Assembly: GCA_049419605.1 (NCBI GenBank)
Contig: JBMSKF010000005.1
Span: 58-64,057 of the forward strand
DNA from: Bacilli bacterium
GTDB lineage: Bacteria > Bacillota_I > Bacilli_A > RFN20 > CAG-826
Length of the DNA: 64,000 nucleotides
Reading direction: 5' to 3'
In this document: positions 1 through 64,000 of the stretch, piece by piece
How the letters are laid out: each line of letters starts with the position of its first letter
How positions within the stretch are numbered: the stretch's first letter is position 1
Notes under the pieces: model-generated
What the model saw: the letters and a program-made list of their open reading frames with translations, nothing else
The model's database searches: none
What the model was told of the DNA's origin: nothing
Position numbers and translations under genes: made by a program

Positions 1-557
1 GATATAATCAACTCTTTTCCTTGATAATGCGTGACTTGGTAGGTCATAAATTTAAGTTGACTTAATTCAACTTTCTTCGTGATCTTGTCTTGAAGAACTG
101 CTTCAGATTGAGGGCCTTGTAAGGCAAGTTGAAGAAGTTTGTTTGTCACCACTTCAATTTGAACATCATAATTACCTTTGTGTTGATTCATCCATTCAAG
201 ATCCACTTGAGCATTTATAGCATTAATGACAAGTAATATTTTTTTAGGGTTAAAAACATAGGCAATTAGGTCATCAATTGGATAACCTTGTTCATTACAC
301 ATTAAGGCGTAAATAGCTTTGTTTTCTGGTTGACCTTGAATTTCATTTGTCACTAAGGATTCAACAAATGGAATCGCATCTTTACCGGTGACCAATACAC
401 GGCCCATATGGGAAACATCAAAGACGCCTGCTGATTGACGAACAGCACGGTGTTCTGCAACCAAACCTTTATATTCCTGTGGCATGGTAAAGCCACCATA
501 AAAAACGATTTTAGCACCTAATTTTATGTGTTCTTCGTGGAGTGGTAGTTTCGCCAT
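1..557 (-). CDS. gcvT: Aminomethyltransferase (glycine cleavage T protein), N-terminal ~185 codons; the 3' end runs off the window
   Basis: Absent from the ORF track because there is no stop in the window. Reverse translation from ATG (557-555) gives MAKLPLHEEHIKLGAKIVFYGGFTMPQEYKGLVAEHRAVRQSAGVFDVSHMGRVLVTGKDA..., a typical GcvT N-terminus. A GAGGTG RBS lies just upstream. Confidence 0.85.
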   Translation of the reverse strand, partial: MAKLPLHEEHIKLGAKIVFYGGFTMPQEYKGLVAEHRAVRQSAGVFDVSHMGRVLVTGKDAIPFVESLVTNEIQGQPENKAIYALMCNEQGYPIDDLIAYVFNPKKILLVINAINAQVDLEWMNQHKGNYDVQIEVVTNKLLQLALQGPQSEAVLQDKITKKVELSQLKFMTYQVTHYQGKELII

Positions 558-633
558 ATTACACCTCTATTGGATTTCATTTTATCTTATGATTGCAATC
601 GAAGGTATAAGAAAATAATCGTGATAAAATAAG

Positions 634-1167
634 GTGATGAAATTTAATCAATATCTAATTGTGGTGGATGTGCAAAAGGATTTTGTTGATGGGGTTCTCG
701 GCACAAAAGAGGCCGTTGCCATGATTCCCTATTTAGTCAACAAACTTAAATCGTTTAAGGGCACCATTATTTTTACTCAAGATACGCACGATGAAGCGTA
801 TCTATCTAGTATCGAAGGGCAAAAACTTCCTGTGGTTCATTGCCTTAAAAATACACCAGGTTGGCAAATAGAAAACAACATACTACCTTATACGAAAGGT
901 AAAAAAATCTTTCAAAAACCAACGTTTGGATCAGAAAAATTAGTACGCTTTCTTAAAAAACAAAACCAAAAATCACCTATTCATTTGATTGAGGTAGTTG
1001 GAATTTGCACTGATATCTGTGTCATATCCAATGTAATGATGTTGAAAGCTGCTTTACCAAATGTCCCAATTCGCGTTGACGCTAGGGCTTGTGCTGGAGT
1101 TACACCACAAAGTCACACAAGAGCGTTGGATGCGATGGCATCAATTCATATAGACATTAAAAATTAA
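634..1167 (+). CDS. Isochorismatase-family cysteine hydrolase (nicotinamidase-like)
   Basis: VVDVQKDF (catalytic Asp), a K in QKPTFG, and the GICTDICV catalytic Cys motif. At 177 aa the size fits this family. The true start may be the ATG at 637. Confidence 0.75.
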   Translation: MMKFNQYLIVVDVQKDFVDGVLGTKEAVAMIPYLVNKLKSFKGTIIFTQDTHDEAYLSSIEGQKLPVVHCLKNTPGWQIENNILPYTKGKKIFQKPTFGSEKLVRFLKKQNQKSPIHLIEVVGICTDICVISNVMMLKAALPNVPIRVDARACAGVTPQSHTRALDAMASIHIDIKN

Positions 1168-1197
1168 AAACCTCCTATAGTTCGGAGGTTTTTTTCT
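1166..1197. terminator. Bidirectional rho-independent terminator shared by the hydrolase gene (+) and tRNA-Ala (-)
   Basis: AAAAACCTCC-tatagttc-GGAGGTTTTTTT. The GC-cored stem is flanked by an A-run on one side and a T-run on the other. Confidence 0.8.
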
Positions 1198-1207
1198 TTT
1201 ACAAAGT

Positions 1208-1283
1208 TGGTGGAGCTGACGAGGATCGAACTCGCTACCTCGTCGTTGCGAACGACGCGCTCTCCCAAATGAGCTACAGCCCC
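1208..1283 (-). tRNA. tRNA-Ala, anticodon CGC, CCA encoded
   Basis: Reverse complement is GGGGCTGTAGCTCATTTGGGAGAGCGCGTCGTTCGCAACGACGAGGTAGCGAGTTCGATCCTCGTCAGCTCCACCA. It shows the G3:U70 Ala identity pair, anticodon stem CGTCG/CGACG with loop TTCGCAA, and a GTTCGATC T-loop. Confidence 0.9.
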
Positions 1284-1297
1284 AAGATTGCTTAACA

Positions 1298-1326
1298 AGA
1301 TTAACAAAAAAAGCATAAAAGAGCAA
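1298..1326 (-). promoter_or_regulatory. Sigma-70-type promoter for tRNA-Ala
   Basis: On the minus strand: TTGCTC, a 17-nt spacer ending in TGT (extended -10), then TAATCT. It lies 14 nt upstream of the mature tRNA 5' end. Confidence 0.45.
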
Positions 1327-1375
1327 CCTTTTGAGGCAATAATATCGTTTTATCAAAAACTTATAAGGTTTCTAT

Positions 1376-1389
1376 TGTAAGCGCATACA
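1376..1389 (+). promoter_or_regulatory. cre/LacI-family operator-like pseudopalindrome upstream of the beta-glucan operon
   Basis: TGTAAGCGCATACA has one mismatch to cre consensus TGWAANCGNTNWCA. The half-sites are TGTAAGC and its near complement. It overlaps a TACAAT -10-like hexamer (1386-1391), 60 nt upstream of the ATG at 1450. Confidence 0.4.
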
Positions 1390-1449
1390 ATATATCTTAT
1401 GATGAAAGAAACCGATTTCCTTAATAAGGAAATTTAAAGGATATTCGAT

Positions 1450-4400
1450 ATGAAAACTTTTATTAGTGATCGTTATCAAAAACAAAAACCTTTTGCAGGC
1501 TTTTTACCTGGGATTGCTGGCAAAGAAGGACTTCCAATGTGGGTCTTTTATGTCAATCGTGGCCAGGCTATTAGTACCTTTGGTGTTCGAGATAAAAATG
1601 GAGCGATTGCAGAATTTTATCCAGCAAATCTAGCGTACGCTTATATTCATCAAAATGGATTTCGTACTTTCCTGAAATATAAAGGCGAAGTATATGAATG
1701 TTTTCAAGAAAAGAATGAACAACAAACTTTTACAGTAGATGCCCATGAAATCATCATTGAAGAAACCATCCAAAAATGGAATCTAAAGGTTAAAGTTACG
1801 TACGCAACTTTACCGAATATGCCACTTTCAGCCTTAATGCGAAAGGTTGATATTACTTCACTCGATGGAAAAGAAAAAAATTTAATTGTTATTGATGGAC
1901 TAGCGCAAATCCTACCCGCGGGCATTGATTATGGTGGTTATAAAGCGGTCAGTTATTTACTACAAAGTTGGATGGAAGTTCAAGAAAATGACAACCATGT
2001 CTTTTTAAAATTACGAGCGTCTACCGCAGACTCTAGTGAAGTCAAGGCTGTTGATGATGGAAATTTTTATACGTATATTGGTCTCAACCAAAAGCAATAT
2101 TTATACGATTACAAAGCGGTTTTTGCTCAAGATTCATCTTTTGTAACGCCTTATCAGTTGCAAACGCTTGATTATCAACAACTCATTAAACAAAAACAAG
2201 CCCCAGTTAATCAAGTGCCATCTGCCTTTGTAGTCAGTGAATTATCGGTCAAACAAACCACCACTTTTTATGGGGTCTTTGGTTACAGTCAAAGTCGATC
2301 CCAATTATCACCATTAGTTCAAAAAATGAACGCGACTTTTTTAGAAAATAAGTTTAAAGAAAATCAATTCGCTGTAGAAAACTTAACTTCAGAAATTAAG
2401 ACGCAAACATCAAAGCCAATGTTTGATTCCTACTTACAACAATGCTACTTGGATAATATTTTAAGAGGCGGTTATCCGATTCAATTTGAAACGCTAGATG
2501 GATCCATTGGTTATCATATTTATTCAAGAAAACATGGCGATTTAGAAAGAGATTATAATTTCTTTTCTCTAGAACCAAGTTATTTATCCCAAGGGAATGG
2601 TGCATTTAGAGATGTTCTACAAAATCGTAGAAACGATCTTTATTTTCATCCTGAAGTTGGCACGACGACAATTGCTCAATTTGCTTCTTTAATCCAAGCG
2701 GACGGATATAACCCCTTAAGTATAGAAGGGATTATGTTCACCTTTAAAGGTGATGCATCGAGTTACCCTGTGGCCATCCAAGATTTATTAAAGCAAGAAT
2801 TCACGCCTGGACAAGTTGCCAACTTAGCAGGGCAATTTCAATTGCCGGTCATGGAAACCGTAATCAAGATTATCAAACAATCTCATTATCACTTTAAAGC
2901 CACATTTGGTGAAGGTTATTGGGGTGATCATTTCACCTATTTTTTAGACTTAATTGAAACGTATTTAGATATTTATCCTGATCAAGTCGATTCATTATTT
3001 CAACAAAAACATCGCTATTTCTTGTCACCAGCCTTTGTTCAAAAGCGAGATGATAAATATATTTTAAAGAATGGAAAAGTTCGCCAATATCACGCAGTTC
3101 ATCATGACCATGGTGCGCCACAACGTGGATGGTTAAAACTCGCAAGTGGAGAAGAAGCCACCACTTCATTGTTTGGAAAGTTATTAACTTTAGTTTCAAA
3201 TAAGTTTGCGCAATTAGATCCTGAAGGTCTTGGTTTGATGTATGAAGCCGAAAGACCAGGTTGGAATGATGCGATGAATGGCGTACCTGGTTTATTTGGA
3301 TCAGGTGTTTCAGAAATGCTTGAGCTAAAACGTCTTGTTCAATTTTTACAACAACAAAAAATGACTGCCATAGAAGTGTTGGCTCCTTTAAATACCTTAA
3401 TCACTAGTTTATTAGCGGTCAAAGATGGTTCTTTATTTGATCAATGGTCAAAGAGGATGGATGCTTTAGAACGATATCGCGATCAACTAAAAGCCCCATT
3501 AACGACCACGACGATCAGTGCAGATTTAATTCAAAGCCTACTTACGCACATGGCGAAAACACTTCAAAGTTCAATGGAAAGATTATTAGCCATTCATCCT
3601 ATTCCTTACACCTATTTTATTTACGAAGTTGATCAGTATGATTTATTACCCAAAGCCAATGGCAACGCCATGCAAACTGTTCGTGCAAAATCTTTTAAAC
3701 GAGTCCCCTTGCCTCACTTCTTAGAAGCACCTGCTCGTATGCTTTCCAATGGATTTTTATCTCCAGAACAAGCGGCTAAGCTTTACCAAGCCATTCAACA
3801 ATCTCCTCTTTATGATGCCCCGTTAAAGATATATAAAACCAGTACGCCATTAGACCAACAATCCATGGAAATTGGACGTATTAGAGCATTTACACCAGGA
3901 TGGTTAGAACGTGAATCAGCATTTTTACACATGACGTATAAGTACATGCTTGGTTTATTGAAAGCAGAAGCATACCCATCTTTTTTTGAAGCGATGCAAC
4001 ATGGGTTAACTTGTTTTATGGATCCACAAATCTATGGCCGCTCACCTTTAGAAAACTCATCATTCATTGCCACGACCAATAATCCAGATAGTTCAAAACA
4101 TGGCCAAGGATTCTATGCTAGATTATCTGGTTCTACCGCAGAAGTTATCTCGATGTGGAAACGCCTATTATTAGGAAAAAAATTATTTTCACTAAAAAAT
4201 CATCAACTTCAATTTCACATTCAACCTATCATTCCTTTGGAATATTTCAAAGATGGGAAAATTGAAACCACATTGTTTGCCGATATTAAAATTCGTTTAA
4301 CCTTAACAGAACCTATAAAACCGACGGATAAAATTGTGTCAGTTTCTGGCTATCGATTATCTTACTTAAATCAAACTCAACCGATTGTCATCCAAGGTAC

Positions 4401-4482
4401 CACCATTGAAGGTGAACATGCCTTGGCGATTCGACAAAAACGTATACGAGAGATTGAAGTTTTATTAAAAGGAGGACAATAA
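1450..4482 (+). CDS. Large cytosolic glycoside phosphorylase-like protein (GH94/GH149/GH161-clan-like; candidate beta-1,3-glucan/laminarioligosaccharide phosphorylase)
   Basis: 1010 aa with no signal peptide. The ERPGWNDAMNG motif resembles the (D/G)WND general-acid motif of (alpha/alpha)6 phosphorylases. It is the first gene of an operon that also carries GH16 and GH30 genes. Confidence 0.5.
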   Translation: MKTFISDRYQKQKPFAGFLPGIAGKEGLPMWVFYVNRGQAISTFGVRDKNGAIAEFYPANLAYAYIHQNGFRTFLKYKGEVYECFQEKNEQQTFTVDAHEIIIEETIQKWNLKVKVTYATLPNMPLSALMRKVDITSLDGKEKNLIVIDGLAQILPAGIDYGGYKAVSYLLQSWMEVQENDNHVFLKLRASTADSSEVKAVDDGNFYTYIGLNQKQYLYDYKAVFAQDSSFVTPYQLQTLDYQQLIKQKQAPVNQVPSAFVVSELSVKQTTTFYGVFGYSQSRSQLSPLVQKMNATFLENKFKENQFAVENLTSEIKTQTSKPMFDSYLQQCYLDNILRGGYPIQFETLDGSIGYHIYSRKHGDLERDYNFFSLEPSYLSQGNGAFRDVLQNRRNDLYFHPEVGTTTIAQFASLIQADGYNPLSIEGIMFTFKGDASSYPVAIQDLLKQEFTPGQVANLAGQFQLPVMETVIKIIKQSHYHFKATFGEGYWGDHFTYFLDLIETYLDIYPDQVDSLFQQKHRYFLSPAFVQKRDDKYILKNGKVRQYHAVHHDHGAPQRGWLKLASGEEATTSLFGKLLTLVSNKFAQLDPEGLGLMYEAERPGWNDAMNGVPGLFGSGVSEMLELKRLVQFLQQQKMTAIEVLAPLNTLITSLLAVKDGSLFDQWSKRMDALERYRDQLKAPLTTTTISADLIQSLLTHMAKTLQSSMERLLAIHPIPYTYFIYEVDQYDLLPKANGNAMQTVRAKSFKRVPLPHFLEAPARMLSNGFLSPEQAAKLYQAIQQSPLYDAPLKIYKTSTPLDQQSMEIGRIRAFTPGWLERESAFLHMTYKYMLGLLKAEAYPSFFEAMQHGLTCFMDPQIYGRSPLENSSFIATTNNPDSSKHGQGFYARLSGSTAEVISMWKRLLLGKKLFSLKNHQLQFHIQPIIPLEYFKDGKIETTLFADIKIRLTLTEPIKPTDKIVSVSGYRLSYLNQTQPIVIQGTTIEGEHALAIRQKRIREIEVLLKGGQ

Positions 4483-4547
4483 CTAGCATCAACAATATAA
4501 GTAGGGAAAATTGTTCGCTATCTATCATCATGAAAGGAAATTTATTG

Positions 4548-7136
4548 ATGAAACATTATTGGAAAGGCCTATCCATTACGTTAGCAGCCCTCGTGTTAGC
4601 AGCGTGTGGAACCCCAAGTTCAAGTAGCCAAACGAGTTCCACAAGTACGAGTACTTTATCCTCGATTACGATTGCTGGAGCAAATGATGTTACCTTAGAA
4701 TTTGATGTCGATTTTAACTTTTTAACTGGCGTTACTGCTACTGGTAATAACGGCCAAGATTTTACATCGAGTATTACACTCTCTTCGATTTCTACCGCGG
4801 TTAATACTACAACGGGTGTTTTAGACACCACAAGAACTGGTGTTCATACCGTTCAATATCGTGTCCAATCTGGCACGATTGTTGCAACTAAATTTAGAAA
4901 TGTTACCGTTCAACAACCTCAATCCACAGGCGGTATGTTATTAAATCCAGACTTTGCTTTGGGTACTGCTGGTTGGACGGATCCAAGTGTTGTCTATAAC
5001 GAAAGTGGATCAAGTATTGACTTCGATATTGAAGATGGTGCATTAAAAGTAGTGGTTGTGGCAAGTCCTGTTGCCTATGCTCCACGCTTTGGACAAATGA
5101 ATGTACCCTTTGAAATCGACACCACATATGAAGTAAGCTTTAGAGCAAAATCCAGCGTAGTTAAACCCATTAACTTAAATGCTGGTGAATTATTATCCTC
5201 TGCTCCTTGGTTTGTTGACTTCAAACCTGGTCAACCAGAAATTAGAACGATTGGAACCGAATGGGCAACTTATTCCTATATCTTTACTCACCGTCTTGAT
5301 AACAAGCGTGGTGGTATTTTATTTGAATTAGGAACAGTCAGTGGTCAAAAAGTGGATGCCACGATGTACTTTGATGACATCACGATTGAAGAAGCAACTG
5401 CAGGTCCAGATGTGACCGCACCAAACTTCTCTGGTGTTTCTGCCACTGTCAGTGTTTTGGTGGGATCAACCTACGATCCATTAAATGGTGTCACCGCATT
5501 AGACATCGTTGATGGTGACTTAACGGATGAAATTTTAGTGGAAATTCTTGACAGCAATAACGCAGTCGTCAATGCCGTTGATACTTCTGTTCCTGCGGTG
5601 TACACAGTGAATTATTCTGTTGAAGACGCTGCAGGAAATGAAGCAACTGCCCAAACTATTGTCAATGTTGTAAGTTTAGTTTTCAAGAATGAAAACTTAT
5701 TGGCGAATGGTTCATTTGCAGAAGCGGTAGGAAATGAATGGAGTTTCTGGAGCCAAGATTGGGGTACAGCTCCTGTTGTGAATCGTTCGCAAAATGTTGA
5801 AGCTGGCACTTATACTTTAGACATCACCAATGGTGGTGATGCTGCTTGGGCGATTCAAATGAATCACGTCGGTGCTGAATTGGTTCAAGGTCAAACTTAC
5901 CGTTTATCATTCACAGGTTCCTCGACCGTTGCAAGAAAATTCTCAGCAGCGTTTGATACAGGGGCCCCAAACTATGATAACTATGCGCGTAAAAATGGAT
6001 TTGAATTAGGGACAACGAGTTCTACTGTTGATCACATTTTTACCGTAACCAAAGCTACTGGCATCATTCGTTTAACCATTGAATTTGGTTCACAAGATGG
6101 ATTTGCAAACGGTATCGTGACGTTATCTGAAGTTCGTTTACAACGATTAGATGCTTCTCCATTAATTAGTGATTCCAAATTTGCGATGTCTGGCTGGCGT
6201 CATTTCGTTAATGACTGGGATGGCACGGTTGCCACTTCCGGAATCGTCGCTGGCGAATATAAAATGACCATTACAAAGACTGTTGCCTTAAGTCCAACTG
6301 CAGATAATTGGAAATTACAAATTATCCAAGATAATGTTGCCTTCGGCGAAACTGTTGATGATGGTCGTATGAATTTAACAGCGGAAAAATCTTATACCTT
6401 AAGTTTTGACATGTATGCCTCACAAAACATTAATGTCACCACATTTATTGGTGCCCCTGGTGTTTGGGTTAACTATGTTCCAGAAGCAAACCGTGTCAAC
6501 GCAGTCACCACAAGTAAACAAACCATTACGATTCCTGTGAGTACGGTTGGGGCAACCTTAAATGGTAAGGAAAAAATTTCCTTTGAATTTGGTTCTTCCT
6601 TCTCGAACTTTGAATCCGGAAATGAATTTGTTGCGATTGATAATGTGGTCTTAAAAGAAGGTAACACCGTTTTACCAAACATCATTAACGGTGATATGAA
6701 CGCTATTTTAGGCGGACACACCTTCTTTACAGAAAATGGTGGTGCGATGACAAGAGGCGCCAATGGTGGTGCTTCTATTGAAGTTCCTGCTTTAGGCGGC
6801 GCTGCTTATCAACCTCATTATTACTATATTTTCCCAACGCTTGCCAAAGGTAAATATGAAGTGAAGATCGCATTAACCAGTTCGGTGACTCGTGATTTAC
6901 GCTTTAATATTATTCTTCCTGATGCGGGTTATGCTTCGATCCTTCCTGAAAACTTTGTTGATTTCCGCGTCACTGCAGATACCCCTTATGTCTTTACCGT
7001 TTCGTTCGAAGTGGTCAATCCATTAACGAATGTGAAACTTGAATTAGATCTAGGGACACTTGGTGGTGATAAGGTTTCCTTACCAGGAACTTTCTTAATT
7101 TCAGAAGTACTCGTCTACGCAAATTACAATAGCTAA
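4548..7136 (+). CDS. Surface lipoprotein with two Ig-like (DUF5011-type) modules and four CBM4/9/22-like beta-sandwich modules; glycan-binding protein
   Basis: Lipobox LAAC-GTPSSSS followed by a Ser/Thr linker. There are four roughly 155-aa repeats, each starting with a N(P/G)xF..GW-type motif and ending FDDITIEE / LSEVRLQ / IDNVVLKE / ISEVLVY. The DVTAP...DIVDGDLTD module is Ig-like. The ATG at 4548 has an AAAGGAAA RBS; the track start at 4530 does not. Confidence 0.65.
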   Translation: MKHYWKGLSITLAALVLAACGTPSSSSQTSSTSTSTLSSITIAGANDVTLEFDVDFNFLTGVTATGNNGQDFTSSITLSSISTAVNTTTGVLDTTRTGVHTVQYRVQSGTIVATKFRNVTVQQPQSTGGMLLNPDFALGTAGWTDPSVVYNESGSSIDFDIEDGALKVVVVASPVAYAPRFGQMNVPFEIDTTYEVSFRAKSSVVKPINLNAGELLSSAPWFVDFKPGQPEIRTIGTEWATYSYIFTHRLDNKRGGILFELGTVSGQKVDATMYFDDITIEEATAGPDVTAPNFSGVSATVSVLVGSTYDPLNGVTALDIVDGDLTDEILVEILDSNNAVVNAVDTSVPAVYTVNYSVEDAAGNEATAQTIVNVVSLVFKNENLLANGSFAEAVGNEWSFWSQDWGTAPVVNRSQNVEAGTYTLDITNGGDAAWAIQMNHVGAELVQGQTYRLSFTGSSTVARKFSAAFDTGAPNYDNYARKNGFELGTTSSTVDHIFTVTKATGIIRLTIEFGSQDGFANGIVTLSEVRLQRLDASPLISDSKFAMSGWRHFVNDWDGTVATSGIVAGEYKMTITKTVALSPTADNWKLQIIQDNVAFGETVDDGRMNLTAEKSYTLSFDMYASQNINVTTFIGAPGVWVNYVPEANRVNAVTTSKQTITIPVSTVGATLNGKEKISFEFGSSFSNFESGNEFVAIDNVVLKEGNTVLPNIINGDMNAILGGHTFFTENGGAMTRGANGGASIEVPALGGAAYQPHYYYIFPTLAKGKYEVKIALTSSVTRDLRFNIILPDAGYASILPENFVDFRVTADTPYVFTVSFEVVNPLTNVKLELDLGTLGGDKVSLPGTFLISEVLVYANYNS

Positions 7137-7151
7137 AGGAGGCTTAGGATA

Positions 7152-8612
7152 GTGAAACATAAAGCTAAACTATCCGTTGTAGCCTTGTTTGTCCTTGCTG
7201 GATGTGGGGGAACCCCATCCAGTAGTGGCAACACTACAACGAGTGAAACGTTACAACCTGTAACGTTGTCTTATGCAGATTGGGGTAATCAAGAACTCAA
7301 TCAACGCATGATTGATTTATTTGAAGCAAAGTATCCGCATATTACGGTCGAACTTCGACAAGATATTGTGGGTGCAGGTTCACAATTTACAGGCAACCTC
7401 GTCACTGCCGCTCAAGCTGGATTACTCCCTGACGTTTTTGCAACCGATAACGTCCCTACCGTTATCAATGCTGGTTTAACGTTGGATGTGGCTCAGTACT
7501 GGGATGCTGATGAAGATGCTCAGTTAGTCTATGACAATATTGCGCTTGCCGGAGTTTATAACGGCAAACGTTATGCCGTTCCGTCATTCCAATTCTTAAA
7601 AGGGATTTTAATTAATCTCAATATTTTTGAACGCGCCAACTTGCAAACCGTTCCAGGAAAGTATCGTATTGATAATGATGGGTATCCTGTAAAGGATTGG
7701 ACATTTGAAGAATTTGTGAATATTGCAAAAGACATTAAAAACTTTGATTTAGTGAATACCGAAAATTTAGTTGTTGGGATGGACACGTGGTATGGATCAC
7801 CTGATTTCCAACAAGTGTGGCCAATGATGCAAAATGCTGAAACCCAATACGATACATGGGATGGTGAACAATTTCATTACACCTCCGCAGATTGGATCAG
7901 TGCGATGCAAGCTAAAGTTGCCCTTCATCAATTAACCGATGGCACGACCACACGTTTTACACCAGAAGATTATGATGCCGAAGATAATGACGAATTAAGA
8001 ACGTATATGATTCAAACCGGTTATGCGGCGATGGACATTGAAGGTTCTTGGCAATTCTGGGTCATTAAAGATGCAATCGATAATCGTGATTTTGAATTAG
8101 GTTTCTGGCCTTATCCACAAGGTGATGCTGGATTATTCCCTCCTACCATTTTAGATTTCCAAGCCGTTTCATCTCAAACTGAGCATCCAGAAGAAGCTTA
8201 CTTACTAGCCAAATGGATGACATTTGGTCAAGATGGCTGGAATGCTCGTTTATCATTATTAGAAGAAGATCGTGAAGAAGCAATCGCGGAAGGGTTAACG
8301 CCTGATTTCTTAGACCGTTTCCCAATTGCGGATTATCCTGATGTTTGGACACGAGTCGAAGGCCTTGTAGAAGGAATTGAAGGGATCGATGCAATTTTTG
8401 ATCGTATTCAATATTCAAAACCAGACTTAGACAAATGGTTACCAGGTTATAAAGATTTCTGGGCATGGGTATACACGCCTGAAAATCCATTTAACTTTGA
8501 TAACTTAGTCGCCGAAGGACCCAATGCAGTGCCAACTTATGCAGCCGCATGGGAAGCACAAATTAATATGCTCGTAGCAGAACAACTTGCTGCCTTAGGT
8601 GCAAGTCAATAA
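7152..8612 (+). CDS. CUT1-type ABC sugar substrate-binding lipoprotein
   Basis: GTG start 9 nt after an AAGGAGG RBS. Lipobox LAGC-GGTPSSSG. At 486 aa it matches the size and composition of family-1 extracellular solute-binding proteins. Confidence 0.8.
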   Translation: MKHKAKLSVVALFVLAGCGGTPSSSGNTTTSETLQPVTLSYADWGNQELNQRMIDLFEAKYPHITVELRQDIVGAGSQFTGNLVTAAQAGLLPDVFATDNVPTVINAGLTLDVAQYWDADEDAQLVYDNIALAGVYNGKRYAVPSFQFLKGILINLNIFERANLQTVPGKYRIDNDGYPVKDWTFEEFVNIAKDIKNFDLVNTENLVVGMDTWYGSPDFQQVWPMMQNAETQYDTWDGEQFHYTSADWISAMQAKVALHQLTDGTTTRFTPEDYDAEDNDELRTYMIQTGYAAMDIEGSWQFWVIKDAIDNRDFELGFWPYPQGDAGLFPPTILDFQAVSSQTEHPEEAYLLAKWMTFGQDGWNARLSLLEEDREEAIAEGLTPDFLDRFPIADYPDVWTRVEGLVEGIEGIDAIFDRIQYSKPDLDKWLPGYKDFWAWVYTPENPFNFDNLVAEGPNAVPTYAAAWEAQINMLVAEQLAALGASQ

Positions 8613-8620
8613 TCACCACA

Positions 8621-8646
8621 GGGAGATTTCCTCACGGAAATCTCCC
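8621..8646 (+). promoter_or_regulatory. Perfect 11-bp intra-operon hairpin immediately after the SBP gene (attenuator or mRNA 3'-end stabiliser)
   Basis: GGGAGATTTCC-tcac-GGAAATCTCCC. The downstream sequence ttgattcg is only weakly T-rich. This is the only strong secondary structure within the 22-kb operon. Confidence 0.6.
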
Positions 8647-8658
8647 TTGATTCGATGC

Positions 8659-11600
8659 ATGAAAAAAACAAAATTAAACCTCCCTACATTGTTTACAAAA
8701 CAAACTGGCATTTGGCTAGTTATTTTGTTTATGGGTCTTACCGGTTTTGTTTTTTTGATGGATCAGTCACCCGCACCGTTGAATGAAAATTTTAACACCT
8801 ACCCTTTTATCCAACCCTCATTTGATTATGCTTATCAAACACAAGTTTATGGCATTCCAACTTATACTGCGAAACAAAATTTCTATCGAGAAGCAGGGGT
8901 TCCTCAAACGGGTTATGAGTCAAGTTACTTTGGAGATTCTCTCCAAGGAACTCCCATTGGAATTCTTGATGCAAACCATGGCAACATCGTAGAAAATTAT
9001 ACGGATGGAGATGAAGTATTTTTATTGGATCAAAGCGAAACCCTCTCTTTTGTTTATGACGGACAAGAGAGTGGAATTATCTCCTTAGCCTTAGATTATT
9101 ACTTACTTGATCAAGGCACTGAAGACACTAAAATTGCTTTAACCATTAATAATGAGTTTCAATTTTATGAATCGCAAACGTTGGTGCTTCCCGCTTCATG
9201 GATGTTTGCAGAAGATACCTTTCCTTTAGATCGTTATGAAAATGAATTACAACCTCAATCTATCAAAGTTAATGCATGGTCAAATCATGTATTAAGAGAT
9301 ATGAAAGCGATGCATGCTTATCCCTATCAATTTTATGTTGAATATGGTGATGAAATTACCCTCCAATTTGTTAATGCAAAGGTTTTAGTAGGCAAGATTC
9401 AAGTTGTGACAAGCGAACCTCTCATTGACTATGCAACTTACCGTGAAGGAAGTCCTCATGCACCCGTGATCGATACTCTATCCATGATTTCTAGTCGGTC
9501 GATGGTGTCGCGAACCGATGCCTCGATTCGTTTAAGAACCGAGCAAGATGCGAGTAGTATGTATTACGATACTCAATTCTTAAAACTCAATACGATTTTT
9601 GGTGATAGCTGGGAACGTGGTGGGCAAACCATTTCCTATGAAGTTGATATCGAAACCAGTGGATATTATGCTTTGTCTTTCCGTTACCGCCAATACTTAC
9701 AAAATGACATGGTGACGATGAGAAGTGTCTATATCAATGGAGAAGTCCCATTCCAAGAATTTTTAGCGATGGCGTTTCCTTATACGATGCAATTTAGAAA
9801 CCGGACCTTAGCCCAAGACAATGGGGATCCTTACTATGTTTATTTAGAAGAAGGCATCAATACAATCAGCCTTGAAGCGGTTAATTATGCCTATCGCTTT
9901 GCCTTAGAAACCCTGCAAACCATCATGTCTCAAATTCAACAACTCGCACTCTCTATCAAACGATATACAGCAGGGAGTAATGATTTATACCGTGATTGGG
10001 AAATCGAAACGTATTTTCCTCAAGCAAAAAATCAAATGCTTGGTTGGGCTGATCAACTCGATGCCATGTATACACATTTATTAAATTTATCCATTAATCG
10101 TAATCCTTCTCAACTTGCCAATGTCAAAGTGAGTAGTGCAAGATTAAGAACTTTTGCGAATCAAATTAATCGCTTACCAGGATTAATGGTGCAATTTGCC
10201 GATGGTGATTCTAGTGTCAATCAAATGCTGGGCGCATTGCTACAAGAAATGATGCGATCTTCTTTAGAAATCGAACGTATCATGATTCATGGTGATGTTA
10301 GTTTGCCACGATCCACTGCCACCTTCTTCCGTAGTGCTTACGAAGGCAGCGCTCGATTGGTTCTTTCTTTTATTAATAATCCATATTCAGCAACACAAAT
10401 GGATGAAGAACAAATTAACGTTTGGGTTAACTTCCCAAGACCCTATATCGAAATCATGCAGGCGATGATTGATCAATTTTATCCCGGTGACCGCGAAGTC
10501 AAACTTTCGCAAATGCCTGATGAAAATAAATTAATTCTTTCTAATATCTCTGGTCAATCTCCAGATGTTGCGGTCGGTGTAAATCACTGGATTCCTTATG
10601 ATTTTGCTGCACGTGATGCCGCGATGGATTTAAGACAGTTTGATGGGTATACCGAAACGGTTTCTCAATTTTCTAAAGGGGCAATGATCCCTTACGTCTT
10701 TGAAGAAGGGGTGTATGGTTTACCTTTAACGCAAAATTTCTGGGTCACATTTTATCGTCGCGACATTATGGAATCGATTGGTGTCAATACCATTCCTCAA
10801 ACATGGGATGAAATTATTGGTATTTTACCTTTATTACAAAGTTATGGGCTAAATTACTTCTTACCCCTTTCGCAATTTTCAGGTTTAAAACCATTTGTTG
10901 CAACATTACCCTTTATCCATCAATTTGGTGGACAACTTTATGCAGAAGACGGCATGAGTACGACAATCAATGAAGAAAATACTTTAAAAGGGATCACCTT
11001 AATGGCGGAACTTTTTACCCTCTATAATATCCCCAAATTCGTCGCAAGTTTTTATAATCAATTCCGATATGGAACGTTGCCGATTGGCATTGGAGATTTA
11101 GGAACGTATTTACTATTATCAAGTGCTGCAAGTGAATTAGACGGATTATGGGCAATGGATTTACATCCCGGATATCAAGACCCCGTGACTCAAGAGATCA
11201 ATCGTTCGAGCGCGACTGGTGCTCAAGGGTCGATGATTTTGGCAAATACCAATATTCCTGAAGATAGTTGGGATTTCTTGTCTTGGTGGATGTCGACACC
11301 TATTCAAACTTTATTTGGTTCCACGCTTCAAAGTACCTATGGCAAAACCTATTTCTGGAACTCTGCTAACTTAGAGGCTTTTGCTGAATCAAGTATGCCT
11401 GAAGAATATAAGTCAGTTGTTTTAGCGCAATGGGAATATGCTTTAGAAGCTAGTCGGATTCCTGGCACTTATATGGTGGAACGAGAATTATCCAATGCTT
11501 GGACCAATATTGTCTTTCAAGGAATCAATCCACGCCAAGCGATTGATGAAGCAGTGAGAATTTCTAATCGGGAAATTATTTATAAGATGGCCGAATTCGG

Positions 11601-11685
11601 TTACACCTTCCAAGGTGAAATTTTACGACCGTATCCTGTGCCGACGATTGATAATATAGATTGGTGGTTGACTCAACATGCTTAA
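8659..11685 (+). CDS. TM-anchored giant extracellular protein: N-terminal TM, CBM-like beta-sandwich regions, a helical region and a C-terminal family-1 solute-binding-protein domain
   Basis: The ATG at 8659 ([12 protein letters not shown]...) lies after the hairpin. TM segment [22 protein letters not shown]6/35-like pattern is present ([12 protein letters not shown]...VYINGE...INTISLEA). From about nt 10411 the protein becomes SBP-like ([22 protein letters not shown]...PDVAVGV...). The stop overlaps the next permease start by 8 nt. Confidence 0.6.
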
Positions 11686-12574
11686 TCGATTATTAGATCG
11701 GATGAATCGCCCTGCTTGGTTTATTTTCCCTTATTGGTTTTTGTTTGCAGTCTTCATTGTGGTACCTGTTGTCGCTGCAATTGGATTATCCTTCACGTTC
11801 TTTAATTCCATACAAACTCCAACCTTTATTGGCATTACAAACTATATTGAATTAATTACTTTAGACACTGTCTTTATGCGATACGTATTACCCAACACCT
11901 TGCGTTTTGCATTTATTGTGGGACCAGTTGGGTATGCATTGTCCTTTATGGTTGCATGGATGTTATCCCACTTACCGAAAAGACCAAGAACGATTTTAGC
12001 AATCATCTTTTATTCACCTTCTTTAACTGCAGGGGTTGCTATGGCAGCGATGTGGCGCATTATCTTTTCTGGAGATGCTCAAGGTTACTTGAATGCGATT
12101 ATGTTGGATTTAGGTTTGATTGTAGAACCGATTCAATTTTTACAAAATCCTGATATGCTCATGACCATTATGATTGTGGTGTCATTATGGAGTTCCATCG
12201 GGGTTGGTTTCTTAGCCATGCTTGCCGGGATTTTAAACGTTGATCGTACACTATATGAAGCGGCTTATATTGATGGCATCAAAAATTGGTTCCAAGAAAT
12301 TATTTATGTCACCATCCCAGCGATGAAGCCACAAATGATTTTTGGTGCAGTCATGGCTGTCGTGGGTACTTTCCAAGCAGGTGCAATTGGTGTTGCTTTG
12401 TCGGGAACCAATCCTACGCCAAATTATGCCGGTCAATTGATTGTAAATCACATTGAAGACTTTGGTTTCATTCGTTACATGATGGGTTACGCGGCGAGTA
12501 TTTCCGTCATTCTATTGTTGATGGTGTATGCGATTTCTAAGGTAACGTGGAAGTTTTTAGGAGAAAAAGATTAA
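11678..12574 (+). CDS. ABC sugar transporter permease (MalF/LplB-type)
   Basis: 298 aa with six predicted TM segments. An EAA-like loop is present ([27 protein letters not shown]). Confidence 0.85.
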
Positions 12575-13452
12575 TGGCCTCAAAATTTTTAGGAACACAA
12601 ATTAATCCGGACCGTTTCCATAAAGGACAACTTCCTTTTTTCATTATTCTCATTTCATTTTCTGTCTTGATGATCTTACCGATTTTATTTATCATCAATC
12701 ACGCCTTTAAACCACAGTCAGAACTCTTTGCCTATCCTCCTGCATTTTTTGTAAAAAATCCAACCCTTGATAACTTTATTGAACTCGCTAGACTTGTTTC
12801 AACATCAGGCGTTCCTTTTTCTCGTTATGTTTTAAATAGTTTGTTCATCACGGGTATCGGCGTTGGCTTGGCAATTTTATTTACCGCTTTATCCGCTTAT
12901 GGTTTAGCCAAATTGCATTTTAAAGGAAAGAAATTATTATTTGAAATCAATACGATTTCTTTAATGTTTGTGCCAATCGCGGTGCAAATTCCTCGTTATA
13001 TTGTGGTGGCCCAATCAGGAATGATTGATACCTATTTCGCTCATATTTTCCCGCTAATTACCATGCCTGTCGCTATGTTTTTAATCAAACAATTCATCGA
13101 TCAAATTCCTAATGATTTTATTGAAGCCGCGCGTATTGATGGGGCTAGTGAGATGCAAATATTCTTTAAAGTCATCATGCCGATGATTGCTCCAGCAGTT
13201 GCCACTGTTGGTATTCTTGCTTTCCAATTAATTTGGAATGATACCTCCACTTCAACCTTATTTATTAATGACGAAAGTTTAAGAACGTTAGCATTTTTCT
13301 TACAAACTTTAACTTCAGGAGTTGGTAATACCATTGCTGGACAAGGAATGGCGGCTGCGGCATCGTTATTAATGTTTATTCCTAATTTAGTCTTGTTTGT
13401 CATCTTACAAAGTCAAGTGATGTCCACGATGGCGCACTCGGGGTTGAAGTAA
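12574..13452 (+). CDS. ABC sugar transporter permease (MalG/LplC-type)
   Basis: EAA loop FIEAARIDGASEMQIFFKVIMPMIAP. The ATG at 12574 is preceded by GGAGAAAAAG; the track's GVG-type extension from 12547 overlaps the upstream gene. Confidence 0.85.
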   Translation: MASKFLGTQINPDRFHKGQLPFFIILISFSVLMILPILFIINHAFKPQSELFAYPPAFFVKNPTLDNFIELARLVSTSGVPFSRYVLNSLFITGIGVGLAILFTALSAYGLAKLHFKGKKLLFEINTISLMFVPIAVQIPRYIVVAQSGMIDTYFAHIFPLITMPVAMFLIKQFIDQIPNDFIEAARIDGASEMQIFFKVIMPMIAPAVATVGILAFQLIWNDTSTSTLFINDESLRTLAFFLQTLTSGVGNTIAGQGMAAAASLLMFIPNLVLFVILQSQVMSTMAHSGLK

Positions 13453-13453
13453 T

Positions 13454-15496
13454 ATGAAACGCTGGTTATATCTAGTTCTTTTTGCAAACTTAGGTTTGTT
13501 ATTACCGCAAAGAACGGTAGTACCCACGCTTGCAGATAATGGATTGCCCTATCAAACTTACACTTATGCAAGTTCACGGCAACAACTTATCCAAACCCAA
13601 GATGCATATTTACCGTTATCTCTTGCAACGCAACTTGGTGATTTCACCCTATCATCACCCCAAGATGTTTACGTGGATTCACAAGATATTATCTATGTTG
13701 CTGATAAAGGTAGAAAATCCATCATCAAATATAATTTGCAAAATGATGAAGCGATTGAAATTGGTTTAGGTATACTCAACGAACCAACAGGTGTCCATGT
13801 TGATGAATTAGGTTCGATTTATGTGGCAGACTTTGCCAATAAAAAAGCTTATCAGTTCATCAATGATGACGGGGAATATAGGGTACAAACCGAGTATCAA
13901 AAACCTCTTAATTCACCTTTCTTTGGTGAAGAAGATCCCTTTGATCCTACCAAAGTTGTCACCGATCGAGGCGGCAACGTCTATGTTTTACTTGCCGGTA
14001 ACGTGAACGGTCTTGCTCAGTTTAAAAATAATGGTGAATTCTTTGGTTATTTCGGTGGCAATCGAATTCCAGCCACAATTGCAAACACCATTCGTTCGCT
14101 ATTGTTTGATGAAGAAACAAGACGTAACTTTTTCCAAATCATTCCTAAGCCTGTTTATAACCTTAGTATTGATCAAAGTGGTTTAATTTTAACCTCTACC
14201 AAAGACCAAGATGGATACTTAAAACTCAACATTGCTAACGTCATCTATAATCAATCGGTTTGGGGTTTTAATACAGTTGAAGATATTGCGGTTGGTCCGT
14301 ATAACACGATTTATACGTTAACCTCTGAAGGTTATATCGTTGAGTATGATCCTAATGGTTCCGTGCTATTTTTATTTTCAGGTCCGGACGCCATTGGGCA
14401 AAAAGGATTATTTAAACGAGCCAAAGGGATCGCGATTGATTCCCGAAATAATTTATATGCAGTTGATGAAGCAACTGGCGCACTCCAAATTTTTATTCCA
14501 ACCGAATTTGCAAATTTAGTTCATGATGCTATCGATTTATACTTTGATGGAAAATATGCCGAATCTTTGGTCCCTTGGCAAAACGTCTTAAAAATGAATC
14601 GGCTTTTTGACCTTGCAAATCAAGGATTGGGTGACGCTTATTTTGCTTTACAAGATTATGAATCTGCCTTAACTTACTATCGATTAGCGAGAGATACTAG
14701 AGGTTATTCCAATGCTTACTGGGAAGTTCGAAACCAATTCCTGTTAGTCAATGGCAATGCTTTCGTCGTTTTCTTAATGATACTTATCGCTTTCTATGTG
14801 GTTCGCAAATTCATTCCTGGCTATGTTTGGGTGCAAACGCAAATCCATAATTTAAAACAAAAAACCACGCTTCCTAATTGGATTAAAGAACTCCAATTTC
14901 CTTTCCAAGTGTTTGCCAAACCGGTTGATGGATATGATGATATCAAACGTCATCAAACCTTTAGCAACCGCAGTGCGCTTATTTATTTAATCGCATTCTT
15001 TGTCGCGTATTTAATTTGGATATACGAAACCAACTTTTTATTTAACGGTTTAATCTCTTCTGAAATTAATATAGTTGAACAAGTGATTGGTGTCTTTGTT
15101 CCATTTGGTTTGTGGGTTGTTAGTAACTACTTAGTTTGTTCCATACGAGATGGCGATGGTAAATTATCGGAAGTATTTCAAGCATCAGCCTTAACATTAT
15201 TGCCAATGATTATCACCTTCCCAATTCTGACGATCATTTCGCATGGGTTAACGGCAAATGAAAGCTTTATTTATGATTTGATATATGGCATTGGTGTGAG
15301 CTTTACCGTGATATATATGTTTATCATGGTGAAAGAAATTCATTTCTATGACATCAAACCGACGTTTAAAAACATTCTCATCACGATCTTTACTGCCATT
15401 ATGTTACTTGCTTTAACCTTAATTATTGTCTTCTTGCTTGGAGAAGTTTATCAATTGATCGCCGATATCATTCAGGAGGTGAATAGCCGTGTTTAA
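13454..15496 (+). CDS. Fusion membrane protein: signal peptide, NHL-like beta-propeller, TPR-like helices, then a polytopic Yip1-like domain
   Basis: Repeated blades occur at aa ~60-350: IYVADKGRKSIIKY, IYVADFANKKAYQF, VYVLLAGNVNGLAQF, LYAVDEATGALQIF. A TPR-like stretch GDAYFALQDYESALTYYRLA follows. A TM sits at aa ~428-450, then five more TM segments in a Yip1-like region (FQVFAKPVDGYDDIKRH...). Confidence 0.6.
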   Translation: MKRWLYLVLFANLGLLLPQRTVVPTLADNGLPYQTYTYASSRQQLIQTQDAYLPLSLATQLGDFTLSSPQDVYVDSQDIIYVADKGRKSIIKYNLQNDEAIEIGLGILNEPTGVHVDELGSIYVADFANKKAYQFINDDGEYRVQTEYQKPLNSPFFGEEDPFDPTKVVTDRGGNVYVLLAGNVNGLAQFKNNGEFFGYFGGNRIPATIANTIRSLLFDEETRRNFFQIIPKPVYNLSIDQSGLILTSTKDQDGYLKLNIANVIYNQSVWGFNTVEDIAVGPYNTIYTLTSEGYIVEYDPNGSVLFLFSGPDAIGQKGLFKRAKGIAIDSRNNLYAVDEATGALQIFIPTEFANLVHDAIDLYFDGKYAESLVPWQNVLKMNRLFDLANQGLGDAYFALQDYESALTYYRLARDTRGYSNAYWEVRNQFLLVNGNAFVVFLMILIAFYVVRKFIPGYVWVQTQIHNLKQKTTLPNWIKELQFPFQVFAKPVDGYDDIKRHQTFSNRSALIYLIAFFVAYLIWIYETNFLFNGLISSEINIVEQVIGVFVPFGLWVVSNYLVCSIRDGDGKLSEVFQASALTLLPMIITFPILTIISHGLTANESFIYDLIYGIGVSFTVIYMFIMVKEIHFYDIKPTFKNILITIFTAIMLLALTLIIVFLLGEVYQLIADIIQEVNSRV

Positions 15497-17855
15497 ACTT
15501 TCACGATTCATCATTCCGATGATTGTATTACCCGTATTAATTGTGACAACCCAAGAGGATCCAACATTAATGGTTGCTCCTCGTGTTGATAATTTTGCTT
15601 TTATTGAAAACCAATTATTGAGTAGTTCAAGATACACGCAAGTAGATGAACAAAATGCGGCTGTTTTAAACCGTTTCGAAGATGACTTTCACTTACAATA
15701 TAGCGAAGAACAACTTGATATTCTTGGTTATGAGTTAATGTTAGAAAATAACAACCTTAATCTTTATTTTGAAAAAGATTCTTTTTCATTGTTGCTTGAG
15801 GATAAGGCAACTGGTTATATGTTATCTTCGCGTCCAGAATTCCAAGGGTATTCTGAAACCAGAGAAGATAACACAGCGAATCGTAATCAAATGAATTCAG
15901 GTTTATGGATTGAATCAATCCGAACCAATAATATTAGTAGCAGTGCAATTAAAGTAGAATCGTTGTACACCATTGCAGATGTAAGTTATCAAACGAATGG
16001 TTCGCAGGATTTAACCAACATTGATTGGACAAGACCTTATTTAATTGAGGCGAATAGTTATCAACGTAGTCGAGTACAAGTCACCACTTCATCTATTAAT
16101 GAAACAAGTTTTAAATCCACGATTCAGATTACAAACTATGGTTTTAGTTTTGACATCACCATTGGCTTAGAATCGAATGGATTTTCTGTTCGTTTTAATC
16201 CAACAACTATCCAAGAAAATAATGATCAATATCGCTTACTTGGATTACAATTTTTCCCATATTTTGGTTCTGCTCGTGAGGATATTTATCCCGGTTATGT
16301 TGTCATTCCAGATGGCGTTGGTGCATTAGTCAGAACCAATCAACGTTTTGATAAAACCTATCAATCTGATTATTATGGTTCAGATTTAGGTTATCTAAGA
16401 AACTCGGTTGCCTCGTTATCCCTTCCTATTTATGGCATGATTCATCAAGTCAATCGTATTGGTTTTTATCATGACATAGTTGAGGGTGCAGAACATGCAA
16501 CCTTATTAGCGAATTTCTGGGGTAGAAACACTCGTTATCATCGCATCACAAATCGATATAACGTTCGACGTATTTATCGAAATATCATTAATCGTGCTGG
16601 TGATGGTCAAGATGTTATTCCTACAGAAATGATTACGCAACCTTATGAAGGGGTTTACCGTATTTTAAAAGAAGACCAAGCTAATTACGTTGGCGTGGCA
16701 AAATCTTATCAAAATGAATTAGCAACTCGGCAAGCTATTCAAGCATTAGAAAACACAGAAACACCGATTCAACTTGCCATGCTAATTCACGAACAAGAAC
16801 CTACTTTTTTTGGCACATCACGATTAACCATGACTTCAATGGATGATGTTCAACGCATGCGAGATGAACTCAATGAACAAGGTATTGATGAGCAGCTTAT
16901 CGTCTTAAAAGGATGGTCTGGCGATGGGTATGCTTACCGCCAACCATACTATTTTAATTTACCCGATCGTCAAGGATTATTAGATGTGATTGCAGACGTC
17001 AACGAAGATGGCCAGCATCTATTCCTTGAACAGGACTATCTTGTGAGTAGTGAACTTTCTCGCCGAGTTGAATTTAATCGCGATGTCGCACGAAATTACT
17101 CTAAATTAAAAATGAGTTATCGTCTCAATCGCTTGGATAATCAACCGATTAATGAGTATTATCTTTACCCAACCATCGCTCAAGAAAAACTAGCAAATGA
17201 TATCGCAGTGATAGATGACTTAGGGGCAAGCGGATTTGCATTCCCTCATCTTGGTCAAACCTTATTTAGCTATTATGATGATCAACGAATCAACCGTTCT
17301 GAAACTTTACAAATTGTGACCGATATGGCTGCATCATTAAACCGCTCAGCGATGAATCGGCCATCTGCCTACATGTTCCCGTATGTCAGTCATTATTTAG
17401 AAATGCCAATCACAAATAGTCAGCTGGATTTATTTACTGACTTAGTGCCACTTGTTCCTTATGTGTTAAAAGGGTATGTGCCCACCTTCACACCTTATTT
17501 AAACTTTAATGCTTTAGGAAAAGAACGACTACTCCAAATGATTGATTTTGCAGTGAATCCAAGTTATTTATTAACCGATCAACCAAGTAGCGCGCTTCGT
17601 TATACTTATAGCAATAAATACTTCACCACCGCTTATAGTGATTTCAAAGATGACATCCAAGATGTGTATCAATATATTGCAACTGCATTAAATCCGGTGT
17701 TGGGAACTACGGTCGCTGAACGAACGATGGTACAAACCGGGGTTAGTCGCATTGTCTATGATAATGGCGTCACCTTATATATTAATTACCGTTCTACACC
17801 TGTTACCGTTGATCAACTGACGATTGCGGCATTAGACTATGAGGTTGTGTTATGA
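15489..17855 (+). CDS. N-terminally TM-anchored 788-aa extracytoplasmic protein, DUF5696-like (function unknown; possible glycoside-hydrolase-like fold)
   Basis: GTG start 7 nt after an AGGAGGTG RBS, overlapping the upstream stop by 8 nt. It has a single N-terminal TM (FIIPMIVLPVLIVTT). Motifs GYVVIPDGVGALV and LKGWSGDGY are present. I recognise no named catalytic signature. Confidence 0.4.
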   Translation: MFKLSRFIIPMIVLPVLIVTTQEDPTLMVAPRVDNFAFIENQLLSSSRYTQVDEQNAAVLNRFEDDFHLQYSEEQLDILGYELMLENNNLNLYFEKDSFSLLLEDKATGYMLSSRPEFQGYSETREDNTANRNQMNSGLWIESIRTNNISSSAIKVESLYTIADVSYQTNGSQDLTNIDWTRPYLIEANSYQRSRVQVTTSSINETSFKSTIQITNYGFSFDITIGLESNGFSVRFNPTTIQENNDQYRLLGLQFFPYFGSAREDIYPGYVVIPDGVGALVRTNQRFDKTYQSDYYGSDLGYLRNSVASLSLPIYGMIHQVNRIGFYHDIVEGAEHATLLANFWGRNTRYHRITNRYNVRRIYRNIINRAGDGQDVIPTEMITQPYEGVYRILKEDQANYVGVAKSYQNELATRQAIQALENTETPIQLAMLIHEQEPTFFGTSRLTMTSMDDVQRMRDELNEQGIDEQLIVLKGWSGDGYAYRQPYYFNLPDRQGLLDVIADVNEDGQHLFLEQDYLVSSELSRRVEFNRDVARNYSKLKMSYRLNRLDNQPINEYYLYPTIAQEKLANDIAVIDDLGASGFAFPHLGQTLFSYYDDQRINRSETLQIVTDMAASLNRSAMNRPSAYMFPYVSHYLEMPITNSQLDLFTDLVPLVPYVLKGYVPTFTPYLNFNALGKERLLQMIDFAVNPSYLLTDQPSSALRYTYSNKYFTTAYSDFKDDIQDVYQYIATALNPVLGTTVAERTMVQTGVSRIVYDNGVTLYINYRSTPVTVDQLTIAALDYEVVL

Positions 17856-18919
17856 AGACAAAAAGACCTTCTATTTTTAAACAATTCTTAACGCGTCTTT
17901 TGAATTTGATGGAATCAATGAGTCAATTTTACCAAGCTAAGATTCAACCTCCCTTAGACCGTTTTGTTTATCGCTTAAAACATAATTTTATTTATCGAGA
18001 AATCGGTAATACAGTGAAAATATTTTCCTTAATCACCATTCGTATTACAAGAAAACGTCGGCATGCATTTTATGGCTATCTATTTATTTTGATATGGTTA
18101 ATTGGGATTGCGATTTTTACCTTATATCCCTTAGGATATTCATTTTATTTAAGTTTTCATGAAGCCTATTACAACTTACAAGAAGGCGTTATTACCACAT
18201 TCATCGGCTTCACGAATTATGTCAACATATTCAGAAGTCAAACCCTTGTGCCTGCTTATAGCAATTATTTAGGAAGAATGGTGGTTGCGGTTCCCATCAT
18301 CATTGTCTTTTCAATCATCATTGCCGTCCTCGTCAATATGCCAATCAAGACCAAAAGTTTGTGGCGAACTGTTTTCTTTTTACCGGTGATTATTTCAACG
18401 GGTCCTGTCATCAATGAATTGAATGCTCAAAGTGCGATTACTTTACCCAATTTACAGGCGAGCGGAATCTATAGTTATATCGTCAATAATTTACCAAGCT
18501 TTTTAGCAGATCCTTTAACCACTGTCATTAATTCCATGCTTTTAATCCTATGGTATGCAGGGATTCCTATCCTCATTTATTTAGCAGGATTACAAAAAAT
18601 TGATCCGAGTTTATATGAAGCCGCCAGTATGGATGGCGCCTCACCTTGGATGCGTTTTTGGAAAATTACCTTACCATCATTAATGCCGTTTACCGGTATT
18701 TCCATTGTCTATGTTGTGGTATCGATGTCCTTATTTGTTGAACCAGGTGGCATATTAGATTTAACAAGGACCCACATGTTAGTGGGGGCTCCTGATTCTG
18801 CATTCTGGTTTGGATATGGATATGCAGCAGCGATGGCGTGGGTATATTTCATTTGTATGGTCTTATTGATTCTAGTTTTTACAAGTCTTACCCGAGAAAA
18901 AAGAGGTAAAGTAAAATGA
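17852..18919 (+). CDS. ABC sugar transporter permease with a long N-terminal extension (LplB-like)
   Basis: ATGA start/stop overlap with the upstream gene. EAA loop LYEAASMDGASPWMRFWKITLPSLMP. 355 aa. Confidence 0.85.
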   Translation: MKTKRPSIFKQFLTRLLNLMESMSQFYQAKIQPPLDRFVYRLKHNFIYREIGNTVKIFSLITIRITRKRRHAFYGYLFILIWLIGIAIFTLYPLGYSFYLSFHEAYYNLQEGVITTFIGFTNYVNIFRSQTLVPAYSNYLGRMVVAVPIIIVFSIIIAVLVNMPIKTKSLWRTVFFLPVIISTGPVINELNAQSAITLPNLQASGIYSYIVNNLPSFLADPLTTVINSMLLILWYAGIPILIYLAGLQKIDPSLYEAASMDGASPWMRFWKITLPSLMPFTGISIVYVVVSMSLFVEPGGILDLTRTHMLVGAPDSAFWFGYGYAAAMAWVYFICMVLLILVFTSLTREKRGKVK

Positions 18920-19854
18920 AACTTTCCTCACTCATTTCAGTCTCCCAACAACAAAAAATGAAAAAAGTTTGGTTAGGAAAAACCTTAACTGATGGTTTGC
19001 TATACAAGGTTGTGATTTATTTATTGTTGATTAGTTTTAGTTATATTTATTTATATCCTCTGTTATTTATGTTGATCAACAGTTTAAAATCTGTTGATGA
19101 TTTGATTAATCCTGGTGTGCAATGGATTCCCACCGTCTTAAAGTGGGAAAACTATGAACGCGCCTTTCAAGTTTTAAGTTTGCCAAACTCGTTGATTGAT
19201 TCAACCGTCTATGTTTTAAAGGTCAGTGTCAGTGCGACTTTATCGAGTGCTTTAATTGGTTATGGTTTTGCTCGATTTGATTTCCCTTTTAAACGCTTAT
19301 TCTTTGCAATTATGTTAGCGACCTTTATTCTCCCTCAACAAGTGACCATGGTTGCGAATATGCTTATCTTTAGAGAATTAGAAATCATTTCAACTGAATG
19401 GGCGATGCTGTTACCAGCGATGACAGGGCAAGGTATCAATGCTGCAATTTACATTTTGATTTTTTACACATTCTATCGAACGATTCCAGGCATCCTCATT
19501 GAATCTGCAGAAGTGGATGGGGCTGGTCAATTAAGAATTTTCCGAACCATCATCCTGCCTTTAGCGATACCTTCTTTTGTCATCGTTTTCTTATTTAGTT
19601 TTGTTTGGTATTGGAATGAATCCTTTATTACCGGCTTATATGTAGGTGATAAGGTGACCTTGCCTTTATGGTTACAAGCTTTTAGAGCTTCGTATGAAAC
19701 AATTTTCCCACCTGGTACACCCGGAGCAGAACTAAATGAAGCCATTTTACTTTCAGGAAATATGTTGACGATATTACCTTTACTTTTACTGTATTTCTTT
19801 GGTCAAAAATTATTTACGCAAAGTATCGATAAAACGGGAATCACTGGAGAATAG
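18916..19854 (+). CDS. ABC sugar transporter permease (LplC-like)
   Basis: ATGA overlap with the upstream gene. EAA loop ESAEVDGAGQLRIFRTIILPLAIP. 312 aa. Confidence 0.85.
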   Translation: MKLSSLISVSQQQKMKKVWLGKTLTDGLLYKVVIYLLLISFSYIYLYPLLFMLINSLKSVDDLINPGVQWIPTVLKWENYERAFQVLSLPNSLIDSTVYVLKVSVSATLSSALIGYGFARFDFPFKRLFFAIMLATFILPQQVTMVANMLIFRELEIISTEWAMLLPAMTGQGINAAIYILIFYTFYRTIPGILIESAEVDGAGQLRIFRTIILPLAIPSFVIVFLFSFVWYWNESFITGLYVGDKVTLPLWLQAFRASYETIFPPGTPGAELNEAILLSGNMLTILPLLLLYFFGQKLFTQSIDKTGITGE

Positions 19855-19855
19855 T

Positions 19856-21007
19856 ATGAAAAAAATATGGCCTTTAACATTCTTAATCGTGACCGTCACG
19901 TCTTGTGTCAATCCAAGTGTAAGCTCATCCTCATCAAGTGGTGTTCCTAATGGAAGGTTACCATTAACCCCTGTGGAAGGTTGTGGAGTACAAACGATTG
20001 ATAACCAATGGGTATGTACATGGACTGATGAATTTAATGGAGATGATCTAAATTCTGATCATTGGAATATTGAAGTGAATGGCGATGGTGGTGGTAACCA
20101 AGAAGCTCAATACTACCGCAGTGAAAATATCTCAGTCAGTGATGGCACTTTAAAAATTACAGCTAAAAAAGAAAATTATTTAGGGAAGCAATATACCAGT
20201 GGTCGAATTAATTCCCGTTATAAAGTGAATCCTCAATTTGGTCGAGTAACGTTTCGCGCCAAAATGCCTGCAGGAAGAGGAACTTGGGCAGCAGTATGGA
20301 TGTTACCGTTGTTCAATCGCTTTGGACAATGGCCTAATAGTGGTGAAATCGATATCTTAGAATATGTCGGTTATGACCCAGGCACCGTTTTTTCGGCAAC
20401 GCATACGACTAAATTCAATCATACAAAAAATAACAATCCCAGTGCCTCTAGAGTATTAGTCGATCCTGAAAATCAATTCTATGAATATGAAATGATTTGG
20501 TTACCAGGAGAAATTAGGATGTTTGTGGAAGGCAATCCTTATGGTACCTATCGATATGTTCCACAATTTAATCAAGACGTCCCTTATGATGATGTATTTC
20601 CATTTCAAGAAGAATTTTATTTCATCATTAATCTTGCGGTTGGTGGTAGTTGGGGTGGAGTTCAAGGCATTGATCCGCTTGCCTTTCCTACTGTATTTGA
20701 AATCGATTATTTACGCATATATGAATGGGATTATGCCAATCATGATCTCACACCACCTGAAAAACCAACAGCCCTCGCAACTTCGCAACTCGAGAATACC
20801 ATTCATTGGAATCGCCCAAATGATGACACATGGGTTAGCCATTACGCGATTTATTTAGATGGTGTGAAATATCGCGAAGCAAAAATTAATCAATTTACAT
20901 TCGTTGGACTTGAAGAACGGAGTTACCAAGTTCAAGTTGAAGCGATTGATTTTGTTGGTAGAACTTCACCCTTATCCGATGCTATTACCTTTAACTTTGG
21001 AGGGTAA
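19856..21007 (+). CDS. Surface lipoprotein GH16 endo-beta-1,3-glucanase (laminarinase) with a C-terminal FN3-like domain
   Basis: The ATG at 19856 follows a GGAGAA RBS. Lipobox VTSC plus a poly-Ser linker. GH16 catalytic motif WPNSGEIDILE. The C-terminal roughly 90 aa (PPEKPTALATSQLENTIHWNRP...YQVQVEAID) is FN3-like. Confidence 0.85.
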   Translation: MKKIWPLTFLIVTVTSCVNPSVSSSSSSGVPNGRLPLTPVEGCGVQTIDNQWVCTWTDEFNGDDLNSDHWNIEVNGDGGGNQEAQYYRSENISVSDGTLKITAKKENYLGKQYTSGRINSRYKVNPQFGRVTFRAKMPAGRGTWAAVWMLPLFNRFGQWPNSGEIDILEYVGYDPGTVFSATHTTKFNHTKNNNPSASRVLVDPENQFYEYEMIWLPGEIRMFVEGNPYGTYRYVPQFNQDVPYDDVFPFQEEFYFIINLAVGGSWGGVQGIDPLAFPTVFEIDYLRIYEWDYANHDLTPPEKPTALATSQLENTIHWNRPNDDTWVSHYAIYLDGVKYREAKINQFTFVGLEERSYQVQVEAIDFVGRTSPLSDAITFNFGG

Positions 21008-21011
21008 ACTC

Positions 21012-21728
21012 ATGCTCAAACCACATCAAAAACTTGTCTTTAAAGAAACGTTTCAATCTTTGAATCGTGATGTTTGGAATTTAGAAGTAGGTGAAAAATG
21101 GTTTAACGATGAACGACAATGTTATGTGGATTCACCCAAAAACCTCCAGATCACTCCACAGGGCTTACGAATTATTGCCGATATCAATCCTGCTGAAAAA
21201 AAGTGTCGATATCAATCCATTCGTTTAAATACAAAAGATAAAAAAGAATGGCAGTATGGAACGTTTATTGCTCGCGCCAAACTTCCTCATGGAAAAGGTT
21301 CCTGGCCCGCAATTTGGTTATTAGGTCACGATATTGGAACTGTAAAGTGGCCATTGTGTGGTGAGATTGACTTATTAGAAATGGTGGGACATGATCCAGA
21401 AGTTTTACATTTTAGTTTGCATTCACAGTTACATAATCACATTATTAAAACGCAACGGACGAAGTTTCAAAAAATTCCTGGCATCATGGAAGGTTTTCAT
21501 GATTATAAAATGATTTGGCGTCCCGAAGGCATTAGTTTTTTTATTGATGATATTCATTATGTAACCTTTGAGAAGAAACCAAATGATCCAATTGAAAGTT
21601 GGCCTTTTGACAAACCCTATTATCTGCTCATTAATATTGCGGTTGGAGGTACTTGGGGTGGAAAAATTGAAGAACAAGACATGCCATATGTGATGGATGT
21701 TGAAAAAATTGAGGTGTATCAAGAATGA
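21012..21728 (+). CDS. Cytosolic GH16 beta-glucanase paralog
   Basis: The ATG at 21012 lies 8 nt after a GGAGGG RBS. There is no signal peptide. GH16 motif WPLCGEIDLLE is present, and the domain ends INIAVGGTWGG. Confidence 0.8.
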   Translation: MLKPHQKLVFKETFQSLNRDVWNLEVGEKWFNDERQCYVDSPKNLQITPQGLRIIADINPAEKKCRYQSIRLNTKDKKEWQYGTFIARAKLPHGKGSWPAIWLLGHDIGTVKWPLCGEIDLLEMVGHDPEVLHFSLHSQLHNHIIKTQRTKFQKIPGIMEGFHDYKMIWRPEGISFFIDDIHYVTFEKKPNDPIESWPFDKPYYLLINIAVGGTWGGKIEEQDMPYVMDVEKIEVYQE

Positions 21729-23047
21729 AAGTCATTGTCAGTACTGCTTCAGGAGCTCGCTGGGCAAATCAACCTGTGACACTCTCAAAGGTGCCGATGG
21801 GGACAAGTTTAACTTTAAATCCTAACCAAACCTATCAAACCCATCTTGGATTTGGTGGTTCCCTTACTGAATCAGCGGCCTACACGATCAAAGAAAACCA
21901 TGATGAAGCCACCGTGCAAAACTTATTGGATTTATATTTTTCCAAAGATGGATTAGATTATCACTTTACTCGTATCCATATGAATTCCAGTGATTTCGCC
22001 TTAGGAAATTATACTTACGTTGAATATGGTGATAAGACATTATCAACTTTTTCTATCGCCAGAGAATCTTGGTATGTCTTACCGATGTTAAAAAAGATTT
22101 TAGCCAAACAAAAAGATTTAAAAATTTTGATTTCACCTTGGTCGCCTCCAGGATGGATGAAAGATAATTTACAAATGAATCATGGCGGGGTCTTAAAACC
22201 AGAATTCCATTCATTATGGGCACAATACTACATCAAGTTTATTCAAGCATTGCAACAAGAAGGCATTCAACCCTGGGGTGTCACCGTACAAAATGAACCT
22301 GCTGCTAAACAAGTTTGGGACTCATGCTTATACACACCTGAACAAGAACGAGACTTTATTAAATTACATTTAGGTCCACTATTGCAAAAATATTTTCATG
22401 ATCAAATTAAACTTCTTGTATGGGACCATAATCGGGATATCATGGTTGAAAGAGTTACACCCATCTATGCTGATCCCAAAGCCAGTCAATTTGTTTGGGG
22501 GACAGCCTTCCATTGGTATGGAGAAGAAAAGTTTGAGAATGTCGGTAAAACAAAAGCATTGTTTCCGGATAAACATTTATTGTTCACAGAAGGTTGCATC
22601 GAAGGAGGTCCTCGACCAGGATCTTGGGATACCGGAGAACGATATGCCCGTAATATTATCGGAGATTTTTTACAAGGGAATGAAGGATTCATCGACTGGA
22701 ATTTAGTGTTAAACGAACAAGGGGGTCCTAATCATGTTGGAAATTATTGTGATGCCCCTATTTTATTTGATCGCCGATCTCAAACTGTGATTAAAAATAG
22801 TTCCTATTATGTGATTGGTCATTTTTCAAAATTTATTCCACCTCAATCCAAGCGCATCCAATTCATTGGAAAACTTCCTGATGGCATGCTTGGTGTTGCT
22901 TATCAAACCCCTGAACAAAACAATGTGATGGTCTTATTAAACACCACCACGCTTCCTCAAGTTTTTTCGATGGAAATTCAAGGAACTTGGCAAACCTTTA
23001 CTTTAGAGGCGAAAGCGATTGCCACGATCATCAAAGATGAAAAGTAA
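21725..23047 (+). CDS. GH30 family glycosidase (glucosylceramidase/beta-1,6-glucosidase-like), cytosolic
   Basis: FGGSLTESAAY, VTVQNEP (acid/base Glu) and LLFTEGC (nucleophile Glu). 440 aa with no signal peptide. Confidence 0.8.
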   Translation: MKVIVSTASGARWANQPVTLSKVPMGTSLTLNPNQTYQTHLGFGGSLTESAAYTIKENHDEATVQNLLDLYFSKDGLDYHFTRIHMNSSDFALGNYTYVEYGDKTLSTFSIARESWYVLPMLKKILAKQKDLKILISPWSPPGWMKDNLQMNHGGVLKPEFHSLWAQYYIKFIQALQQEGIQPWGVTVQNEPAAKQVWDSCLYTPEQERDFIKLHLGPLLQKYFHDQIKLLVWDHNRDIMVERVTPIYADPKASQFVWGTAFHWYGEEKFENVGKTKALFPDKHLLFTEGCIEGGPRPGSWDTGERYARNIIGDFLQGNEGFIDWNLVLNEQGGPNHVGNYCDAPILFDRRSQTVIKNSSYYVIGHFSKFIPPQSKRIQFIGKLPDGMLGVAYQTPEQNNVMVLLNTTTLPQVFSMEIQGTWQTFTLEAKAIATIIKDEK

Positions 23048-24068
23048 ATTACGTAAACTTACCATTCATCAATTAGCTGCAGATCTTTCGTTATCTCCAG
23101 GAACCGTCAGTAAAATTCTCAATGATAAAGGTAGTGTCACTGAAGAAACTAGAAATCGGGTGCTAGCGCGGGCAAAAGCATTAGGATATGTTGCAAGCCA
23201 TTCTGCAAGAATCTTAAAGGCAGAGCACACATGGACTATTGGCGTTGTCTTTTCAGACATTGCTTCATTCGGTTTGGAACATCCTTTCTTTGGATCGATT
23301 ATTCAAGCTTTTAAAAACCTCATTGAAGATAAGGGTTACGAAATTGTGTTTATTCCTAAAAAAATAGGTGCGCAAGAACAAACCTATTTACAATGGGCTT
23401 TAAATAAAAGTGTGGATGGTGTTTTGTTATTAACCGGCGACATCAACGCTTCTGATATTCAAGAATTAATCCGCGCTGATATTCCATGTGTATCCGTTGA
23501 CATGGTGGATCCTTTACTTGCCACGGTGATTAGTGATGATTTTCAAGGCATTGAACTTATTTTTAAACACTTTTTACAGCTTGGATTTCAACGGATTTTT
23601 GCTTTTTCTGGATCGACGTTATCGAGAGCCTATCAACAACGAACCGAAGCCTTTGAAAAATTAACCTTACAATTTAAAACAGATCGCGCTAAGGAATTTT
23701 ATTTTTCTACTGATAAATATGGCGTCAAGCATTATTACGAACAAGCACTTCTATGGATTCAAAGTTGGCAAGTCAAACCACAAGCGATTATTGCGTTTTC
23801 TGATGATATTGCGATGGGACTGATTATGGCGTTACAAGAATTAGGTTATCGCGTTCCTGAAGATATTTCCGTATCTGGATATGATGATATTCAATTTGCA
23901 GGTTTGTTTTCCCCACCATTAACGACCATTCGCCAAGATAAAAAAAGGATTGCAGAAACCGCAGCCTTAAAATTATTGTCGATGATTGAGTCTGACGATC
24001 AAACCAAGGGACTTACGAAAGTTCCTGTACAACTCATCGTTCGTCATTCCACTAAACGGATCAAATAA
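23037..24068 (+). CDS. LacI-family transcriptional regulator
   Basis: N-terminal HTH LTIHQLAADLSLSPGTVSKILN followed by a periplasmic-binding-protein-like sugar-binding core. It is the last gene of the operon. The ATG at 23037 is preferred over the TTG at 23019. Confidence 0.85.
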   Translation: MKSKLRKLTIHQLAADLSLSPGTVSKILNDKGSVTEETRNRVLARAKALGYVASHSARILKAEHTWTIGVVFSDIASFGLEHPFFGSIIQAFKNLIEDKGYEIVFIPKKIGAQEQTYLQWALNKSVDGVLLLTGDINASDIQELIRADIPCVSVDMVDPLLATVISDDFQGIELIFKHFLQLGFQRIFAFSGSTLSRAYQQRTEAFEKLTLQFKTDRAKEFYFSTDKYGVKHYYEQALLWIQSWQVKPQAIIAFSDDIAMGLIMALQELGYRVPEDISVSGYDDIQFAGLFSPPLTTIRQDKKRIAETAALKLLSMIESDDQTKGLTKVPVQLIVRHSTKRIK

Positions 24069-24651
24069 CTTTAATTTTGGTTTTGATGAGATAGATGCCA
24101 ATCGATAAAATGGCTAATATGACTCCAATGATCCACATTGGTAAGTTGAAAAAAATCAGTTGCATTATTCCAAAATAAATCAGAAGATTTCCAATCGTTA
24201 ACACCCCATACTGTAACCAAGTTTGCCAGAAATAATCATAGAATTTTTTGTGCTGGAGAGTAAAAGCAATACGCAATGGATAGGTATATACCAAAGGCAT
24301 ACCGATGACGATAATATGTTTCCAAGTCGGTTGTTGTTTCACCCACATCATTGCTTTTTTAGTTGGTTTATATTTTTCTACAACTTGATTGGTTTTTTGG
24401 TGGAGCCAATGGATGAAAAAATAAAAAAGAGAGAACCCAATGGTAAAACCTATCCATAACACCAAACTCGCTAACCAAACATGATTTAAAAGTATGGTAA
24501 GCACGGTCAATAATAAGATGGCAGCAGGTCCTTCTAAAGTCGGATGAAGGATAGCAAGGATGAATACAAAGATGATCCCCATTAATCCTAGAGAAAGGAT
24601 CCATATTTCAATCGTTGACCAAAGGCTTTCAAGCATGATTCTATTGTACAT
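24061..24651 (-). CDS. Polytopic membrane protein, unknown function
   Basis: 196 aa with about five hydrophobic segments. I recognise no motif. Its 3' end overlaps the lacI-family gene by 8 nt (convergent). Confidence 0.5.
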   Translation of the reverse strand: MYNRIMLESLWSTIEIWILSLGLMGIIFVFILAILHPTLEGPAAILLLTVLTILLNHVWLASLVLWIGFTIGFSLFYFFIHWLHQKTNQVVEKYKPTKKAMMWVKQQPTWKHIIVIGMPLVYTYPLRIAFTLQHKKFYDYFWQTWLQYGVLTIGNLLIYFGIMQLIFFNLPMWIIGVILAILSIGIYLIKTKIKVI

Positions 24652-24730
24652 TCTTTAAGATTAGGTTAAAAATAAATCCTTTCGCAAGGAATTGAAGAAA
24701 CAATGGTAAAATGACATTTAGAGGTTACTT

Positions 24731-26068
24731 ATGGAAAAATCATTGAAAAAGACGCCGGCTAAATTCACAAAAAAAGAATGGGCCTATATTTTTTATGACT
24801 GGGCAGAATCTGCATTTACAGTTGTGTTCGCTACCTTTATCTTTCCCGGACTCTATGCATATTTATCTACTGAGGGTGGTGGCGGTTTAACCAATGATCA
24901 ATCCTCCATTCTTTATCAAGTTATCATTTCTACAATTTCTATTATCATCGCGATTAGTTCACCTATATTAGGAACTTTATCGGATTATCGTGGTACAAAA
25001 AATCGTTTCTTTAAGTTATTTTTCTATGTTGGTATTTTTAGTAGCGTGTTGATTCCACTTTATCCCTATTTCCCTTGGTGGCTTGTTTTAATTCCATTTG
25101 CAGTTGCCTATCTTGCGTATAACGCGACCAATGTTTTTTATGATTCATTTATCGTTGATGTCACCACAGACGAAAGAATGGATAATGTCTCTACCACTGC
25201 CTATGCCTTTGGATATTTAGGTGGGTCTACTATTCCCTTAGTGTTAGGGATTGCCTTTATCATGTTGTTACCAGATCCTATTGATTTACAATTAACCTTT
25301 TTAGTCACGACCTTATGGTGGTTTGTATTTTCAATTCCATTTTTAAGACATGTTAAACAAGTTCACGGTATTGAGCCCGAAAAGAATCCTGTTAAACAAT
25401 CCTTCGGAAGATTATTTTCCACATTTAAAGAAGCAAAAAAATACCGAAAAGTCTTCTTATTTTTAATCGCATTCTTTTTTTATATTGATGGCGTACATAC
25501 CATTATTTCTCAAGCTGTTCCCTTTGCAGTCAATGCGATTCCTGAAGTTACTGGCGAAAATGTTAATGATGTTTTATTACCTATCTTCTTAATGATTCAA
25601 GTTGCCGCTTTCTTATTTGCATTATTGTTTGCGCAACTTGCCAAACGTTATAAAACAGAACATTTATTACTGGTGACCATTGGAGTTTATGCATTCATCA
25701 GCTTATTTGGATTCTTTATTAATGATGTCACGATGTTTACTATTTTAGGATTGCTGGTTGCCACTTCTCAAGGCGCGATTCAATCTTTATCAAGATCCTA
25801 CTTTGGTAAGATCATTCCAAAAGAAAAAGCGAATGAATTTTTTGGTCTATACACAGTCTTTTCACGCGTTGCTGCCTTTATGGGGCCCGCAATTATAGCC
25901 GTGGTGAGTTCAATCGTCTTAATCATTAACGATACAACTGAAATTGTGGATCCTAATTTTCCTGGTGCAATGCGGTATGGTATCCTAGCCCTTATTGTCC
26001 TGTTCTTTGGCGGAGCTTACTTATTTAATCGGGCAAGAAAAATTCCCACCACTTATTTAGACCAATAA
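24731..26068 (+). CDS. MFS transporter, UMF1/Atg22-like family
   Basis: N-terminal KKEWAYIFYDWAESAFTVVFATFIFP is a signature typical of UMF1-type MFS proteins. There are about 12 TM segments. Confidence 0.7.
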   Translation: MEKSLKKTPAKFTKKEWAYIFYDWAESAFTVVFATFIFPGLYAYLSTEGGGGLTNDQSSILYQVIISTISIIIAISSPILGTLSDYRGTKNRFFKLFFYVGIFSSVLIPLYPYFPWWLVLIPFAVAYLAYNATNVFYDSFIVDVTTDERMDNVSTTAYAFGYLGGSTIPLVLGIAFIMLLPDPIDLQLTFLVTTLWWFVFSIPFLRHVKQVHGIEPEKNPVKQSFGRLFSTFKEAKKYRKVFLFLIAFFFYIDGVHTIISQAVPFAVNAIPEVTGENVNDVLLPIFLMIQVAAFLFALLFAQLAKRYKTEHLLLVTIGVYAFISLFGFFINDVTMFTILGLLVATSQGAIQSLSRSYFGKIIPKEKANEFFGLYTVFSRVAAFMGPAIIAVVSSIVLIINDTTEIVDPNFPGAMRYGILALIVLFFGGAYLFNRARKIPTTYLDQ

Positions 26069-26072
26069 GGAT

Positions 26073-27080
26073 ATGCCTTCGATTTTAACCCATCAATATT
26101 TTGCCAATTTAATTATTGACGATCTTAAAAAATCATCACCTTTTTTGCATACTCAAATTGCATCGGTGTGGTTAGGTTCGCAAGGACCGGATCCATTTTT
26201 TTTCTATGGTCATGCTATTTTAAAGAAACGATTATCGACGACTTCAATTAATCAATTCGGATCGACGTTACACAATCAAGACCCCGTCGATTCCCTTTGG
26301 CCATTGATTGAGCAAGGTTGGATGAGTAATCAAGCCGATGAAGTAACGAAAGCTTATGTGATGGGTGCTTTAACCCATTACGCGCTGGATCGCACTTGCC
26401 ATCCCTATGTTTTTTATCGCTCAGGTTTTGACGAACATGGGACTTTATCGGGTCACTATAATGCCGATCATGCAAGGTTAGAAGTAGAAATGGATGTTGC
26501 ACTAATCGACCGTTTTAAACTTCAATCCAAAACCTATCAACCTCGAGTTACCTTAGATATTTCAAAAGTAAGTTTACAAACCATTAGTCAATTATATTTC
26601 CAAGCATTCCCTAAACAAACCCAACATGAGACATTTCAATTAGCAGTCGAGGATATGCAGTCGGTATATCGATTTTTGTATCATGGATCGATTTTCAATC
26701 GCTTGTTGGTCATCCTAGTTTCAGGTCGACGGTCTTTACCGATGGGTTTGATTCATCCACATCGATTACCAGCTTCAGTGAAAGATAGATCACTCAATGT
26801 TTCTCGTAAACAATGGAAAGACCCAGTCACAGGTAAAACTTCACAAGCCACGGTGATGCAAATGATTCAAGAGGCTAAGACTTATATCCTGCCATTGTTA
26901 AAAACACTCATCGATGGAAAGTTAACAAAAAGCTTATTAAAGGATTGGACTGATCGGATTGATTATGATGGTAAACCCGTTGGGAAGACCATGCAATATT
27001 TCCATTCTTATTACCCTTCTTACCAAGGTAAACCATCTCAAGATAATATTCGCAATCATCCTTCGAAGAAAAGCGTATAA
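26073..27080 (+). CDS. Zinc-dependent phospholipase C-like family protein (function unknown)
   Basis: The His/Asp pattern ILTHQYF...GSQGPDPFFF...GALTHYALDRTCHPYV is typical of this family. There is no signal peptide. Confidence 0.5.
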   Translation: MPSILTHQYFANLIIDDLKKSSPFLHTQIASVWLGSQGPDPFFFYGHAILKKRLSTTSINQFGSTLHNQDPVDSLWPLIEQGWMSNQADEVTKAYVMGALTHYALDRTCHPYVFYRSGFDEHGTLSGHYNADHARLEVEMDVALIDRFKLQSKTYQPRVTLDISKVSLQTISQLYFQAFPKQTQHETFQLAVEDMQSVYRFLYHGSIFNRLLVILVSGRRSLPMGLIHPHRLPASVKDRSLNVSRKQWKDPVTGKTSQATVMQMIQEAKTYILPLLKTLIDGKLTKSLLKDWTDRIDYDGKPVGKTMQYFHSYYPSYQGKPSQDNIRNHPSKKSV

Positions 27081-27089
27081 TATTTTTTT

Positions 27090-27764
27090 GTGAAACCAAC
27101 TTGGCACCGATTCTCATTTCGTTATCTTAGTCTTTATTTCATAGGCATTATTGCCTTAGGTTTAGGTGTTTCATTATTTTCCCGTGCCAATCTAGGGGTT
27201 GCCCCGTGGGATACTGCGGTGATCAACTTAAGAAGCTTATTGCTGTCTTTAAATGTAACCATTACCCTTGGTCAAAGTTCATTGATTCATACCACTTTTT
27301 TATTGCTTGTCGTGTTGTTGATTGGTAAGCGTCTACAAGCTTTGTTAGCCATTTTCCCGATGCTTTTGATTTCTTTATCCATTGATTTGTGGGATGTGGT
27401 TATTTTACCTTCTTTATTTCCTTCAGCAATTCCCTTATCGTTGAGAATCGTTTTTTTCCTCTTTGCTTTATTCGTCATGACATGGGGACTTGCGACGATC
27501 ATCATCAGTGGATTCCCACCTAATGTATACGACGACCTTCAACTCACCATTATCCGTGTTTTCAAAATTAAATCATTTACGCTCGCTCGATGGATTATTG
27601 AATTTTCTGGAATTACACTTGGATTAATTTATGCATTGCTTGAAGGGGATGGTTTAGGAAGTATCACTATTTTATCCTTCTTGCTCGCAGTGGCTTTTGG
27701 AAGTTTTATTACATTTTTCGTCAAACTATATCAACGATTTAAAATCATCAATCGTACCATATGA
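27090..27764 (+). CDS. YczE/YitT-like integral membrane protein (paralog 1)
   Basis: GTG start. GLGVSLFSRANLGVAPWDT motif. About six TM segments. Confidence 0.6.
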   Translation: MKPTWHRFSFRYLSLYFIGIIALGLGVSLFSRANLGVAPWDTAVINLRSLLLSLNVTITLGQSSLIHTTFLLLVVLLIGKRLQALLAIFPMLLISLSIDLWDVVILPSLFPSAIPLSLRIVFFLFALFVMTWGLATIIISGFPPNVYDDLQLTIIRVFKIKSFTLARWIIEFSGITLGLIYALLEGDGLGSITILSFLLAVAFGSFITFFVKLYQRFKIINRTI

Positions 27765-28438
27765 AGCAAACATTACTCGCCTCTAAACATCTTCTTTTCC
27801 TCTATGTGACAGGTGTTTTGACTGCCTCATTAGGCGTGTTTTTGATGAAATCTAGTACTTTAGGTTTAGGACCTTGGGGTGTTGCAGCTTATGAACTTAA
27901 TGCTTTATTGAATCCAATTCTTGGCTTCTTTACTTTTGGTGCCGCCTCCACCGTTCATACATACACAATGATTTTATTTATCTTACTCATTAATAAAAAT
28001 TTAAAATCAGCATTTGTGTTTGTTTCTGTATTATTAACGAACGGTATGGTGGATTTTTATGACTATATTTTATTTCCACAATGGGTGATTAACAATTTAG
28101 AATCTGCAATCTTGAGTCATGGGGTTGGTTTTCTTGTGTATTGTTTGGGATCCGCATTATTAATTCTTTCAACATTCCCCGGCATGGTGATTGAAGAATT
28201 TACTTTTGCCATCATGAAATTATTTAAGATCAAAAACTATCCATTGATGCGCACGATTGTTGCATATTTTGGTTTTGTTTTAGCGTTGATTTACGGTCTA
28301 TTGTCTGGCACGAATGCAAGTTCGATCACTTGGTTATCGTTTGTCCTTGGTGTTGCCTTTGGACCAGTGATTCAAAAAATCGTCAAAACGATTCGCCAAT
28401 CAAAATTAGGAATTCACCTTAAGACTAAACAAGCTTAA
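27761..28438 (+). CDS. YczE/YitT-like integral membrane protein (paralog 2)
   Basis: ATGA overlap with paralog 1. SLGVFLMKSSTLGLGPWGV motif. Its architecture matches the upstream gene. Confidence 0.6.
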   Translation: MKQTLLASKHLLFLYVTGVLTASLGVFLMKSSTLGLGPWGVAAYELNALLNPILGFFTFGAASTVHTYTMILFILLINKNLKSAFVFVSVLLTNGMVDFYDYILFPQWVINNLESAILSHGVGFLVYCLGSALLILSTFPGMVIEEFTFAIMKLFKIKNYPLMRTIVAYFGFVLALIYGLLSGTNASSITWLSFVLGVAFGPVIQKIVKTIRQSKLGIHLKTKQA

Positions 28439-30573
28439 GCTTGTTGATATTCGGGAAAAACAAGCGTTTGTAGAATTGAATCCGAGGTGAAGTCATAACT
28501 GATCATTTGTTGGTTTGATAAAGTGTGAATGACTTGATTGATCATGACCCCTCGATCCACTTGCACATAACCTAATTCACTTGAAGGATGTTCGACTTTT
28601 TCAATGAGCGAAATAGGTTCTTCTTGGTTGAAATCAATTTTAAAGACAAAGTAGTAACTATGATAAGTGAACGTATAGTCATAATAAACATCCGTTTTAA
28701 TATCACCATCTTCATTTTCTTCGGTCACAATGTCTTCCACAATATGGTAACTATAAGCATTGACAGCAAAGGCGAAGATGCCATGTTCAACGGATACCGT
28801 GATCGCTTTGTGATCCCATAATGCTTCTGCCCAACTCCAACCCCACACTTGACCTTCTTGGTCTGACATGTCGCTTAATAATTCTTGAGAGAAATTTAAT
28901 GTTTGAATCACATCACTTTCTCCTTCTGCAGTGGAGTAAGCGGATAATTTCATTCCCGTAATTTGCCCTTCTTCATTCGCGTCATAGCCTAATCCAATGA
29001 GTTGACCATCACCCCATGGATGTTGATAAGTATCAAATCCAGGCAATACAATTTCTTCACGAATTTCCGGATTAAGTGGATCGCTTAAATCGATAATGTA
29101 TAAAGGATCAGTTCTTAAAAACGTCACCACATAAGCTAAATGTTCTTGGAAACGGACAGACATAATGGATTCGCCTGGTTTTCCTAAACCTTCTTCAATA
29201 AGAGCAACTATACCGAAATTACCATTTTCTAAATCACTTAAGATATATAGACGATTGGTAACAGTGCGATTTTCCCACGACCACCACCATTCTCCAGCAC
29301 GCCAATCCCAAACCGTATCCGTCGTAGCGATACGGAAATTTCCTTCAAATTCATCAAGCGCGAATTGATTGACTGCCACACCACGAATGGTACCAACTGC
29401 CACTAAGGTAAGGTCACCCGTTTCAATTTCAAGATCAAATTTCATAATCGTTGTTGTTTGATAACTTTGTGGTTCTTCCCAAACATAATTGGATTGCGCT
29501 AAATAAAGGTGTTCAAAATTGACATATAATTTTTTGTAATCAGGCGTTGTTCCTAAATAGCCAGAGGTACGGTAAGTTAAGTCTTCTGGTGTTGAACGTA
29601 AGGGAATGCCTGTTAAAGTCGTCATCGCATATAAATTATCTTCGTTAATATAAGTCATTGAAGCGTAAGGCATGTATGCTTTTTCGCCATCATTTTCAAT
29701 ATAAGATGGGCGTAATTCTTGACCAACTTGATAAGAATAAAAATAGTAATGACCAACTAAAAATAGTGTTTCTTGAACGATGTTATCGCCTTCCATGATA
29801 GGAACAATTCGGTGATCAATGAACGCTGCATCCGTTTGAAGACTATACACAATATTTAAAGTTGCACGATCAATGATCATCACCGATCCAGTGGGTTGCC
29901 ACCAAACAAAATCTGCACAGAAATAAACATCTCCATTTTCATCTTCTTTGGCACATGAAGATTGAGTTAAATTATAACGATAACCAATAATAATTAAATA
30001 TTGATCCGTTAAATACATACTGTCGGTGTATACCGTTTCTTCTGCAGTATTTAAATTAATGGTTGTAACATATTCCACCACATTATTTGTATCCACGGTC
30101 ATCACTCGCACACGACTATCCCAGCGACTTGCATAATAAATAAATTCACCATCGGTCTTAACAACATCGCCTTCCTTGACGCCAGCAACTTGACTATTGG
30201 TATCAACAAATGAATTTTCTTTACTAGTTTGTTCTGAATTAGCTGTTGAATCTTCTGCAACACCTGGACTTAAGACACCAGTAAATTCTCCCCTGGTTTC
30301 ATTTGCTGCTTGAAGAAGAGAGCGTAAGTGATTTTCATCCTGGACTTGATTGATACCCACTCGTTGAAGCGGAACGGGATCGACGGACTTTGGTGTTAAA
30401 GTCCCCACCAACAATAAAGAGGTGGTTAACAAGAAACCCAATAATGGTCCAACTTGTATCTTTATTTTAGGTTGGAATGTTCTTTGCATCATGAAGTAAG
30501 CAAAACTGACCAAAAACCCTAAAAAACCTACAAAAATCATTAAATTAAGAATATTATTCATTTCAAATTCCAT
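28435..30573 (-). CDS. Beta-propeller domain (Beta_propel family) protein with an N-terminal membrane anchor
   Basis: Family hallmark MSVRFQEHLAYVVTFLRTDPLYIIDLSDPLNPEIREEIVLPGFDTYQHPW. N-terminal TM LMIFVGFLGFLVSFAYFMM. The start may be the second ATG at 30561. Confidence 0.75.
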   Translation of the reverse strand: MEFEMNNILNLMIFVGFLGFLVSFAYFMMQRTFQPKIKIQVGPLLGFLLTTSLLLVGTLTPKSVDPVPLQRVGINQVQDENHLRSLLQAANETRGEFTGVLSPGVAEDSTANSEQTSKENSFVDTNSQVAGVKEGDVVKTDGEFIYYASRWDSRVRVMTVDTNNVVEYVTTINLNTAEETVYTDSMYLTDQYLIIIGYRYNLTQSSCAKEDENGDVYFCADFVWWQPTGSVMIIDRATLNIVYSLQTDAAFIDHRIVPIMEGDNIVQETLFLVGHYYFYSYQVGQELRPSYIENDGEKAYMPYASMTYINEDNLYAMTTLTGIPLRSTPEDLTYRTSGYLGTTPDYKKLYVNFEHLYLAQSNYVWEEPQSYQTTTIMKFDLEIETGDLTLVAVGTIRGVAVNQFALDEFEGNFRIATTDTVWDWRAGEWWWSWENRTVTNRLYILSDLENGNFGIVALIEEGLGKPGESIMSVRFQEHLAYVVTFLRTDPLYIIDLSDPLNPEIREEIVLPGFDTYQHPWGDGQLIGLGYDANEEGQITGMKLSAYSTAEGESDVIQTLNFSQELLSDMSDQEGQVWGWSWAEALWDHKAITVSVEHGIFAFAVNAYSYHIVEDIVTEENEDGDIKTDVYYDYTFTYHSYYFVFKIDFNQEEPISLIEKVEHPSSELGYVQVDRGVMINQVIHTLSNQQMISYDFTSDSILQTLVFPEYQQA

Positions 30574-30702
30574 CCTATCTACATTATAGACAAGTCAAAA
30601 GGCGTTTTCTTTCTCGAATTCATCACTTGCTTAAGTTAAAATAGTATTAATGGTAATTTATCACATAATGTTCACTCATTTTAATAGAAAGAAATAACCC
30701 CA

Positions 30703-31617
30703 ATGATTTACACAATTACGTTAAATCCAAGTCTTGATTACTATTTAGATTTACCAAAATTAAAACTAGGTTCTTTAAACCGTTCGTCGAATGCAAAAGT
30801 CGTTGCAGCAGGTAAAGGCATCAATGTTTCTGTCATGTTAAATACTTTAGGGGTAAAATCCACCATCCTTGGTTTCTTTGGTGGTTTCACTGGTGACTAC
30901 ATGTTAGGACAATTAGGTCGTTACTTAAATATCCACCTTAGACCAACGATGATTGAAGGAACATCTAGAATTAATGTGAAATTGATTCATGATCAAGAAA
31001 CTGAACTCAATGCTTCAGGTCCAGAAATTAATGGTTCAGAATTGAATAATTTACTCAATCAATTGAATACAATTACTTCAAAAGATGTTGTGGTTATTTC
31101 AGGATCTACCACTGCGAATGATAAAACCGGATTGATTGAACAAATTGTCAAATACATCATTCAAAGAAAAATCGATTTTGTCTTAGATGTTTCTGGACAA
31201 GAATTAAAGAAATTAATCAAATATAAACCTTTAATCATTAAACCCAATTTATCTGAATTTCAATTTTTAGCAGACACAGAAGCCACTGATATAAAGAAGT
31301 TACTTCCTCAAGCTAAGAAAGTGGCAGAAATTACTCAAAATAGAGTGTTGTTATCCTTGGGTGAAAATGGTGCTATTTTCGTCGATAAAAATAAAGCTTA
31401 TCATGTGGAAGCTCCTCAAGTTAAAGTCCAACATACGGTTGGTGCTGGCGATGCTTTACTTGCGGGTTATATGTCTAAATTTGAAAAAACTTCTGATCAT
31501 AAAGTATCCTTAGCCTTTGCCATGGCCTTAGCTGTCAAAAAGGTAGAAGGTGGCGATGTGACCAATTTAGCTGAACTCGAAAAATTAGCGGCAACAATTA
31601 AAATTAAGACGCTTTAA
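30703..31617 (+). CDS. fruK: PfkB-family sugar-phosphate kinase (1-phosphofructokinase / tagatose-6-phosphate kinase-like)
   Basis: MIYTITLNPSLDY N-terminus, GKGINVS, and the C-terminal GAGDALLAG ATP-binding motif. 304 aa. Confidence 0.75.
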   Translation: MIYTITLNPSLDYYLDLPKLKLGSLNRSSNAKVVAAGKGINVSVMLNTLGVKSTILGFFGGFTGDYMLGQLGRYLNIHLRPTMIEGTSRINVKLIHDQETELNASGPEINGSELNNLLNQLNTITSKDVVVISGSTTANDKTGLIEQIVKYIIQRKIDFVLDVSGQELKKLIKYKPLIIKPNLSEFQFLADTEATDIKKLLPQAKKVAEITQNRVLLSLGENGAIFVDKNKAYHVEAPQVKVQHTVGAGDALLAGYMSKFEKTSDHKVSLAFAMALAVKKVEGGDVTNLAELEKLAATIKIKTL

Positions 31618-31619
31618 TC

Positions 31620-33101
31620 ATGAAATTAAATTATCAACGTACGATTCTAATTGGTTTAGCATTCTTATCGATCCAACTCTTTTGGGGTTTTTATGAAGCG
31701 GTCATTTCTAAAATGCTCGTCGATTCATTTGGACTGAATCCATTTTGGTCTAATTTTGTCATGACGTTTGATAATCTTATGGGTTTGTTTTTATTACCCT
31801 TTTTTGGAACTTTATCTGATCGCTCTACTTCTAAACTAGGTAAAAGAACTCCCTTTATTACCATCGGGATTATCATTGCCGCCTTTTTTATCGTGGGGGT
31901 TGCATTAGTTGATTTTTATCAACAATCTGCGGTAGTCGATGCGGGAATTCTAGGCATTACCCAAACCAATCAAAATTATAGTTTTGCTACCCAAACTGAT
32001 TTAAAAGATCTCATCATTGATATTGCAGTAACGCATAATCGTGATTACACCCTTGTTGGAGATGTGGTTTATTTTGCAAGTAAATTAGACGCATCCTTTG
32101 TTCGATATACACTTATCTTCAATCAAATCACATTGATTTCACCAATTTATTTAATTTTATATATCCTGACATTATTTATCGTCTTAATTGCTATGTCTTA
32201 TTATCGAACCCCTGCCGTTTCGCTGATGCCTGACATTACCCCAAAACCATTTCGCAGTGTTGCCAATGCCATTATTAATTTAATGGGAGTTTTAGGATAC
32301 ATAGTGGCCACGCTCATTATTAACGCAGCCACCGAAGAATTTACTTCCTATATTCGTGCCTTCATCATGCTCTCATTAACCATGGTTGCAATTTTATTAT
32401 TATTCCGTTTTATTGTGAAGGAAGTAGCTTGGGTAAAAGACATGCACCGCGTTTCGATTCAACAAGGTTATGAAACGGAAGCAGAAGATCAAGCAAGAAA
32501 AGACAATGTTGCCACCCCACTGAAAAAAGAATATCAATTAAGTTTTTGGCTAATCATGGTGTCTGTATTTTTATGGTTCTTTAGCTTTAATGCAGTGACC
32601 ACAAAGTTCACGGATTATGCTAGTAATGTCCTAGAAATCACAAACTATGTTTTACCTGTTACGGTCGCTAACATTGCAGCGTTAATTGGATTTTTACCCC
32701 TGGCAGCACTTGCGAATAAAATTGGTAGAAAAAAGACTGTCTTACTTGGGATTCTCATGCTTGCATTAGGAACGCTTGTTGGTTCATTTTTAACAGTAGA
32801 AACTTCATGGATTATCTATCTCATCATGCCAATCGCTGGCTTAGGATTTGCCGCAATTAATGTCAATTCCTATCCGATGATTGTGGAAATGTCTTCAGGA
32901 AGTAATATTGGTAAATATACCGGTTACTACTATACTGCCTCGATGGCAGCGCAAATTTTCACACCTTTATTGTCTGGGGCATTAATGACAGCCTTTGGAT
33001 TAAGATTGCTATTTCCCTATGCTACTTTCTTTGCATTATTAAGTTTTGGAACCATGTTTTTTGTGCGACATGGTGAAGCAAGTAAACTTAAATCTGAGTG
33101 A
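31620..33101 (+). CDS. MFS transporter of the GPH / sucrose-transporter-like type
   Basis: The FGTLSDRSTSKLGKRTPFI motif matches the GxxSDRxxxxxGRRxPF motif of glycoside cation symporters. There are 12 TM segments with a long central loop. It starts 2 nt after the kinase stop. Confidence 0.7.
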   Translation: MKLNYQRTILIGLAFLSIQLFWGFYEAVISKMLVDSFGLNPFWSNFVMTFDNLMGLFLLPFFGTLSDRSTSKLGKRTPFITIGIIIAAFFIVGVALVDFYQQSAVVDAGILGITQTNQNYSFATQTDLKDLIIDIAVTHNRDYTLVGDVVYFASKLDASFVRYTLIFNQITLISPIYLILYILTLFIVLIAMSYYRTPAVSLMPDITPKPFRSVANAIINLMGVLGYIVATLIINAATEEFTSYIRAFIMLSLTMVAILLLFRFIVKEVAWVKDMHRVSIQQGYETEAEDQARKDNVATPLKKEYQLSFWLIMVSVFLWFFSFNAVTTKFTDYASNVLEITNYVLPVTVANIAALIGFLPLAALANKIGRKKTVLLGILMLALGTLVGSFLTVETSWIIYLIMPIAGLGFAAINVNSYPMIVEMSSGSNIGKYTGYYYTASMAAQIFTPLLSGALMTAFGLRLLFPYATFFALLSFGTMFFVRHGEASKLKSE

Positions 33102-33130
33102 TATAATAAATTCGAATCGAGGAGACCCCT

Positions 33131-34255
33131 ATGATCATTGGTGTCCCAAAAGAAATTAAAAAATTAGAATATCGCGTCGGCTTAACCCCAGCATCTGCAA
33201 AGGCATACCTACAAGCTGGTCATCAAGTTTTGATTCAACAAGATGCAGGTTTAGGGTCGGGTTTTTCAAATGATGAATACCTTCATGTGGGTTGTAAAAT
33301 TTTATCCACCATTCAAGAAGTTTATGCAAAAGCTGAAATGATTATTAAGGTAAAAGAACCACTTGAAGAAGAATTTAATTTACTAAGACCTCATCAAATT
33401 CTTTATACCTTTTTACATTTAGCCGCGGCAAAACCGCTTACCGATGCCTTATTAAAAAATAAAGTCACTGCAATTGCTTATGAAACTATTAAAGATACAA
33501 ATGGTAGACTTCCAGTGCTAAGACCAATGTCAGAAGTTGCGGGTCGACTCGCTGTACAAGAAGGCGCTAAATTTTTAGAAAAAGCTTTTGGTGGTCGCGG
33601 TGTTTTATTGGGTGGTATTCCAGGTGTTGAACCTGGTCATGTCGTTGTCTTAGGTGCGAATGGTTATGCTGGATTTAATGCCACACAAATTGCACTTGGT
33701 ATGCAAGCGAAAGTCACCGCGATTGACGTCAAGTTTAATCAAGTCGAAACCTTACTACCATTTGCCAATGGTCGATTAACGATGTTGACCTCTAACGAAA
33801 CCAATATTCTCAATAGTATTCAACATGCCGATCTTGTTGTCTCTACCGTCCTTATTCCTGGAGATGCTGCGCCTAAACTGATTAAAAAGTCTTATTTGAA
33901 AATGATGCCAAAAGGTTCAGTCATCGTTGATGTGGCGATTGATCAAGGCGGCAGTACGGAAACTAGTAAAGTAACGTACCATGATCAACCCATTTATGAA
34001 ATCGATGGCGTCATTCATTACTGTGTTGCGAATATGCCAGGGGCAGTGCCGCGAACTTCCACGATTGGTTTAAATCAAGCAACCCTTCCTTTTGGTTTAG
34101 CGATCGCAAATTTAGGATTCAAAGAAGCAATGAAAAAAGATCCGGGTCTAGCAAGCGGACTTAACACATACCAAGGCAAGATTACTTTCCCGGCCTTAGC
34201 CCAATTATTTAAATTACCTTTATTAACCGTTAACGAAGTGATTTCAACACGTTGA
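33131..34255 (+). CDS. ald: Alanine dehydrogenase
   Basis: MIIGVPKEIKKLEYRVGLTP N-terminus and the GxGxxG NAD site VVVLGANGYAG. 374 aa. Confidence 0.9.
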   Translation: MIIGVPKEIKKLEYRVGLTPASAKAYLQAGHQVLIQQDAGLGSGFSNDEYLHVGCKILSTIQEVYAKAEMIIKVKEPLEEEFNLLRPHQILYTFLHLAAAKPLTDALLKNKVTAIAYETIKDTNGRLPVLRPMSEVAGRLAVQEGAKFLEKAFGGRGVLLGGIPGVEPGHVVVLGANGYAGFNATQIALGMQAKVTAIDVKFNQVETLLPFANGRLTMLTSNETNILNSIQHADLVVSTVLIPGDAAPKLIKKSYLKMMPKGSVIVDVAIDQGGSTETSKVTYHDQPIYEIDGVIHYCVANMPGAVPRTSTIGLNQATLPFGLAIANLGFKEAMKKDPGLASGLNTYQGKITFPALAQLFKLPLLTVNEVISTR

Positions 34256-34661
34256 TCATCGACAAGGCTGCTATTGCACATTCATAACCTTTGTTGGTTT
34301 TATCTCCTTTCGCACGGGCTTCTGCCTGTGCTTCATTGTCTGTAGTTAACACACCAAAAATCACAGGTTTCATTAATTTCAAACCTACATCCATAATGCC
34401 TCGTGCTGTTTCTGAACACACATAATCATAGTGACTGGTTTCTCCACGAATCACTGCCCCTAAACAAATCACCGCAGCGGTCATCATTTGTTGGCCAGCA
34501 GCAAGGGCGGCAATCGGTAATTCAAATGCACCAGGAACTTTAGTTACAACAATGTTTTGTTTGGAAAACTTTTGGTCAGTCAAGGCGCGTAATGCACCTT
34601 GTAAAAGTTGTTCAGGAATAGGGTTATTGAATTCGGAAACGATAATGTGAATTTTTTTCAT
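34230..34661 (-). CDS. ribH: 6,7-dimethyl-8-ribityllumazine synthase
   Basis: VPGAFELP and GETSHYDYV motifs. An AAGGAGG RBS sits in the 12-nt gap after ribB. The 3' end overlaps ald by 26 nt. Confidence 0.9.
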   Translation of the reverse strand: MKKIHIIVSEFNNPIPEQLLQGALRALTDQKFSKQNIVVTKVPGAFELPIAALAAGQQMMTAAVICLGAVIRGETSHYDYVCSETARGIMDVGLKLMKPVIFGVLTTDNEAQAEARAKGDKTNKGYECAIAALSMINVLKSLR

Positions 34662-34673
34662 GAGTGAACCTCC

Positions 34674-35273
34674 TTATGGTTTCATGAGTTGACTAATCTC
34701 TAAAATTGGCATCCTTAATTTGGTCGCAAGTTTAAATAAATCTTGACGACGGGCCATCTTACCATTGGGTAATATAATTTCACAAATGACGGCTACCGGT
34801 TTGAGTTTAGCTAACTGCATTAAGGCTAAAGATGCTTCCGTGTGGCCAGGTCGAGATTGAACACCACCCGCTTTACCGATAAGAGGAAAGATATGACCAG
34901 GTCTAACAAAATCATCTATTTTTGCATTTGGATTTGCCAATTGATTTAATGTATCTGCCCGTTCTTGAGCACTTATCCCAGTTGTATTGGTTTTTGCATC
35001 AATGGACACTGTAAATGCAGTACGGAAACTTTCAGTATTGGTTTTGACCATCAATGGTAAGTCTAGTTTTTTAGCAATGGTATCACTAATGGGAGCGCAC
35101 ACTAAACCTTTACCTAGTGTAATCATGGTGTTGATTGTTTTTTCAGTCGCGAATTCCGCCGCCATTACAAAATCACCTTCATTTTCACGATGAATATCGT
35201 CGACCAAGATAATCAATCGACCTTTTTGTAAGGCATGAATAGCTTCTAAAAGTGATGAAAATTTTGTTTTCAT
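34674..35273 (-). CDS. ribB: 3,4-dihydroxy-2-butanone-4-phosphate synthase, stand-alone (no GTP cyclohydrolase II domain)
   Basis: VDDIHRENEGDFVMAAE and RPGHTEAS motifs. The protein is 199 aa and ends 12 nt before ribH. Confidence 0.9.
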   Translation of the reverse strand: MKTKFSSLLEAIHALQKGRLIILVDDIHRENEGDFVMAAEFATEKTINTMITLGKGLVCAPISDTIAKKLDLPLMVKTNTESFRTAFTVSIDAKTNTTGISAQERADTLNQLANPNAKIDDFVRPGHIFPLIGKAGGVQSRPGHTEASLALMQLAKLKPVAVICEIILPNGKMARRQDLFKLATKLRMPILEISQLMKP

Positions 35274-35857
35274 TTTTGCATTAATTTCTCAACATACTTC
35301 GCCAGCATATCGACTTCAATATTAACTGGATCACCAATCTTCTTGGATAATAAAGTGGTATGTAGTTTCGTGTGAGGAATAATCCAAAGTGCAAAAGACG
35401 TTTTCGTTACATCGGTTAAAGTTAAAGAAATACCATCCACTGCCACACTACCTTTTTGAATCATATATTTGGTGAGCGTTTCTGGCACTTCAATCGTGAC
35501 GATGGTGGCAATGCCTTCTTGCTTAAGATTAATAATTTTACCAACGCCATCAACATGGCCTGAAACTTGATGACCCCCATTTCGTTGACTCGCGGCAAGG
35601 GCTCTTTCTAAGTTAATACCCGTCCCTTCTTTCCATAATCGTAAAGCGGTGACCTGAATGGTTTCTTTCATCACTTCCACATCGTAAGTTCTCAATGATT
35701 TTTTCACAACCGTTAAACAAATCCCGTCATGCGCAATCGAGTCACCAAGTTTTGTACCCTTTAAAACCTGTTTAGCTTGAATGGTGTAACGGAAACCATC
35801 TGCAAGTTGCTGTATTTTTTGAATGGTACCAATTTCTTCAATAATGCCTGAGAACAT
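35270..35857 (-). CDS. ribE: Riboflavin synthase alpha chain
   Basis: MFSGIIEEIG N-terminus and an internal duplication (GDSIAHDGICLTV / GSVAVDGISLTL). The start at 35857 is preferred over the track extension to 35908. Confidence 0.9.
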   Translation of the reverse strand: MFSGIIEEIGTIQKIQQLADGFRYTIQAKQVLKGTKLGDSIAHDGICLTVVKKSLRTYDVEVMKETIQVTALRLWKEGTGINLERALAASQRNGGHQVSGHVDGVGKIINLKQEGIATIVTIEVPETLTKYMIQKGSVAVDGISLTLTDVTKTSFALWIIPHTKLHTTLLSKKIGDPVNIEVDMLAKYVEKLMQK

Positions 35858-35858
35858 A

Positions 35859-36281
35859 TTATTTAAACCTTTCAAAATAAGCTTGATTGAGTGAGCGATT
35901 TTCAGCATCCATCAAACCCGTGACGACTTCGATTCCAGCTTTTTTCAATACGTTGACGCCATCTCCATTTTCGATGGGGTTGGGATCCAAAGAAGCGATC
36001 ACAACCTTTTTAACTTTCTTGCGAATTAAAAATTGAGCACAAGAAGGAAAATAATCATCGTGTGCACATGGTTCTAACGTCACATAGACAGTGGAACCTT
36101 CTACATCAAAGTCTTGGTCTTTAAAGGCGGCAAATTCTGCATGTAGACCAAAAAGTTTTTCGTGGTAACCCTTGGTAATGACATGGCGATTTTTGGTAAA
36201 TACAGCGCCGACCAAAGGATCATGACCCACCATCCCTTTTGCCTGCGCAGCAAGGGTGAAGGCTTGTCTCATAAAATCCAT
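35859..36281 (-). CDS. ribD: RibD-like pyrimidine deaminase domain only (no reductase domain)
   Basis: HAEFAAF and TLEPCAH...PSC zinc-ligand motifs. About 140 aa. The stop lies 1 nt before the ribE ATG. The track extension to 36350 runs into the riboswitch. Confidence 0.8.
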   Translation of the reverse strand: MDFMRQAFTLAAQAKGMVGHDPLVGAVFTKNRHVITKGYHEKLFGLHAEFAAFKDQDFDVEGSTVYVTLEPCAHDDYFPSCAQFLIRKKVKKVVIASLDPNPIENGDGVNVLKKAGIEVVTGLMDAENRSLNQAYFERFK

Positions 36282-36295
36282 GTCTGTTTTAATTT

Positions 36296-36469
36296 TCAAA
36301 TAAAAACCCTGACCTTTAAGTAAGTTCAGGGTACATATGAAAAATGACATCTTCTTTCATCCAGACTTTACTGTCGCCACTTGAATTACACAAGTTCCTG
36401 CATTGCTGCTCGCGGGGTTGACCGCCGATTGGGAGTTACACCCTACCCTGAAGATACGCTTATATTATA
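36296..36469 (-). promoter_or_regulatory. FMN riboswitch (RFN element) with a terminator expression platform and a TATAAT -10
   Basis: Minus strand reads TCTTCAGGGTAGGGTGTAACTCCCAATCGGCGGTCAACCCCGCGAGC...GGCGACAGTAAAGTCTGGATGAAAGAAGATG, which matches conserved RFN cores. A terminator follows: ACCCTGAACttacttaaagGTCAGGGTTTTTATTT (36302-36332). TATAAT is at 36469-36464. Confidence 0.9.
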
Positions 36470-36567
36470 GGAGAACAAATTCAAAAAGTATAACGATATG
36501 ATTAAAGGAAAATTCATATCTTTTTAATGGATTTTCGGTTAAAATATGAAGGAAGAGTGGGGACTTT

Positions 36568-37221
36568 ATGAAAGTAATAATCACTGGAGATCATCTACCT
36601 GTCTTAACGTTAGAACTAAGTGCCAAAGACACCATTTACACTGAAAATGATGTCACCACGATTTCATTGATTACCCCTGAAATCACGAAGAAAACAATTT
36701 CAACTGCAAAAAAACTTAATCCATTTTTTTCAAAGTTAATTTTTGGTGATGCTAAAGTTTTGGATGAATATAAAGCGACGAAAGCAGAAAGCATCATGGC
36801 ATTCTCCGCGCCTTTACCAGGACAAATTGTTACTCTAAACATTACCAAATCAAAACCAATCGTCATTAAAAAAGGTTCGTTATTGGCCATGACTAAAGGC
36901 TTAGAAATTAAACCGAGAAAGAAGTTTAATTTATGGGACGCTTTGTTTGGCAATGATGATTTAGCATTACAAGTCTTAAGCGGCCAAGGAACTGCCTATA
37001 TTCTTATCGATAAGGATGCAAAAACATATAACTTAACGAAAGGTAAAGCTTTAAGTTTTGATCAAGCGGCAGTTGCATATATGGATGCTTCCATGACCTT
37101 AATGGTGAAACGTACGAATATTTTTAAAGCCTTCTTTTTTGGAGGTAACGACGTAATTAAATATAAAGTGACTGGTCCAGGTAAAATCGTCACCCAAAAC
37201 GCAAACTACCAAAGGATGTAA
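36568..37221 (+). CDS. AIM24/DUF124 (TIGR00266-like) family protein
   Basis: 217 aa. The N-terminal pattern MKVIITGDHLPVLTLELSAKDTIYTE and the overall beta-rich composition resemble the family. Judged by eye only. Confidence 0.45.
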   Translation: MKVIITGDHLPVLTLELSAKDTIYTENDVTTISLITPEITKKTISTAKKLNPFFSKLIFGDAKVLDEYKATKAESIMAFSAPLPGQIVTLNITKSKPIVIKKGSLLAMTKGLEIKPRKKFNLWDALFGNDDLALQVLSGQGTAYILIDKDAKTYNLTKGKALSFDQAAVAYMDASMTLMVKRTNIFKAFFFGGNDVIKYKVTGPGKIVTQNANYQRM

Positions 37222-37230
37222 AATAAAGTT

Positions 37231-38448
37231 ATGGATTACCAAGCACTCTTAAACCAATACATCGATTTAGAAAAGAAACGCCAAGATGAAGGATTAGAAC
37301 TGATCGCATCAGAAAACTATACCTCTTCTCAAGTAATGGGGATTCAAGGCTCCATTCTCACCAATAAATATGCTGAAGGCTTCCCAGGTAAACGTTACTA
37401 TGGTGGATGTGTTCATGTTGATAAAATTGAACAACTTGCGATTGATTTAGCTTGCCAACTTTATGCTTGTAAGTTCGCTAACGTCCAACCCCATTCTGGA
37501 TCAAGTGCCAACTTTATCGTGTATAGTGCCCTTTTAAAACCTGGCGATAAAATCATGTCTTTAGGCTTAAATGAAGGCGGCCATTTGACGCATGGTAGTA
37601 GTGTGAACTTCTCTGGTAAACTTTATCAATTTATTCATTATGGTTTAAAAGCAGACGGTAAGATTGATTATGCTGGGATGCAAGCACTTGCTCGAAAAGA
37701 AAAACCTAAACTCATCGTTGCAGGTTTCTCTTCCTATCCATACTTAACCGATTATGAAGTATTTTCTAATGTAGCGAAGGAAATTGGTGCAATTTTTATG
37801 GTTGATATGGCACACATTTCAGGCTTAGTCGCGGCTGGCGTTCATCCTTCTCCATTCCCATATGCTGATGTGGTGACCTCCACAACGCATAAAACCATTC
37901 GGGGTCCACGGGGTGGCATGATCCTTTCGAATAACGAAGAATATATGAAAAAGATAAATTCAGCGACCTTCCCTGGCGCACAAGGTGGACCTTTGGTTCA
38001 CGTCATTGGAGGCAAAGCGCAAGCGTTCGCAGAAGCTTTAGAACCTAGTTTTAAAGAATACGCAAAACAAATATTAAAAAATACAAAAGCTTGCGCAGAT
38101 GAATTTGCTAAATTAGGGGCAAAAGTATCTGGAACTGAAACCCATTTATTTTTAGTCGATACTAAATCTAGTTTTGGTTTAACAGGATACGATAGCCAAG
38201 TAAAGTTAGATGAAATCGGTGTGACCTTAAATAAAAATATGTTGCCGAATGATCAAGAAAAACCTCAAATTACTTCTGGTGTGCGAATTGGTTTTGCTGC
38301 TTTAACCACTCGAGGTGCTACCGAAGAAATTGCTAGAGACATCGCAAGATTAATTTATCGTTATCTAAAAGGTGAGATTCAAAAAGAACTTGCGGAATCG
38401 ATAGTGAAACGAACGGTTAGTTTACTAAAACCTATTCACAGCATTTAA
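37231..38448 (+). CDS. glyA: Serine hydroxymethyltransferase
   Basis: ELIASENYTS, and TSTTHKTIRGPRGG containing the PLP-binding Lys. Confidence 0.95.
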   Translation: MDYQALLNQYIDLEKKRQDEGLELIASENYTSSQVMGIQGSILTNKYAEGFPGKRYYGGCVHVDKIEQLAIDLACQLYACKFANVQPHSGSSANFIVYSALLKPGDKIMSLGLNEGGHLTHGSSVNFSGKLYQFIHYGLKADGKIDYAGMQALARKEKPKLIVAGFSSYPYLTDYEVFSNVAKEIGAIFMVDMAHISGLVAAGVHPSPFPYADVVTSTTHKTIRGPRGGMILSNNEEYMKKINSATFPGAQGGPLVHVIGGKAQAFAEALEPSFKEYAKQILKNTKACADEFAKLGAKVSGTETHLFLVDTKSSFGLTGYDSQVKLDEIGVTLNKNMLPNDQEKPQITSGVRIGFAALTTRGATEEIARDIARLIYRYLKGEIQKELAESIVKRTVSLLKPIHSI

Positions 38449-38451
38449 TCT

Positions 38452-40275
38452 ATGAATAAATTACCACGGTGGTTCAAAGTTGGTCTTTACCTCACCGCGG
38501 ATTTTTTTGCGATTTTATCGGTTGGATTTTTAATTCTGTTTTCTAGAGATTTATCTTTAGCCATAACATCATCATTTATTCTGACCTTAACAACATATGC
38601 TTTGTTATTAATCTTCATTCTAAACTTATTTAAAGTTTATGCGATGATTACAATATATTTTGGCCTTATTGATTCATTTAAAATTGGTCTAACTACCATC
38701 CTATTTAACTTGGTGTTTTTGGTTTATGTATTAATCCGTGAAATTCCTTTTTCAATTCTTGAAGCCGTATTTGTTTTAATCAGTGTTCCCGCTTTACTCA
38801 TTGGTTTAAGAGTGGCGAGAAGGACTTTAGCGATTTTATTAGGTTATCAACAATCGAATCGAAAGAATTTAACTCGTACATTGATTATTGGTGCTGGTGC
38901 CGCTGCCAAAATTGTCATCGATGAACTAAGAACCAATCGATCATTAAATGCCACTCCAGTCGTGGTTGTCGATGATGACCCACAAAAATGGAAACGTAAA
39001 TTTCTCAATCTTCAAGTCGAAGGTCCCATCACATCATTACCAACGCTAATTGAAAAATATAAAGTAAGCCAAGTTATTATTGGGATTGGTAACATCTCTC
39101 GTTCTCGACTATTTGAAATTTTAAGAATCATGGAAAAATCCAATGTTAAGATTCGCCGTTTACCTTTAATGGAAGAATTAGAAAAAGACGGCCAACAAAT
39201 GAAAGTGAAAGACGTTGATGTGAACGAATTACTTGGCCGTGATGTGGTACCACTTATTAATGATGAAATTAAAAATTTCATCAAAGACCAAGTAGTGTTG
39301 ATTACCGGTGCGGGTGGCTCTATCGGTAGTGAATTAACCAGACAAATCTTTACCTATCAACCCAAAGCAGTTGTCTTGTTTGATATTTATGAAAACGGTG
39401 TTTATGATGTTCAACAAGAATTAGTTCGGATGAATCAAAAACTTCAAAATCAGATTCCGATTCATGTTCAAATTGGTGCAACGTACAATTTTGAAAGGTT
39501 AGAACAAATATATAAAACTTACAAACCAAATTTAGTATTCCATGCGGCCGCATACAAACATGTTCCTTTAATGCAAGATTCTCCCCAAGAAGCAATTCGT
39601 ACCAATGTTCTAGGAACTTATAATGTTGCCAAACTATCGCAAATGTACCAAATCAAAAAAATGGTTTTGGTTTCTACGGACAAAGCAGTTCGTTCAACGA
39701 ACGTGATGGGGGCAACAAAATACTACGCAGAAACGATTATGCGTCATTTTGCCAAACAAAAAACTGGAACATCCTATGCTGCAGTTCGTTTTGGGAATGT
39801 GCTGGCTAGTAATGGAAGTGTGATTCCTTTGTTTAAAAAACAAATTGAAAAAGGCGGTCCTGTGACTGTAACCGATCGCAATATCACTCGTTTTTTTATG
39901 ACTATCCCCGAGGCAGTAGGTTTAATTCTGCAAAGTGGTGTTTACGCTCAAGACGGAGAAATTTTTGTCCTTGATATGGGTAAGCCAGTAAAAATTTTAG
40001 ATTTAGCTGAAAAGATGATTCGGCAATCCGGTTACATCCCTTATGATGAAATTAAAATTGAATTTACAGGATTAAGACCAGGTGAAAAGATGTATGAAGA
40101 ATTGTTGCTTGATCCTAAAACTACCATTAAAACGAAGAGCGAGAAAATATTTATTGACCGAACTGAACAGATTGGTTTTAATGAAGAGGGTTATCAACGC
40201 TTATTAAAGTTAGCGTTAAATAATAGTGAATTGGTTACTAATGAACTTTTTCAACAGTTAAACCTAAAGGGGTAA
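38452..40275 (+). CDS. capD: Membrane-bound polysaccharide biosynthesis protein, CapD/PglF-type UDP-GlcNAc 4,6-dehydratase
   Basis: Four N-terminal TM segments, two Rossmann regions (IIGAGAAA; ITGAGGSIGSEL), and a YxxxK (MGATKYYAE). Confidence 0.85.
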   Translation: MNKLPRWFKVGLYLTADFFAILSVGFLILFSRDLSLAITSSFILTLTTYALLLIFILNLFKVYAMITIYFGLIDSFKIGLTTILFNLVFLVYVLIREIPFSILEAVFVLISVPALLIGLRVARRTLAILLGYQQSNRKNLTRTLIIGAGAAAKIVIDELRTNRSLNATPVVVVDDDPQKWKRKFLNLQVEGPITSLPTLIEKYKVSQVIIGIGNISRSRLFEILRIMEKSNVKIRRLPLMEELEKDGQQMKVKDVDVNELLGRDVVPLINDEIKNFIKDQVVLITGAGGSIGSELTRQIFTYQPKAVVLFDIYENGVYDVQQELVRMNQKLQNQIPIHVQIGATYNFERLEQIYKTYKPNLVFHAAAYKHVPLMQDSPQEAIRTNVLGTYNVAKLSQMYQIKKMVLVSTDKAVRSTNVMGATKYYAETIMRHFAKQKTGTSYAAVRFGNVLASNGSVIPLFKKQIEKGGPVTVTDRNITRFFMTIPEAVGLILQSGVYAQDGEIFVLDMGKPVKILDLAEKMIRQSGYIPYDEIKIEFTGLRPGEKMYEELLLDPKTTIKTKSEKIFIDRTEQIGFNEEGYQRLLKLALNNSELVTNELFQQLNLKG

Positions 40276-40279
40276 ATAT

Positions 40280-41305
40280 ATGGATATATTTGCAGGAAAG
40301 ACTCTATTAATTACAGGTGGAACAGGTTCCTTCGGGAATGCAGTGATGAAAAGATTTTTAAGTACATCAATTAAAGAGATTAGAATTTTTTCAAGAGACG
40401 AAAAAAAACAAGAAGATATGAGGCGCTTTTATAAGAATCCTAAAATTAAATTTTATATTGGTGATGTAAGACAAGAAGGAAGTATTGCTGATGCTATGGT
40501 TGGTGTAGATTATGTTTTCCACGCCGCGGCATTAAAACAGGTTCCTTCATGTGAATTTTTTCCAATCGAGGCTGTGAAGACCAATGTATTAGGGACAGAA
40601 AATGTATTGAATGCAGCAATTCATGCCGGGGTTAAAAAAGTAATTTGTTTATCTACAGATAAGGCAGTCTATCCAATTAACGCGATGGGAATTTCTAAAG
40701 CGATGATGGAGAAAGTTTTCATCGCAAAAGCGAGAACAATCGACCCGTCTAAGACATTAATTTGTGGCACGCGTTACGGAAATGTCATGGCCTCAAGAGG
40801 TTCTGTTATTCCATTATTTATCGATCAAATTAAATCAGGTTTACCATTAAGTGTGACCGATCCAAATATGACACGTTTTTTGATGTCACTTGAAGAGGCA
40901 GTTGAACTCGTATTGCATTCTTTTGTTCATGGAAAACAAGGTGACATTATGGTGCAAAAATCACCTGCTAGTACCGTTGAGGACTTAGCGAAAGCTTTAA
41001 TTGAACTCTTTGGTGGCAAGAATAAAATTCAAGTCATCGGGACTCGTCACGGCGAGAAACTATATGAAACGCTTCTAACAAAAGAAGAATTTGCAGTAAG
41101 TGAAGATATGGGAAACTATTATCGTATTCCTGCTGACAACCGGGATTTAAATTATGATGTTTATGTTTCATCGGGTTCGCCAAAACTATCTTCATTAACA
41201 GAATATAATTCTCATAATACGAAGCGCTTAAATATTCAAGAAATTAAACAAAAGCTAATACAACTTGAAGAAGTAAAGGAAGCCTTATCGGGATGGAAAA
41301 AATAG
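40280..41305 (+). CDS. capE: UDP-N-acetylglucosamine 4,6-dehydratase/5-epimerase (CapE/FnlA type)
   Basis: KTLLITGGTGSFGNAVMKRFL...IRIFSRDEKKQEDMRR closely parallels S. aureus CapE / FnlA. Confidence 0.9.
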   Translation: MDIFAGKTLLITGGTGSFGNAVMKRFLSTSIKEIRIFSRDEKKQEDMRRFYKNPKIKFYIGDVRQEGSIADAMVGVDYVFHAAALKQVPSCEFFPIEAVKTNVLGTENVLNAAIHAGVKKVICLSTDKAVYPINAMGISKAMMEKVFIAKARTIDPSKTLICGTRYGNVMASRGSVIPLFIDQIKSGLPLSVTDPNMTRFLMSLEEAVELVLHSFVHGKQGDIMVQKSPASTVEDLAKALIELFGGKNKIQVIGTRHGEKLYETLLTKEEFAVSEDMGNYYRIPADNRDLNYDVYVSSGSPKLSSLTEYNSHNTKRLNIQEIKQKLIQLEEVKEALSGWKK

Positions 41306-42423
41306 ATCCTATTCTTATCACAGGTGCAAAAGGTTTTATCGGTAAAAATCTTTCTGCATCTTTAAAAGGATTAGGTTATCAACGATTACTTTTGGTTGAT
41401 AAAGAAACGCCTAATGATGTGTATGAACGTTATGTTAAAGAGGCAAAGTTCATATTTCATTTGGCTGGTATTAATCGGCCCAATGACCCTAATGAATTTA
41501 TTGAAGGCAATGTGTATAGTGTTTCAAAACTTATTAATTTTATTCAATCAAGTCACTCAAAAGCACCGATTGTAGTTTCTTCATCCATTCAAGCGATTGC
41601 AGATAATCCTTATGGGAAAAGCAAATTAGCTGGAGAAGATTTATTAATTTCATTTTCTAAGCTTCATCACCACCCAATCTACATTTACCGGTTTTCAAAT
41701 GTTTTTGGAAAATGGTCAAGACCAAATTACAATTCTGTTGTAGCAACCTTTTGTTATAACGTTTCTAGAAATTTGCCGATCAAAATCAATGATGAACATG
41801 CAAAAGTTTCTTTAATTTATATTGATGATGTAGTGAATGAATTGATTCGGTGTTTAGAGGGCAAGGTTGAAACGATTGACGGGATTCTTAGAGTTTTACC
41901 TGAATATGAAATAACCGTAGGGCAACTAGCAAAAACGATTCAAGGTTTTGCTCTATCAAGATCAACTTTAATCTTGCCAAACCAACAAAACCCACTTCAC
42001 AAAAAACTTTACGCAACCTACTTGAGTTACTTGGATGAAAAACAATTTTCATTTGAGATTAAATCCCACTTGGATCAAAGGGGTTCCTTTACTGAACTAT
42101 TCAAAACATTCGAGCAAGGTCAAATATCTGTCAATGTCAGTAAACCAGGCATCACCAAAGGTAATCACTATCACAACACTAAAAATGAAAAGTTTATTGT
42201 GGTAAGTGGTGAAGCATTGATACGTTTTCGCAAAGTTGGTGAAACAAATATTATCGAATATAAAGTAAGTGGCAAAACTATACAAGTTGTAGATATACCA
42301 CCTGGATATACCCATAGTATTGTGAATTTAGGCAAAGAGGATTTGGTCACGATTATGTGGGCTTCTGAAATCTTTGATCCTTTGAATCCAGATACATATC
42401 CCATGGAGGTTGATATAAAATGA
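41293..42423 (+). CDS. capF: CapF/FnlB-type bifunctional epimerase/reductase (SDR N-domain plus cupin C-domain)
   Basis: ILITGAKGFIGKNL Rossmann motif. The C-terminal cupin-like region has GNHYHNTKNEKF. 376 aa, which is typical of CapF. Confidence 0.8.
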   Translation: MEKIDPILITGAKGFIGKNLSASLKGLGYQRLLLVDKETPNDVYERYVKEAKFIFHLAGINRPNDPNEFIEGNVYSVSKLINFIQSSHSKAPIVVSSSIQAIADNPYGKSKLAGEDLLISFSKLHHHPIYIYRFSNVFGKWSRPNYNSVVATFCYNVSRNLPIKINDEHAKVSLIYIDDVVNELIRCLEGKVETIDGILRVLPEYEITVGQLAKTIQGFALSRSTLILPNQQNPLHKKLYATYLSYLDEKQFSFEIKSHLDQRGSFTELFKTFEQGQISVNVSKPGITKGNHYHNTKNEKFIVVSGEALIRFRKVGETNIIEYKVSGKTIQVVDIPPGYTHSIVNLGKEDLVTIMWASEIFDPLNPDTYPMEVDIK

Positions 42424-43538
42424 AAAAGCTAAAAGTGATGACGGTTGTAGGTACACGTCCGGAAATTATACGATTATCAGAAGTGATCAAGGCGATTGAT
42501 CGCGCTTCAAATGTGTTTGAACAAACGCTTGTCCACACTGGTCAAAACTATGATTATGAATTAAATGAAATCTTTTTTGAAGATTTAGGACTTCGTAAGC
42601 CAAATGTATTTCTTGCAGCAGCAGGGGAAACCGCTTTATCAACTATTGGTAACATCTTAATCAAAATTGAAAAGGTGCTTGACGAGGTAAAACCAGATAT
42701 ATTTTTAGTTTTAGGCGATACCAATTCGGCTTTGTGCGCAATAGCAGCAAAAAGAAAAAAAGTTCCCGTTTTTCATATGGAAGCAGGTAATCGTTCATTT
42801 GATGAAAGGGTACCTGAAGAATTAAATCGTAAAATTGTTGATCACATTGCCGATATCAATTTACCTTACTCCACCATCTCTAGACAATATCTCTTACATG
42901 AAGGCTTACCAGCTGATCGAATCATTAAAACAGGTTCTCCAATGAAGGAAGTTATTGATAATAATCTCAAGAAAATTAATGCCTCAGTTATTTTAAAGGA
43001 ATTAAATATTCAAAAGAATGCTTATTTTGTTGTCTCTGCACATCGTGAAGAAAACATCAATGATGAAGCACATTTTGCAAATTTAATTGCCACATTAAAT
43101 ATGCTTGCAAAAGATTATCAACTTCCAATTATTGTGTCCACCCATCCAAGAACCAAAAAGATGATTGATGCAAAAGCGGTCAAGGTTGATCCGCTTGTTA
43201 GATTACTAAAACCATTAAAATTCTCAGACTATGTCCATTTACAGATGAATGCAAAAATAGTTTTATCTGATTCAGGAACTATCAATGAAGAAACTTCGAT
43301 TCTAGGATTAAAAGCTCTAAACATTAGGGATGCTCATGAAAGACCAGAAGCGATGGAAGAAGCGAGTACGCCAATGGTAGGTTTAAATCCAATGAAAGTT
43401 AAACAAGGTATTGAATTAATTGAATCAACTTTAAATCAAACCATTCTTCCTGTTCAAGACTATTCAGTTATCAATGTTTCAAATAAAGTAATTCGCATTT
43501 TACTATCTTATTTTAATTATCAAATTCCAAAGAAGTAA
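42420..43538 (+). CDS. capG: UDP-N-acetylglucosamine 2-epimerase, non-hydrolysing (CapG/FnlC type)
   Basis: MTVVGTRPEIIRL, VLGDTNS, and HMEAGNRSFDERVPEE motifs. Confidence 0.9.
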   Translation: MKKLKVMTVVGTRPEIIRLSEVIKAIDRASNVFEQTLVHTGQNYDYELNEIFFEDLGLRKPNVFLAAAGETALSTIGNILIKIEKVLDEVKPDIFLVLGDTNSALCAIAAKRKKVPVFHMEAGNRSFDERVPEELNRKIVDHIADINLPYSTISRQYLLHEGLPADRIIKTGSPMKEVIDNNLKKINASVILKELNIQKNAYFVVSAHREENINDEAHFANLIATLNMLAKDYQLPIIVSTHPRTKKMIDAKAVKVDPLVRLLKPLKFSDYVHLQMNAKIVLSDSGTINEETSILGLKALNIRDAHERPEAMEEASTPMVGLNPMKVKQGIELIESTLNQTILPVQDYSVINVSNKVIRILLSYFNYQIPKK

Positions 43539-43540
43539 GA

Positions 43541-43569
43541 TTGCTTTTTTAACCATTTAAGCGTAAGAT
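43541..43569 (+). promoter_or_regulatory. Sigma-70-type promoter of copA-copZ
   Basis: TTGCTT (43541-46), a 17-nt spacer, then TAAGAT (43564-69). Confidence 0.45.
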
Positions 43570-43573
43570 AAAG

Positions 43574-43596
43574 ATACCCCCCTATAGGAGGGGTAT
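43574..43596 (+). promoter_or_regulatory. CsoR-type operator-like inverted repeat overlapping the copA RBS
   Basis: ATACCCC-cctatagga-GGGGTAT is a GC-cored pseudopalindrome immediately downstream of the -10. The AGGAGG RBS is embedded in it. Confidence 0.5.
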
Positions 43597-43603
43597 TAAA
43601 TCT

Positions 43604-45820
43604 ATGGAAAAGCAACAATTTCAAATTGAAGGAATGACGTGTGCAACTTGCCAAGTCACCGTGCAACGAGCCGTTGCTCAAATTCAAGGTGTTAAGCAAG
43701 TCAACGTTAATTTAATCACCCATGCCATGCAGGTTGAATTTGAACCTACCGTAAAAATTCAATCCATTATTAAAGAAGTAGAAGAAGCTGGATATGGTGC
43801 TAAAGTCATAAGCAAAGATCAACCAGAACAATTTAGAAAACAACAAAAGATTACTCGAAGTTTAATGAAGAAACGTCTTATTATTTCTTTTTCACTTTTA
43901 TTGCCATTATTTTATATTTCCATGGGGATGATGGTGGGCTTACCACTATTTTCTTTTTTAGATTTAACATATGTTAATCTTTCGATTCAATGGGTTTTAA
44001 CGATCCCAATTATTGTTGTGAATTACCGTTATTTTTCCGTTGGTATAAAACGATTATTCAAAGGCGATCCAAACATGGACACCTTGGTTGCCATTGGCAC
44101 TGGTGCAGCGATTTTATATGGATTTTACATTACCGTGATTTCATTTTATGGCGAATGGATTCAAAACATGGATTTAAGTATGATTTGGATGAATCAGTTG
44201 TATTTAGAATCTGCTGCTACCATTCTTTCTTTAGTCACTTTAGGAAAATACTTAGAAGAAATTTCTAAACAAAAAACCTTAGGGGCTTTAGAAAAGCTAA
44301 TGGATTTAAAACCAAAAAAAGCTTGGAAAAAAATCAATGGTGACACTGTTGAAGTCTTAGTCAGTGATCTTCATATCGGAGATGTAGTGGTGGTTAGACC
44401 TGGAGAACTCATTCCTGTGGATGGGGTGATTCAATCTGGTGATACGATGGTGAATCAAGCGTCGATTACAGGTGAGTCTTTACCCGTTCATAAACAAACC
44501 GGGGATCAAGTTATTGCCGCGACGCTTAACCAATTGGGTGCAATCGAAGTGGAAGTTAAATTTCTTGGTGATGATACCACGATAGCTAAGATCATTCGTT
44601 TGGTGGAAGAAGCAAGTCAAACCAAAGCGCCCCTTGCTAAACTCGCAGATGAAATTTCACGAATCTTCGTGCCGATTGTTTTAGCAATTGCTTTCTCAGC
44701 ATTTCTTATCTGGTTACTCCTTGGTGAATCCATTGAATTTGCCTTACAAATCATGATTGCGATTTTAGTCATTTCTTGCCCATGTGCATTGGGTTTAGCA
44801 ACCCCGGTGACAATGATGGTAGGCGCTGGCAAAGGTGCTGAATTAGGGATTCTTATTAAATCTGCAGAAGCGATGGAAAAGTTACACACGATTGATACCG
44901 TGGTCATGGATAAAACCGGAACGATTACTCAAGGTAAACCTGTCGTTGTCGATTTGATCATTCAAAAAGGTTACGCCCTTGAATCTATCAAACAGATTGC
45001 TGCTTCTATTGAATATCATTCTGAACATCCGCTTGGCAAAGCCATCGTAGATGCTTATGAAGATCAACTATTAACGGTCACCGATTTTGTTTATGTTCCG
45101 GGGATGGGTGTGCGCGGCAAAATCAATAATGAAACTTATCGCCTAACAAAAGTTAGCCATCTTACAGATGATTTAAATAAAATCCTTGCTACCGGAAAAA
45201 CGATCATTGAATTGAATGGTCCTCAGGGTCTTATGGCACACTTCGTCATCGCGGATGCGGTCAAACCTTCTAGTATCGAAGCGATTCACGCATTGAAAAA
45301 ACTTGGAAAAAAATTAGTGATGCTAACTGGGGATTTAAAACCTGTCGCTCAAAGTATTGCAAACGACGTCGGTATCACTGAAGTTGTGGCTGAAGTCTTG
45401 CCACAAGATAAAGATGCAGTGATTGCCGATTTGCAAAAACAAGGTCGCAAGGTAGTGATGGTGGGTGATGGTATTAATGATGCCCCTTCCTTGATGAGGG
45501 CAGATGTTGGGATGGCGATTGGAGCCGGTACTGATATTGCGATTGACGCTGCTGACATTGTTCTTTTACAATCCGATCTAAGACAAGTGGTTTATGCATT
45601 TGATCTTTCAAAAAGTGTTGTAAAAAATATGAAAACCAATCTATTTTGGGCTTTTTTCTATAATTTGATTGCCATTCCCTTAGCCGCGGGGGTTTTGTTC
45701 CCATTTTATGGTTGGCTATTATCCCCGATGATTGCCGCCCTTGCGATGGCGTTTTCCTCAGTTTCGGTTGTCCTTAATGCACTTCGATTACGAAGCTTTA
45801 GGGCAAATATAGTAAGATAA
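43604..45820 (+). CDS. copA: Copper-translocating P1B-type ATPase
   Basis: N-terminal GMTCATC metal-binding domain. CPC in TM6, plus DKTGTIT, GDGINDAP and SEHPL motifs. Confidence 0.95.
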   Translation: MEKQQFQIEGMTCATCQVTVQRAVAQIQGVKQVNVNLITHAMQVEFEPTVKIQSIIKEVEEAGYGAKVISKDQPEQFRKQQKITRSLMKKRLIISFSLLLPLFYISMGMMVGLPLFSFLDLTYVNLSIQWVLTIPIIVVNYRYFSVGIKRLFKGDPNMDTLVAIGTGAAILYGFYITVISFYGEWIQNMDLSMIWMNQLYLESAATILSLVTLGKYLEEISKQKTLGALEKLMDLKPKKAWKKINGDTVEVLVSDLHIGDVVVVRPGELIPVDGVIQSGDTMVNQASITGESLPVHKQTGDQVIAATLNQLGAIEVEVKFLGDDTTIAKIIRLVEEASQTKAPLAKLADEISRIFVPIVLAIAFSAFLIWLLLGESIEFALQIMIAILVISCPCALGLATPVTMMVGAGKGAELGILIKSAEAMEKLHTIDTVVMDKTGTITQGKPVVVDLIIQKGYALESIKQIAASIEYHSEHPLGKAIVDAYEDQLLTVTDFVYVPGMGVRGKINNETYRLTKVSHLTDDLNKILATGKTIIELNGPQGLMAHFVIADAVKPSSIEAIHALKKLGKKLVMLTGDLKPVAQSIANDVGITEVVAEVLPQDKDAVIADLQKQGRKVVMVGDGINDAPSLMRADVGMAIGAGTDIAIDAADIVLLQSDLRQVVYAFDLSKSVVKNMKTNLFWAFFYNLIAIPLAAGVLFPFYGWLLSPMIAALAMAFSSVSVVLNALRLRSFRANIVR

Positions 45821-45836
45821 GAAAGGAGTATCGAAT

Positions 45837-46052
45837 ATGGCACAAATCAAAACCTTAAAAGTTGGTGGGATGACTTGCATGCATTGCGCTGCAAAAGTGA
45901 CCACGGCACTGAAGCAAGTTCCAGGTGTGAGTAACGTCAAAGTGAATCTCATGTCGGAAGAAGCAGAAGTGATGTTACAAGGTGCTGTCACGGACGATGC
46001 TTTTAAAAAAGCGGTTGTCGGTGCTGGTTACCAGTTTCTCGGCAGCAAATAG
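45837..46052 (+). CDS. copZ: Copper chaperone (HMA domain)
   Basis: 71 aa with the GMTCMHC motif. Located directly downstream of copA. Confidence 0.9.
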   Translation: MAQIKTLKVGGMTCMHCAAKVTTALKQVPGVSNVKVNLMSEEAEVMLQGAVTDDAFKKAVVGAGYQFLGSK

Positions 46053-46067
46053 AAAGTAGGGTTCCGT

Positions 46068-47273
46068 ATGGAACAACCTCTCATCTCCTTGCGAGCAGAT
46101 GCTTATCCTGCTTCGCCTATTCGTAAATTATTACCTTATGCCAAAGCTGCAGAAGCAGCAGGTCATAAGGTTTTTTATTTAAATATTGGTGAGCCTGATT
46201 TACCTACGCCTTCGGTATTTATTGATACGATGAGACGATATCAAGCCCACCATATCGCCTATGCACCTTCTCAAGGTCATCCCACTTTATTAAAAGCTAT
46301 CCAAACCTACTTTGCGAAAGATGGCTATCATTTTGATTTACAAGATCTACAAGTGACCCAAGGGGCAACCGATGCCTTATTATTTTCTTTTTATGTGATC
46401 TGTAACCCTGGTGATGAAATCTTAACACCTGAACCTTTTTATCCTAATTACTTAGCGTTTACCAAGCAATTGGATATCAAACTTGTTGGTATTCCTACCT
46501 TTGCAGAAACCGGTTATGCGATTCCTTCGATGGATGTGATTGAAAAAAGAATTACAACCAAAACCAAAGCCATTCTCATCGCAAATCCAAGTAATCCTTC
46601 AGGTAGAGTCTATCGTGATGAGGAATTACAAAGATTGATGACATTAGCAAAGAAATATAACCTTTGGCTTATTGGTGATGAGTTATACCGTAAATTAACC
46701 TTTGCCAAACATCAAGCGATTTCTTTAGCCCATTACCAAGATATCCAAGAACGCTCCATCATTGTTGATAGTGTTTCGAAACGTTACTCTGCTTGTGGTG
46801 CAAGGATTGGTTGCCTACTGAGCAAAAATAAGTTGTTCATGCAAAAAATTCATCGTCTAGGTCAATCGCGTTTAGGGGTATCTTTATTAGATCAAATTGG
46901 TGCAAGTGAACTTTATCAGCTTCCAGAAAGTCATATCCAATGGACACGTGATCAATATTTTGCCCGGATTGCCATGGTGATTGAAAAGTTAAAAACGAAT
47001 CCTGCAATTCAATTTGTGGTGCCGGAAGGTGCTTTCTACATGATGTTACAAGTGCCCGTCAAAGATGCTGAAGCTTTTGCGTTATGGCTAATTCAAGATT
47101 TTAGTTATCAAGGTCAACGATTATTAGTCACACCTGGAAAAGATTTTTATGTCGATGCAACTCGAGGTAAACAAGAAATTCGGATTGCCTTTGTATTAGA
47201 ACCCAAGGCGATGGCAACCGCGATGGATATTCTTTTAGCTGGATTAAAAAGCTATCAATCCTTAGGCCGGTAA
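46068..47273 (+). CDS. Class I/II pyridoxal-phosphate aminotransferase (aspartate/aromatic type)
   Basis: NPSNPSG, and SVSKRYSACGARIG containing the PLP-binding Lys. Confidence 0.85.
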   Translation: MEQPLISLRADAYPASPIRKLLPYAKAAEAAGHKVFYLNIGEPDLPTPSVFIDTMRRYQAHHIAYAPSQGHPTLLKAIQTYFAKDGYHFDLQDLQVTQGATDALLFSFYVICNPGDEILTPEPFYPNYLAFTKQLDIKLVGIPTFAETGYAIPSMDVIEKRITTKTKAILIANPSNPSGRVYRDEELQRLMTLAKKYNLWLIGDELYRKLTFAKHQAISLAHYQDIQERSIIVDSVSKRYSACGARIGCLLSKNKLFMQKIHRLGQSRLGVSLLDQIGASELYQLPESHIQWTRDQYFARIAMVIEKLKTNPAIQFVVPEGAFYMMLQVPVKDAEAFALWLIQDFSYQGQRLLVTPGKDFYVDATRGKQEIRIAFVLEPKAMATAMDILLAGLKSYQSLGR

Positions 47274-47332
47274 TTGCTTTTCATATTAGCATGTGCGGTC
47301 GTATAGTATAATTTTTTCAACGGTTATCACAA

Positions 47333-47803
47333 ATGAAAAAAACCACAGGTGAAAAAATCATCGTACAAAATCGTCGTGCAAACTACGACTATTTTTTATC
47401 TGATTTTTTAGAAACTGGCATCACCTTGACTGGTACAGAAGTTAAAAGTTTACGCGCTGGTGGTGGATCTTTATCGGATAGTTATGTGGTCAGTCGTAAT
47501 CAAGAATTATTTTTATTAAATATGAATGTTGCCCCATATAAACAAGGAACCTTATTCAATCATGAACCTTTACGGACACGAAAACTATTAGCCCATAAAC
47601 AAGAAATATTGAAGATTACCAAGGCTATTCAAGAAAAAGGATTAACTATTATTCCTGTCAAAATTTATTTAAAGCACGGATTAATTAAAGTTTTAATCGC
47701 AGTCGCCAAAGGTAAGCAGCACTTTGATAAACGAGAAGCGATTAAAAAGAAAGATACCGAAAGAAAAATGAGGGCTGCTACTCACGGGGATTTTCATGAT
47801 TAA
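47333..47803 (+). CDS. smpB: SsrA-binding protein
   Basis: QNRRANYDYFL, GTEVKSLR, and the basic C-terminal tail. Confidence 0.95.
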   Translation: MKKTTGEKIIVQNRRANYDYFLSDFLETGITLTGTEVKSLRAGGGSLSDSYVVSRNQELFLLNMNVAPYKQGTLFNHEPLRTRKLLAHKQEILKITKAIQEKGLTIIPVKIYLKHGLIKVLIAVAKGKQHFDKREAIKKKDTERKMRAATHGDFHD

Positions 47804-49016
47804 TTCAATTATTGATTTATTGCAGTATTTTTCTAAAAAGGTCTCTCCCATTTATTCACGGGAAAAATATGATTTGTTTTTAAAGGATCATCCCTTCCAA
47901 TTTCGCATACCTGCGATTCATATTACTGGGACGAACGGCAAAGGGTCGACGGCCACTTTTTTAAGAAATATTTACCAAACTCACTTTCGTAAAGTTGGCT
48001 TATTTACCTCACCTTCTTTAGCCCGTTTTCAAGAAATGATTTACGTTAATTTAGAGGAAATTAGAGAAGATTATATTCTTGGTTTCTTTAAGAAATGGCA
48101 GCCTATTTTTGATCAATATGAACTCACAGCATTTGAAATGCAAACCTTACTCGCGTTTCATTATTTCCAAGATCAAGGTTGTGACTTTGCGATTATCGAA
48201 GTTGGGATGGGTGGCAAAATTGATGCGACCAATATTTTTACACCGGTCTTAAGTATCATCACCAATATTTCACTTGAACACAAAGCCTATTTAGGTGACA
48301 CCGTTGAAAAAATTGCTGACCATAAAGCCGGGATTATCAAACCTAAGGTTCCTGTCCTTGTCGGCCCATTACCGCCTGGCGCGATGAGAGTGGTTGAAGA
48401 TGTTGCCACAAAACTACAGTCACCTTTGTTTAAACGTGAACCATATCAAATTATTCAAGAACAATACCCACTCAAATTCAAATTTGGTAGTGATGAACCT
48501 TACACCTTAACAATGACCGCGACCTATCAATTTGAAAATGCGGCATTAGCGTTACAAGCTGTTCAGATTCTTTCAAGTCGTTATCGAATTTCTTCTAGTG
48601 CCTTACATCAAGCTATTCATGATACGTTTATGCCTGGCCGATTAGAAGTGATCAAACAATCTCCAATGATTATTTTAGATGGTGCACACAATCCTGGTGG
48701 CATTGAAGCCTTAGTAAAGACATTATTAAAACAACCCCACACCTCAATTTATATTTTATTTGCCGCGTTTAAAGATAAAGACGTCATCCCAATGATTCAG
48801 CAACTCACCTCAATCAGTAAACATATTTTCCTCACTACATTTCCCCATAGTCGCGCCAGGCAGAAACACGATTATCAAGGCTTAGACTATCCTTTTATCG
48901 AAAACTTTGAGGTTGCGTTAAAGGTTCTCAGCGAAGGAATGCCGCCACATAGTGTATTATTAGTGACGGGTTCACTTGCCTTTGTAGGCCAAGTGAGACT
49001 GAAATACATTAGTTAA
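47796..49016 (+). CDS. folC: Folylpolyglutamate synthase / dihydrofolate synthase
   Basis: HITGTNGKGST P-loop plus the Mur-ligase-type core (EVGMGG, DGAHNP). Confidence 0.9.
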   Translation: MINSIIDLLQYFSKKVSPIYSREKYDLFLKDHPFQFRIPAIHITGTNGKGSTATFLRNIYQTHFRKVGLFTSPSLARFQEMIYVNLEEIREDYILGFFKKWQPIFDQYELTAFEMQTLLAFHYFQDQGCDFAIIEVGMGGKIDATNIFTPVLSIITNISLEHKAYLGDTVEKIADHKAGIIKPKVPVLVGPLPPGAMRVVEDVATKLQSPLFKREPYQIIQEQYPLKFKFGSDEPYTLTMTATYQFENAALALQAVQILSSRYRISSSALHQAIHDTFMPGRLEVIKQSPMIILDGAHNPGGIEALVKTLLKQPHTSIYILFAAFKDKDVIPMIQQLTSISKHIFLTTFPHSRARQKHDYQGLDYPFIENFEVALKVLSEGMPPHSVLLVTGSLAFVGQVRLKYIS

Positions 49017-49032
49017 TTTAAGGAGAAACGTT

Positions 49033-49791
49033 ATGCAAAATCAAATCATTAGAAAAATGACAATATCCGCCATGTTGATTGCCATCGGATTAATCTTAGA
49101 ACGCGTCTTGATGATTCCCATTGGTGAAGTCAATCGTATCGCTTTTGGATCAAGTGCAATCATCCTTGCTTCCTTAATTGTAGGACCAGTGTTTGGTGCC
49201 ATTGTGGGTGCCTCCATTGATGTGATTGGTTTTCTCATCAATTCAGTAGGAACCTATACACCTTATGTAACGATTGGACTAGCTGTCTTAGGCATTCTAC
49301 CTTGGTTATTAAAAAAAGTGATGGTTTCTATAGAAAAGTTACCCGGCTATTTTAACTTAAGTTATGGATTATTAGCGTCACTTCTTGCCTATGGCATTTG
49401 GTTTATTTATTCGCGCGATGGTTACACCTTCAATTTAGGCGGTGGAAATTTTGCGGATGTCGATTTATCCACTCCATTTGTTCGTTACGTATTACCGCTT
49501 GTCGCGATGATCATTTTTTTTGGATTTATTTATTTGATTAGTCGTTTAGAAAAACGTTTTTCTGACACGAACAAATCTCAAACTCTCAATGCAAAATCAA
49601 TCGTATTTATTGTGTTAATTTCTGAAATTCTGATTAGTATTATTTGGGGCGTTCAATGGCGCGTTTGGTATTTAGGAATTCCGCCATTAGCCTTGTATTT
49701 TAATCAAGTTGCATTTTTTGTGATCGCGTTCCCAGTGAAAGCGTTTATCGTTTTAACTGGATTAAGAACGTATCAACAACGGATTCAGTAA
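49033..49791 (+). CDS. ECF-transporter S component, FolT-like, with an extra internal roughly 70-aa segment
   Basis: KMTISAMLIAIGLILERV N-terminus, typical of S components. It is adjacent to folC. At 252 aa it is longer than the typical size for this class. Confidence 0.6.
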   Translation: MQNQIIRKMTISAMLIAIGLILERVLMIPIGEVNRIAFGSSAIILASLIVGPVFGAIVGASIDVIGFLINSVGTYTPYVTIGLAVLGILPWLLKKVMVSIEKLPGYFNLSYGLLASLLAYGIWFIYSRDGYTFNLGGGNFADVDLSTPFVRYVLPLVAMIIFFGFIYLISRLEKRFSDTNKSQTLNAKSIVFIVLISEILISIIWGVQWRVWYLGIPPLALYFNQVAFFVIAFPVKAFIVLTGLRTYQQRIQ

Positions 49792-49795
49792 GCCT

Positions 49796-49882
49796 ATGGA
49801 ATTTTCAAAAGGGTTACTTATTTTTTCTGCGGTTATCCTTGGATTGATTATCATTCTTTCAATCATTGTCATGATGCTATAG
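49796..49882 (+). CDS. Possible 28-aa hydrophobic micro-protein
   Basis: ATG...TAG encodes MEFSKGLLIFSAVILGLIIILSIIVMML, a single TM. It fills the gap between the folT-like and GH13 genes. It falls below the ORF-track length cutoff and has no clear RBS. Confidence 0.25.
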   Translation: MEFSKGLLIFSAVILGLIIILSIIVMML

Positions 49883-49891
49883 GAGGTTAGG

Positions 49892-51181
49892 ATGAAAGCA
49901 CTCACCAAAGCATTACGCCAACAAACGATTTATCAAGTATTTGTCCGTAATCACACCGAAGCAGGTACGTTGAAGGCTTTGATTAAAGATTTACCTCGTA
50001 TTCAAAGTCTAGGTGTTAGCATTCTTTACCTACTACCCATACATCCTATTGGGGTCGTTGCAAGAAAAGGAAAGGTCGGAAGTCCCTATTCCATTCGAGA
50101 TTACTATGCAATTGATGAAGTTTTAGGTAATGAACAGGATTTAAAAGCACTCCTGAATGAAGCGCATCGACTTGGTTTAAAAGTGATGATGGATATTGTC
50201 TTCAATCACACTGCACGGGATGCAAAGTGGGTCAAAGAGCACCCTGAATATTACTATTACAAAGATGGAAAACTTGCCAATCGGATTGGCGATTGGTCTG
50301 ACATCGCTGACTTAGATTTAACCAGACAAGATGTAAGAAAAGCTTTATTGGATGTCTTGATGTATTGGACCCAATTTGGTTTTGATGCATATCGATGTGA
50401 TGTTGCGCCATTATTACCTTTAGATTTTTGGCGAGATGCAAAAGCAACCATCAATGGAATCAATCCTAACACCATTTGGTTATCCGAATCCGTGCATCCC
50501 CATTTCATCCAATATTTAAGAGGAGAAGGTTACAGTGCCCATAGCGATGCAGAAATGTTTCAAGTTTTTGACATCCTTTATGATTATGATGTCCATGAAT
50601 TTCTCCAACAATATTTGACTGGAAAAGGTGAACTTTCAACTTATTTAAGAATGGTTCAAGCACAAAGTTATATTTATCCTGAAGATTATGTGAAAGCTCA
50701 TTTTTTAGAAAACCATGACGTAAGTCGAATTCATCAATTGGTGACCAATTTAACAACCTTAAAAAATTTAACTGCATGGTCTTTTTTTCAACCAGGGATT
50801 GGTTTTATCTATGCTGGCCAAGAATACCTAGCAACCAAACTCCCTGATCTCTTCGAAAAAGATCCTATTTCACAAGCACAAAAAGATCAAAATTTTTATG
50901 ATTTTGTGACTCGTTTGATTGCCATCAAAAAAATGCCTTATTTTGGCGAAGCACGCAAAATGATAATTAACGAACATGCCTTACAATCCAATTTGATTGA
51001 GGCTACGTTAAGTTATCCTCAAGGTCAGTTGGTTGGTTACTTTAATATAACCAAGGACATGAGAAACATTTACACCTCTTTAAAGGACGGTCTATATTTA
51101 GATTTAATTTCTCAACAAAAGATTGCGGTGAACAAAGGCATTCTCACGATTAAAGAGCCATTAATTCTTGTTGTTTCCTAG
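49892..51181 (+). CDS. Cytosolic GH13 alpha-amylase-family enzyme (specificity unknown)
   Basis: GH13 regions I-IV are present: DIVFNHTA, GFDAYRCDVA, IWLSES, FLENHD. There is no signal peptide. AGGAGG RBS. Confidence 0.8.
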   Translation: MKALTKALRQQTIYQVFVRNHTEAGTLKALIKDLPRIQSLGVSILYLLPIHPIGVVARKGKVGSPYSIRDYYAIDEVLGNEQDLKALLNEAHRLGLKVMMDIVFNHTARDAKWVKEHPEYYYYKDGKLANRIGDWSDIADLDLTRQDVRKALLDVLMYWTQFGFDAYRCDVAPLLPLDFWRDAKATINGINPNTIWLSESVHPHFIQYLRGEGYSAHSDAEMFQVFDILYDYDVHEFLQQYLTGKGELSTYLRMVQAQSYIYPEDYVKAHFLENHDVSRIHQLVTNLTTLKNLTAWSFFQPGIGFIYAGQEYLATKLPDLFEKDPISQAQKDQNFYDFVTRLIAIKKMPYFGEARKMIINEHALQSNLIEATLSYPQGQLVGYFNITKDMRNIYTSLKDGLYLDLISQQKIAVNKGILTIKEPLILVVS

Positions 51182-51208
51182 TAATTTTGATAGATTAATC
51201 TTAAGAAT

Positions 51209-52399
51209 ATGAAAAATTTTGTACTCATTGCCCCTATTTTTCCTTACACTTTTTATCAATTTGCGATTGGATTAAAGAAACAAGGCTTTCGCGTCCTAGT
51301 CGTAGGTGATGTTCAGGAAGCGTATCTACCTCAACCTTTAATCGCAAACATGGATGGCTATTATTTTGTTCACGATATGAACCACTATCCCAATTTGAAA
51401 CCAGCGATACAATATTTTATCGATCGGTTTGGTCCTATCGATTATGTTGAATCGAATATCGAACATTGGTTACGATACGATGCACAACTCCGGCAAGATT
51501 TTGAGATACCCAATGGCTTAAGACCTTCCCAATTACAAGTCTATCAATCGAAATCAGGGATGAAGCAGTTTTATCAAAAGGCTGGAGTTCCCGTTGCTCG
51601 ATATCAATTATTGACCACGCTTAATGCTGCATTAGTCTTTGCGAAGGAAGTAGGGTATCCATTGTTTGTCAAACCAGACATTGGCGTTGGTTCACAAGTA
51701 TCCTATAAGCTAACCACGGAACAACAACTTACAGATTTTTTTGCAAGAAAACCAGATCAAGTCTTTATTCTAGAAGAGTTTATTGAAGGAGAAATCTTTT
51801 CCTTTGATGGCATGAGTAATTCAAATTCAGACGTTGTCTTTTATACGGGTCACCAATTTCCTATCAATATTGCTTCGATTGTGAATGAGGATGCTGAAAC
51901 TTATTACTTAACCTTAAAGACGTTACCTCAAGAACTGATTGATAAAGGGATGGCCTCTGTTAAAGCATTTGGATTAAAACAACGATTCTTCCATTTTGAA
52001 TTCTTTCGCTTAACCAAAGATTATCCCCATCTTGGTAAAGCGGGAACGTTTGTCGCGCTTGAAGCAAACTTAAGACCACCCGGTGGTTTTACGATGGAAA
52101 TGATTAACTATGCTAATAGTGTCAACGCCTATCAAATTTACACTGAAGTGATGGCAACTGATGCTTGGAAGAAAATAGAAGACCATCCGACGTATTTCTG
52201 TGCCAATGCTTCAAGAAAAAATCACCACCAATATCGCTATGATTTCCAGGCGATTAGGGATAAATTTTCACAACACATCGTATTTGAAAACTCATATCCC
52301 TATCCGATTTCCATCGCCATGGGTGATTATTTTTTCTTAGCTAAATTTGCAACAAGAGAAGAAGTGGAAACCTTTTATCAATTTGTTTATGCAAAATAA
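51209..52399 (+). CDS. ATP-grasp domain protein, substrate unknown
   Basis: The central region KSGMKQFYQKAGVPVARY...GYPLFVKPDIGVGS...ILEEFIEGEIFSFDG...LEANLRPPGG follows the ATP-grasp pattern. Confidence 0.6.
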   Translation: MKNFVLIAPIFPYTFYQFAIGLKKQGFRVLVVGDVQEAYLPQPLIANMDGYYFVHDMNHYPNLKPAIQYFIDRFGPIDYVESNIEHWLRYDAQLRQDFEIPNGLRPSQLQVYQSKSGMKQFYQKAGVPVARYQLLTTLNAALVFAKEVGYPLFVKPDIGVGSQVSYKLTTEQQLTDFFARKPDQVFILEEFIEGEIFSFDGMSNSNSDVVFYTGHQFPINIASIVNEDAETYYLTLKTLPQELIDKGMASVKAFGLKQRFFHFEFFRLTKDYPHLGKAGTFVALEANLRPPGGFTMEMINYANSVNAYQIYTEVMATDAWKKIEDHPTYFCANASRKNHHQYRYDFQAIRDKFSQHIVFENSYPYPISIAMGDYFFLAKFATREEVETFYQFVYAK

Positions 52400-52413
52400 C
52401 TTATAATTAATGT

Positions 52414-53430
52414 ATGGCAATATTGGTCACCGGCGGAGCCGGATACATCGGCAGTCATACGGTCGTTGAACTACTTCAACAAAACGAAGAAGTCATCATC
52501 GTTGACAATTTTTATAATGCTAAACCTGAAGTTTTAAAACGGATAAAGCTTATTACAGGCCGCACTCCTGTGTTTTATGAAATGGATGTTTTAAATGAAA
52601 CCAAGTTATCGCAAATATTTTCCCAACATACCATTCATGCAGTCATTCATTTTGCTGGTTACAAGGCGGTCGGGGAATCGGTTGCAAAACCACTAGACTA
52701 TTATCACAACAATTTAAATTCTACGATTGTTCTTTTAAAAGTTATGTTAGCCCATCAAGTTTATCAATTGGTCTTTTCTTCTTCGGCTACTGTTTATGGA
52801 AATCCGCAAAAAATGCCAATCAAGGAAACCGATCCAATTGGTGGCACAACCAATCCTTATGGGTCTACCAAGTTAATCAATGAAATGATCATCGAAGATG
52901 TCGTCAAAGCGAATCCAAAACTTCAAGCAATTATGTTGCGCTATTTCAATCCCATTGGCGCTCATGCATCAGGTTTAATTGGAGAAGATCCCCAAGGTAT
53001 TCCAAATAATTTAATGCCATTTATCACCCAAGTTGCAATTGGAAAACGCCCTTTCCTAAGCATCTATGGAAATGACTATCCTACAGTGGATGGAACTGGT
53101 GTGAGAGACTACATTCATGTGGTTGATCTTGCTTTAGGCCATTTAGCCGCATTAAAAAAATTAAAAACCAATCCAGGATTCCAAGTCTATAACTTAGGAA
53201 CAGGACAAGGTACTTCCGTTTTAGAAATGATAAATGCTTTTGAAAAAGCAAACCAAGTTAAAATCCCTTATCAGATTGTGGCTAGACGCCCTGGTGATAT
53301 TGCCATTTGCTATGCAGATGCTTCAAAAGCCTACAAAGAATTAGGCTGGAAGACACAAAAAACGGTTTTTGTTGCATGTAAAGATTCGTGGCACTGGCAG
53401 CAAAAAAACCCCTTAGGTTTTTCGTCATAA
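52414..53430 (+). CDS. galE: UDP-glucose 4-epimerase
   Basis: ILVTGGAGYIGSH, SSSATVYG, and YGSTK (YxxxK). Confidence 0.95.
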   Translation: MAILVTGGAGYIGSHTVVELLQQNEEVIIVDNFYNAKPEVLKRIKLITGRTPVFYEMDVLNETKLSQIFSQHTIHAVIHFAGYKAVGESVAKPLDYYHNNLNSTIVLLKVMLAHQVYQLVFSSSATVYGNPQKMPIKETDPIGGTTNPYGSTKLINEMIIEDVVKANPKLQAIMLRYFNPIGAHASGLIGEDPQGIPNNLMPFITQVAIGKRPFLSIYGNDYPTVDGTGVRDYIHVVDLALGHLAALKKLKTNPGFQVYNLGTGQGTSVLEMINAFEKANQVKIPYQIVARRPGDIAICYADASKAYKELGWKTQKTVFVACKDSWHWQQKNPLGFSS

Positions 53431-53466
53431 TAAATTAACAATCGCTTAATTATAAAGTGGTATCAT

Positions 53467-53501
53467 AATTCCAATATTATTGAAGGAATATTGTTGGAAT
53501 T
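53467..53501 (+). terminator. AT-rich long hairpin after galE (terminator or regulatory)
   Basis: AATTCCAATATTATT-gaagg-AATATTGTTGGAATT forms 15 bp with one mismatch and one G-U pair. It is followed by ATTTATAATATTTTT. Confidence 0.5.
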
Positions 53502-53516
53502 ATTTATAATATTTTT

Positions 53517-55106
53517 ATGAACGGACTTTTAAAGAAATTACATCCCTTTCGGATTTGGTTCTTAGCTGGATTTATACTCAGCAATACTTTTATTGCAGGT
53601 AACTCTTTATTGTCTGCTGAAGAGTCAGGTGACCTTTCTACGGGAATTTCTGAAGTGATCATTTCAGTTGCCAGGGCCATTCTACCTCCGGCGACAGTCG
53701 TGGAAGTGCCTGCAGAAAACATCACACTCAATCTTCGAGATAACGCCACTACGATATATATTGGTACATCGAATCGAATTACTCCAACTTTTTCACCGGT
53801 CAATACTACTGATAAAACAATAGGTTGGACATCCAATAATCCATCTATTATTGAAGTGACGAATGGTGGGATTGCAGTTGCAAGGGATTTTGGTTCTGCT
53901 ACCATTACCGCCAACACGATTTACAATAATGTTTTTGCAGAAATTTTAATCGAAGTGATTGATTTTCCAACGCTTGTGGATTTTACTTTGGAAGCTTTTA
54001 TTAATGATAATCCCACGTCAACCATTGAAAAAGACACAACAGCAAAATTAAAGTTAAATAACCTTGCACCGACGAACGCCAAGACAACCGGTCTGTTATA
54101 TACAAGTTCAAACGTCAATATTGCAACGGTAAACGAAGATGGCGTTATCTATGGTGTCATGCCAGGTGAAGTTACTATTACGGCAAGCTTAGGCGTAATT
54201 TCTCGATCTATCAATGTAACGATTGTGGATGAAATCGAAGTAATTCAACCAACTATGCTAAGCTTGATTGGCGATAGGATTGGTTATATTGGCAGAAACT
54301 TTACGCTGATCACTTCTTTTGGTGAAATCACCCCCACTGACACTCAAGTTACCTTTCAATCGAGTAATACTCGTGTTGCAAAAATTAATGATCAAGGTTT
54401 GGTGACACCGGTTAATTTCTCTGGTTATGCTCCCCAAGATGTGACCATCACTGTTTATGCAAATGCGAATCCTTTGCTACAGGATTCATTTGACATCACC
54501 ATTGAAAAAGTATTTCCATTAAGTTTACAAATTGCTTCCACGAATCAAGTTGAAAACGGAAGAACCACCAATATCAATCCAACCTTTTATCCATTGGATG
54601 TCACTGACCGTCAATTAACGTATGTATCGAGCGATCCATCAATTGCTACAGTGAGCAGTGCAGGTGATTTTGGTGTGGTATTAGGAAAAGATGTCGGCAC
54701 GGTGACCATCACCGCGATTAGTGTGATGGATCCATCGGTTCAAGCCACCTTACAAATTGAAGTTATTCCTGCTACTTTATTAACCCCTGATGTGATCACG
54801 AATATATATTTATTTGTCAGAAAAGGGATTGGTCATATGGGCTTAAATTTCTTAAATGGGATCCTAGGATTTTTAACATTCTTCACTTATTTATATGATA
54901 AGAAAAATCGTTATCTCTGGATATCCATTGGCACAGGATTTGTCCTTGGATTAGTATTTGAGGGTTTACAATTTTTTGCCCCTGGTAGAAGCCCAGTTTG
55001 GATTGACGTCGCATATAACACTATCGGATACACTTTTGCCCAATTATTGATGGTCAGTCTATTGATCGGTATCAAAAAAAGGTCAAATAAGAAAATCAAA
55101 ACATAG
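53517..55106 (+). CDS. VanZ-like membrane protein with four Big_2 (bacterial Ig-like group 2) domains inserted in its first external loop
   Basis: aa 1-50 look like VanZ TM1 (FLAGFILSNTFIAGNSLLSAEESGDLS). aa ~65-417 form four roughly 85-aa repeats (..SSN/SSDPSIATV..G.VT.V..G.VTITA..). aa 428-520 look like the VanZ core (RKGIGHMGLNFLNG...EGLQFFAPGRSPVWIDVAYNTIGY). Confidence 0.7.
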   Translation: MNGLLKKLHPFRIWFLAGFILSNTFIAGNSLLSAEESGDLSTGISEVIISVARAILPPATVVEVPAENITLNLRDNATTIYIGTSNRITPTFSPVNTTDKTIGWTSNNPSIIEVTNGGIAVARDFGSATITANTIYNNVFAEILIEVIDFPTLVDFTLEAFINDNPTSTIEKDTTAKLKLNNLAPTNAKTTGLLYTSSNVNIATVNEDGVIYGVMPGEVTITASLGVISRSINVTIVDEIEVIQPTMLSLIGDRIGYIGRNFTLITSFGEITPTDTQVTFQSSNTRVAKINDQGLVTPVNFSGYAPQDVTITVYANANPLLQDSFDITIEKVFPLSLQIASTNQVENGRTTNINPTFYPLDVTDRQLTYVSSDPSIATVSSAGDFGVVLGKDVGTVTITAISVMDPSVQATLQIEVIPATLLTPDVITNIYLFVRKGIGHMGLNFLNGILGFLTFFTYLYDKKNRYLWISIGTGFVLGLVFEGLQFFAPGRSPVWIDVAYNTIGYTFAQLLMVSLLIGIKKRSNKKIKT

Positions 55107-55138
55107 GAAAAAACCAATCTACATGGATTGGTTTTTTA
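55107..55138. terminator. Bidirectional rho-independent terminator between convergent genes
   Basis: AAAAAACCAATC-tacatg-GATTGGTTTTTT, with A/T runs on both sides. It overlaps the pullulanase stop codon. Confidence 0.8.
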
Positions 55139-57877
55139 TATTCGTTTAACGAGTAGAACTTGATAAGGTCGCATCAATACTTGACCATTTAGTAAAGTGC
55201 CAACAGGATAGTGACCGGTGCTATCAAACATGACTTCAACACGATCTTGACTCGTTCCCCAGGCGATGATAGAGGTTAATGCACCACTACTTTTTGCTTC
55301 TCTAGCATTGGCAAAAACATAATAAGGTTGACTGTCTTTGGTTAAGGCCATCGCAATCGTAGAGTAGGTTAAAGGACTATTCCAAAATCCTAAATTGGTT
55401 TGGACTTCAGTCGCAGATTCTAATTGGAAGGAAAGACCATTCTTTCTTAATTCAATCATGCTTGCGTATCGTTCAAACTGGGCAAGGTACGTCACTTTTC
55501 GATCCCATTTAAAACTGTTGGTAAAGTCAGAAGATTTGTAGGAGTTATGAGAAATGCGTTGTCCGTTAATCTCAAAGACATATTGGTCTTCATCTTCGGC
55601 TTCGGCAATTTTGGTACGCATGATTTCTTCACCAGCATGGATAAATGGAATTCCTGCTGCAAAGCTAACAAGGGCATTAATGCCTACACTGGCGTTTGGC
55701 GCATTTTCAATCCCCACGGTACCTTGTAATTGATCATAGAGGGTTAAGTTATCATGGGCAGAAGCATAGTTCACCGTTTTATTTGGATCCGTATAGGTGG
55801 TGTTATAGTAGTCGCCGTTTTTGCCAGCGAGCATCCCTTTGACGCGATTGATGAAGGTCACATTACTCGCATTATCATTTTCGCCTTTTTGGAACCAACC
55901 ATATTCGCTTCCATTGCCCCAATTGTTTTCACCTTTTAAACCATTTCGACCAGCATCATTAAAACCACCCACTCCATTGAGTCGGTTGTAAACAGAATAA
56001 GTATTGGATTGCTCTGCTAACGGTAAAGTAGTATCGGAAAAGCCTTTCCAGGGTTCACCATAAATGACGATATCCGGATCAATTTCATTTAATGCGTCAC
56101 GAACTTGATTCATTGTGTCGACATCGATCAGTGCCATTAAATCAAAACGGAACCCTTTGATTTTATAAGTCTCTGCCCAAAACTTCACTGAGTCGATCAT
56201 GAATTTTCTAAACATGGGACGTTCAGATTTCGTTTCATTGCCAACGCCAGCACCATCAGAAAAGGTACCATCTTGATTGAGTCGGAAATAATATCCTGGT
56301 ACTAGCATGTTAAAGTTGGAACCCATGGCACTCGCGGTGTGATTGTACACGACATCCATGATAATGCGAACATCTTGTTCCGCAAAAGCTTGTACCATTT
56401 CTTTAAACTCTAAAACACGAACAGAACCATCACGAGGGTTGGTGGAATATTGACCTTCTAAAACATTAAAGTTTAGTGGATTATATCCCCAGTTAAACTT
56501 ATTGGAAAGTTCGTTGTTGGCTTGATCATAGAACGGTAGAATTTGTAATGCATTAAATCCAAGTTCTTTAAGATGATCAAAACCAGTTGCAACAGTAATC
56601 CCATCTTGAGAGGTGTAGGTGGTTCCAGATTCTACAAGACCTTTAAACTTACCTCGGTTGGTTTCTGTACCAGTCCAAGAAGCATCCATCGTGAGATCAC
56701 GCACATGAAGTTCGTATATAAGTAAATCTGTGGGTGAGCTAATATCTTCAAAGGTAACTTGGTCCCAACCTTCAGGTTGAATCGTATTCACATCGATAAT
56801 TTTCGCTCTGACACCATTGACCCCAGCGGTTCGAGCATAGGGATCCATGACTTCATTCGTTCCTACAGCATTCGTAACCGTGTACGTATAGTAACGACCA
56901 ATCAAGCCTCGGTGAGCAGTCAATGGTAAAACTTGATAGTAAATTCCTTTGACTCCCTGACTCATCGTGTAGGTGCCAATCGGTAAATCACTAATCGTTT
57001 GTCCTGTAATAGATGAGGTATCCCCAGATGTATAAATGTTTAAACGAATCTTTTGTGAAGTTGGTGCCCAAACTTTAAAGATGGCTTCAGAAGCATTGAA
57101 GGTTAAACCCAAATCATTGCCTGTATACGTGTATTCCTGATTGAATTTTGTGGTTTCAAATAATCTGTTTGCGAGTACGGTCCTGATTTTGGTTTTGGTA
57201 TCGGTGGGTTTGAACTTGACCCTTACGCGATAAAGTAAACTAATATCCGCATCACTTGTTAAAGGTGCTTGAAGACCATTATTACCAGATCCACCAGTCG
57301 CAATGACGTCATCGCCTGCAAGAATTTCATAACTTGTAAATGGAGCGTTTGTTTGTATTTCAATTCGATTCCAACTAGAAAAGAATGCTCCTGTGATTCG
57401 ATCACCGGTCGCATCTGCTTCTGTAAAGTAGTACTCCGATTCACCTAAGATTAGATAAACATTCATCTCCCCTTCTGCAGTAACAAAGGAAGAAAAATCT
57501 GCAAAGAAAATTGAAGTATCAGGAGATTGACCTGCCCATGTATTCGCTGGACGAACAATATAATTTAATTTACTTCTAGTTTCCCAAGTATCAATGGGTA
57601 ACGTGATGTAACCACCATATGCATCGGATTGAGTAAAGATAAATAATTCACCATCAAAACCATCTTCCCAAATCCATAAAGCATGATTTGCATAATTGAC
57701 AACATTATCGCCTCTTAAACGAAAAGTGATTTCTGATATTGATACATCAGTTATTGAAGAATTGGTGGTTGAATTTGAATTACTTGGACTAATTGAAGAA
57801 TTGGAGGATGAATGATTACATGCCGAAAGTGTAATAAGTCCTAAAAGTAAATAAATCGAAAATCGATGTTTATTCAT
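55136..57877 (-). CDS. pulA: Type I pullulanase, surface lipoprotein (GH13 with N-terminal CBM-like modules)
   Basis: Lipobox LSAC plus a Ser/Asn-rich linker. Motifs FNWGYNP (YNWGYDP-type), MDVVYNHT, GFRFDLM, YGEPW and YASAHDN. Confidence 0.9.
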   Translation of the reverse strand: MNKHRFSIYLLLGLITLSACNHSSSNSSISPSNSNSTTNSSITDVSISEITFRLRGDNVVNYANHALWIWEDGFDGELFIFTQSDAYGGYITLPIDTWETRSKLNYIVRPANTWAGQSPDTSIFFADFSSFVTAEGEMNVYLILGESEYYFTEADATGDRITGAFFSSWNRIEIQTNAPFTSYEILAGDDVIATGGSGNNGLQAPLTSDADISLLYRVRVKFKPTDTKTKIRTVLANRLFETTKFNQEYTYTGNDLGLTFNASEAIFKVWAPTSQKIRLNIYTSGDTSSITGQTISDLPIGTYTMSQGVKGIYYQVLPLTAHRGLIGRYYTYTVTNAVGTNEVMDPYARTAGVNGVRAKIIDVNTIQPEGWDQVTFEDISSPTDLLIYELHVRDLTMDASWTGTETNRGKFKGLVESGTTYTSQDGITVATGFDHLKELGFNALQILPFYDQANNELSNKFNWGYNPLNFNVLEGQYSTNPRDGSVRVLEFKEMVQAFAEQDVRIIMDVVYNHTASAMGSNFNMLVPGYYFRLNQDGTFSDGAGVGNETKSERPMFRKFMIDSVKFWAETYKIKGFRFDLMALIDVDTMNQVRDALNEIDPDIVIYGEPWKGFSDTTLPLAEQSNTYSVYNRLNGVGGFNDAGRNGLKGENNWGNGSEYGWFQKGENDNASNVTFINRVKGMLAGKNGDYYNTTYTDPNKTVNYASAHDNLTLYDQLQGTVGIENAPNASVGINALVSFAAGIPFIHAGEEIMRTKIAEAEDEDQYVFEINGQRISHNSYKSSDFTNSFKWDRKVTYLAQFERYASMIELRKNGLSFQLESATEVQTNLGFWNSPLTYSTIAMALTKDSQPYYVFANAREAKSSGALTSIIAWGTSQDRVEVMFDSTGHYPVGTLLNGQVLMRPYQVLLVKRI

Positions 57878-57910
57878 TTAAGAAATAATAACATGAAAAT
57901 TTAATTAAAT

Positions 57911-58597
57911 TTAAACAGCAGATCCTCTAGTGTAATTTTCTGAAAGTCTATTTTTTTTGTCAGTAATCGTGGTTGAATCTCCAAAGTCATCTTCCACAGT
58001 TGTGGAACCATCAAAAGTGTTGGTAGTGAAAAATAAATCATCAATTTGTGGATAAGCATTAAAACCATTTGCTGTGCTAGTTGAACACGTGTCAATTTTA
58101 TTTAATAAGGCTACAACATCAGAATTACTTAAACCAAGATTATCTACTGCCGTGGCGTTACGTTTAGTCCCATCACTACCTAACCAAGCTGAAATTGCAA
58201 CCGCCTTGTAGTTTGTTGGACCCGTTAAAAAAATAGAACTCATTGATATATCAACAGATTGATTGCTATTTTTATCGCCATTACCATTTGCCCTATCCTT
58301 TACTAAAAAATTCGTTGTGTCAGAGGGCACGTCATAATAAAACATTCCTTGCCAGTAATTATTTATTACTTGCGTCATTGCGCTTGCGGTATTAAAGGTG
58401 TTAGATGTAGATCCACCCCAATAATAAATGAACATTTGATCACCAGCATCCCATGCACCTTCTAGATAGACGTATATGCGTTTATCATCAGCGGCAGCCT
58501 GAGGTTCAAACTGACTAGTATTGTAGTTAACCGATAAGACCACACCACCAACCATAAAAGTTGTAAGGGTGGCTAAAAGTGTTTTTTTAAAGTTCAT
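57911..58597 (-). CDS. Secreted or anchored protein with a CBM25/26-like starch-binding module
   Basis: N-terminal hydrophobic anchor. RIYVYLEGAWDAGDQMFIYYWGG...WQGMFYYDVPSDTTNFLVKD follows the CBM25/26 pattern. It is the first gene of an operon with the pullulanase. Confidence 0.5.
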   Translation of the reverse strand: MNFKKTLLATLTTFMVGGVVLSVNYNTSQFEPQAAADDKRIYVYLEGAWDAGDQMFIYYWGGSTSNTFNTASAMTQVINNYWQGMFYYDVPSDTTNFLVKDRANGNGDKNSNQSVDISMSSIFLTGPTNYKAVAISAWLGSDGTKRNATAVDNLGLSNSDVVALLNKIDTCSTSTANGFNAYPQIDDLFFTTNTFDGSTTVEDDFGDSTTITDKKNRLSENYTRGSAV

Positions 58598-58648
58598 GAT
58601 AAGATGTCCCCACTTTGTAAATGACTAAAAAGATAACAATTTAATGAT

Positions 58649-58677
58649 ATGTTAGCGGTTACATTTTAATTTGTCAA
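58649..58677 (-). promoter_or_regulatory. Promoter of the CBM-protein/pullulanase operon with an embedded perfect cre
   Basis: Minus strand: TTGACA, 17 nt, then TAACAT. The spacer and -10 contain TGTAACCGCTAACA (58663-58650). That sequence matches cre consensus TGWAANCGNTNWCA at all defined positions. Confidence 0.6.
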
Positions 58678-58781
58678 TAATCTTGATGTAAATTTTGATG
58701 ATAATTCTTTATTTTTGTTCGTTTTATTTGAAATAGAATCCTTAAATTGATTTGTGATAAGATATTTTTAGGTAAAAACAT

Positions 58782-59261
58782 ATGCCAAAACGAACCAATT
58801 ACATCTCTTGGGATGAATATTTTATGGGTATTGCGGTTAATTCTGCGATGCGTAGTAAAGATCCTTCTACCCAAGTTGGAGCTTGTATCGTCAATCCGAT
58901 GAATAAAGTTGTGTCTATTGGATATAACGGTATGCCTTCAGGTGTCGATGATGACCAAGTTTCTTGGGAACCTAAAGATGGATTGGATAGTAAGTATCTT
59001 TATGTCGCCCATGCGGAGTTGAATGCCATTCTTAATGCTAAAGATGGATCCGCTTTACAAAACACGAAAATCTTTGTGACGTTATTCCCATGTAATGAAT
59101 GTGCCAAGGCGATCATTCAATCCGGGATCAAAGAAGTCGTCTATCAAGAAGATAAATATAAAGATTCTATTGCCTCTCAGGCTGCTAAGAAATTATTTGC
59201 CCTCGCAAAAGTGAAGACGACGCAATATCAAGGTCGATTACCTCATATTGATTATAAATAA
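58782..59261 (+). CDS. comEB: dCMP deaminase (ComEB-type)
   Basis: HAELNAI and PCNECAK zinc motifs. N-terminal SWDEYFMGIA. Confidence 0.9.
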   Translation: MPKRTNYISWDEYFMGIAVNSAMRSKDPSTQVGACIVNPMNKVVSIGYNGMPSGVDDDQVSWEPKDGLDSKYLYVAHAELNAILNAKDGSALQNTKIFVTLFPCNECAKAIIQSGIKEVVYQEDKYKDSIASQAAKKLFALAKVKTTQYQGRLPHIDYK

Positions 59262-59501
59262 ATGAAAAAAGAAAAAAATAAGTTTGGTTTGATAAAAGGA
59301 TTTGGACGACGTTTTTTTTTATTGACGCTTGTATACATCACTTTTATGGTATCGATCTGGACAACGCTTGCCCAATTCTTTAATGAAGGCGTTGGTTTTA
59401 ATTGGATTTTTTGGTTAGTCATCAGTCTATCTTTATTATTATGGATTGGCTTAATCGTATGGGTGGAGTTATCCCAACTCAAACGGTATGGCCATGATTA
59501 A
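59262..59501 (+). CDS. Small two-TM membrane protein, unknown function
   Basis: 79 aa. It starts on the nucleotide after the comEB stop and overlaps ecfA1 by 14 nt. It has a basic N-terminus followed by two hydrophobic helices. Confidence 0.5.
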   Translation: MKKEKNKFGLIKGFGRRFFLLTLVYITFMVSIWTTLAQFFNEGVGFNWIFWLVISLSLLLWIGLIVWVELSQLKRYGHD

Positions 59502-60297
59502 TGTAGAACATTTAAGTTTTGCCTACGAAGAAAACAAAAAAGTTTTAACAGATCTTTCCTTTACCATCAAACAAGGACAATTTGTTGCCTTGATGGGACA
59601 TAATGGTTCGGGTAAATCCACCTTAGCGAAATTACTCGCAGGATTATTAGAAAATCAATCCGGAATCATTAACATCGATGGTGAGTTACTAAACCAAAGT
59701 AGTATTCGAGATATTCGTAAGAAACTTGGTATTGTTTTCCAAAATCCTGATAACCAATTCATCGGTTCAACGGTCGCGGATGATTTAGCCTTTGGTTTAG
59801 AAAATCGTTTAGTCCCTCATCAACTCATGCAAAAACGAATTGAAACTTTTGCAGCGCAAGTAGGTATGAAAGCTTTTTTAAATCAAGAACCTACCTCGTT
59901 GTCGGGGGGACAAAAACAACGCGTGGCGATTGCAGGTGTTCTCGCCATGGAACCGAAGGTTTTATTATTGGATGAAGCAACGGCGATGTTAGATCCTCAA
60001 GGTAAAAAGGAAATTAGAGAATTAATTTTAAGTATTCGTAAACAGTTTCCCAATCTCACTATCTTAGCAATCACGCATGATGTTGAAGAAGCGGTACTCG
60101 CCGATCAATTGATGGTGTTAAAAGAAGGTCGGTTAGCCTTCCACGGATTACCGGATACCTTGTTTAGAGATGATTCACTCGTCAAAAGTCTAAAGTTATC
60201 TTTACCTTTTGTGTATCAACTATTAGCGGCTTTTCCAAAGCAAGCGCCTACTGATATGTTTGATTTGGATGCATGGGCGGATGCTTTATGCCGATAA
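59488..60297 (+). CDS. ecfA1: ECF transporter ATPase component A1
   Basis: Walker A GHNGSGKST, signature LSGGQKQR, Walker B LLLDEAT. Confidence 0.9.
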   Translation: MAMINVEHLSFAYEENKKVLTDLSFTIKQGQFVALMGHNGSGKSTLAKLLAGLLENQSGIINIDGELLNQSSIRDIRKKLGIVFQNPDNQFIGSTVADDLAFGLENRLVPHQLMQKRIETFAAQVGMKAFLNQEPTSLSGGQKQRVAIAGVLAMEPKVLLLDEATAMLDPQGKKEIRELILSIRKQFPNLTILAITHDVEEAVLADQLMVLKEGRLAFHGLPDTLFRDDSLVKSLKLSLPFVYQLLAAFPKQAPTDMFDLDAWADALCR

Positions 60298-61124
60298 AAT
60301 TGAATCATGTTTTTCATATCTACTCACAAAAAACACCTTTTCAATTTGAAGCTTTACAAGATGTATCGTTAGTGATTGAAGAAAAAAGTTTTACTGCGAT
60401 TATTGGTCATACTGGGAGTGGTAAGTCTACCTTAATTCAACATCTCAATGCATTACTTTTACCCACCTCTGGCGAAGTAGAAGTGAATGGGATTGTCATT
60501 CGGGCTAACCAATTACCTAAGGAAGTTAAAAAGATACGCCAATACGCGGGTGTTGTATTTCAATTTCCGGAAGCGCAACTCTTTGAAGAACGCGTTATCG
60601 ATGATGTCATGTTTGGTCCTTTAAATTTTGGAAAGACTAAATTAGAAGCAAAAGAAGCTGCTATGGTTGCATTACACCAAGTTGGTTTAGATGCTTCATT
60701 TGATGAACGATCTCCTTTTGAACTATCCGGTGGTGAAAGAAGAAGAGTGGCGATTGCCGGCATTTTGGCAATGCAACCTAATGTTTTAATTCTCGATGAA
60801 CCAACTGCTGGGCTTGATCCAGAAGGTGCCACTAAGATGATGGAATTATTTACACAACTTCACCAACAAGGCATGACGATTATTTTAGTGACCCATGATA
60901 TGGAATTAGTGTTGAAATTTGCCAATCAAGTTATCGTCATGGAACAAGGAAAAGTGATTACACAAAGTTCTCCTCAAGAATTTTTTTATCAACAAAATCA
61001 TCAAGAAAGTTTTATGCATCCCCCGCTTGTTCAACTCATTAAGAAACTAAGAAAAAGAGGAAAAAAGATTTCTTCAAATCAGGAAAAATCATTAGAAGCG
61101 TTTATTGCAGGTTGGAAAGGTTAA
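60288..61124 (+). CDS. ecfA2: ECF transporter ATPase component A2
   Basis: MPIKLNHVFHIYSQKTPF...GHTGSGKST, LSGGERRR, ILDEPT. The ATG at 60288 aligns with typical EcfA2 N-termini. Confidence 0.9.
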   Translation: MPIKLNHVFHIYSQKTPFQFEALQDVSLVIEEKSFTAIIGHTGSGKSTLIQHLNALLLPTSGEVEVNGIVIRANQLPKEVKKIRQYAGVVFQFPEAQLFEERVIDDVMFGPLNFGKTKLEAKEAAMVALHQVGLDASFDERSPFELSGGERRRVAIAGILAMQPNVLILDEPTAGLDPEGATKMMELFTQLHQQGMTIILVTHDMELVLKFANQVIVMEQGKVITQSSPQEFFYQQNHQESFMHPPLVQLIKKLRKRGKKISSNQEKSLEAFIAGWKG

Positions 61125-61128
61125 CAGC

Positions 61129-61965
61129 ATGGCGGCGATCACACTTGGCCGTTACATGCCATATAACTCGTTGATGCATCGATTAGATCCTCGCATCAAA
61201 TTATTTGCCATGATTGTTACCATGGTTTCTATATTCTTGCGCTTTGGATCTGTCTGGACTGATCTCGCTTTTTATACCTTTATCTTTTTGATGATTGCCA
61301 CCGTCATGCGGATGACCAAAATTAAATTCAGGCAACTTTATCGTCAATTAAAACCTTTATGGCTCATGCTAGTGTTCTTATTGATGATCAACATTCTTCT
61401 TCCCAACACCCAAGAAATCAGCGGTTACATTTCACTTTGGGGTTTTAAAATTTACTATGCTGCGTTGCTACAAACCTTTTATATTGTATTTCGATTAGTG
61501 TTGATGATTGCCTTAACATTAGTGATTACAGCCTCTACTCGACCTTTGGATTTAACGTATGCGATTGAATGGTATTTATCGCCTTTGAAGGTTATCCGCT
61601 TTCCTAGTCACGAAGTGGCGATGACCATGAGCATCGCGTTGCGATTTATCCCAACGCTTCTAGAAGAAACCTATCGCATCATGAAAGCGCAAGCCTCTCG
61701 AGGTGTTGATTTTATCAACGGAAAATTAAAAGAAAAATTACGAGCGATGGTAGCCTTAATTGTTCCTTTATTTATTTCTGCGTTTCAACGGAGTGAAGAA
61801 TTAGCAAATGCGATGGAAGCCAGAGGTTATGATCCAAGTGCAAAGCGTACCCGATATCGTGAATTGATTTGGCATCGTCGTGATACCTTCGCTCTTATAT
61901 TCATGCTGCTATATCTTGGTTTATTTGTAACGTTAAAGGTTACAGGTTTTACATTACCTATCTAA
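61129..61965 (+). CDS. ecfT: ECF transporter transmembrane component T
   Basis: LDPRIKL motif near the N-terminus and the conserved ARG coupling motifs (AQASRG, AMEARG). The ATG at 61129 follows a GGAAAGG RBS. Confidence 0.9.
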   Translation: MAAITLGRYMPYNSLMHRLDPRIKLFAMIVTMVSIFLRFGSVWTDLAFYTFIFLMIATVMRMTKIKFRQLYRQLKPLWLMLVFLLMINILLPNTQEISGYISLWGFKIYYAALLQTFYIVFRLVLMIALTLVITASTRPLDLTYAIEWYLSPLKVIRFPSHEVAMTMSIALRFIPTLLEETYRIMKAQASRGVDFINGKLKEKLRAMVALIVPLFISAFQRSEELANAMEARGYDPSAKRTRYRELIWHRRDTFALIFMLLYLGLFVTLKVTGFTLPI

Positions 61966-62709
61966 ATGATGAAACAAAGATTCGTTGGTATTTTAATGTT
62001 TAAAGGAACGAAGTTCCAAGGTTGGCAAACCCAAAAACAAGGTCGCTCTATCCAAGAACATGTGGAAAAGACATTGACCACCATTTTCAATCAACCGATT
62101 CAAGTGTATGGTGCGTCAAGAACAGATGCAGGTGTGCACGCTAGAGGTTTTGTTTTTCATTTGGATGCAGAAACTGAATTGGCTCCTACAAAAGTAAGAT
62201 ATGGTTTTAATCGAATGATTGATGACGATATTTATTTGGTGAGTTTAAAACGAGTCCCATCTACCTTTGAAGCGCGTTACCAACATTCTAAAAAAACTTA
62301 TACTTATCAAATCCTTTTAGGAGAAAGAAATCCTTTTTTAAAAGATACGGTGATGCACATACCACATCCTTTGTCATTAACTAAGATAAAAAAAGGGATG
62401 CGATTTTTTATTGGCCAATATGACTTTCGTAATTTCACGACAAAGAAAGAAGATGGAGCAGATTTTGTCCGTACAATCTTTCAATTCAAAGTAAAAGAAC
62501 AAGGACCTTTATTAACTTTCACGATTGTGGGCGACGGGTTTATGACGTACATGGTGAGGATGATAATGGGATCTTTAATCGCAGTCGGTGAAGGTAAATT
62601 AACCCTTGAAACTTTACAACAATATATAGACAATAAGCTAAAAGGTCCTGTCTCCTATAAAGCAGAACCCCAAGGGTTATGTTTAGAAAAGGTGCGTTAT
62701 GAAAAATAA
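61966..62709 (+). CDS. truA: tRNA pseudouridine(38-40) synthase
   Basis: GASRTDAGVHA catalytic Asp motif. The position after ecfT is typical for Bacillota. Confidence 0.9.
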   Translation: MMKQRFVGILMFKGTKFQGWQTQKQGRSIQEHVEKTLTTIFNQPIQVYGASRTDAGVHARGFVFHLDAETELAPTKVRYGFNRMIDDDIYLVSLKRVPSTFEARYQHSKKTYTYQILLGERNPFLKDTVMHIPHPLSLTKIKKGMRFFIGQYDFRNFTTKKEDGADFVRTIFQFKVKEQGPLLTFTIVGDGFMTYMVRMIMGSLIAVGEGKLTLETLQQYIDNKLKGPVSYKAEPQGLCLEKVRYEK

Positions 62710-63502
62710 ACTAGATTACTGTTACCATTCCCACACGATGAGGTGTGGTCATGCCTATGGGACGGATGAAGCCTATGTAAAGGCTGCAATTGAAAATGGT
62801 TTTAAGGTGATAGGTTTTTCCGATCATATTTTTTTCCCAGGTATTTCCCAACCTGGCATGAGAGGCGACTATAGCCAACTTGAAGATTATAAAAAAAGCG
62901 TACTTAATTTAAAGAATCAATACGCGAAAGAGATACAAGTTCATTTAGGTTTTGAGGCTGAATATTATCCAGTTTTTGATCAATATTATCATCGCCTTAA
63001 GAAAGATCACGGTTTTGAATATTTAATTCTCGGTCAACACTTTCGTTTAGTCAACAAAAGTTTTCCAATTTATTATGCCTCCGTTAAAGATCCTGCCTTA
63101 ATTCATGAATATGCAGATAGTATTATTGAAGCGATGAAAACAGGATTATTCTCTTATGTAGCTCATCCTGATCTCTATATGTTAGGGTATGGCGGTGGTT
63201 GGGATGAACATGCGAAAGCGGTCGCTCATAAATTGGCCAAAGCCTCTGTTCAATTTGGTGTACCTTTGGAACTAAACCTTGGTGGAATTAATGGTAGAGG
63301 GTTGATGATGATTCAAGGTGAATATCGTTACCCTTATCCTTATGAAGGTTTTTGGGCTATCGCCAAAGAATATGGGGTTACCACTATCGTTGGGTTAGAT
63401 GCTCATGCCCCCGACGCATATCGTGGCACAAAATATCAAATTCTCTTTGATATCATCGAAAAGTATCAATTAAAAACGATTAACCGATTAAGTTTCAAGT
63501 GA
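62699..63502 (+). CDS. PHP-domain phosphoesterase (HisJ-family histidinol-phosphatase-like)
   Basis: The YHSHTMRCGHA...GFSDH...AHPD...GLDAH metal-ligand pattern of PHP domains. Confidence 0.75.
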   Translation: MKNKLDYCYHSHTMRCGHAYGTDEAYVKAAIENGFKVIGFSDHIFFPGISQPGMRGDYSQLEDYKKSVLNLKNQYAKEIQVHLGFEAEYYPVFDQYYHRLKKDHGFEYLILGQHFRLVNKSFPIYYASVKDPALIHEYADSIIEAMKTGLFSYVAHPDLYMLGYGGGWDEHAKAVAHKLAKASVQFGVPLELNLGGINGRGLMMIQGEYRYPYPYEGFWAIAKEYGVTTIVGLDAHAPDAYRGTKYQILFDIIEKYQLKTINRLSFK

Positions 63503-63533
63503 TATAATTTGAAAGATTTAAGGGAGACTCAAC

Positions 63534-64000
63534 ATGGGACGAGCATATCAAGTTAGAGCATCATCAATGGCGGCAACGGCTGCAAAACGTTCCGCATTAT
63601 TTATGCGTGCTTCTAAAGAAATTTATATGGCCGCTAAATCAGGTACTCCAGATCCCGATAGTAATTTAGCTTTAAGAGCAGCAGTCGATAAATACCGAGC
63701 CTTGAATGTAACCCGTGAAGTCATCGAACGTGCGATTAAAAAAGCTGCAGGTGGAGAAGTCGAAGCTTATAACGCTGGACGTTATGAGGCCTTCGGTCCA
63801 GGTGGCTGTCTCATTATCGTCGATACCTTAACGGATAACACCAATCGTGCCATTTCTGAAGTCCGATCGGCCATCACCAAGCGTAATGGCAAAATGGGAT
63901 CAGTATTATTTAACTTTACAGAATATGGTCAACTTGTCTTCACAGGTCAAACGCAGACCGCGGTTGAGGAGCAACTCATCCTTGGGGATGTAGATGTCCA
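63534..64000 (+). CDS. yebC: YebC/PmpR-family transcriptional regulator, N-terminal ~155 codons (runs off the window)
   Basis: The ATG at 63534 follows an AGGGAG RBS. Translation MGRAYQVRASSMAATAAKRSALFMRASKEIYMAAKSGTPDPDSNLALRAAVDKYRALNV... fits the family pattern. Confidence 0.85.
   Translation, partial: MGRAYQVRASSMAATAAKRSALFMRASKEIYMAAKSGTPDPDSNLALRAAVDKYRALNVTREVIERAIKKAAGGEVEAYNAGRYEAFGPGGCLIIVDTLTDNTNRAISEVRSAITKRNGKMGSVLFNFTEYGQLVFTGQTQTAVEEQLILGDVDV

What the first reader, a model, noticed from the sequence alone, without database searches (positions are those of the whole stretch)
1376..24068. Complete 14-gene laminarin-type (beta-1,3/1,6-glucan) utilisation operon using only lipid or TM anchoring
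All 14 genes are on one strand with gaps of 47 nt or less. One upstream operator-like site (1376..1389) and one internal hairpin are the only non-coding structures. The parts fit a coherent pathway. A surface four-CBM lipoprotein and a GH16 lipoprotein bind and cut beta-1,3-glucan outside the cell. SBPs and permeases import the oligosaccharides. A cytosolic GH16, a GH30 (beta-1,6 side-chain removal is known for GH30 in marine laminarin loci) and a 1010-aa phosphorylase-like protein finish degradation inside. A LacI regulator closes the operon. No ABC ATPase is encoded, which implies a shared MsmK/MsmX-type ATPase elsewhere. A locus of this size devoted to one polysaccharide is notable if the host is a small-genome Mollicute.
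Basis: partly seen in the sequence, partly recalled or inferred. Interest (0 to 1): 0.6.

Follow-up and report, generated by a model that had tools for sequence, protein, structure and literature searches.

The report
Beta-1,3-glucan operon in wall-less bacterium
This is a real 14-gene operon for eating laminarin-type beta-1,3-glucan in a wall-less aquatic bacterium with a roughly 1-Mb genome. The enzymes are of known kinds, but they surround a widespread, never-studied eight-gene sugar-uptake cassette that the same genome reuses for beta-1,2-glucan.

Summary
Fourteen + strand genes (1450-24068) are separated by gaps of 47 nt or less. There is one conserved promoter/operator region and one conserved hairpin.

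- Gene 1 is a GH161 beta-1,3-glucan phosphorylase (E about 5e-196 to solved GH161 structures).
- Both GH16 genes are laminarinase-type.
- The GH30 belongs to the glucosylceramidase / beta-1,6-glucanase group, not the xylanase group.

The host genome is 0.998 Mb in 38 contigs and 92.6% complete. It reads TGA as stop, has no PBP or SEDS genes, and groups with Acholeplasmatales.

GH161 + GH16 + GH30/GH3 + ABC loci are already published for Bacillus weihaiensis and Acholeplasma laidlawii, so the operon as a whole is a new member of a known kind.

The unusual part is the eight-gene core, genes 3-10: SBP, giant membrane-anchored SBP, permease pair, NHL-TPR-Yip1 protein, DUF5696 protein, second permease pair.
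- The core is syntenic in about 70 Acholeplasmatales and Izemoplasmatales loci.
- A paralogous copy sits in this same genome inside a beta-1,2-glucan locus (GH144-like, GH3, SOGP).
- DUF5696 models with a GH129/GH101-like fold, and its tree splits by substrate type.

I found no paper that mentions DUF5696.

The parts
1375..1403 (+). Promoter: -35 TTGTAA (1375-1380) and -10 TATGAT (1398-1403), 17-nt spacer
   Evidence: Consensus scan. Both hexamers are conserved in the 10 same-genus genomes whose upstream sequence was recovered.
1376..1389 (.). Operator-like palindrome O1, TGTAAGCGCATACA (cre/LacI type), overlapping the -35
   Evidence: One mismatch to TGWAANCGNTNWCA. Conserved in same-genus genomes; one variant, TGTAAGCGATTACA, keeps the palindrome.
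1407..1420 (.). Second operator-like palindrome O2, AGAAACCGATTTCC, just downstream of the -10. Its right half (ATTTCC) can also pair with GGAAAT at 1428-1433 as a short 5'UTR stem.
   Evidence: Invariant in the same-genus genomes examined. The same -35/O1/-10/O2 layout occurs in the genome's beta-1,2-glucan locus.
1450..4482 (+). g1: cytosolic GH161 beta-1,3-(oligo)glucan phosphorylase, 1010 aa
   Evidence: PDB 9qqk (GH161A) 5.5e-196 and 9h8v 4.8e-196 over the full length. No signal peptide or TM segment. Present in 17 of 17 same-genus genomes.
4530..7136 (+). g2: surface lipoprotein (lipobox LAAC). Layout is Ig-like, CBM_4_9, Ig-like, CBM_4_9, then two unassigned modules of about 160 aa.
   Evidence: Pfam. 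Modules 3 and 4 are not significantly similar to module 2. Identical RNA contigs occur in a metatranscriptome.
7152..8612 (+). g3: family-1 solute-binding lipoprotein (lipobox LAGC), 486 aa
   Evidence: PDB 22hh 4e-21, plus other sugar SBPs. dN/dS 0.04.
8620..8647 (+). Intercistronic hairpin with a 12-bp perfect stem, a 4-nt loop and no U tail
   Evidence: dG -22.9 kcal/mol, z -4.9. It is the only perfect spaced inverted repeat in the locus. Relatives carry four different stem sequences at the same place.
8659..11685 (+). g4: membrane-anchored giant binding protein, 1008 aa. TM 15-34, two beta-sandwich domains (about 88-250 and 275-408), a helical bundle (410-531) and a family-1 SBP domain (537-1005).
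   Evidence: AF2 model, pLDDT 84, pTM 0.80. The SBP domain matches oligosaccharide binders such as 5ysb sophoro-oligosaccharide SBP and 9xf5. No Pfam or NCBIfam family.
11678..13452 (+). g5 and g6: first ABC permease pair (BPD_transp_1)
   Evidence: Pfam. These are the most conserved genes of the locus, dN/dS 0.012.
13454..15496 (+). g7: extracellular NHL beta-propeller plus TPR, fused to a C-terminal polytopic Yip1 membrane domain, 680 aa
   Evidence: Pfam NHL 7e-15, Yip1 3e-07, TPR. Hydropathy shows TM segments between residues 427 and 674.
15489..17855 (+). g8: N-terminally TM-anchored DUF5696 ectoprotein, 788 aa, with a glycosidase-like fold
   Evidence: PF18952 2e-123. AF2 model pLDDT 84.8, pTM 0.86. 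Foldseek: GH129 5opq 7e-30, then GH101, GH36, GH31. No sequence-level PDB hit.
17852..19854 (+). g9 and g10: second ABC permease pair (BPD_transp_1)
   Evidence: Pfam. Syntenic in all relatives examined.
19856..21007 (+). g11: surface GH16 laminarinase lipoprotein (lipobox VTSC) with a C-terminal FN3-like module
   Evidence: PDB 3iln laminarinase 2e-58. GEIDILE catalytic motif. Weak fn3 match.
21012..21728 (+). g12: cytosolic GH16 laminarinase, 238 aa, no signal peptide
   Evidence: PDB 5wut 1.3e-50. GEIDLLE motif. ATG 21012 lies behind a GGAGG.
21725..23047 (+). g13: cytosolic GH30, probably an exo-beta-1,6-glucosidase or beta-glucosidase
   Evidence: Pfam GH30 3e-73. PDB SrfJ 8e-83, GBA 1e-79, BT3312 1e-57. 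NEP and FTE motifs are present.
23019..24068 (+). g14: LacI-family regulator (start TTG 23019 or ATG 23034)
   Evidence: Pfam LacI and Peripla_BP_3. NCBIfam RbsR/PurR-like, below the cut-offs.

Best explanation
The region is a single-promoter utilisation locus for beta-1,3-glucan with beta-1,6 branches (laminarin or chrysolaminarin type). Its host is a wall-less, roughly 1-Mb aquatic relative of Acholeplasma.

Proposed mechanism, with each step marked as shown or inferred:
1. Capture and first cut (inferred from homology and lipoboxes). The CBM4/9 lipoprotein g2 holds the polymer at the membrane. The GH16 lipoprotein g11 cuts it endo-wise.
2. Uptake (inferred). Oligosaccharides are taken by the lipoprotein SBP g3 and by the membrane-anchored giant SBP g4. 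They pass through two permease dimers, g5/g6 and g9/g10. Energy comes from a MalK/UgpC-type ATPase encoded elsewhere in the genome.
3. Accessory parts (role unknown). The NHL-TPR-Yip1 membrane protein g7 and the glycosidase-fold ectoprotein g8 are fixed parts of this eight-gene uptake cassette. My best guess is that they hold or process long glucan chains at the transporter.
4. Cytosolic breakdown (inferred from families). GH16 g12 shortens the imported chains. GH30 g13 removes beta-1,6-linked glucose. GH161 g1 phosphorolyses the beta-1,3 chain to glucose-1-phosphate, which a phosphoglucomutase feeds into glycolysis.
5. Regulation (inferred). LacI g14, and probably a CcpA-like protein, act on two conserved palindromes that flank the -10 box. 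The conserved hairpin after the SBP gene probably raises the level of SBP transcript relative to the distal genes.
For: - Gene order, coupling and topology.
- Family assignments: GH161 at 5e-196; GH16 laminarinase-type; GH30 in the glucosylceramidase / beta-1,6-glucanase group; CBM_4_9 and BPD_transp_1; SBP folds.
- All 14 genes are under purifying selection, dN/dS 0.01-0.22.
- The promoter with O1 and O2 is conserved across same-genus genomes. The same layout occurs in the sister locus.
- The hairpin is kept through fully different stem sequences.
- MalK-type ATPases lie elsewhere in the genome. Two phosphohexomutases are present.
- The g3-g11 block is syntenic in about 70 loci.
- Published precedents: GH161 + GH16 + GH30/GH3 + ABC loci, one of them induced by laminarin (PMC6484121); a GH30 exo-beta-1,6-glucosidase that debranches laminarin (PMC6246565).
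- Contigs identical to g2 and g3 occur in an aquatic metatranscriptome.
Against: - No activity, binding or expression was measured. Specificities rest on homology.
- The GH30 is closer to the SrfJ/GBA-type enzymes than to any proven beta-1,6 enzyme, so it may be a general beta-glucosidase.
- PapP-type GH161 stops at the disaccharide (PMC6484121). The genome has no GH1 and no laminaribiose phosphorylase, so the last step is unassigned.
- GH16 laminarinase-type enzymes can also cut mixed-linkage glucan; 7wwc, a beta-1,3(4)-glucanase, is among the top hits.
- The single-transcript claim rests on gene spacing and the absence of terminator-like sites.
- The metatranscriptome evidence consists of short contigs and covers only g2 and g3.
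- The roles of g4, g7 and g8 are guesses.
Confidence: 0.8

Rival explanations
1. The locus mainly targets another beta-glucan, such as mixed-linkage beta-1,3/1,4-glucan (lichenan type) or bacterial or fungal beta-1,3-glucan, rather than algal laminarin.
For: A beta-1,3(4)-glucanase (7wwc) is among the top GH16 hits. Members of the CBM4/9 families bind several different beta-glucans and xylan (my own knowledge). The organism occurs in estuary, lagoon and lake metagenomes, where several glucan sources exist.
Against: GH161 is a beta-1,3-specific phosphorylase family (PMC6484121). No GH5, GH9 or GH26 cellulase/lichenase-type gene and no cellobiose phosphorylase is present in the locus. A GH30 in the locus fits beta-1,6 branches. 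The nearest GH16 structures are laminarinases.
Confidence: 0.12
2. DUF5696 (g8) is a real surface glycoside hydrolase of a new family that acts on the polymer or on large oligosaccharides. It would be an enzyme that merely happens to be encoded between the permease genes, not a structural part of the transporter.
For: - Confident model with a GH129/GH101/GH36/GH31-like three-domain fold.
- Acidic residues kept in at least 75% of 56 diverse members, including D516 at the end of barrel strand 4, plus E435, D532, D651 and D686.
- Its tree splits by locus substrate type, beta-1,3 versus beta-1,2.
- It is the most diverged cassette part between the two paralogous cassettes, at 25% identity.
Against: - The structural neighbours all act on alpha-linked sugars, whereas the loci here are for beta-glucans.
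- D516 is N in 6 of 56 members, and no acid is invariant in the barrel.
- The sharpest conserved motif, PGYxxIPDGxGALxR, lies in the N-terminal beta-sandwich region of the model (residues 196-358), upstream of the first barrel strand (386-394).
- Its fixed position between NHL-Yip1 and the second permease pair in every locus suggests a complex.
Confidence: 0.3
3. The 14 genes are not one transcription unit. Internal promoters or the hairpin split them into an SBP/phosphorylase unit and one or more downstream units.
For: The hairpin after g3 is strong and conserved. The sister beta-1,2 locus has an internal promoter/operator block between genes. Promoter-like hexamers occur inside the genes, at chance frequency.
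Against: The hairpin has no U tail. Nine of the 13 junctions overlap or are 4 nt or less apart. Only the 1375-1420 block shows a phylogenetic footprint among the regions I examined. Contigs from a possibly RNA library cross the g6/g7, g7/g8 and g10/g11 junctions in a relative, but that library may contain DNA.
Confidence: 0.25

Closest known systems
Laminarin utilisation locus of Bacillus weihaiensis Alg07, and the GH161 cluster of Acholeplasma laidlawii PG-8A (Kuhaudomlarp et al. 2019, PMC6484121)
   Same: Monoderm or wall-less hosts. GH161 phosphorylase together with a GH16 laminarinase, a GH30 or GH3, ABC permeases, and cytosolic end-processing. The B. weihaiensis locus is induced by laminarin.
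   Different: - As described in that paper, those clusters have an ordinary ABC importer and a GH1, GH3 or GH94 enzyme for the disaccharide.
- This locus has two SBPs, two permease pairs, the NHL-TPR-Yip1 protein and DUF5696.
- This locus has a second, cytosolic GH16 and no dedicated disaccharide enzyme.
- The GH30 here is cytosolic, whereas the B. weihaiensis GH30 is predicted to be secreted.
Bacteroidetes laminarin PULs, for example Formosa spp. (Unfried et al. 2018, PMC6246565)
   Same: The same logic of surface binding, endo-cleavage, uptake of oligosaccharides, GH30 debranching of beta-1,6 glucose, and a GH149 phosphorylase. GH149 is related to GH161.
   Different: Uptake there is through SusC/SusD across an outer membrane. 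Here there is no outer membrane or wall, and uptake is by lipid- or TM-anchored binding proteins and ABC permeases.
CUT1-family ABC oligosaccharide importers that share an MsmK/MsmX-type ATPase, and the Listeria innocua sophoro-oligosaccharide system (Lin1841 SBP, PDB 5ysb)
   Same: Family-1 SBP fold, two BPD_transp_1 permeases, and no ATPase gene in the operon. Lin1841 is the best sequence hit of the g4 SBP domain.
   Different: This locus has two permease pairs in one cassette. One SBP is fused to a TM anchor, two beta-sandwich domains and a helical bundle. Two extra conserved membrane or surface proteins are present.
GH129 and GH101 glycosidases (ZgGH129 5opq, NagBb 5wzp, SpGH101 5a55), as the nearest folds to DUF5696
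   Same: An N-terminal beta-sandwich, a (beta/alpha)8-like barrel and a C-terminal beta-sandwich. Foldseek E 7e-30, TM about 0.7 normalised to the target.
   Different: Sequence identity is 9-12%. There is no profile-level match to any PDB chain. The catalytic positions are not clearly conserved. The known enzymes act on alpha-linked GalNAc or anhydrogalactose, not on beta-glucans.
   Same: A bacterial Yip1-domain membrane protein genetically tied to an ABC transporter.
   Different: YknXYZ is an exporter-type system for toxin protection. YknW has no NHL propeller or TPR ectodomain.

Membership tests
Gram-positive-type beta-1,3-glucan (laminarin) utilisation locus | Secreted or surface endo-beta-1,3-glucanase | tested here: met
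   g11 has a lipobox and hits GH16 laminarinases (3iln 2e-58). The ExDxxE motif is present.
Gram-positive-type beta-1,3-glucan (laminarin) utilisation locus | Oligosaccharide ABC importer (SBP plus two permeases) in the locus | tested here: met
   Two SBPs and four BPD_transp_1 permeases.
Gram-positive-type beta-1,3-glucan (laminarin) utilisation locus | Cytosolic enzyme that depolymerises beta-1,3-oligosaccharides | tested here: met
   GH161 at 5e-196 and a cytosolic GH16. The disaccharide step is not covered.
Gram-positive-type beta-1,3-glucan (laminarin) utilisation locus | Induction by, and growth on, laminarin | not testable with these tools
   The only expression evidence is short metatranscriptome contigs identical to g2 and g3.
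GH161 | Full-length sequence similarity to characterised or solved GH161 proteins | tested here: met
   9qqk (GH161A) aligns over residues 2-1005 at 5.5e-196. The GH149 NCBIfam model gives only 84 bits.
GH161 | Phosphorolysis of beta-1,3-glucan yielding glucose-1-phosphate | not testable with these tools
   Needs an enzyme assay.
GH16 laminarinase subfamily (GH16_3-like) | Nearest characterised relatives are laminarinases rather than agarases, carrageenases or lichenases, and the ExDxxE motif is present | tested here: met
   The top 20 PDB hits for both proteins are laminarinases or beta-1,3(4)-glucanases. Motifs are GEIDILE and GEIDLLE. No formal dbCAN subfamily call was possible.
GH30 (subfamily 1-3 group) | GH30 TIM barrel plus C-terminal beta-sandwich with the acid/base and nucleophile glutamates | tested here: met
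   PF02055 3e-73 and PF17189 2e-08. NEP and FTE motifs are present.
GH30 (subfamily 1-3 group) | Specificity for beta-1,6-glucosidic bonds | tested here: inconclusive
   The BT3312 endo-1,6-beta-glucanase model scores 249 bits against a cut-off of 700. The protein is closer to SrfJ and GBA.
cre / LacI-family operator | 14-nt palindrome matching TGWAANCGNTNWCA, placed at a promoter | tested here: met
   One mismatch; overlaps the -35; conserved in same-genus genomes. Binding by g14 or by the CcpA-like protein was not testable.
GH129 / GH101 (candidate family for DUF5696) | Sequence-profile membership | tested here: not met
   No PDB hit with either the single sequence or the profile.
GH129 / GH101 (candidate family for DUF5696) | Conserved catalytic Asp on barrel strand 4 and an acid/base on strand 6 | tested here: inconclusive
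   D516 is D or E in 43 of 56 members and N in 6. No conserved acid follows the strand at 582-585.
Mollicutes in the narrow sense (Mycoplasma/Spiroplasma type) | TGA read as tryptophan | tested here: not met
   All 14 ORFs are intact under table 11 and end at TGA, TAA or TAG. Table 4 only lengthens them slightly.
Wall-less Acholeplasma-like bacteria | No peptidoglycan polymerases, a small genome, and relatives in Acholeplasmatales | tested here: met
   No PF00905 and no PF01098 match, while all 10 wall-bearing control bacteria match. The genome is 0.998 Mb at 92.6% completeness. The DUF5696 tree nests it among Acholeplasmataceae sequences.

The most novel reading that the evidence does not exclude
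Genes 3-10 would encode one multi-subunit uptake machine of a new type for long beta-glucan chains in bacteria without an outer membrane. In this reading, the NHL-TPR-Yip1 protein scaffolds two different permease dimers. The CBM-bearing, TM-anchored giant SBP and the glycosidase-fold DUF5696 protein would capture polymer-length chains, then thread or trim them. That would make it a functional counterpart of SusC/D 'selfish' uptake.

This genome would then offer a natural specificity swap. It has two paralogous machines, one wired to beta-1,3 enzymes and one to beta-1,2 enzymes, and DUF5696, the propeller and the SBP domain are the parts that diverge between them.
Probability: 0.3. Interest if true: 0.8.

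Novelty: new variant of a known kind. Interest (0 to 1): 0.55.

Why it matters
Laminarin and chrysolaminarin are major algal carbon stores. This locus shows how a wall-less planktonic bacterium of about 1 Mb can specialise on them. The two beta-glucan loci together take up at least about 46 kb, or 4.6% of the assembly.

The locus also places a large uncharacterised protein set in a context where the substrate is unusually well defined. That set is DUF5696 (about 5,300 clusters at 50% identity), its NHL-Yip1 partner and the giant SBP. A paralogous copy for a different glucan sits in the same cell. This makes the function of the cassette directly testable, and several cultured relatives carry it: Peloplasma aerotolerans, Haploplasma modicum, Liberiplasma polymorphum and Paracholeplasma vituli.

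Tried and rejected
- Genetic code 4. Rejected: all genes are intact under table 11.
- Known RNA elements in 1-25000. Only the tRNA was found.
- The hairpin as an intrinsic terminator. Rejected: there is no U tail.
- Literature on DUF5696. No paper holds the word. Searches for Acholeplasmataceae with laminarin, and for freshwater Acholeplasmatales, found nothing relevant.
- A sequence-level link between DUF5696 and any solved structure. None was found, even with a profile.
- Assigning modules 3 and 4 of g2 to a CBM family. No significant Pfam or pairwise match.
- Assigning the N-terminal 550 aa of g4 by Pfam, NCBIfam or Foldseek. The SBP domain dominates the fold hits, and no family was named.
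- A laminaribiose phosphorylase or GH1 elsewhere in the genome. None.
- Using the metatranscriptomes to prove a single transcript. The contigs are too short, or the library type is uncertain.


Full report
OBSERVATION

Under table 11 the region 1450-24068 holds 14 intact ORFs on the + strand. Table 4 opens no additional frame, so TGA is a stop codon here. I used curated starts: g4 ATG 8659, g6 ATG 12574, g11 ATG 19856, and g12 ATG 21012 preceded by GGAGG. With these starts every junction is an overlap or a gap of at most 47 nt. None of the 14 products has an ABC ATPase domain.

A bidirectional terminator (1166-1193) and a minus-strand tRNA-Ala(CGC) (1208-1283) separate the locus from the upstream isochorismatase-family gene. 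At the far end, g14 overlaps a convergent gene at 24061-24651.

FAMILY ASSIGNMENTS

- g1 (1010 aa, no signal peptide) aligns end to end with two solved GH161 phosphorylases: 9qqk at 5.5e-196 and 9h8v at 4.8e-196.
- g2 is a lipoprotein with the layout Ig-like, CBM_4_9, Ig-like, CBM_4_9, followed by two modules of about 160 aa that I could not assign. 'Four-CBM' is therefore only half verified.
- g3 is a family-1 SBP lipoprotein.
- g5/g6 and g9/g10 are two pairs of BPD_transp_1 permeases.
- g11 (lipoprotein) and g12 (cytosolic) are both GH16. Their best structural relatives are laminarinases (3iln 2e-58, 5wut 1e-50), and both have the ExDxxE motif.
- g13 is a cytosolic GH30. It is nearest to SrfJ and human glucosylceramidase (1e-83, 1e-80) and to the BT3312 endo-beta-1,6-glucanase (1e-57). 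Xylanases score 1e-16 or worse.
- g14 is a LacI-family regulator.

It is not met.

THE THREE GENES WITHOUT A KNOWN ROLE

g4. It has an N-terminal TM helix. Its AlphaFold model (pLDDT 84, pTM 0.80) then shows two beta-sandwich domains, a helical bundle and a family-1 SBP domain. The nearest relatives of the SBP domain bind long or cyclic oligosaccharides: the sophoro-oligosaccharide SBP Lin1841, a cycloisomalto-oligosaccharide SBP, and MalE proteins.

g7. It combines an extracellular NHL propeller and TPR with a polytopic Yip1 membrane domain.

g8. It is a TM-anchored DUF5696 protein (2e-123). Its model (pLDDT 84.8, pTM 0.86) is a beta-sandwich, barrel, beta-sandwich architecture. It is closest to GH129 (5opq, 7e-30), then GH101, GH36 and GH31. 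Neither the single sequence nor a profile hits any PDB chain.

The DUF5696 family is large: 5,291 clusters at 50% identity with E of 1e-3 or better, and 3,346 with E of 1e-30 or better. In a 56-member alignment the invariant residues are mostly Gly, Pro, Tyr and Asn. The sharpest motif is PGYxxIPDGxGALxR, which lies in the N-terminal beta-sandwich region of the model (residues 196-358), upstream of the first barrel strand. Positions that are acidic in at least 75% of members are E243, D275, D299, E435, D516, D532, D651 and D686. Whether the protein is catalytic therefore remains open.

No paper in the library contains the word 'DUF5696'. NCBIfam has no model for g4 or g8.

HOST

The window is contig C5 of a 998,323-bp, 38-contig assembly rated 92.6% complete. 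The assembly has no transpeptidase and no FtsW/RodA family gene, while all ten wall-bearing control bacteria have both.

The closest DUF5696 relatives come from river, lake and estuary MAGs labelled Bacillota or Bacilli. Next come Acholeplasmataceae, Mariniplasma, Peloplasma, Haploplasma, and then Izemoplasma and Liberiplasma. In the DUF5696 tree the window's lineage sits inside the Acholeplasmataceae sequences. The sequence is found in estuary, lagoon, lake and 'marine' metagenomes.

The locus is 2.3% of the assembly.

CONSERVATION

GH161 is present in 17 of 17 same-genus genomes, which are 0.7-1.0 Mb in size. Genes g2 to g14 are syntenic in the close freshwater clade. The block g3-g11 is syntenic in about 70 loci across Acholeplasmatales and Izemoplasmatales. 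All 14 genes show dN/dS between 0.01 and 0.22, with synonymous sites near saturation.

REGULATORY DNA

Upstream of g1, same-genus genomes share an almost invariant block while the flanking sequence is unalignable. The shared block is:

ATTGTAAGCGCATACAAGnTATnnTATGATAAAAGAAACCGATTTCC

It contains four elements:
- the -35, TTGTAA;
- the -10, TATGAT (1398-1403);

The same order of elements occurs in an intergenic region of the genome's second glucan locus: TTGCAA, TGTAACCGCTTTCA, TATAAT, GAAACGTTTC. An exact cre-consensus site also lies upstream of a pullulanase-type gene in this window, at 58650-58663.

Besides the two locus-encoded LacI proteins, the genome encodes a LacI protein whose best model is CcpA. 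Its score of 207 bits is below the equivalog cut-off. Which protein binds which site is inference.

The hairpin after g3 has a 12-bp perfect stem at 8620-8647 and no U tail. In relatives it is replaced by four unrelated stem sequences that fold equally well at the same position. This is evidence for a selected RNA structure. Most likely it is a stabiliser or partial attenuator that favours the SBP message.

SECOND LOCUS

Contig C23 is 7.7 kb. It begins inside a giant SBP gene and then carries two permeases, an NHL-Yip1 gene and a DUF5696 gene. Contig C11 begins inside a permease gene and probably continues C23; that join is inferred. Together they hold a paralogous cassette followed by:
- two PF10091 genes (the GH144 beta-1,2-glucanase family);
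- a CBM_4_9 protein;
- a GH13 gene;
- a LacI regulator;
- a GH3 gene;
- a 1,2-beta-oligoglucan phosphorylase (SOGP, GH94);
- a CotH gene.

The same pairing of cassette with GH144-like, GH3 and SOGP genes occurs in Paracholeplasma vituli, and with two GH144-like genes but GH35 in place of GH3/SOGP in an Anaerolineae MAG; a third Bacillota MAG locus has matching gene sizes but I did not run it through Pfam. The DUF5696 tree splits by locus type with 100/99 support. This genome's second copy falls in the beta-1,2 group.

Identity between the two cassettes of this genome differs by part:
- g5 and g6 permeases: 62% and 56%;
- g9 and g10 permeases: 44% each;
- g4 SBP domain: 43%;
- g7: 32%;
- g8: 25%.

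The exposed proteins are therefore the parts that change with the substrate.

ENERGY AND DOWNSTREAM STEPS

A stand-alone 365-aa MalK/UgpC-type ATPase sits among maltodextrin genes on C6. A second one, of 524 aa, lies inside a complete CUT1 operon on C1. Two phosphohexomutases are present. There is no GH1 and no laminaribiose phosphorylase.

The characterised GH161 enzyme PapP stops at the disaccharide (PMC6484121). The last step is therefore unassigned. Candidates are g13, the GH3 of the other locus, or a GH161 that accepts DP2.

COMPARISON WITH WHAT IS KNOWN

Kuhaudomlarp et al. 2019 (PMC6484121) describe two relevant loci. One is a laminarin-induced locus in Bacillus weihaiensis with GH161, GH30, GH1 and GH16. 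The other is a cluster in Acholeplasma laidlawii with GH161, two permeases, GH16 and GH3. Unfried et al. 2018 (PMC6246565) show that a GH30 exo-beta-1,6-glucosidase debranches laminarin in Formosa PULs, which also contain GH149.

The enzyme logic of this operon is therefore known. What is not described is the eight-gene cassette at its centre.

EARLIER NOTES OF THIS SCAN

Earlier notes report the same cassette in at least 60 other genomes, next to other enzymes. I treat these as leads only.

EXPRESSION

An aquatic metatranscriptome holds small contigs identical to g2 (4718-5354) and g3 (8001-8161). A second library, whose RNA or DNA status is uncertain, holds contigs from a roughly 93%-identical relative that cross the g6/g7, g7/g8 and g10/g11 junctions. 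This is weak support for expression and gives no proof of a single transcript.

VERDICT

The operon is a new member of a published kind of locus. Its core cassette is the part worth following up.

Noticed in passing
G000 contigs C23 (L097:1-7663) and C11 (L096:1-15849): A second, paralogous eight-gene cassette in the same roughly 1-Mb genome. It is followed by two GH144-like genes, a CBM_4_9 protein, GH13, LacI, GH3, SOGP (GH94) and CotH, which makes it a probable beta-1,2-glucan utilisation locus. The join between C23 and C11 is inferred.
   Followed up: partly
L096:2855-2915 (G000:C11): An internal promoter of the beta-1,2 locus has the same layout as the g1 promoter: TTGCAA, TGTAACCGCTTTCA, TATAAT, GAAACGTTTC.
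   Followed up: partly
window 58650-58663: An exact cre-consensus palindrome, TGTAACCGCTAACA, lies in the divergent intergenic region upstream of a minus-strand 228-aa ORF and a 913-aa pullulanase-type GH13 gene (55136-57877).
   Followed up: partly
window 1208-1283 (- strand): A stand-alone tRNA-Ala with anticodon CGC lies between a bidirectional terminator (1166-1193) and the operon promoter.
   Followed up: no
L098:3937-5499 (G000:C26): A third GH16 gene in the genome, 520 aa, with FN3 and CBM6/CBM35 modules, lies outside both glucan loci.
   Followed up: no
L054:7828-9885 (Haploplasma modicum ATCC 29102): The NHL-TPR-Yip1 gene of the syntenic cassette appears split into two ORFs (7828-9303 and 9400-9885). 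This could be a frameshift, a pseudogene or a sequencing error.
   Followed up: no
L101:1426-3000 (G000:C1): A MalK/UgpC-type ABC ATPase of 524 aa matches the family models in two separate stretches, so it seems to carry an insertion of about 150 aa. It lies inside a complete CUT1 operon.
   Followed up: no
many genomes of the same order: Positions about 295-410 of the DUF5696 Pfam model give weak sub-threshold matches to ORFs of about 430-620 aa in many genomes that lack the cassette. This may be a distant relation to another barrel glycosidase family.
   Followed up: no
window 24731-27080: Directly downstream of the operon are an MFS/Atg22-like transporter and a protein related to zinc-dependent phospholipase C. 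Both are syntenic in the close relatives L012 and L007.
   Followed up: no

Follow-up and report, generated by a model that had tools for sequence, protein, structure and literature searches.

Sugar importers of the CUT1 type (MalEFGK2, UgpABCE and MsmEFGK, with a shared MsmX/MsiK-type ATPase) resemble the seven-gene cassette described here in their MalF/MalG-type BPD_transp_1 permeases, EAA motifs and family-1 SBP domain. The ATPase gene is unlinked in the window and a MalK-type gene lies directly upstream in Paenibacillus and Neobacillus, which is a further likeness. The cassette differs from these importers in that two paralogous permease pairs belong to a single invariable unit, in that its universal receptor is a TM-anchored CBM-helical-SBP fusion of about 1000 aa, and in that its obligatory NHL-Yip1 and DUF5696 proteins lack a counterpart in described CUT1 systems. 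Each of these two proteins has relatives elsewhere. DUF5696 has the three-domain fold and profile homology in common with GH101 and with GH129 (ZgGH129, a 3,6-anhydro-D-galactosidase, and NagBb, an alpha-N-acetylgalactosaminidase), whereas it is TM-anchored, always found within a transporter cassette, and does not conserve the equivalent of ZgGH129 D486. The six-bladed NHL propeller of the PknD sensor (1rwi) is matched by that of the 680-aa protein (4.7e-15), which is joined to a Yip1 membrane domain and has no kinase. YknW, a polytopic Yip1-family membrane protein encoded with an ABC transporter that requires it, is the assembly factor of YknXYZ in Bacillus (PMC4887032); this likeness is one of Pfam family membership. 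YknXYZ is a MacB-type exporter, and an NHL/TPR ectodomain is missing from YknW.

PULs, both the Sus-like ones of Bacteroidota and those of Gram-positive bacteria, likewise bring together in one co-regulated locus the binding and cleavage of glycan at the surface, its import, its breakdown in the cytoplasm and a regulator. Unlike them, the locus described here has no SusC/SusD pair, import would proceed through ABC channels of the cytoplasmic membrane, and the cassette itself moves among loci with different CAZymes. A text search of the literature found no paper characterising DUF5696, the Yip1-fusion component or the cassette, in line with the original prediction, which knew of no characterised bacterial member of either component.

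Gene layout of the cassette in a beta-1,3-glucan operon

The window, that is, the whole 64-kb stretch of DNA analysed, originates from a wall-less freshwater bacterium (an Acholeplasmatales-like MAG) and contains the following features:

1450..4482, +, cytoplasmic GH161 beta-1,3-glucan phosphorylase, first gene of the operon (PDB 9qqk 'GH161A', 9h8v)
4530..7136, +, surface lipoprotein carrying CBM4_9 and Ig-like domains (CBM_4_9 4.6e-21, Bact_surface_Ig-like 1.4e-11; lipobox LAAC)
7152..8612, +, ordinary SBP lipoprotein, 486 aa (PDB 22hh 4e-21; lipobox LAGC)
8620..8647, +, 12-bp GC-rich hairpin ahead of the cassette, in the spacer that follows the SBP lipoprotein gene
8659..11685, +, giant receptor, 1008 aa (AF2 model, Foldseek, profile against PDB)
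11678..12574, +, permease 1a, MalF/UgpA-like CUT1 TMD (BPD_transp_1 2e-8, UgpA/GlcT-like)
12574..13452, +, permease 1b, MalG/UgpE-like (BPD_transp_1 1e-16, UgpE 3e-28)
13454..15496, +, NHL-TPR-Yip1 protein, 680 aa (Pfam, PDB matches, hydropathy)
15489..17855, +, DUF5696 protein, 788 aa (PF18952 2e-123, AF2, Foldseek, profile against PDB)
17852..18919, +, permease 2a, CUT1 TMD with an N-terminal extension of about 65 aa (BPD_transp_1 3e-9)
18916..19854, +, permease 2b, MalG/GlcU-like TMD (BPD_transp_1 5e-11, GlcU 4e-25)
19856..24068, +, GH16 lipoprotein, second GH16, GH30 and LacI regulator (Pfam)

The assignment of the locus to beta-glucan was upheld, and specified as beta-1,3-glucan, by the GH161 phosphorylase (about 5e-196 over the full length against both 9qqk and 9h8v), the two GH16 proteins (8e-20 and 1e-21), GH30 (3e-73) and the LacI/Peripla_BP_3 regulator. 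A terminator (1166-1193) lies upstream of the GH161 gene. The second GH16 and the GH30 have no signal peptide, and hydropathy indicated no TM segments in the products of 19856..24068. No MalK-type ATPase gene was found in the whole window.

The cassette consists of seven co-directional genes between 8659 and 19854, with open reading frames on the + strand at 8599/8659-11685, 11678-12574, 12547/12574-13452, 13454-15496, 15489-17855, 17852-18919 and 18916-19854. This list and the junction positions bear out the seven consecutive, coupled genes of the original prediction, as well as the sizes of the three large products. Overlaps of 8 nt join the giant gene to that of permease 1a (11678-11685) and the NHL-Yip1 gene to that of DUF5696 (15489-15496), which starts with GTG; 1 nt (13453) separates permease 1b from the NHL-Yip1 gene, and 4-nt ATGA overlaps lie at 17852 (DUF5696/permease 2a) and 18916 (permease 2a/2b). 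These overlaps and the gap had been listed correctly, but the supposedly adjacent stop and start between permeases 1a and 1b are a 1-nt TAATG overlap if permease 1b starts at ATG 12574 (alternatively GTG 12547). The coupled run continues past 19854, the ATG of the GH16 lipoprotein (19856) following 1 nt after the permease 2b stop.

Position 8621, previously given as the start of the module, is no start codon and falls inside the hairpin, and the 1008-aa product begins at ATG 8659. The hairpin (dG -22 kcal/mol, z -5.5) has equivalents of 10-13 bp with another stem sequence at the same place in 41/41 related loci, and its role is probably that of a stabiliser within the operon or of a partial terminator, which would set the SBP:cassette ratio.

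Permeases, giant receptor and NHL-TPR-Yip1 protein

All four permeases carry BPD_transp_1 and an EAA motif. Each resembles its counterparts in other classes (31-58% identity) more than its paralogue at the same locus (21-29%). Identity of permease 1a is 43-58% with the 'a' permease of the first pair in Butyrivibrio and Paenibacillus and 25-27% with their second pair, permease 1b is 42-52% identical to orthologues of other classes, and identities to second-pair orthologues are 31-36% for permease 2a (in other classes) and 32-35% for permease 2b.

The giant receptor has a single N-terminal TM segment by hydropathy (anchor at aa 11-34), which the AF2 model follows with two CBM6/35-like beta-sandwiches (about aa 85-250 and 274-408) and a helical bundle (about aa 410-532). 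A complete family-1 sugar SBP domain makes up the C-terminus (about aa 537-1008), the part where confidence of the model was low. Searches against the PDB placed this domain at residues 580-990 and matched it to Lin1841, the values being 3.9e-11 for the single sequence and 1.8e-32 for a profile. Foldseek matches to CBM35/CBM6 structures (2w1w, 2w47, 2vzp, 8j3x), together with this profile match, confirmed the TM-helix-anchored CBM-like/SBP fusion; 6/13 members of the giant's family weakly matched CBM_35.

The NHL-TPR-Yip1 fusion was confirmed as well. Behind a signal peptide lie an extracytoplasmic NHL beta-propeller (about aa 30-350; Pfam 7e-15), six stretches of which match Pizza7H, and a TPR region (about aa 355-425) that Pfam recovers weakly. 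Hydropathy places six C-terminal TM segments, TM1 at aa 429-447 and five in the Yip1 domain at aa 484-656 (2.8e-7; 31 bits, above the cut-off of 28.6).

Conservation of the cassette across three classes

About 50 Acholeplasmatales loci share the order giant SBP, two permeases, NHL/Yip1, DUF5696, two permeases, which holds there in every long-enough locus down to 35% DUF5696 identity. Outside that group it was present in 10/10 loci sampled, which come from Paenibacillus, Cohnella, Neobacillus, Butyrivibrio and uncultured sources. It is thus invariant across three classes, with gene-for-gene orthology between them, and the overlaps giant/permease 1a, Yip1/DUF5696 and DUF5696/permease 2a recur in Paenibacillus and Neobacillus. 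No partial cassettes occurred among the sampled loci except where contig ends cut them. All loci of sufficient length show this arrangement, which is far beyond chance, and the synteny foreseen as a check on the original prediction makes the seven genes one conserved unit. NHL and Yip1 are encoded by two genes in 6/10 of the sampled non-Acholeplasmatales loci (L065, L067-L071), so that their fusion in the window provides a Rosetta-stone link between them. In four loci (L064, L066, L072, L073), the gene immediately upstream of that of the giant encodes a MalK/UgpC-type ATPase.

The giant, thought to be a second receptor, is in fact the only one always present and hence the cassette's only universal receptor: the ordinary SBP (about 450-500 aa) is syntenic in Acholeplasmatales, but of the nine loci sampled outside that group with DNA spanning the whole cassette, four (L064, L067, L070, L073) lack it. 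The 486-aa lipoprotein is therefore an accessory, non-universal partner. Specificity for beta-glucan was not borne out either, since elsewhere the cassette adjoins GH26/GH113/GH9, GH35/GH30_2, GH43 or GH2/GH38 genes, or none, L073 having no GH gene within 10 kb. With neighbours so unrelated chemically, a substrate-specific enzymatic role of DUF5696 is not obvious. Luciferase-like oxidoreductases adjoin the cassette in L064 and L072, so a non-glycan substrate is possible for some cassettes.

DUF5696 and the proposed working of the cassette

The third large protein is a bona fide DUF5696 member, with one N-terminal TM anchor, a beta-sandwich, a (beta/alpha)8 barrel and a small C-terminal beta-sandwich (AF2 pLDDT 73.6, pTM 0.77, with low confidence in the barrel loops). 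Foldseek retrieved 5opq (5e-27), 5wzn (2.7e-22) and GH101/36/31 structures (1e-12 to 1e-15), and a profile of 40 diverse members matched ZgGH129 (1.6e-11) and NagBb (4.9e-9) in the PDB, identity to GH129 and GH101 being only 11-14%. None of the three large proteins had been credited with a catalytic signature; by predicted fold and profile, however, DUF5696 is a remote homologue of GH129/GH101-type glycosidases. Its catalysis stays putative, since the family does not conserve the position of the GH129 nucleophile.

We consider it fairly probable that the cassette comprises two paralogous CUT1-type ABC import channels with three membrane-held extracytoplasmic partners. The GH16 and CBM4/Ig lipoproteins would bind and cleave beta-1,3-glucan on the cell surface, and the giant, by means of its CBM35-like modules and its SBP domain, would capture oligosaccharides and supply the translationally coupled first permease pair. 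DUF5696, its GH129-like barrel anchored next to the second pair and its gene coupled to that pair, would trim or merely hold glycan and hand it over, possibly helped by the 486-aa SBP lipoprotein as an optional extra receptor. By analogy with YknW, the NHL-TPR-Yip1 protein may be the membrane scaffold that assembles these parts. An unlinked MalK/MsmX-type ATPase would drive both channels, and GH161 phosphorylase, the second GH16 and GH30 would break down the imported oligosaccharides in the cytoplasm. The originally predicted surface complex for capture and import is plausible, and hand-over to two importers would be part of it.

Whether DUF5696 trims or holds divides two readings. An active membrane-anchored glycosidase, founding a new GH family near GH129/GH101, is a serious possibility that falls short of probable. 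It is suggested by the full-length fold match to GH129, GH101, GH36 and GH31, the homology by profile to two GH129 enzymes that have been characterised, and acidic barrel residues that are near-invariant among 151 diverse members (E/D435 89%, D/E651 92%, D/E686 99%) and, like D275 (97%) and N672 (100%), all retained in the window's protein. D651 and D/E686 are 35 residues apart; catalytic pairs of GH101/GH129 are separated by about 30-45. Fast divergence (22-24% identity between classes), as expected of a substrate-facing part, and some Paenibacillus cassettes without another GH nearby also agree with an enzyme. Against it, the residue aligned to D486 is never acidic, at the adjoining 'strand + Asp' position only 100/151 members have an acidic residue and the window's protein and its clade have Pro, 40 members gave no match, not even a weak one, to Pfam GH families, and the protein keeps its place in mannan, galactan, beta-glucan and GH43-substrate loci. 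The unconserved canonical nucleophile position and this independence of locus substrate would suit a catalytically dead relic that serves as glycan-binding receptor or structural lid of the second permease pair, as would a gene always directly upstream of permease 2a, often translationally coupled, and one SBP domain for two permease pairs in the four complete cassettes without the ordinary SBP. Such a relic is nevertheless doubtful: the almost invariant acidic residues are more enzyme-like, the giant could feed both pairs, and we know of no type I ABC importer with a non-SBP receptor.

A chance juxtaposition of two unrelated ABC importers and two unrelated membrane proteins can hardly be credited, in view of the order invariant across three classes, the conserved coupling, the fusion and fission of NHL/Yip1 and the absence, among the sampled loci, of partial cassettes other than at contig ends. 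The idea of a Sus-like machine evolved specially for wall-less cells, whose envelope offers only a membrane for anchoring, accords with the Acholeplasmatales-like origin of the window and the TM anchors of all three large proteins. It is very unlikely, because the orthologous cassette with the same anchors occurs in walled Paenibacillus, Cohnella, Neobacillus and Butyrivibrio and the DUF5696 family comprises 4474 clusters at 50% identity; identities of 22-58% argue against recent transfer to walled cells from Mollicutes.

With all its genes recurring in walled bacteria of soil and rumen, the cassette is old and widespread and no wall-less adaptation; as part of the favoured explanation it is probably a portable Bacillota unit inserted into different sugar-utilisation loci. 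If DUF5696 is active, the cassette would be a self-contained capture-cleave-import machine, its enzyme having diversified along with the substrate; if DUF5696 is a relic receptor, its second ABC channel would be fed by a GH-derived protein instead of a classical SBP.

Gene organization and glucan context of the cassette

The seven genes lie within an unbroken run of plus-strand genes (1450-24068 in the ORF list of the window) with the make-up of a Gram-positive polysaccharide-utilisation locus (PUL), comprising a GH161 gene, two GH16 genes, a GH30 gene, the ABC cassette and a LacI regulator on one strand. The product of the first operon gene matched PDB entries 9qqk ('GH161A') and 9h8v, the latter deposited as 'Cellobiose phosphorylase', over its full length at about 5e-196, and gave only a weak, GH149-like match in NCBIfam.

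Features of the cassette and its glucanase neighbours (coordinates, strand, description)
1450-4482, +, GH161 phosphorylase, first gene of the operon
8659-11685, +, giant (CBM-like/SBP fusion), 1008 aa
11678-12574, +, permease perm1a, 298 aa
12574-13452, +, permease perm1b, alternative GTG start at 12547
13454-15496, +, NHL-TPR-Yip1 protein, 680 aa
15489-17855, +, DUF5696 protein, 788 aa
17852-18919, +, permease perm2a, 355 aa
18916-19854, +, permease perm2b, 312 aa
19856-21007, +, first of the tandem GH16 genes, lipoprotein with lipobox VTSC
about 21012-21728, +, second GH16, cytoplasmic, without signal peptide

The junctions read as originally predicted, namely an 8-nt overlap, TAATG, a 1-nt gap, a second 8-nt overlap and two ATGA overlaps, and the tight packing extends 3' of the cassette, since the ATG of the GH16 lipoprotein at 19856 follows the perm2b stop by 1 nt. 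The longest-ORF starts of the two GH16 genes (TTG at 19799 and at 20904) are probably too far upstream. The start at 8621 proposed for the giant needs correction, as it is off by 38 nt and falls inside a 12-bp hairpin (8620-8647; dG -22 kcal/mol, z -5.5) that separates the giant gene from that of SBP486, an ordinary solute-binding lipoprotein of 486 aa (7152-8612). A GC-rich stem of 10-13 bp was found in this spacer in 41 out of 41 related loci (from among L001-L061), yet the stems differ in sequence from locus to locus (GGGAGAUUUCC, GGAAGACCUC, AGAGGGGA and CAAGAGGGCA, among others), so that the structure is conserved without the sequence. Within the operon the hairpin probably stabilises the mRNA or terminates transcription in part, yielding an excess of SBP. 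Scanning the cassette itself for promoters and terminators gave results at chance level, and we claim no internal transcription signals.

The GH161 phosphorylase, a CBM4/Ig lipoprotein, the GH16 pair, GH30 and the LacI regulator surround the cassette and point to beta-1,3-glucan as its substrate in this window. The downstream neighbours encode an Atg22-like MFS transporter (24731-26068), a zinc-dependent phospholipase C-like protein (26073-27080) and, on the minus strand, a 712-aa Beta_propel (PF09826) protein (28435-30573).

Distribution and synteny of the seven-gene unit

A genome scan with subfamily-specific peptide patterns returned only Acholeplasmatales: its 63 loci come from Acholeplasmatales-like MAGs and from the cultured Peloplasma aerotolerans. 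Every locus long enough to be read showed the order CBM4/Ig, SBP, giant, two permeases, NHL-Yip1, DUF5696, two permeases and GH16, with DUF5696 identities among loci down to 35%. Four MAG records carrying an Acholeplasmatales-type locus (L006, L008, L032 and L060) are titled 'Staphylococcus epidermidis', 'Staphylococcus sp.' or 'Staphylococcaceae', labels that look wrong.

The wider distribution was established by tblastn on plasmids and by contig look-ups. The original prediction implied synteny in other genomes, and the seven-gene core was indeed unchanged in 10 out of 10 sampled loci outside Acholeplasmatales.

Sampled loci outside Acholeplasmatales (source and gene context)
L064, Paenibacillus cellulosilyticus: cassette preceded by a ugpC-type ATPase gene
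L065, Butyrivibrio fibrisolvens: separate NHL and Yip1 genes, GH43 on the upstream side and two ordinary SBPs on the downstream side
L066, Neobacillus kokaensis: MalK ATPase, GH2, GH38
L067 and L070, uncultured MAG assemblies: GH30_2, GH35
L068, Cohnella luojiensis: GH26, GH113, GH9
L069 and L071, metagenome contigs: cassette as far as each contig reaches
L072 and L073, two copies in Paenibacillus hamazuiensis: MalK ATPase in each, L073 without a GH within 10 kb

Orthology was position by position in BLASTP, and each permease was nearer to its counterpart in another class than to the paralogue encoded beside it, which indicates that the two pairs split before the classes did. The cassette is an ancient unit, mobile among the sugar loci of Bacillota and also present in walled Paenibacillus, Cohnella, Neobacillus and Butyrivibrio, and the proposal that it was built for a wall-less envelope, as a Mollicute invention, does not stand. 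Translational coupling is kept between classes from the giant to perm1a and from Yip1 through DUF5696 to perm2a, which suggests two sub-assemblies.

In two Paenibacillus genomes (L064, 16126-25349; L072, 1-636 and 18016-20723) the neighbours of the cassette and its ATPase are not glycoside hydrolases but gene clusters for luciferase-like flavin monooxygenases, aldo/keto reductases and additional SBPs. This oxidoreductase context does not fit simple glycan uptake.

The three large proteins

The giant has a single N-terminal TM helix, followed by two beta-sandwich domains that were modelled with confidence (pLDDT 80-94 over most of them, dipping to about 54 near residue 195 and to about 75-78 at the edges), a helical bundle and a complete family-1 SBP domain. 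The sandwiches have the CBM35/CBM6 fold, with Foldseek matches to 2w1w, 2w47 and 2vzp (TM on the target 0.65-0.69 for the best chains) and to 8j3x. The giant of the window had no Pfam CBM match; weak CBM_35 matches appeared in 6 of 13 family members (best 3e-4), and the family profile matched the CBM35 region of CITase at 6e-6. For residues 580-990, the single sequence matched Lin1841 at 3.9e-11 and the family profile matched it at 1.8e-32. The giant had been cast as a second receptor; it is instead the sole receptor present in every complete cassette, the ordinary SBP being absent from four loci (L064, L067, L070 and L073).

In the 680-aa protein, the Yip1 domain (PF04893) scored 31.0 bits against a cut-off of 28.6, with aa 484-656 covering model positions 1-172 of 173 and five hydrophobic segments between aa 503 and 659. 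Its NHL propeller was recognised by Pfam NHL (7e-15) and by the PknD sensor (4.7e-15), and six stretches matched the seven-blade design Pizza7H; the TPR signals were weak and a TM helix was present. NHL(-TPR) and Yip1 are encoded by separate, overlapping genes in L065 (9189-11284) and in L067 to L071, that is, in Butyrivibrio, Cohnella and four loci of uncultured source (two MAG assemblies and two metagenome contigs). In the window, Paenibacillus and Neobacillus they form one fused gene, and this fusion/fission pair links the two parts. A bacterial Yip1-family protein, YknW, is able to serve as an ABC-transporter assembly factor (PMC4887032).

The 788-aa protein belongs to DUF5696 (PF18952; 413.5 bits against a cut-off of 25.6, model 7-612 of 612, 2e-123), a family of 4474 clusters at 50% identity (E <= 1e-3). 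Its AF2 model (pLDDT 73.6, pTM 0.77) shows the three domains and (beta/alpha)8 barrel of GH129, with Foldseek matches to 5opq (5e-27, TM 0.56/0.66) and to NagBb 5wzn (2.7e-22); over the full length, GH129 ranked first, followed by GH101, GH36 and GH31. Neither a single sequence nor a narrow profile of DUF5696 found a match in the PDB, and a relaxed Pfam scan of 40 members detected no GH family. Only a profile built from 40 diverse members reached GH129 (ZgGH129 at 1.6e-11, NagBb at 4.9e-9), which makes the likeness one of remote homology rather than of mere appearance. As judged from profile and model, DUF5696 is a remote homologue of GH129/GH101 glycosidases, and the statement that none of the three large proteins carries a catalytic signature is not supported for this putative enzyme or former enzyme.

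As for catalysis, D486 of ZgGH129 was located through the single-residue difference between 8rzk (D486N) and 8rzg (wild type) in the printed alignment. It lies opposite Q590 of the window protein, in a column acidic in 0 of 151 members; so remote an alignment may be out of register here, and it does not cover the acid/base region. Of the 151 diverse members, 100 have an acidic residue in a neighbouring 'strand + Asp' column, which is Pro586 in this clade. Six near-invariant acids across the 151 members are all kept in the window protein (E243, 94%; D275, 97%; D299, 88%; E/D435, 89%; D/E651, 92%; D/E686, 99%), as are the conserved N672 (100%) and R603 (91%) found family-wide. Given the remoteness of the alignment and the poor prediction of the active-site loops in the model, an active enzyme using a different catalytic set is a tentative possibility, and a non-catalytic binder or lid would be a somewhat less likely one. 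A clade-specific pseudo-enzyme, considered for the GFAF of the window where Paenibacillus and Butyrivibrio have G(I/V)DF, was rejected since that column varies family-wide.

Importer class and significance

The four permeases are BPD_transp_1 transmembrane subunits of the MalF/MalG (UgpA/UgpE, GlcT/GlcU) type, two with an EAA motif being what a CUT1 importer takes; all four bear one, the EAA-like IESAEVDG being among those read directly from the translations. Family-1 extracytoplasmic solute-binding proteins are represented by the giant and by SBP486 (4e-21 to PDB 22hh). No MalK/MsmX-type ATPase is encoded within the 64-kb window, where only ECF-like ATPases were found: two adjacent genes at 59488-60995, 29-31% identical to MalK/UgpC over the nucleotide-binding domain only. 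These two resemble an ECF-type pair rather than the sugar-importer ATPase that is lacking. In L064, L066, L072 and L073 a MalK-type gene does immediately precede the cassette, and we therefore assume an unlinked, shared ATPase for the window.

Taken at this level, the cassette would operate like a CUT1 ABC importer inside a Gram-positive PUL, which may capture, perhaps trim and import glycan through both permease pairs; no observation so far demonstrates a mechanism beyond the ABC-importer framework. A role in export or EPS assembly was rejected on account of the type I importer transmembrane domains with their SBP partner and of the LacI-regulated catabolic contexts. The comparison with Sus-like machinery holds as a functional resemblance, but neither a SusC-type TonB-dependent transporter nor a SusD-like partner occurs among the 20 products scanned (634-30573). 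A single membrane supercomplex, in which a Yip1 scaffold would join two ABC translocons and the GH129-derived DUF5696 would dock on the second as substrate-delivery partner, seems improbable; if true, ABC import would be fed by a glycosidase-fold protein, not a classical SBP, in thousands of Bacillota lineages.

Compared with every described CUT1 importer or Gram-positive PUL, the cassette differs in its fixed translocon pair, its CBM-SBP fusion receptor and its two obligatory extra proteins, NHL-Yip1 and DUF5696. Public annotation names the parts only as 'extracellular solute-binding protein', 'YIP1 family protein' and 'DUF5696 domain-containing protein'. Full-text literature searching turned up no publication about DUF5696 or this combination of genes, and nothing relevant on 'YIP1 family protein' with ABC transporters or on Yip1 with NHL and permease; the description of Peloplasma holds no glycan or transporter data. 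This agrees with the original prediction, which knew of no characterised bacterial member of the Yip1-fusion or DUF5696-like components.

Among the major degraders of glycans from plants, algae and the diet are Gram-positive bacteria, whose glycan uptake is usually drawn as one SBP with one permease pair. The fixed seven-gene unit spans rumen Butyrivibrio, soil Paenibacillus and wall-less freshwater Acholeplasmatales. If its parts cooperate, ABC sugar import would gain a new architecture, and both DUF5696 and a bacterial NHL-Yip1 protein would receive their first function; the outcome could be either a further GH family or another class of transporter receptor, and the annotation of many polysaccharide-utilisation loci would improve. 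Widespread and unstudied, the cassette offers a testable route to the function of two orphan families.

Follow-up and report, generated by a model that had tools for sequence, protein, structure and literature searches.

The gene at positions 8,659 to 11,685 on the + strand of the window (the whole 64,000-nucleotide stretch of Bacilli bacterium DNA analyzed here) encodes a protein, P0001, in which an N-terminal anchor is followed by two beta-jelly-rolls, a helical bundle, and a complete solute-binding protein (SBP) domain. It belongs to a family that is very large and essentially unstudied. The reading that we prefer, and to which we give about an even chance, is that one cassette encodes two CUT1-type ABC importers, that P0001 is the membrane-bound receptor subunit of the first, which works through the permease pair PermA/B, and that the N half of P0001 serves as a platform and not as a classical carbohydrate-binding module (CBM). 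The parts of the gene are as follows.

8659..11685, + strand: big SBP gene (P0001), an open reading frame of 1008 aa plus stop
8701..8763, + strand: hydrophobic segment, signal anchor, residues ~15-35, the sole Kyte-Doolittle peak in P0001
8911..9408, + strand: beta-jelly-roll domain 1, residues ~85-250, from the AF2 N-terminal model (pLDDT ~90)
9466..9882, + strand: beta-jelly-roll domain 2, CBM35-like, residues ~270-408, from Foldseek and profile
9886..10374, + strand: helical bundle and connector, residues ~410-572, from both structure models
10411..11682, + strand: complete family-1 (CUT1, MalE-like) solute-binding domain, residues 585-1008, from phmmer and Foldseek

We prefer the ATG at 8659 to an in-frame upstream GTG at 8599 because alignments with homologs of 1005-1011 aa span 100% of the length. 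A first-pass annotation of this DNA, made from the sequence, had described an N-terminal transmembrane segment, and one such hydrophobic segment is indeed present (residues ~15-35); it is preceded by a Lys-rich N-terminus, and residues 8-35 form a helix in the structure model. Since P0001 is devoid of Cys, it has no lipobox. The protein is predicted to be tethered by this single N-terminal helix, presumably uncleaved, with the remainder extracellular. Most members of the family likewise carry a signal peptide or anchor instead of a lipobox, which fits a protein that is kept at the membrane by partner proteins. The topology also bears on whether P0001 might be an extracellular sensor that reports polysaccharide to a regulator. 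SBP-like sensors exist in other systems, but here the synteny is tight with permeases and not with kinases, and because only ~14 residues are cytoplasmic and the operon is closed by a gene for a LacI-type cytoplasmic regulator, we reject a signaling role, for which P0001 has neither a signaling nor a cytoplasmic domain, as highly improbable.

Scans of P0001 against Pfam and NCBIfam returned zero matches at E <= 0.01, and P0001 itself lies below every Pfam SBP threshold; all 10 of 10 distant relatives nevertheless pass SBP_bac_1 (50-94 bits vs. a cut-off of 26), and distant relatives are also above the SBP_bac_8 threshold. Searched against PDB sequences with phmmer, residues 580-965 match 5ysb (3.9e-11), 9xf5 (8e-11), and also 5ci5, while Foldseek aligns 420-440 columns of the SBP domain to SBPs of ~390 aa (9xfu at 3e-11, also 5ysf), with a target-normalized TM of ~0.6. 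These matches to solved sugar SBPs, by sequence and by structure, bear out the expectation of a type-II periplasmic binding fold with two alpha/beta lobes and a hinge, although confidence in this part of the full-length model is low (pLDDT 30-50 over residues 693-856). The proposed start of the domain at nt 10411 likewise held, corresponding to residue 585 and to the first SBP strand in the model. In both sequence and fold, residues 580-1008 most closely resemble Lin1841 (LiSO-BP, PDB 5YSB-5YSF) and a Tepidibacillus cycloisomaltooligosaccharide SBP (PDB 9XF5/9XFU), both of them CUT1 oligosaccharide receptors of monoderm bacteria. In contrast to P0001, to which they are 18-19% identical, both are stand-alone lipoproteins of ~400 aa without an N-terminal CBM-like and helical module.

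The gene lies within a cassette that spans 7152-19854 in the window and that forms part of a locus for beta-1,3-glucan (laminarin).

7152..8612, + strand: small SBP lipoprotein, 486 aa, lipobox LAGC
8621..8646, + strand: 11-bp hairpin between the small SBP and big SBP genes, from sequence reading
11678..13452, + strand: permease pair A/B, Pfam BPD_transp_1, NCBIfam UgpA/UgpE-like
13454..17855, + strand: NHL-TPR-Yip1 membrane protein and anchored DUF5696 protein, from Pfam and synteny
17852..19854, + strand: permease pair C/D, probably partners of the small SBP, from Pfam

The small SBP is the ordinary lipoprotein receptor that had been pointed out immediately upstream, and it shares 26% identity with the Chloroflexus protein of PDB 22hh. 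Before it, the operon encodes a CBM4_9 lipoprotein (4530-7136); the locus further encodes a surface GH16 lipoprotein, and the genome carries the gene for an MsmK-type ATPase at another place. The DUF5696 neighbor had no match in a search against PDB sequences. Directly next to the big SBP gene, here and in all related loci, stands the MalF/MalG-type permease pair, with the start of PermA overlapping the stop of the big SBP gene by 8 nt, and from the big SBP gene through PermD each gene overlaps or abuts the next. Of 73 related loci, 71 have a hairpin with a stem of at least 8 bp at the same site, after the stop codon of the small SBP gene; its mean MFE is -22.4 vs. -9.3 in shuffled sequence.

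Homologs of P0001 number more than 500, and the full-length ones (~1000-1030 aa) align over nearly their whole length. In a representative library of 50% identity clusters there were 2301 matches, 979 of them at E < 1e-30, and the full-length architecture is common to ~980 clusters at that cut-off. The conserved block runs from the big SBP through two permeases, NHL/Yip1, DUF5696, and two further permeases, with the small SBP adjoining and with flanking glycoside hydrolases that vary. It is intact in all complete loci among 80 from Acholeplasmatales and Izemoplasmatales (42 complete loci have the same order) and in eight distant loci (L081, L083-L085, and L093-L096; 27-40% identity), including those of Paenibacillus sp. 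OV219 and Chloroflexus sp.; L093 differs in that its small SBP gene comes after PermD. NHL/Yip1 and DUF5696 accompany the big SBP in every locus examined, a set drawn from Acholeplasmatales, Izemoplasmatales, Paenibacillus, Chloroflexus, and metagenome contigs. Two half-size candidates for natural separation of the N and C halves into distinct genes, P0159 and P0268, were rejected as frameshifted copies on short contigs. A full-text literature search found no paper on the CBM-like plus SBP architecture, nor on an SBP with Yip1 or DUF5696.

One member of the family has probably been studied under another description. In the Chloroflexus sp. locus, the gene after that of a small SBP 98% identical to the crystallized Chy400_4166 encodes a 946-aa protein with 35% identity to P0001 across 890 aa, and the six genes that come next are also the same. 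By synteny, and by gene numbering in a close relative of strain Y-400-fl, the ortholog of P0001 is thus probably Chy400_4167, a putative SBP of Chloroflexus aurantiacus Y-400-fl encoded in the beta-1,2-glucan cluster Chy400_4165-4178 (PMC13731917). The two differ in setting, in that Chy400_4167 lies in a beta-1,2-glucan locus (GH94, GH144) and P0001 in a beta-1,3-glucan locus, and Chy400_4167 was treated as a putative SBP only, its extra 550 residues being left undescribed (PMC13731917). Soluble polysaccharides, laminarin and beta-1,2-glucan among them, did not shift its migration in gels (PMC13731917, data not shown), an assay that is blind to small ligands. This negative gel shift is the sole experimental datum for the whole P0001 family.

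In the N half, the first-pass annotation had predicted, between anchor and SBP, about 550 aa of CBM6/35-like sandwiches and helices. The structure models and Foldseek confirm this arrangement: the AF2 model of residues 36-582 (pLDDT 88.6, pTM 0.86) contains two beta-sandwiches and a bundle of helices at 410-438, 456-477, 484-501, 507-532, and 556-572, the same in both models, and the pTM implies that the bundle packs rigidly against the sandwiches. Jelly-roll 1 matches 4xup, a tandem CBM22 structure, and 5x7o, which bears a CBM35, over ~360 columns, and its conserved loop is D191-x-x-G/E-N195, plus W181 and W207. Jelly-roll 2, in which N311, Y337, and G399 are invariant (64 distant relatives), has its best Foldseek match in 2w1w (TM 0.70, rmsd 3.0) and further matches in 2vzp, 2w47, 2cdo, and 2cdp; a CBM fold, resembling CBM35, CBM6, and tandem CBM22 structures (8j3x is matched as well), is therefore present at the N-terminus, as had been expected. 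Against the CBM35 of C. thermocellum (2W1W), the CBM35 insert of CITase (5X7G/3WNK), and a CBM6 (2CDO), the common beta-jelly-roll superposes with TM 0.6-0.7 and rmsd 3-4 A, and the strand pattern G-x-Y-x-[LI] is held in common with the P0001 family. The wider family also retains the EAE start motif of these modules, whereas in the P0001 lineage it is replaced by SSR. CBM35 and CBM6 modules are fused to enzymes, whereas those of P0001, which may be called CBM-like by their modeled fold, are fused to a transporter receptor. A further likeness, at the level of fold only, is to the periplasmic BcsB subunit of bacterial cellulose synthase (PDB 7L2Z; Foldseek E 1.3e-5 over ~500 columns). This accessory subunit is likewise anchored in the membrane and has CBM-like domains, and it guides a glucan chain at a membrane translocon; unlike P0001, it works with an exporter, is anchored at its C-terminus, and lacks an SBP domain.

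A CBM-like fold invites the interpretation that these modules bind laminarin at the cell surface and pass its cleavage products to the fused SBP, so that capture is coupled to import. We consider this possible but doubtful. The CBM35/CBM6 fold keeps glycan binding possible, jelly-roll 2 has a weak profile match to the CITase CBM35 insert (profile A3 vs. 5x7g, E 0.008 only), the N half changes at twice the rate of the SBP domain, as would suit a part that faces the substrate, and the surface GH16 lipoprotein would release oligosaccharides nearby. However, no CBM family HMM was above threshold for P0001 or for 10 distant relatives, the best match among the relatives being CBM_35 at E 0.078 and 13.7 bits vs. 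a cut-off of 28, short of CBM_35 or CBM_6 membership. Further, the conserved N-half residues stay constant across cassettes adjoining different glycoside hydrolases (GH16, PF10091, GH38, and GH94), the loss of EAE in the P0001 lineage also speaks against the idea, the probable ortholog showed no polysaccharide gel shift, and the dedicated CBM4_9 lipoprotein in the operon already fits the role. The coupling of polymer binding to oligosaccharide capture, as originally suggested, is thus unsupported so far.

Our preferred reading, of a receptor on a platform, draws on the folds, gene order, and hairpin described above and also on conservation within the cassette. Purifying selection acts on all three parts of P0001 (dN/dS ~0.07 in the N half, 0.05 in the helical part, and 0.02 in the SBP domain). 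Across 43 cassettes, mean p-distance was 0.19 for PermA, 0.24 for PermB, 0.26 for the big-SBP C domain, 0.29 for PermD, 0.34 for the small SBP, 0.37 for PermC, and 0.51 for the big-SBP N half, making permease pair A/B the most conserved cassette genes. Residual distance correlations place the big-SBP C domain near PermA (+0.21) and against PermD (-0.53), and the small SBP (SBP1) near PermD (+0.20) and against PermA (-0.55), a trend also seen in a second comparison; these mirror-tree residuals are weak and were computed from non-independent pairs. Together with gene adjacency, they lead us to infer that the big SBP pairs with PermA/B; the small SBP probably pairs with PermC/D, beside which its gene lies in L093.

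The same conservation could be explained if P0001 were a pseudo-receptor or scaffold, with an SBP-like domain that has ceased to carry sugar and sits permanently on PermA/B in a gating or structural role, in complex with NHL-Yip1 and DUF5696. Between cassettes near different GH families, the SBP domain is 29-50% identical and the small SBP 35% or less, Trp, Arg, and Gln residues are invariant across the family, expression is apparently coupled to that of the permeases, and most ligand residues of Lin1841 are not conserved in Chy400_4167 (PMC13731917). On the other hand, both lobes of the fold are complete and can be aligned along their whole length with SBPs that bind ligands, and a dN/dS of 0.02 would suit a conserved ligand equally well. 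No catalytically dead SBP of such a kind is known among ABC importers. We regard the scaffold explanation as unlikely.

If P0001 is indeed a tethered receptor, its SBP domain would dock on PermA/B and deliver a gluco-oligosaccharide, and the protein would be made at the level of the permeases and not in the excess usual for a free SBP. The N-terminal module would then hold the binding domain in position as a fixed platform, perhaps contacting NHL-Yip1 or DUF5696 or guiding a long glycan chain. The second importer would consist of PermC/D and the variable small SBP and would set substrate specificity. A more far-reaching proposal, which we consider speculative and rather improbable, is that the cassette is a dedicated machine by which single-membrane bacteria import glycans of very large size, and that it corresponds functionally to SusCD. 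In it, the big SBP would be the fixed hand-over subunit, with DUF5696 and the NHL propeller held above PermA/B by its platform of CBM35-like domains and helices, which would also thread or meter the long chain between the importers.

ABC sugar receptors have a textbook size of 400-500 aa. The family described here consists of receptors of ~1000 aa with a conserved extra module of 550 residues, is spread over roughly a thousand clusters at 50% identity, and always occurs together with a second importer and with two surface proteins that are likewise unstudied. Culturable carriers include Paenibacillus sp. OV219, Haploplasma modicum ATCC 29102, Peloplasma aerotolerans, and Chloroflexus aurantiacus, and thousands of genes annotated merely as "extracellular solute-binding protein" would gain meaning.

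The 1008-aa product of the big SBP gene, P0001, was described in the first-pass annotation as anchored by an N-terminal transmembrane segment and encoded directly downstream of an ordinary lipoprotein SBP, and the translated sequence agrees on both points. The features concerned, all in the window, are:

7152-19854: cassette of small SBP, big SBP, PermA/PermB, NHL-Yip1, DUF5696 and PermC/PermD
7152-8612: small SBP, a 486-aa lipoprotein with lipobox LAGC
8621-8646: perfect 11-bp hairpin between the two SBP genes
8659-11685, forward strand: big SBP (P0001), open over 1008 residues
19799-23047 and 1450-4482: GH16a with lipobox VTSC; GH16b, GH30 and a GH149-like enzyme without signal peptide

Only one hydrophobic stretch occurs in P0001 (residues about 15-35), and the protein cannot be a lipoprotein because there is no cysteine in its whole sequence. 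An alternative, longer frame opens at an upstream GTG (8599); homologues of 1005-1011 aa cover 100% of the length counted from the ATG, and the N-terminus that starts there, MKKTKLNL..., looks native.

Scans of P0001 with Pfam and NCBIfam gave zero matches. By sequence, residues 580-965 resemble solved family-1 sugar SBPs (Lin1841, PDB 5ysb, 3.9e-11; also 9xf5 and 5ci5). Modelled full-length with AlphaFold2 from 40 homologues, P0001 opens with a helix (8-35), followed by strands (60-250 and 274-408), helices (410-572) and, from 585 on, an alpha/beta domain; in Foldseek the C-terminal part aligns end-to-end with SBPs of ~390 aa (E 3e-11, 420-440 columns), the model being of low confidence at 693-856. 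A second model, of residues 36-582 alone with 32 sequences translated from related loci as input, is confident (pLDDT 88.6, pTM 0.86). Its best Foldseek neighbours are CBM35 structures (2w1w, TM 0.70, rmsd 3.0; also 2vzp and 2w47), CBM6 (2cdo, 2cdp, 8j3x), the tandem CBM22 4xup (about 360 columns), the CBM35-bearing enzymes 5x7o, 4qaw and 3wnk/5x7g and, more loosely, BcsB. The profile of the N half matches the CBM35 insert of CITase 5x7g (E 0.008); HMM scans of P0001 and ten distant relatives gave no CBM above threshold (best CBM_35, E 0.078) and a Golvesin_C match that was sub-threshold only. Based on the sequence matches, models and structural neighbours, P0001 is parsed as an anchor, jelly roll 1, jelly roll 2 (CBM35-like), a helical bundle and a complete SBP, which bears out the proposed succession of CBM6/35-like sandwiches and helices before an SBP domain. 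No description of this architecture was found in the literature searched.

Among 1.84 billion representative proteins, searched exhaustively, P0001 has 2301 matches (979 with E < 1e-30); nearly all are 900-1050 aa long and align from around residue 110 through to the end. Two half-size representatives were checked as natural split genes and rejected as frameshifted copies. The gene is present in 52 of 301 sampled genomes of the window's phylum, often in two or more copies, and none of the 20 further genomes listed for the window's own family, which span 14 other genera, has it; the patchy distribution of the cassette reflects either loss or lateral acquisition. A second cassette, incomplete, lies on a different contig (L092; contig C23, 1-7663) of the window's 1.0-Mb genome. 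This paralogous copy, cut by both contig ends, comprises the C-terminus of a big SBP (44% identity to P0001), two permeases, proteins of 667 and 760 aa and the first part of a further permease; two copies would occupy about 2% of the genome.

Among 80 loci from Acholeplasmatales and Izemoplasmatales, every complete one keeps the order small SBP, big SBP, PermA, PermB, NHL-Yip1, DUF5696, PermC, PermD, GH16. In eight further loci picked from relatives at 27-40% identity, the block from big SBP to PermD is always kept and the neighbouring enzymes change: GH16 and GH2 in Paenibacillus sp. OV219 (L081), GH94 in Chloroflexus sp. (L096) and, on metagenome contigs, ADP-ribosylglycohydrolase-family genes (L083), PF10091 (L084, L095) or GH38 (L085). 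NHL and Yip1 are separate adjacent genes in L085 (9438-11522) and in L094 (9677-11748), two metagenome contigs, the latter of which also has an ABC ATPase gene with TOBE_2 directly upstream of big SBP (3773-4897). On a third, L093, the small SBP gene follows PermD (21794-23090) rather than preceding big SBP. The window's genome encodes an MsmK-type ATPase elsewhere.

A hairpin of at least 8 consecutive pairs lies at the equivalent spot in 71 of 73 loci, Paenibacillus included, with differing sequences and a mean MFE of -22.4 vs -9.3 for shuffled sequence. It is GC-rich and directly follows the small SBP stop codon (in the window, and in the equivalent spacer of loci L001-L084); no T-run follows the window hairpin. 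The element probably acts as a 3'-end stabiliser of the mRNA or as a partial terminator, and would in this way set the amount of small SBP relative to the rest of the operon. From big SBP to PermD neighbouring genes overlap or abut throughout, and from this and the hairpin we infer that small SBP would be made in excess and big SBP at the level of the membrane subunits. GH16a, which probably starts at MKKIWPL..., carries a lipobox and is therefore a surface enzyme; because an endo-acting GH16 is predicted inside the cell, the gene content suggests import of fairly long (laminari-)oligosaccharides.

Mean p-distances over 43 cassettes rise from PermA (0.19) through PermB (0.24), the big-SBP C domain (0.26), PermD (0.29), small SBP (0.34), PermC (0.37), NHL-Yip1 (0.39) and the big-SBP helical part (0.41) to the big-SBP N half (0.51) and DUF5696 (0.53). 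Against distant cassettes the ranking is the same (identity 45-66% for PermA, 29-50% for the C domain, 35% or less for small SBP, 19-28% for the N half), and all parts of big SBP are under purifying selection (dN/dS about 0.07, 0.05 and 0.02, with dS saturated). With the common trend removed, residual correlations of the C domain are +0.21 with PermA and -0.53 with PermD, and those of small SBP +0.20 with PermD and -0.55 with PermA; because the pairs are not independent, these values hint only weakly that the C domain goes with PermA and small SBP with PermD, a pairing that agrees with gene adjacency and with L093.

In the PDB the window's small SBP best matches 22hh-22hl (E 4e-21, 26% identity), and a Chloroflexus sp. 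protein shares 98% identity with the aligned part of the 22hh chain. The gene order in the locus of that protein (GH94, 486-aa SBP, 946-aa SBP, two permeases, NHL-Yip1, DUF5696, two permeases) corresponds to Chy400_4165-4173 in the numbering of a published cluster (PMC13731917), and P0001 shares 35% identity with its 946-aa protein over 890 residues. On synteny in this close relative, Chy400_4167, treated as a putative SBP in that one paper, is a probable member of the big-SBP family. 22hh-22hl very probably represent Chy400_4166, which binds cyclic beta-1,2-glucans; the W54-N55 pair of the 22hh chain fits the W74/N75 of PMC13731917 with an offset of 20. The ligands shown for Chy400_4166 are cyclic beta-1,2-glucans of DP 17-20 and, in endo mode, long linear chains (PMC13731917). 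Most ligand residues of Lin1841 are conserved in neither Chy400_4166 nor Chy400_4167 (PMC13731917).

In gel shift with polysaccharides Chy400_4167 was negative, in an assay blind to small ligands; cyclic glucans likewise did not shift Chy400_4166, probably owing to their small DP (PMC13731917). In the N half, W181, D191, N195, W207, N311, Y337 and G399 are conserved across cassettes with different enzymes, and the family-wide EAE motif is lost in the P0001 lineage. At strongly conserved sites (window about 9079-9861) this lineage departs from the family consensus, with I in place of Y at 141, E in place of G at 194, S-R in place of A-E at 279-280 (inside the EAE motif), Y in place of P at 302 and N in place of H at 401; the substituted residues are themselves conserved among its close relatives. 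Lack of a gel shift in the probable orthologue, the conservation across differing enzymes, the loss of EAE and the separate CBM4_9 lipoprotein encoded in the operon argue that the N-terminal module is a platform and not a classical CBM. We regard the polymer capture proposed in the first-pass annotation as unlikely, though less so than a role for P0001 as a sugar-free scaffold, which seems improbable; a role as a signalling sensor is very remote. About evenly balanced, in our judgement, is the combined proposal that P0001 would serve the PermA/B importer as its tethered receptor, produced in amounts matching the permeases, and that its SBP domain would carry an oligosaccharide and its N-terminal module would act as a platform.
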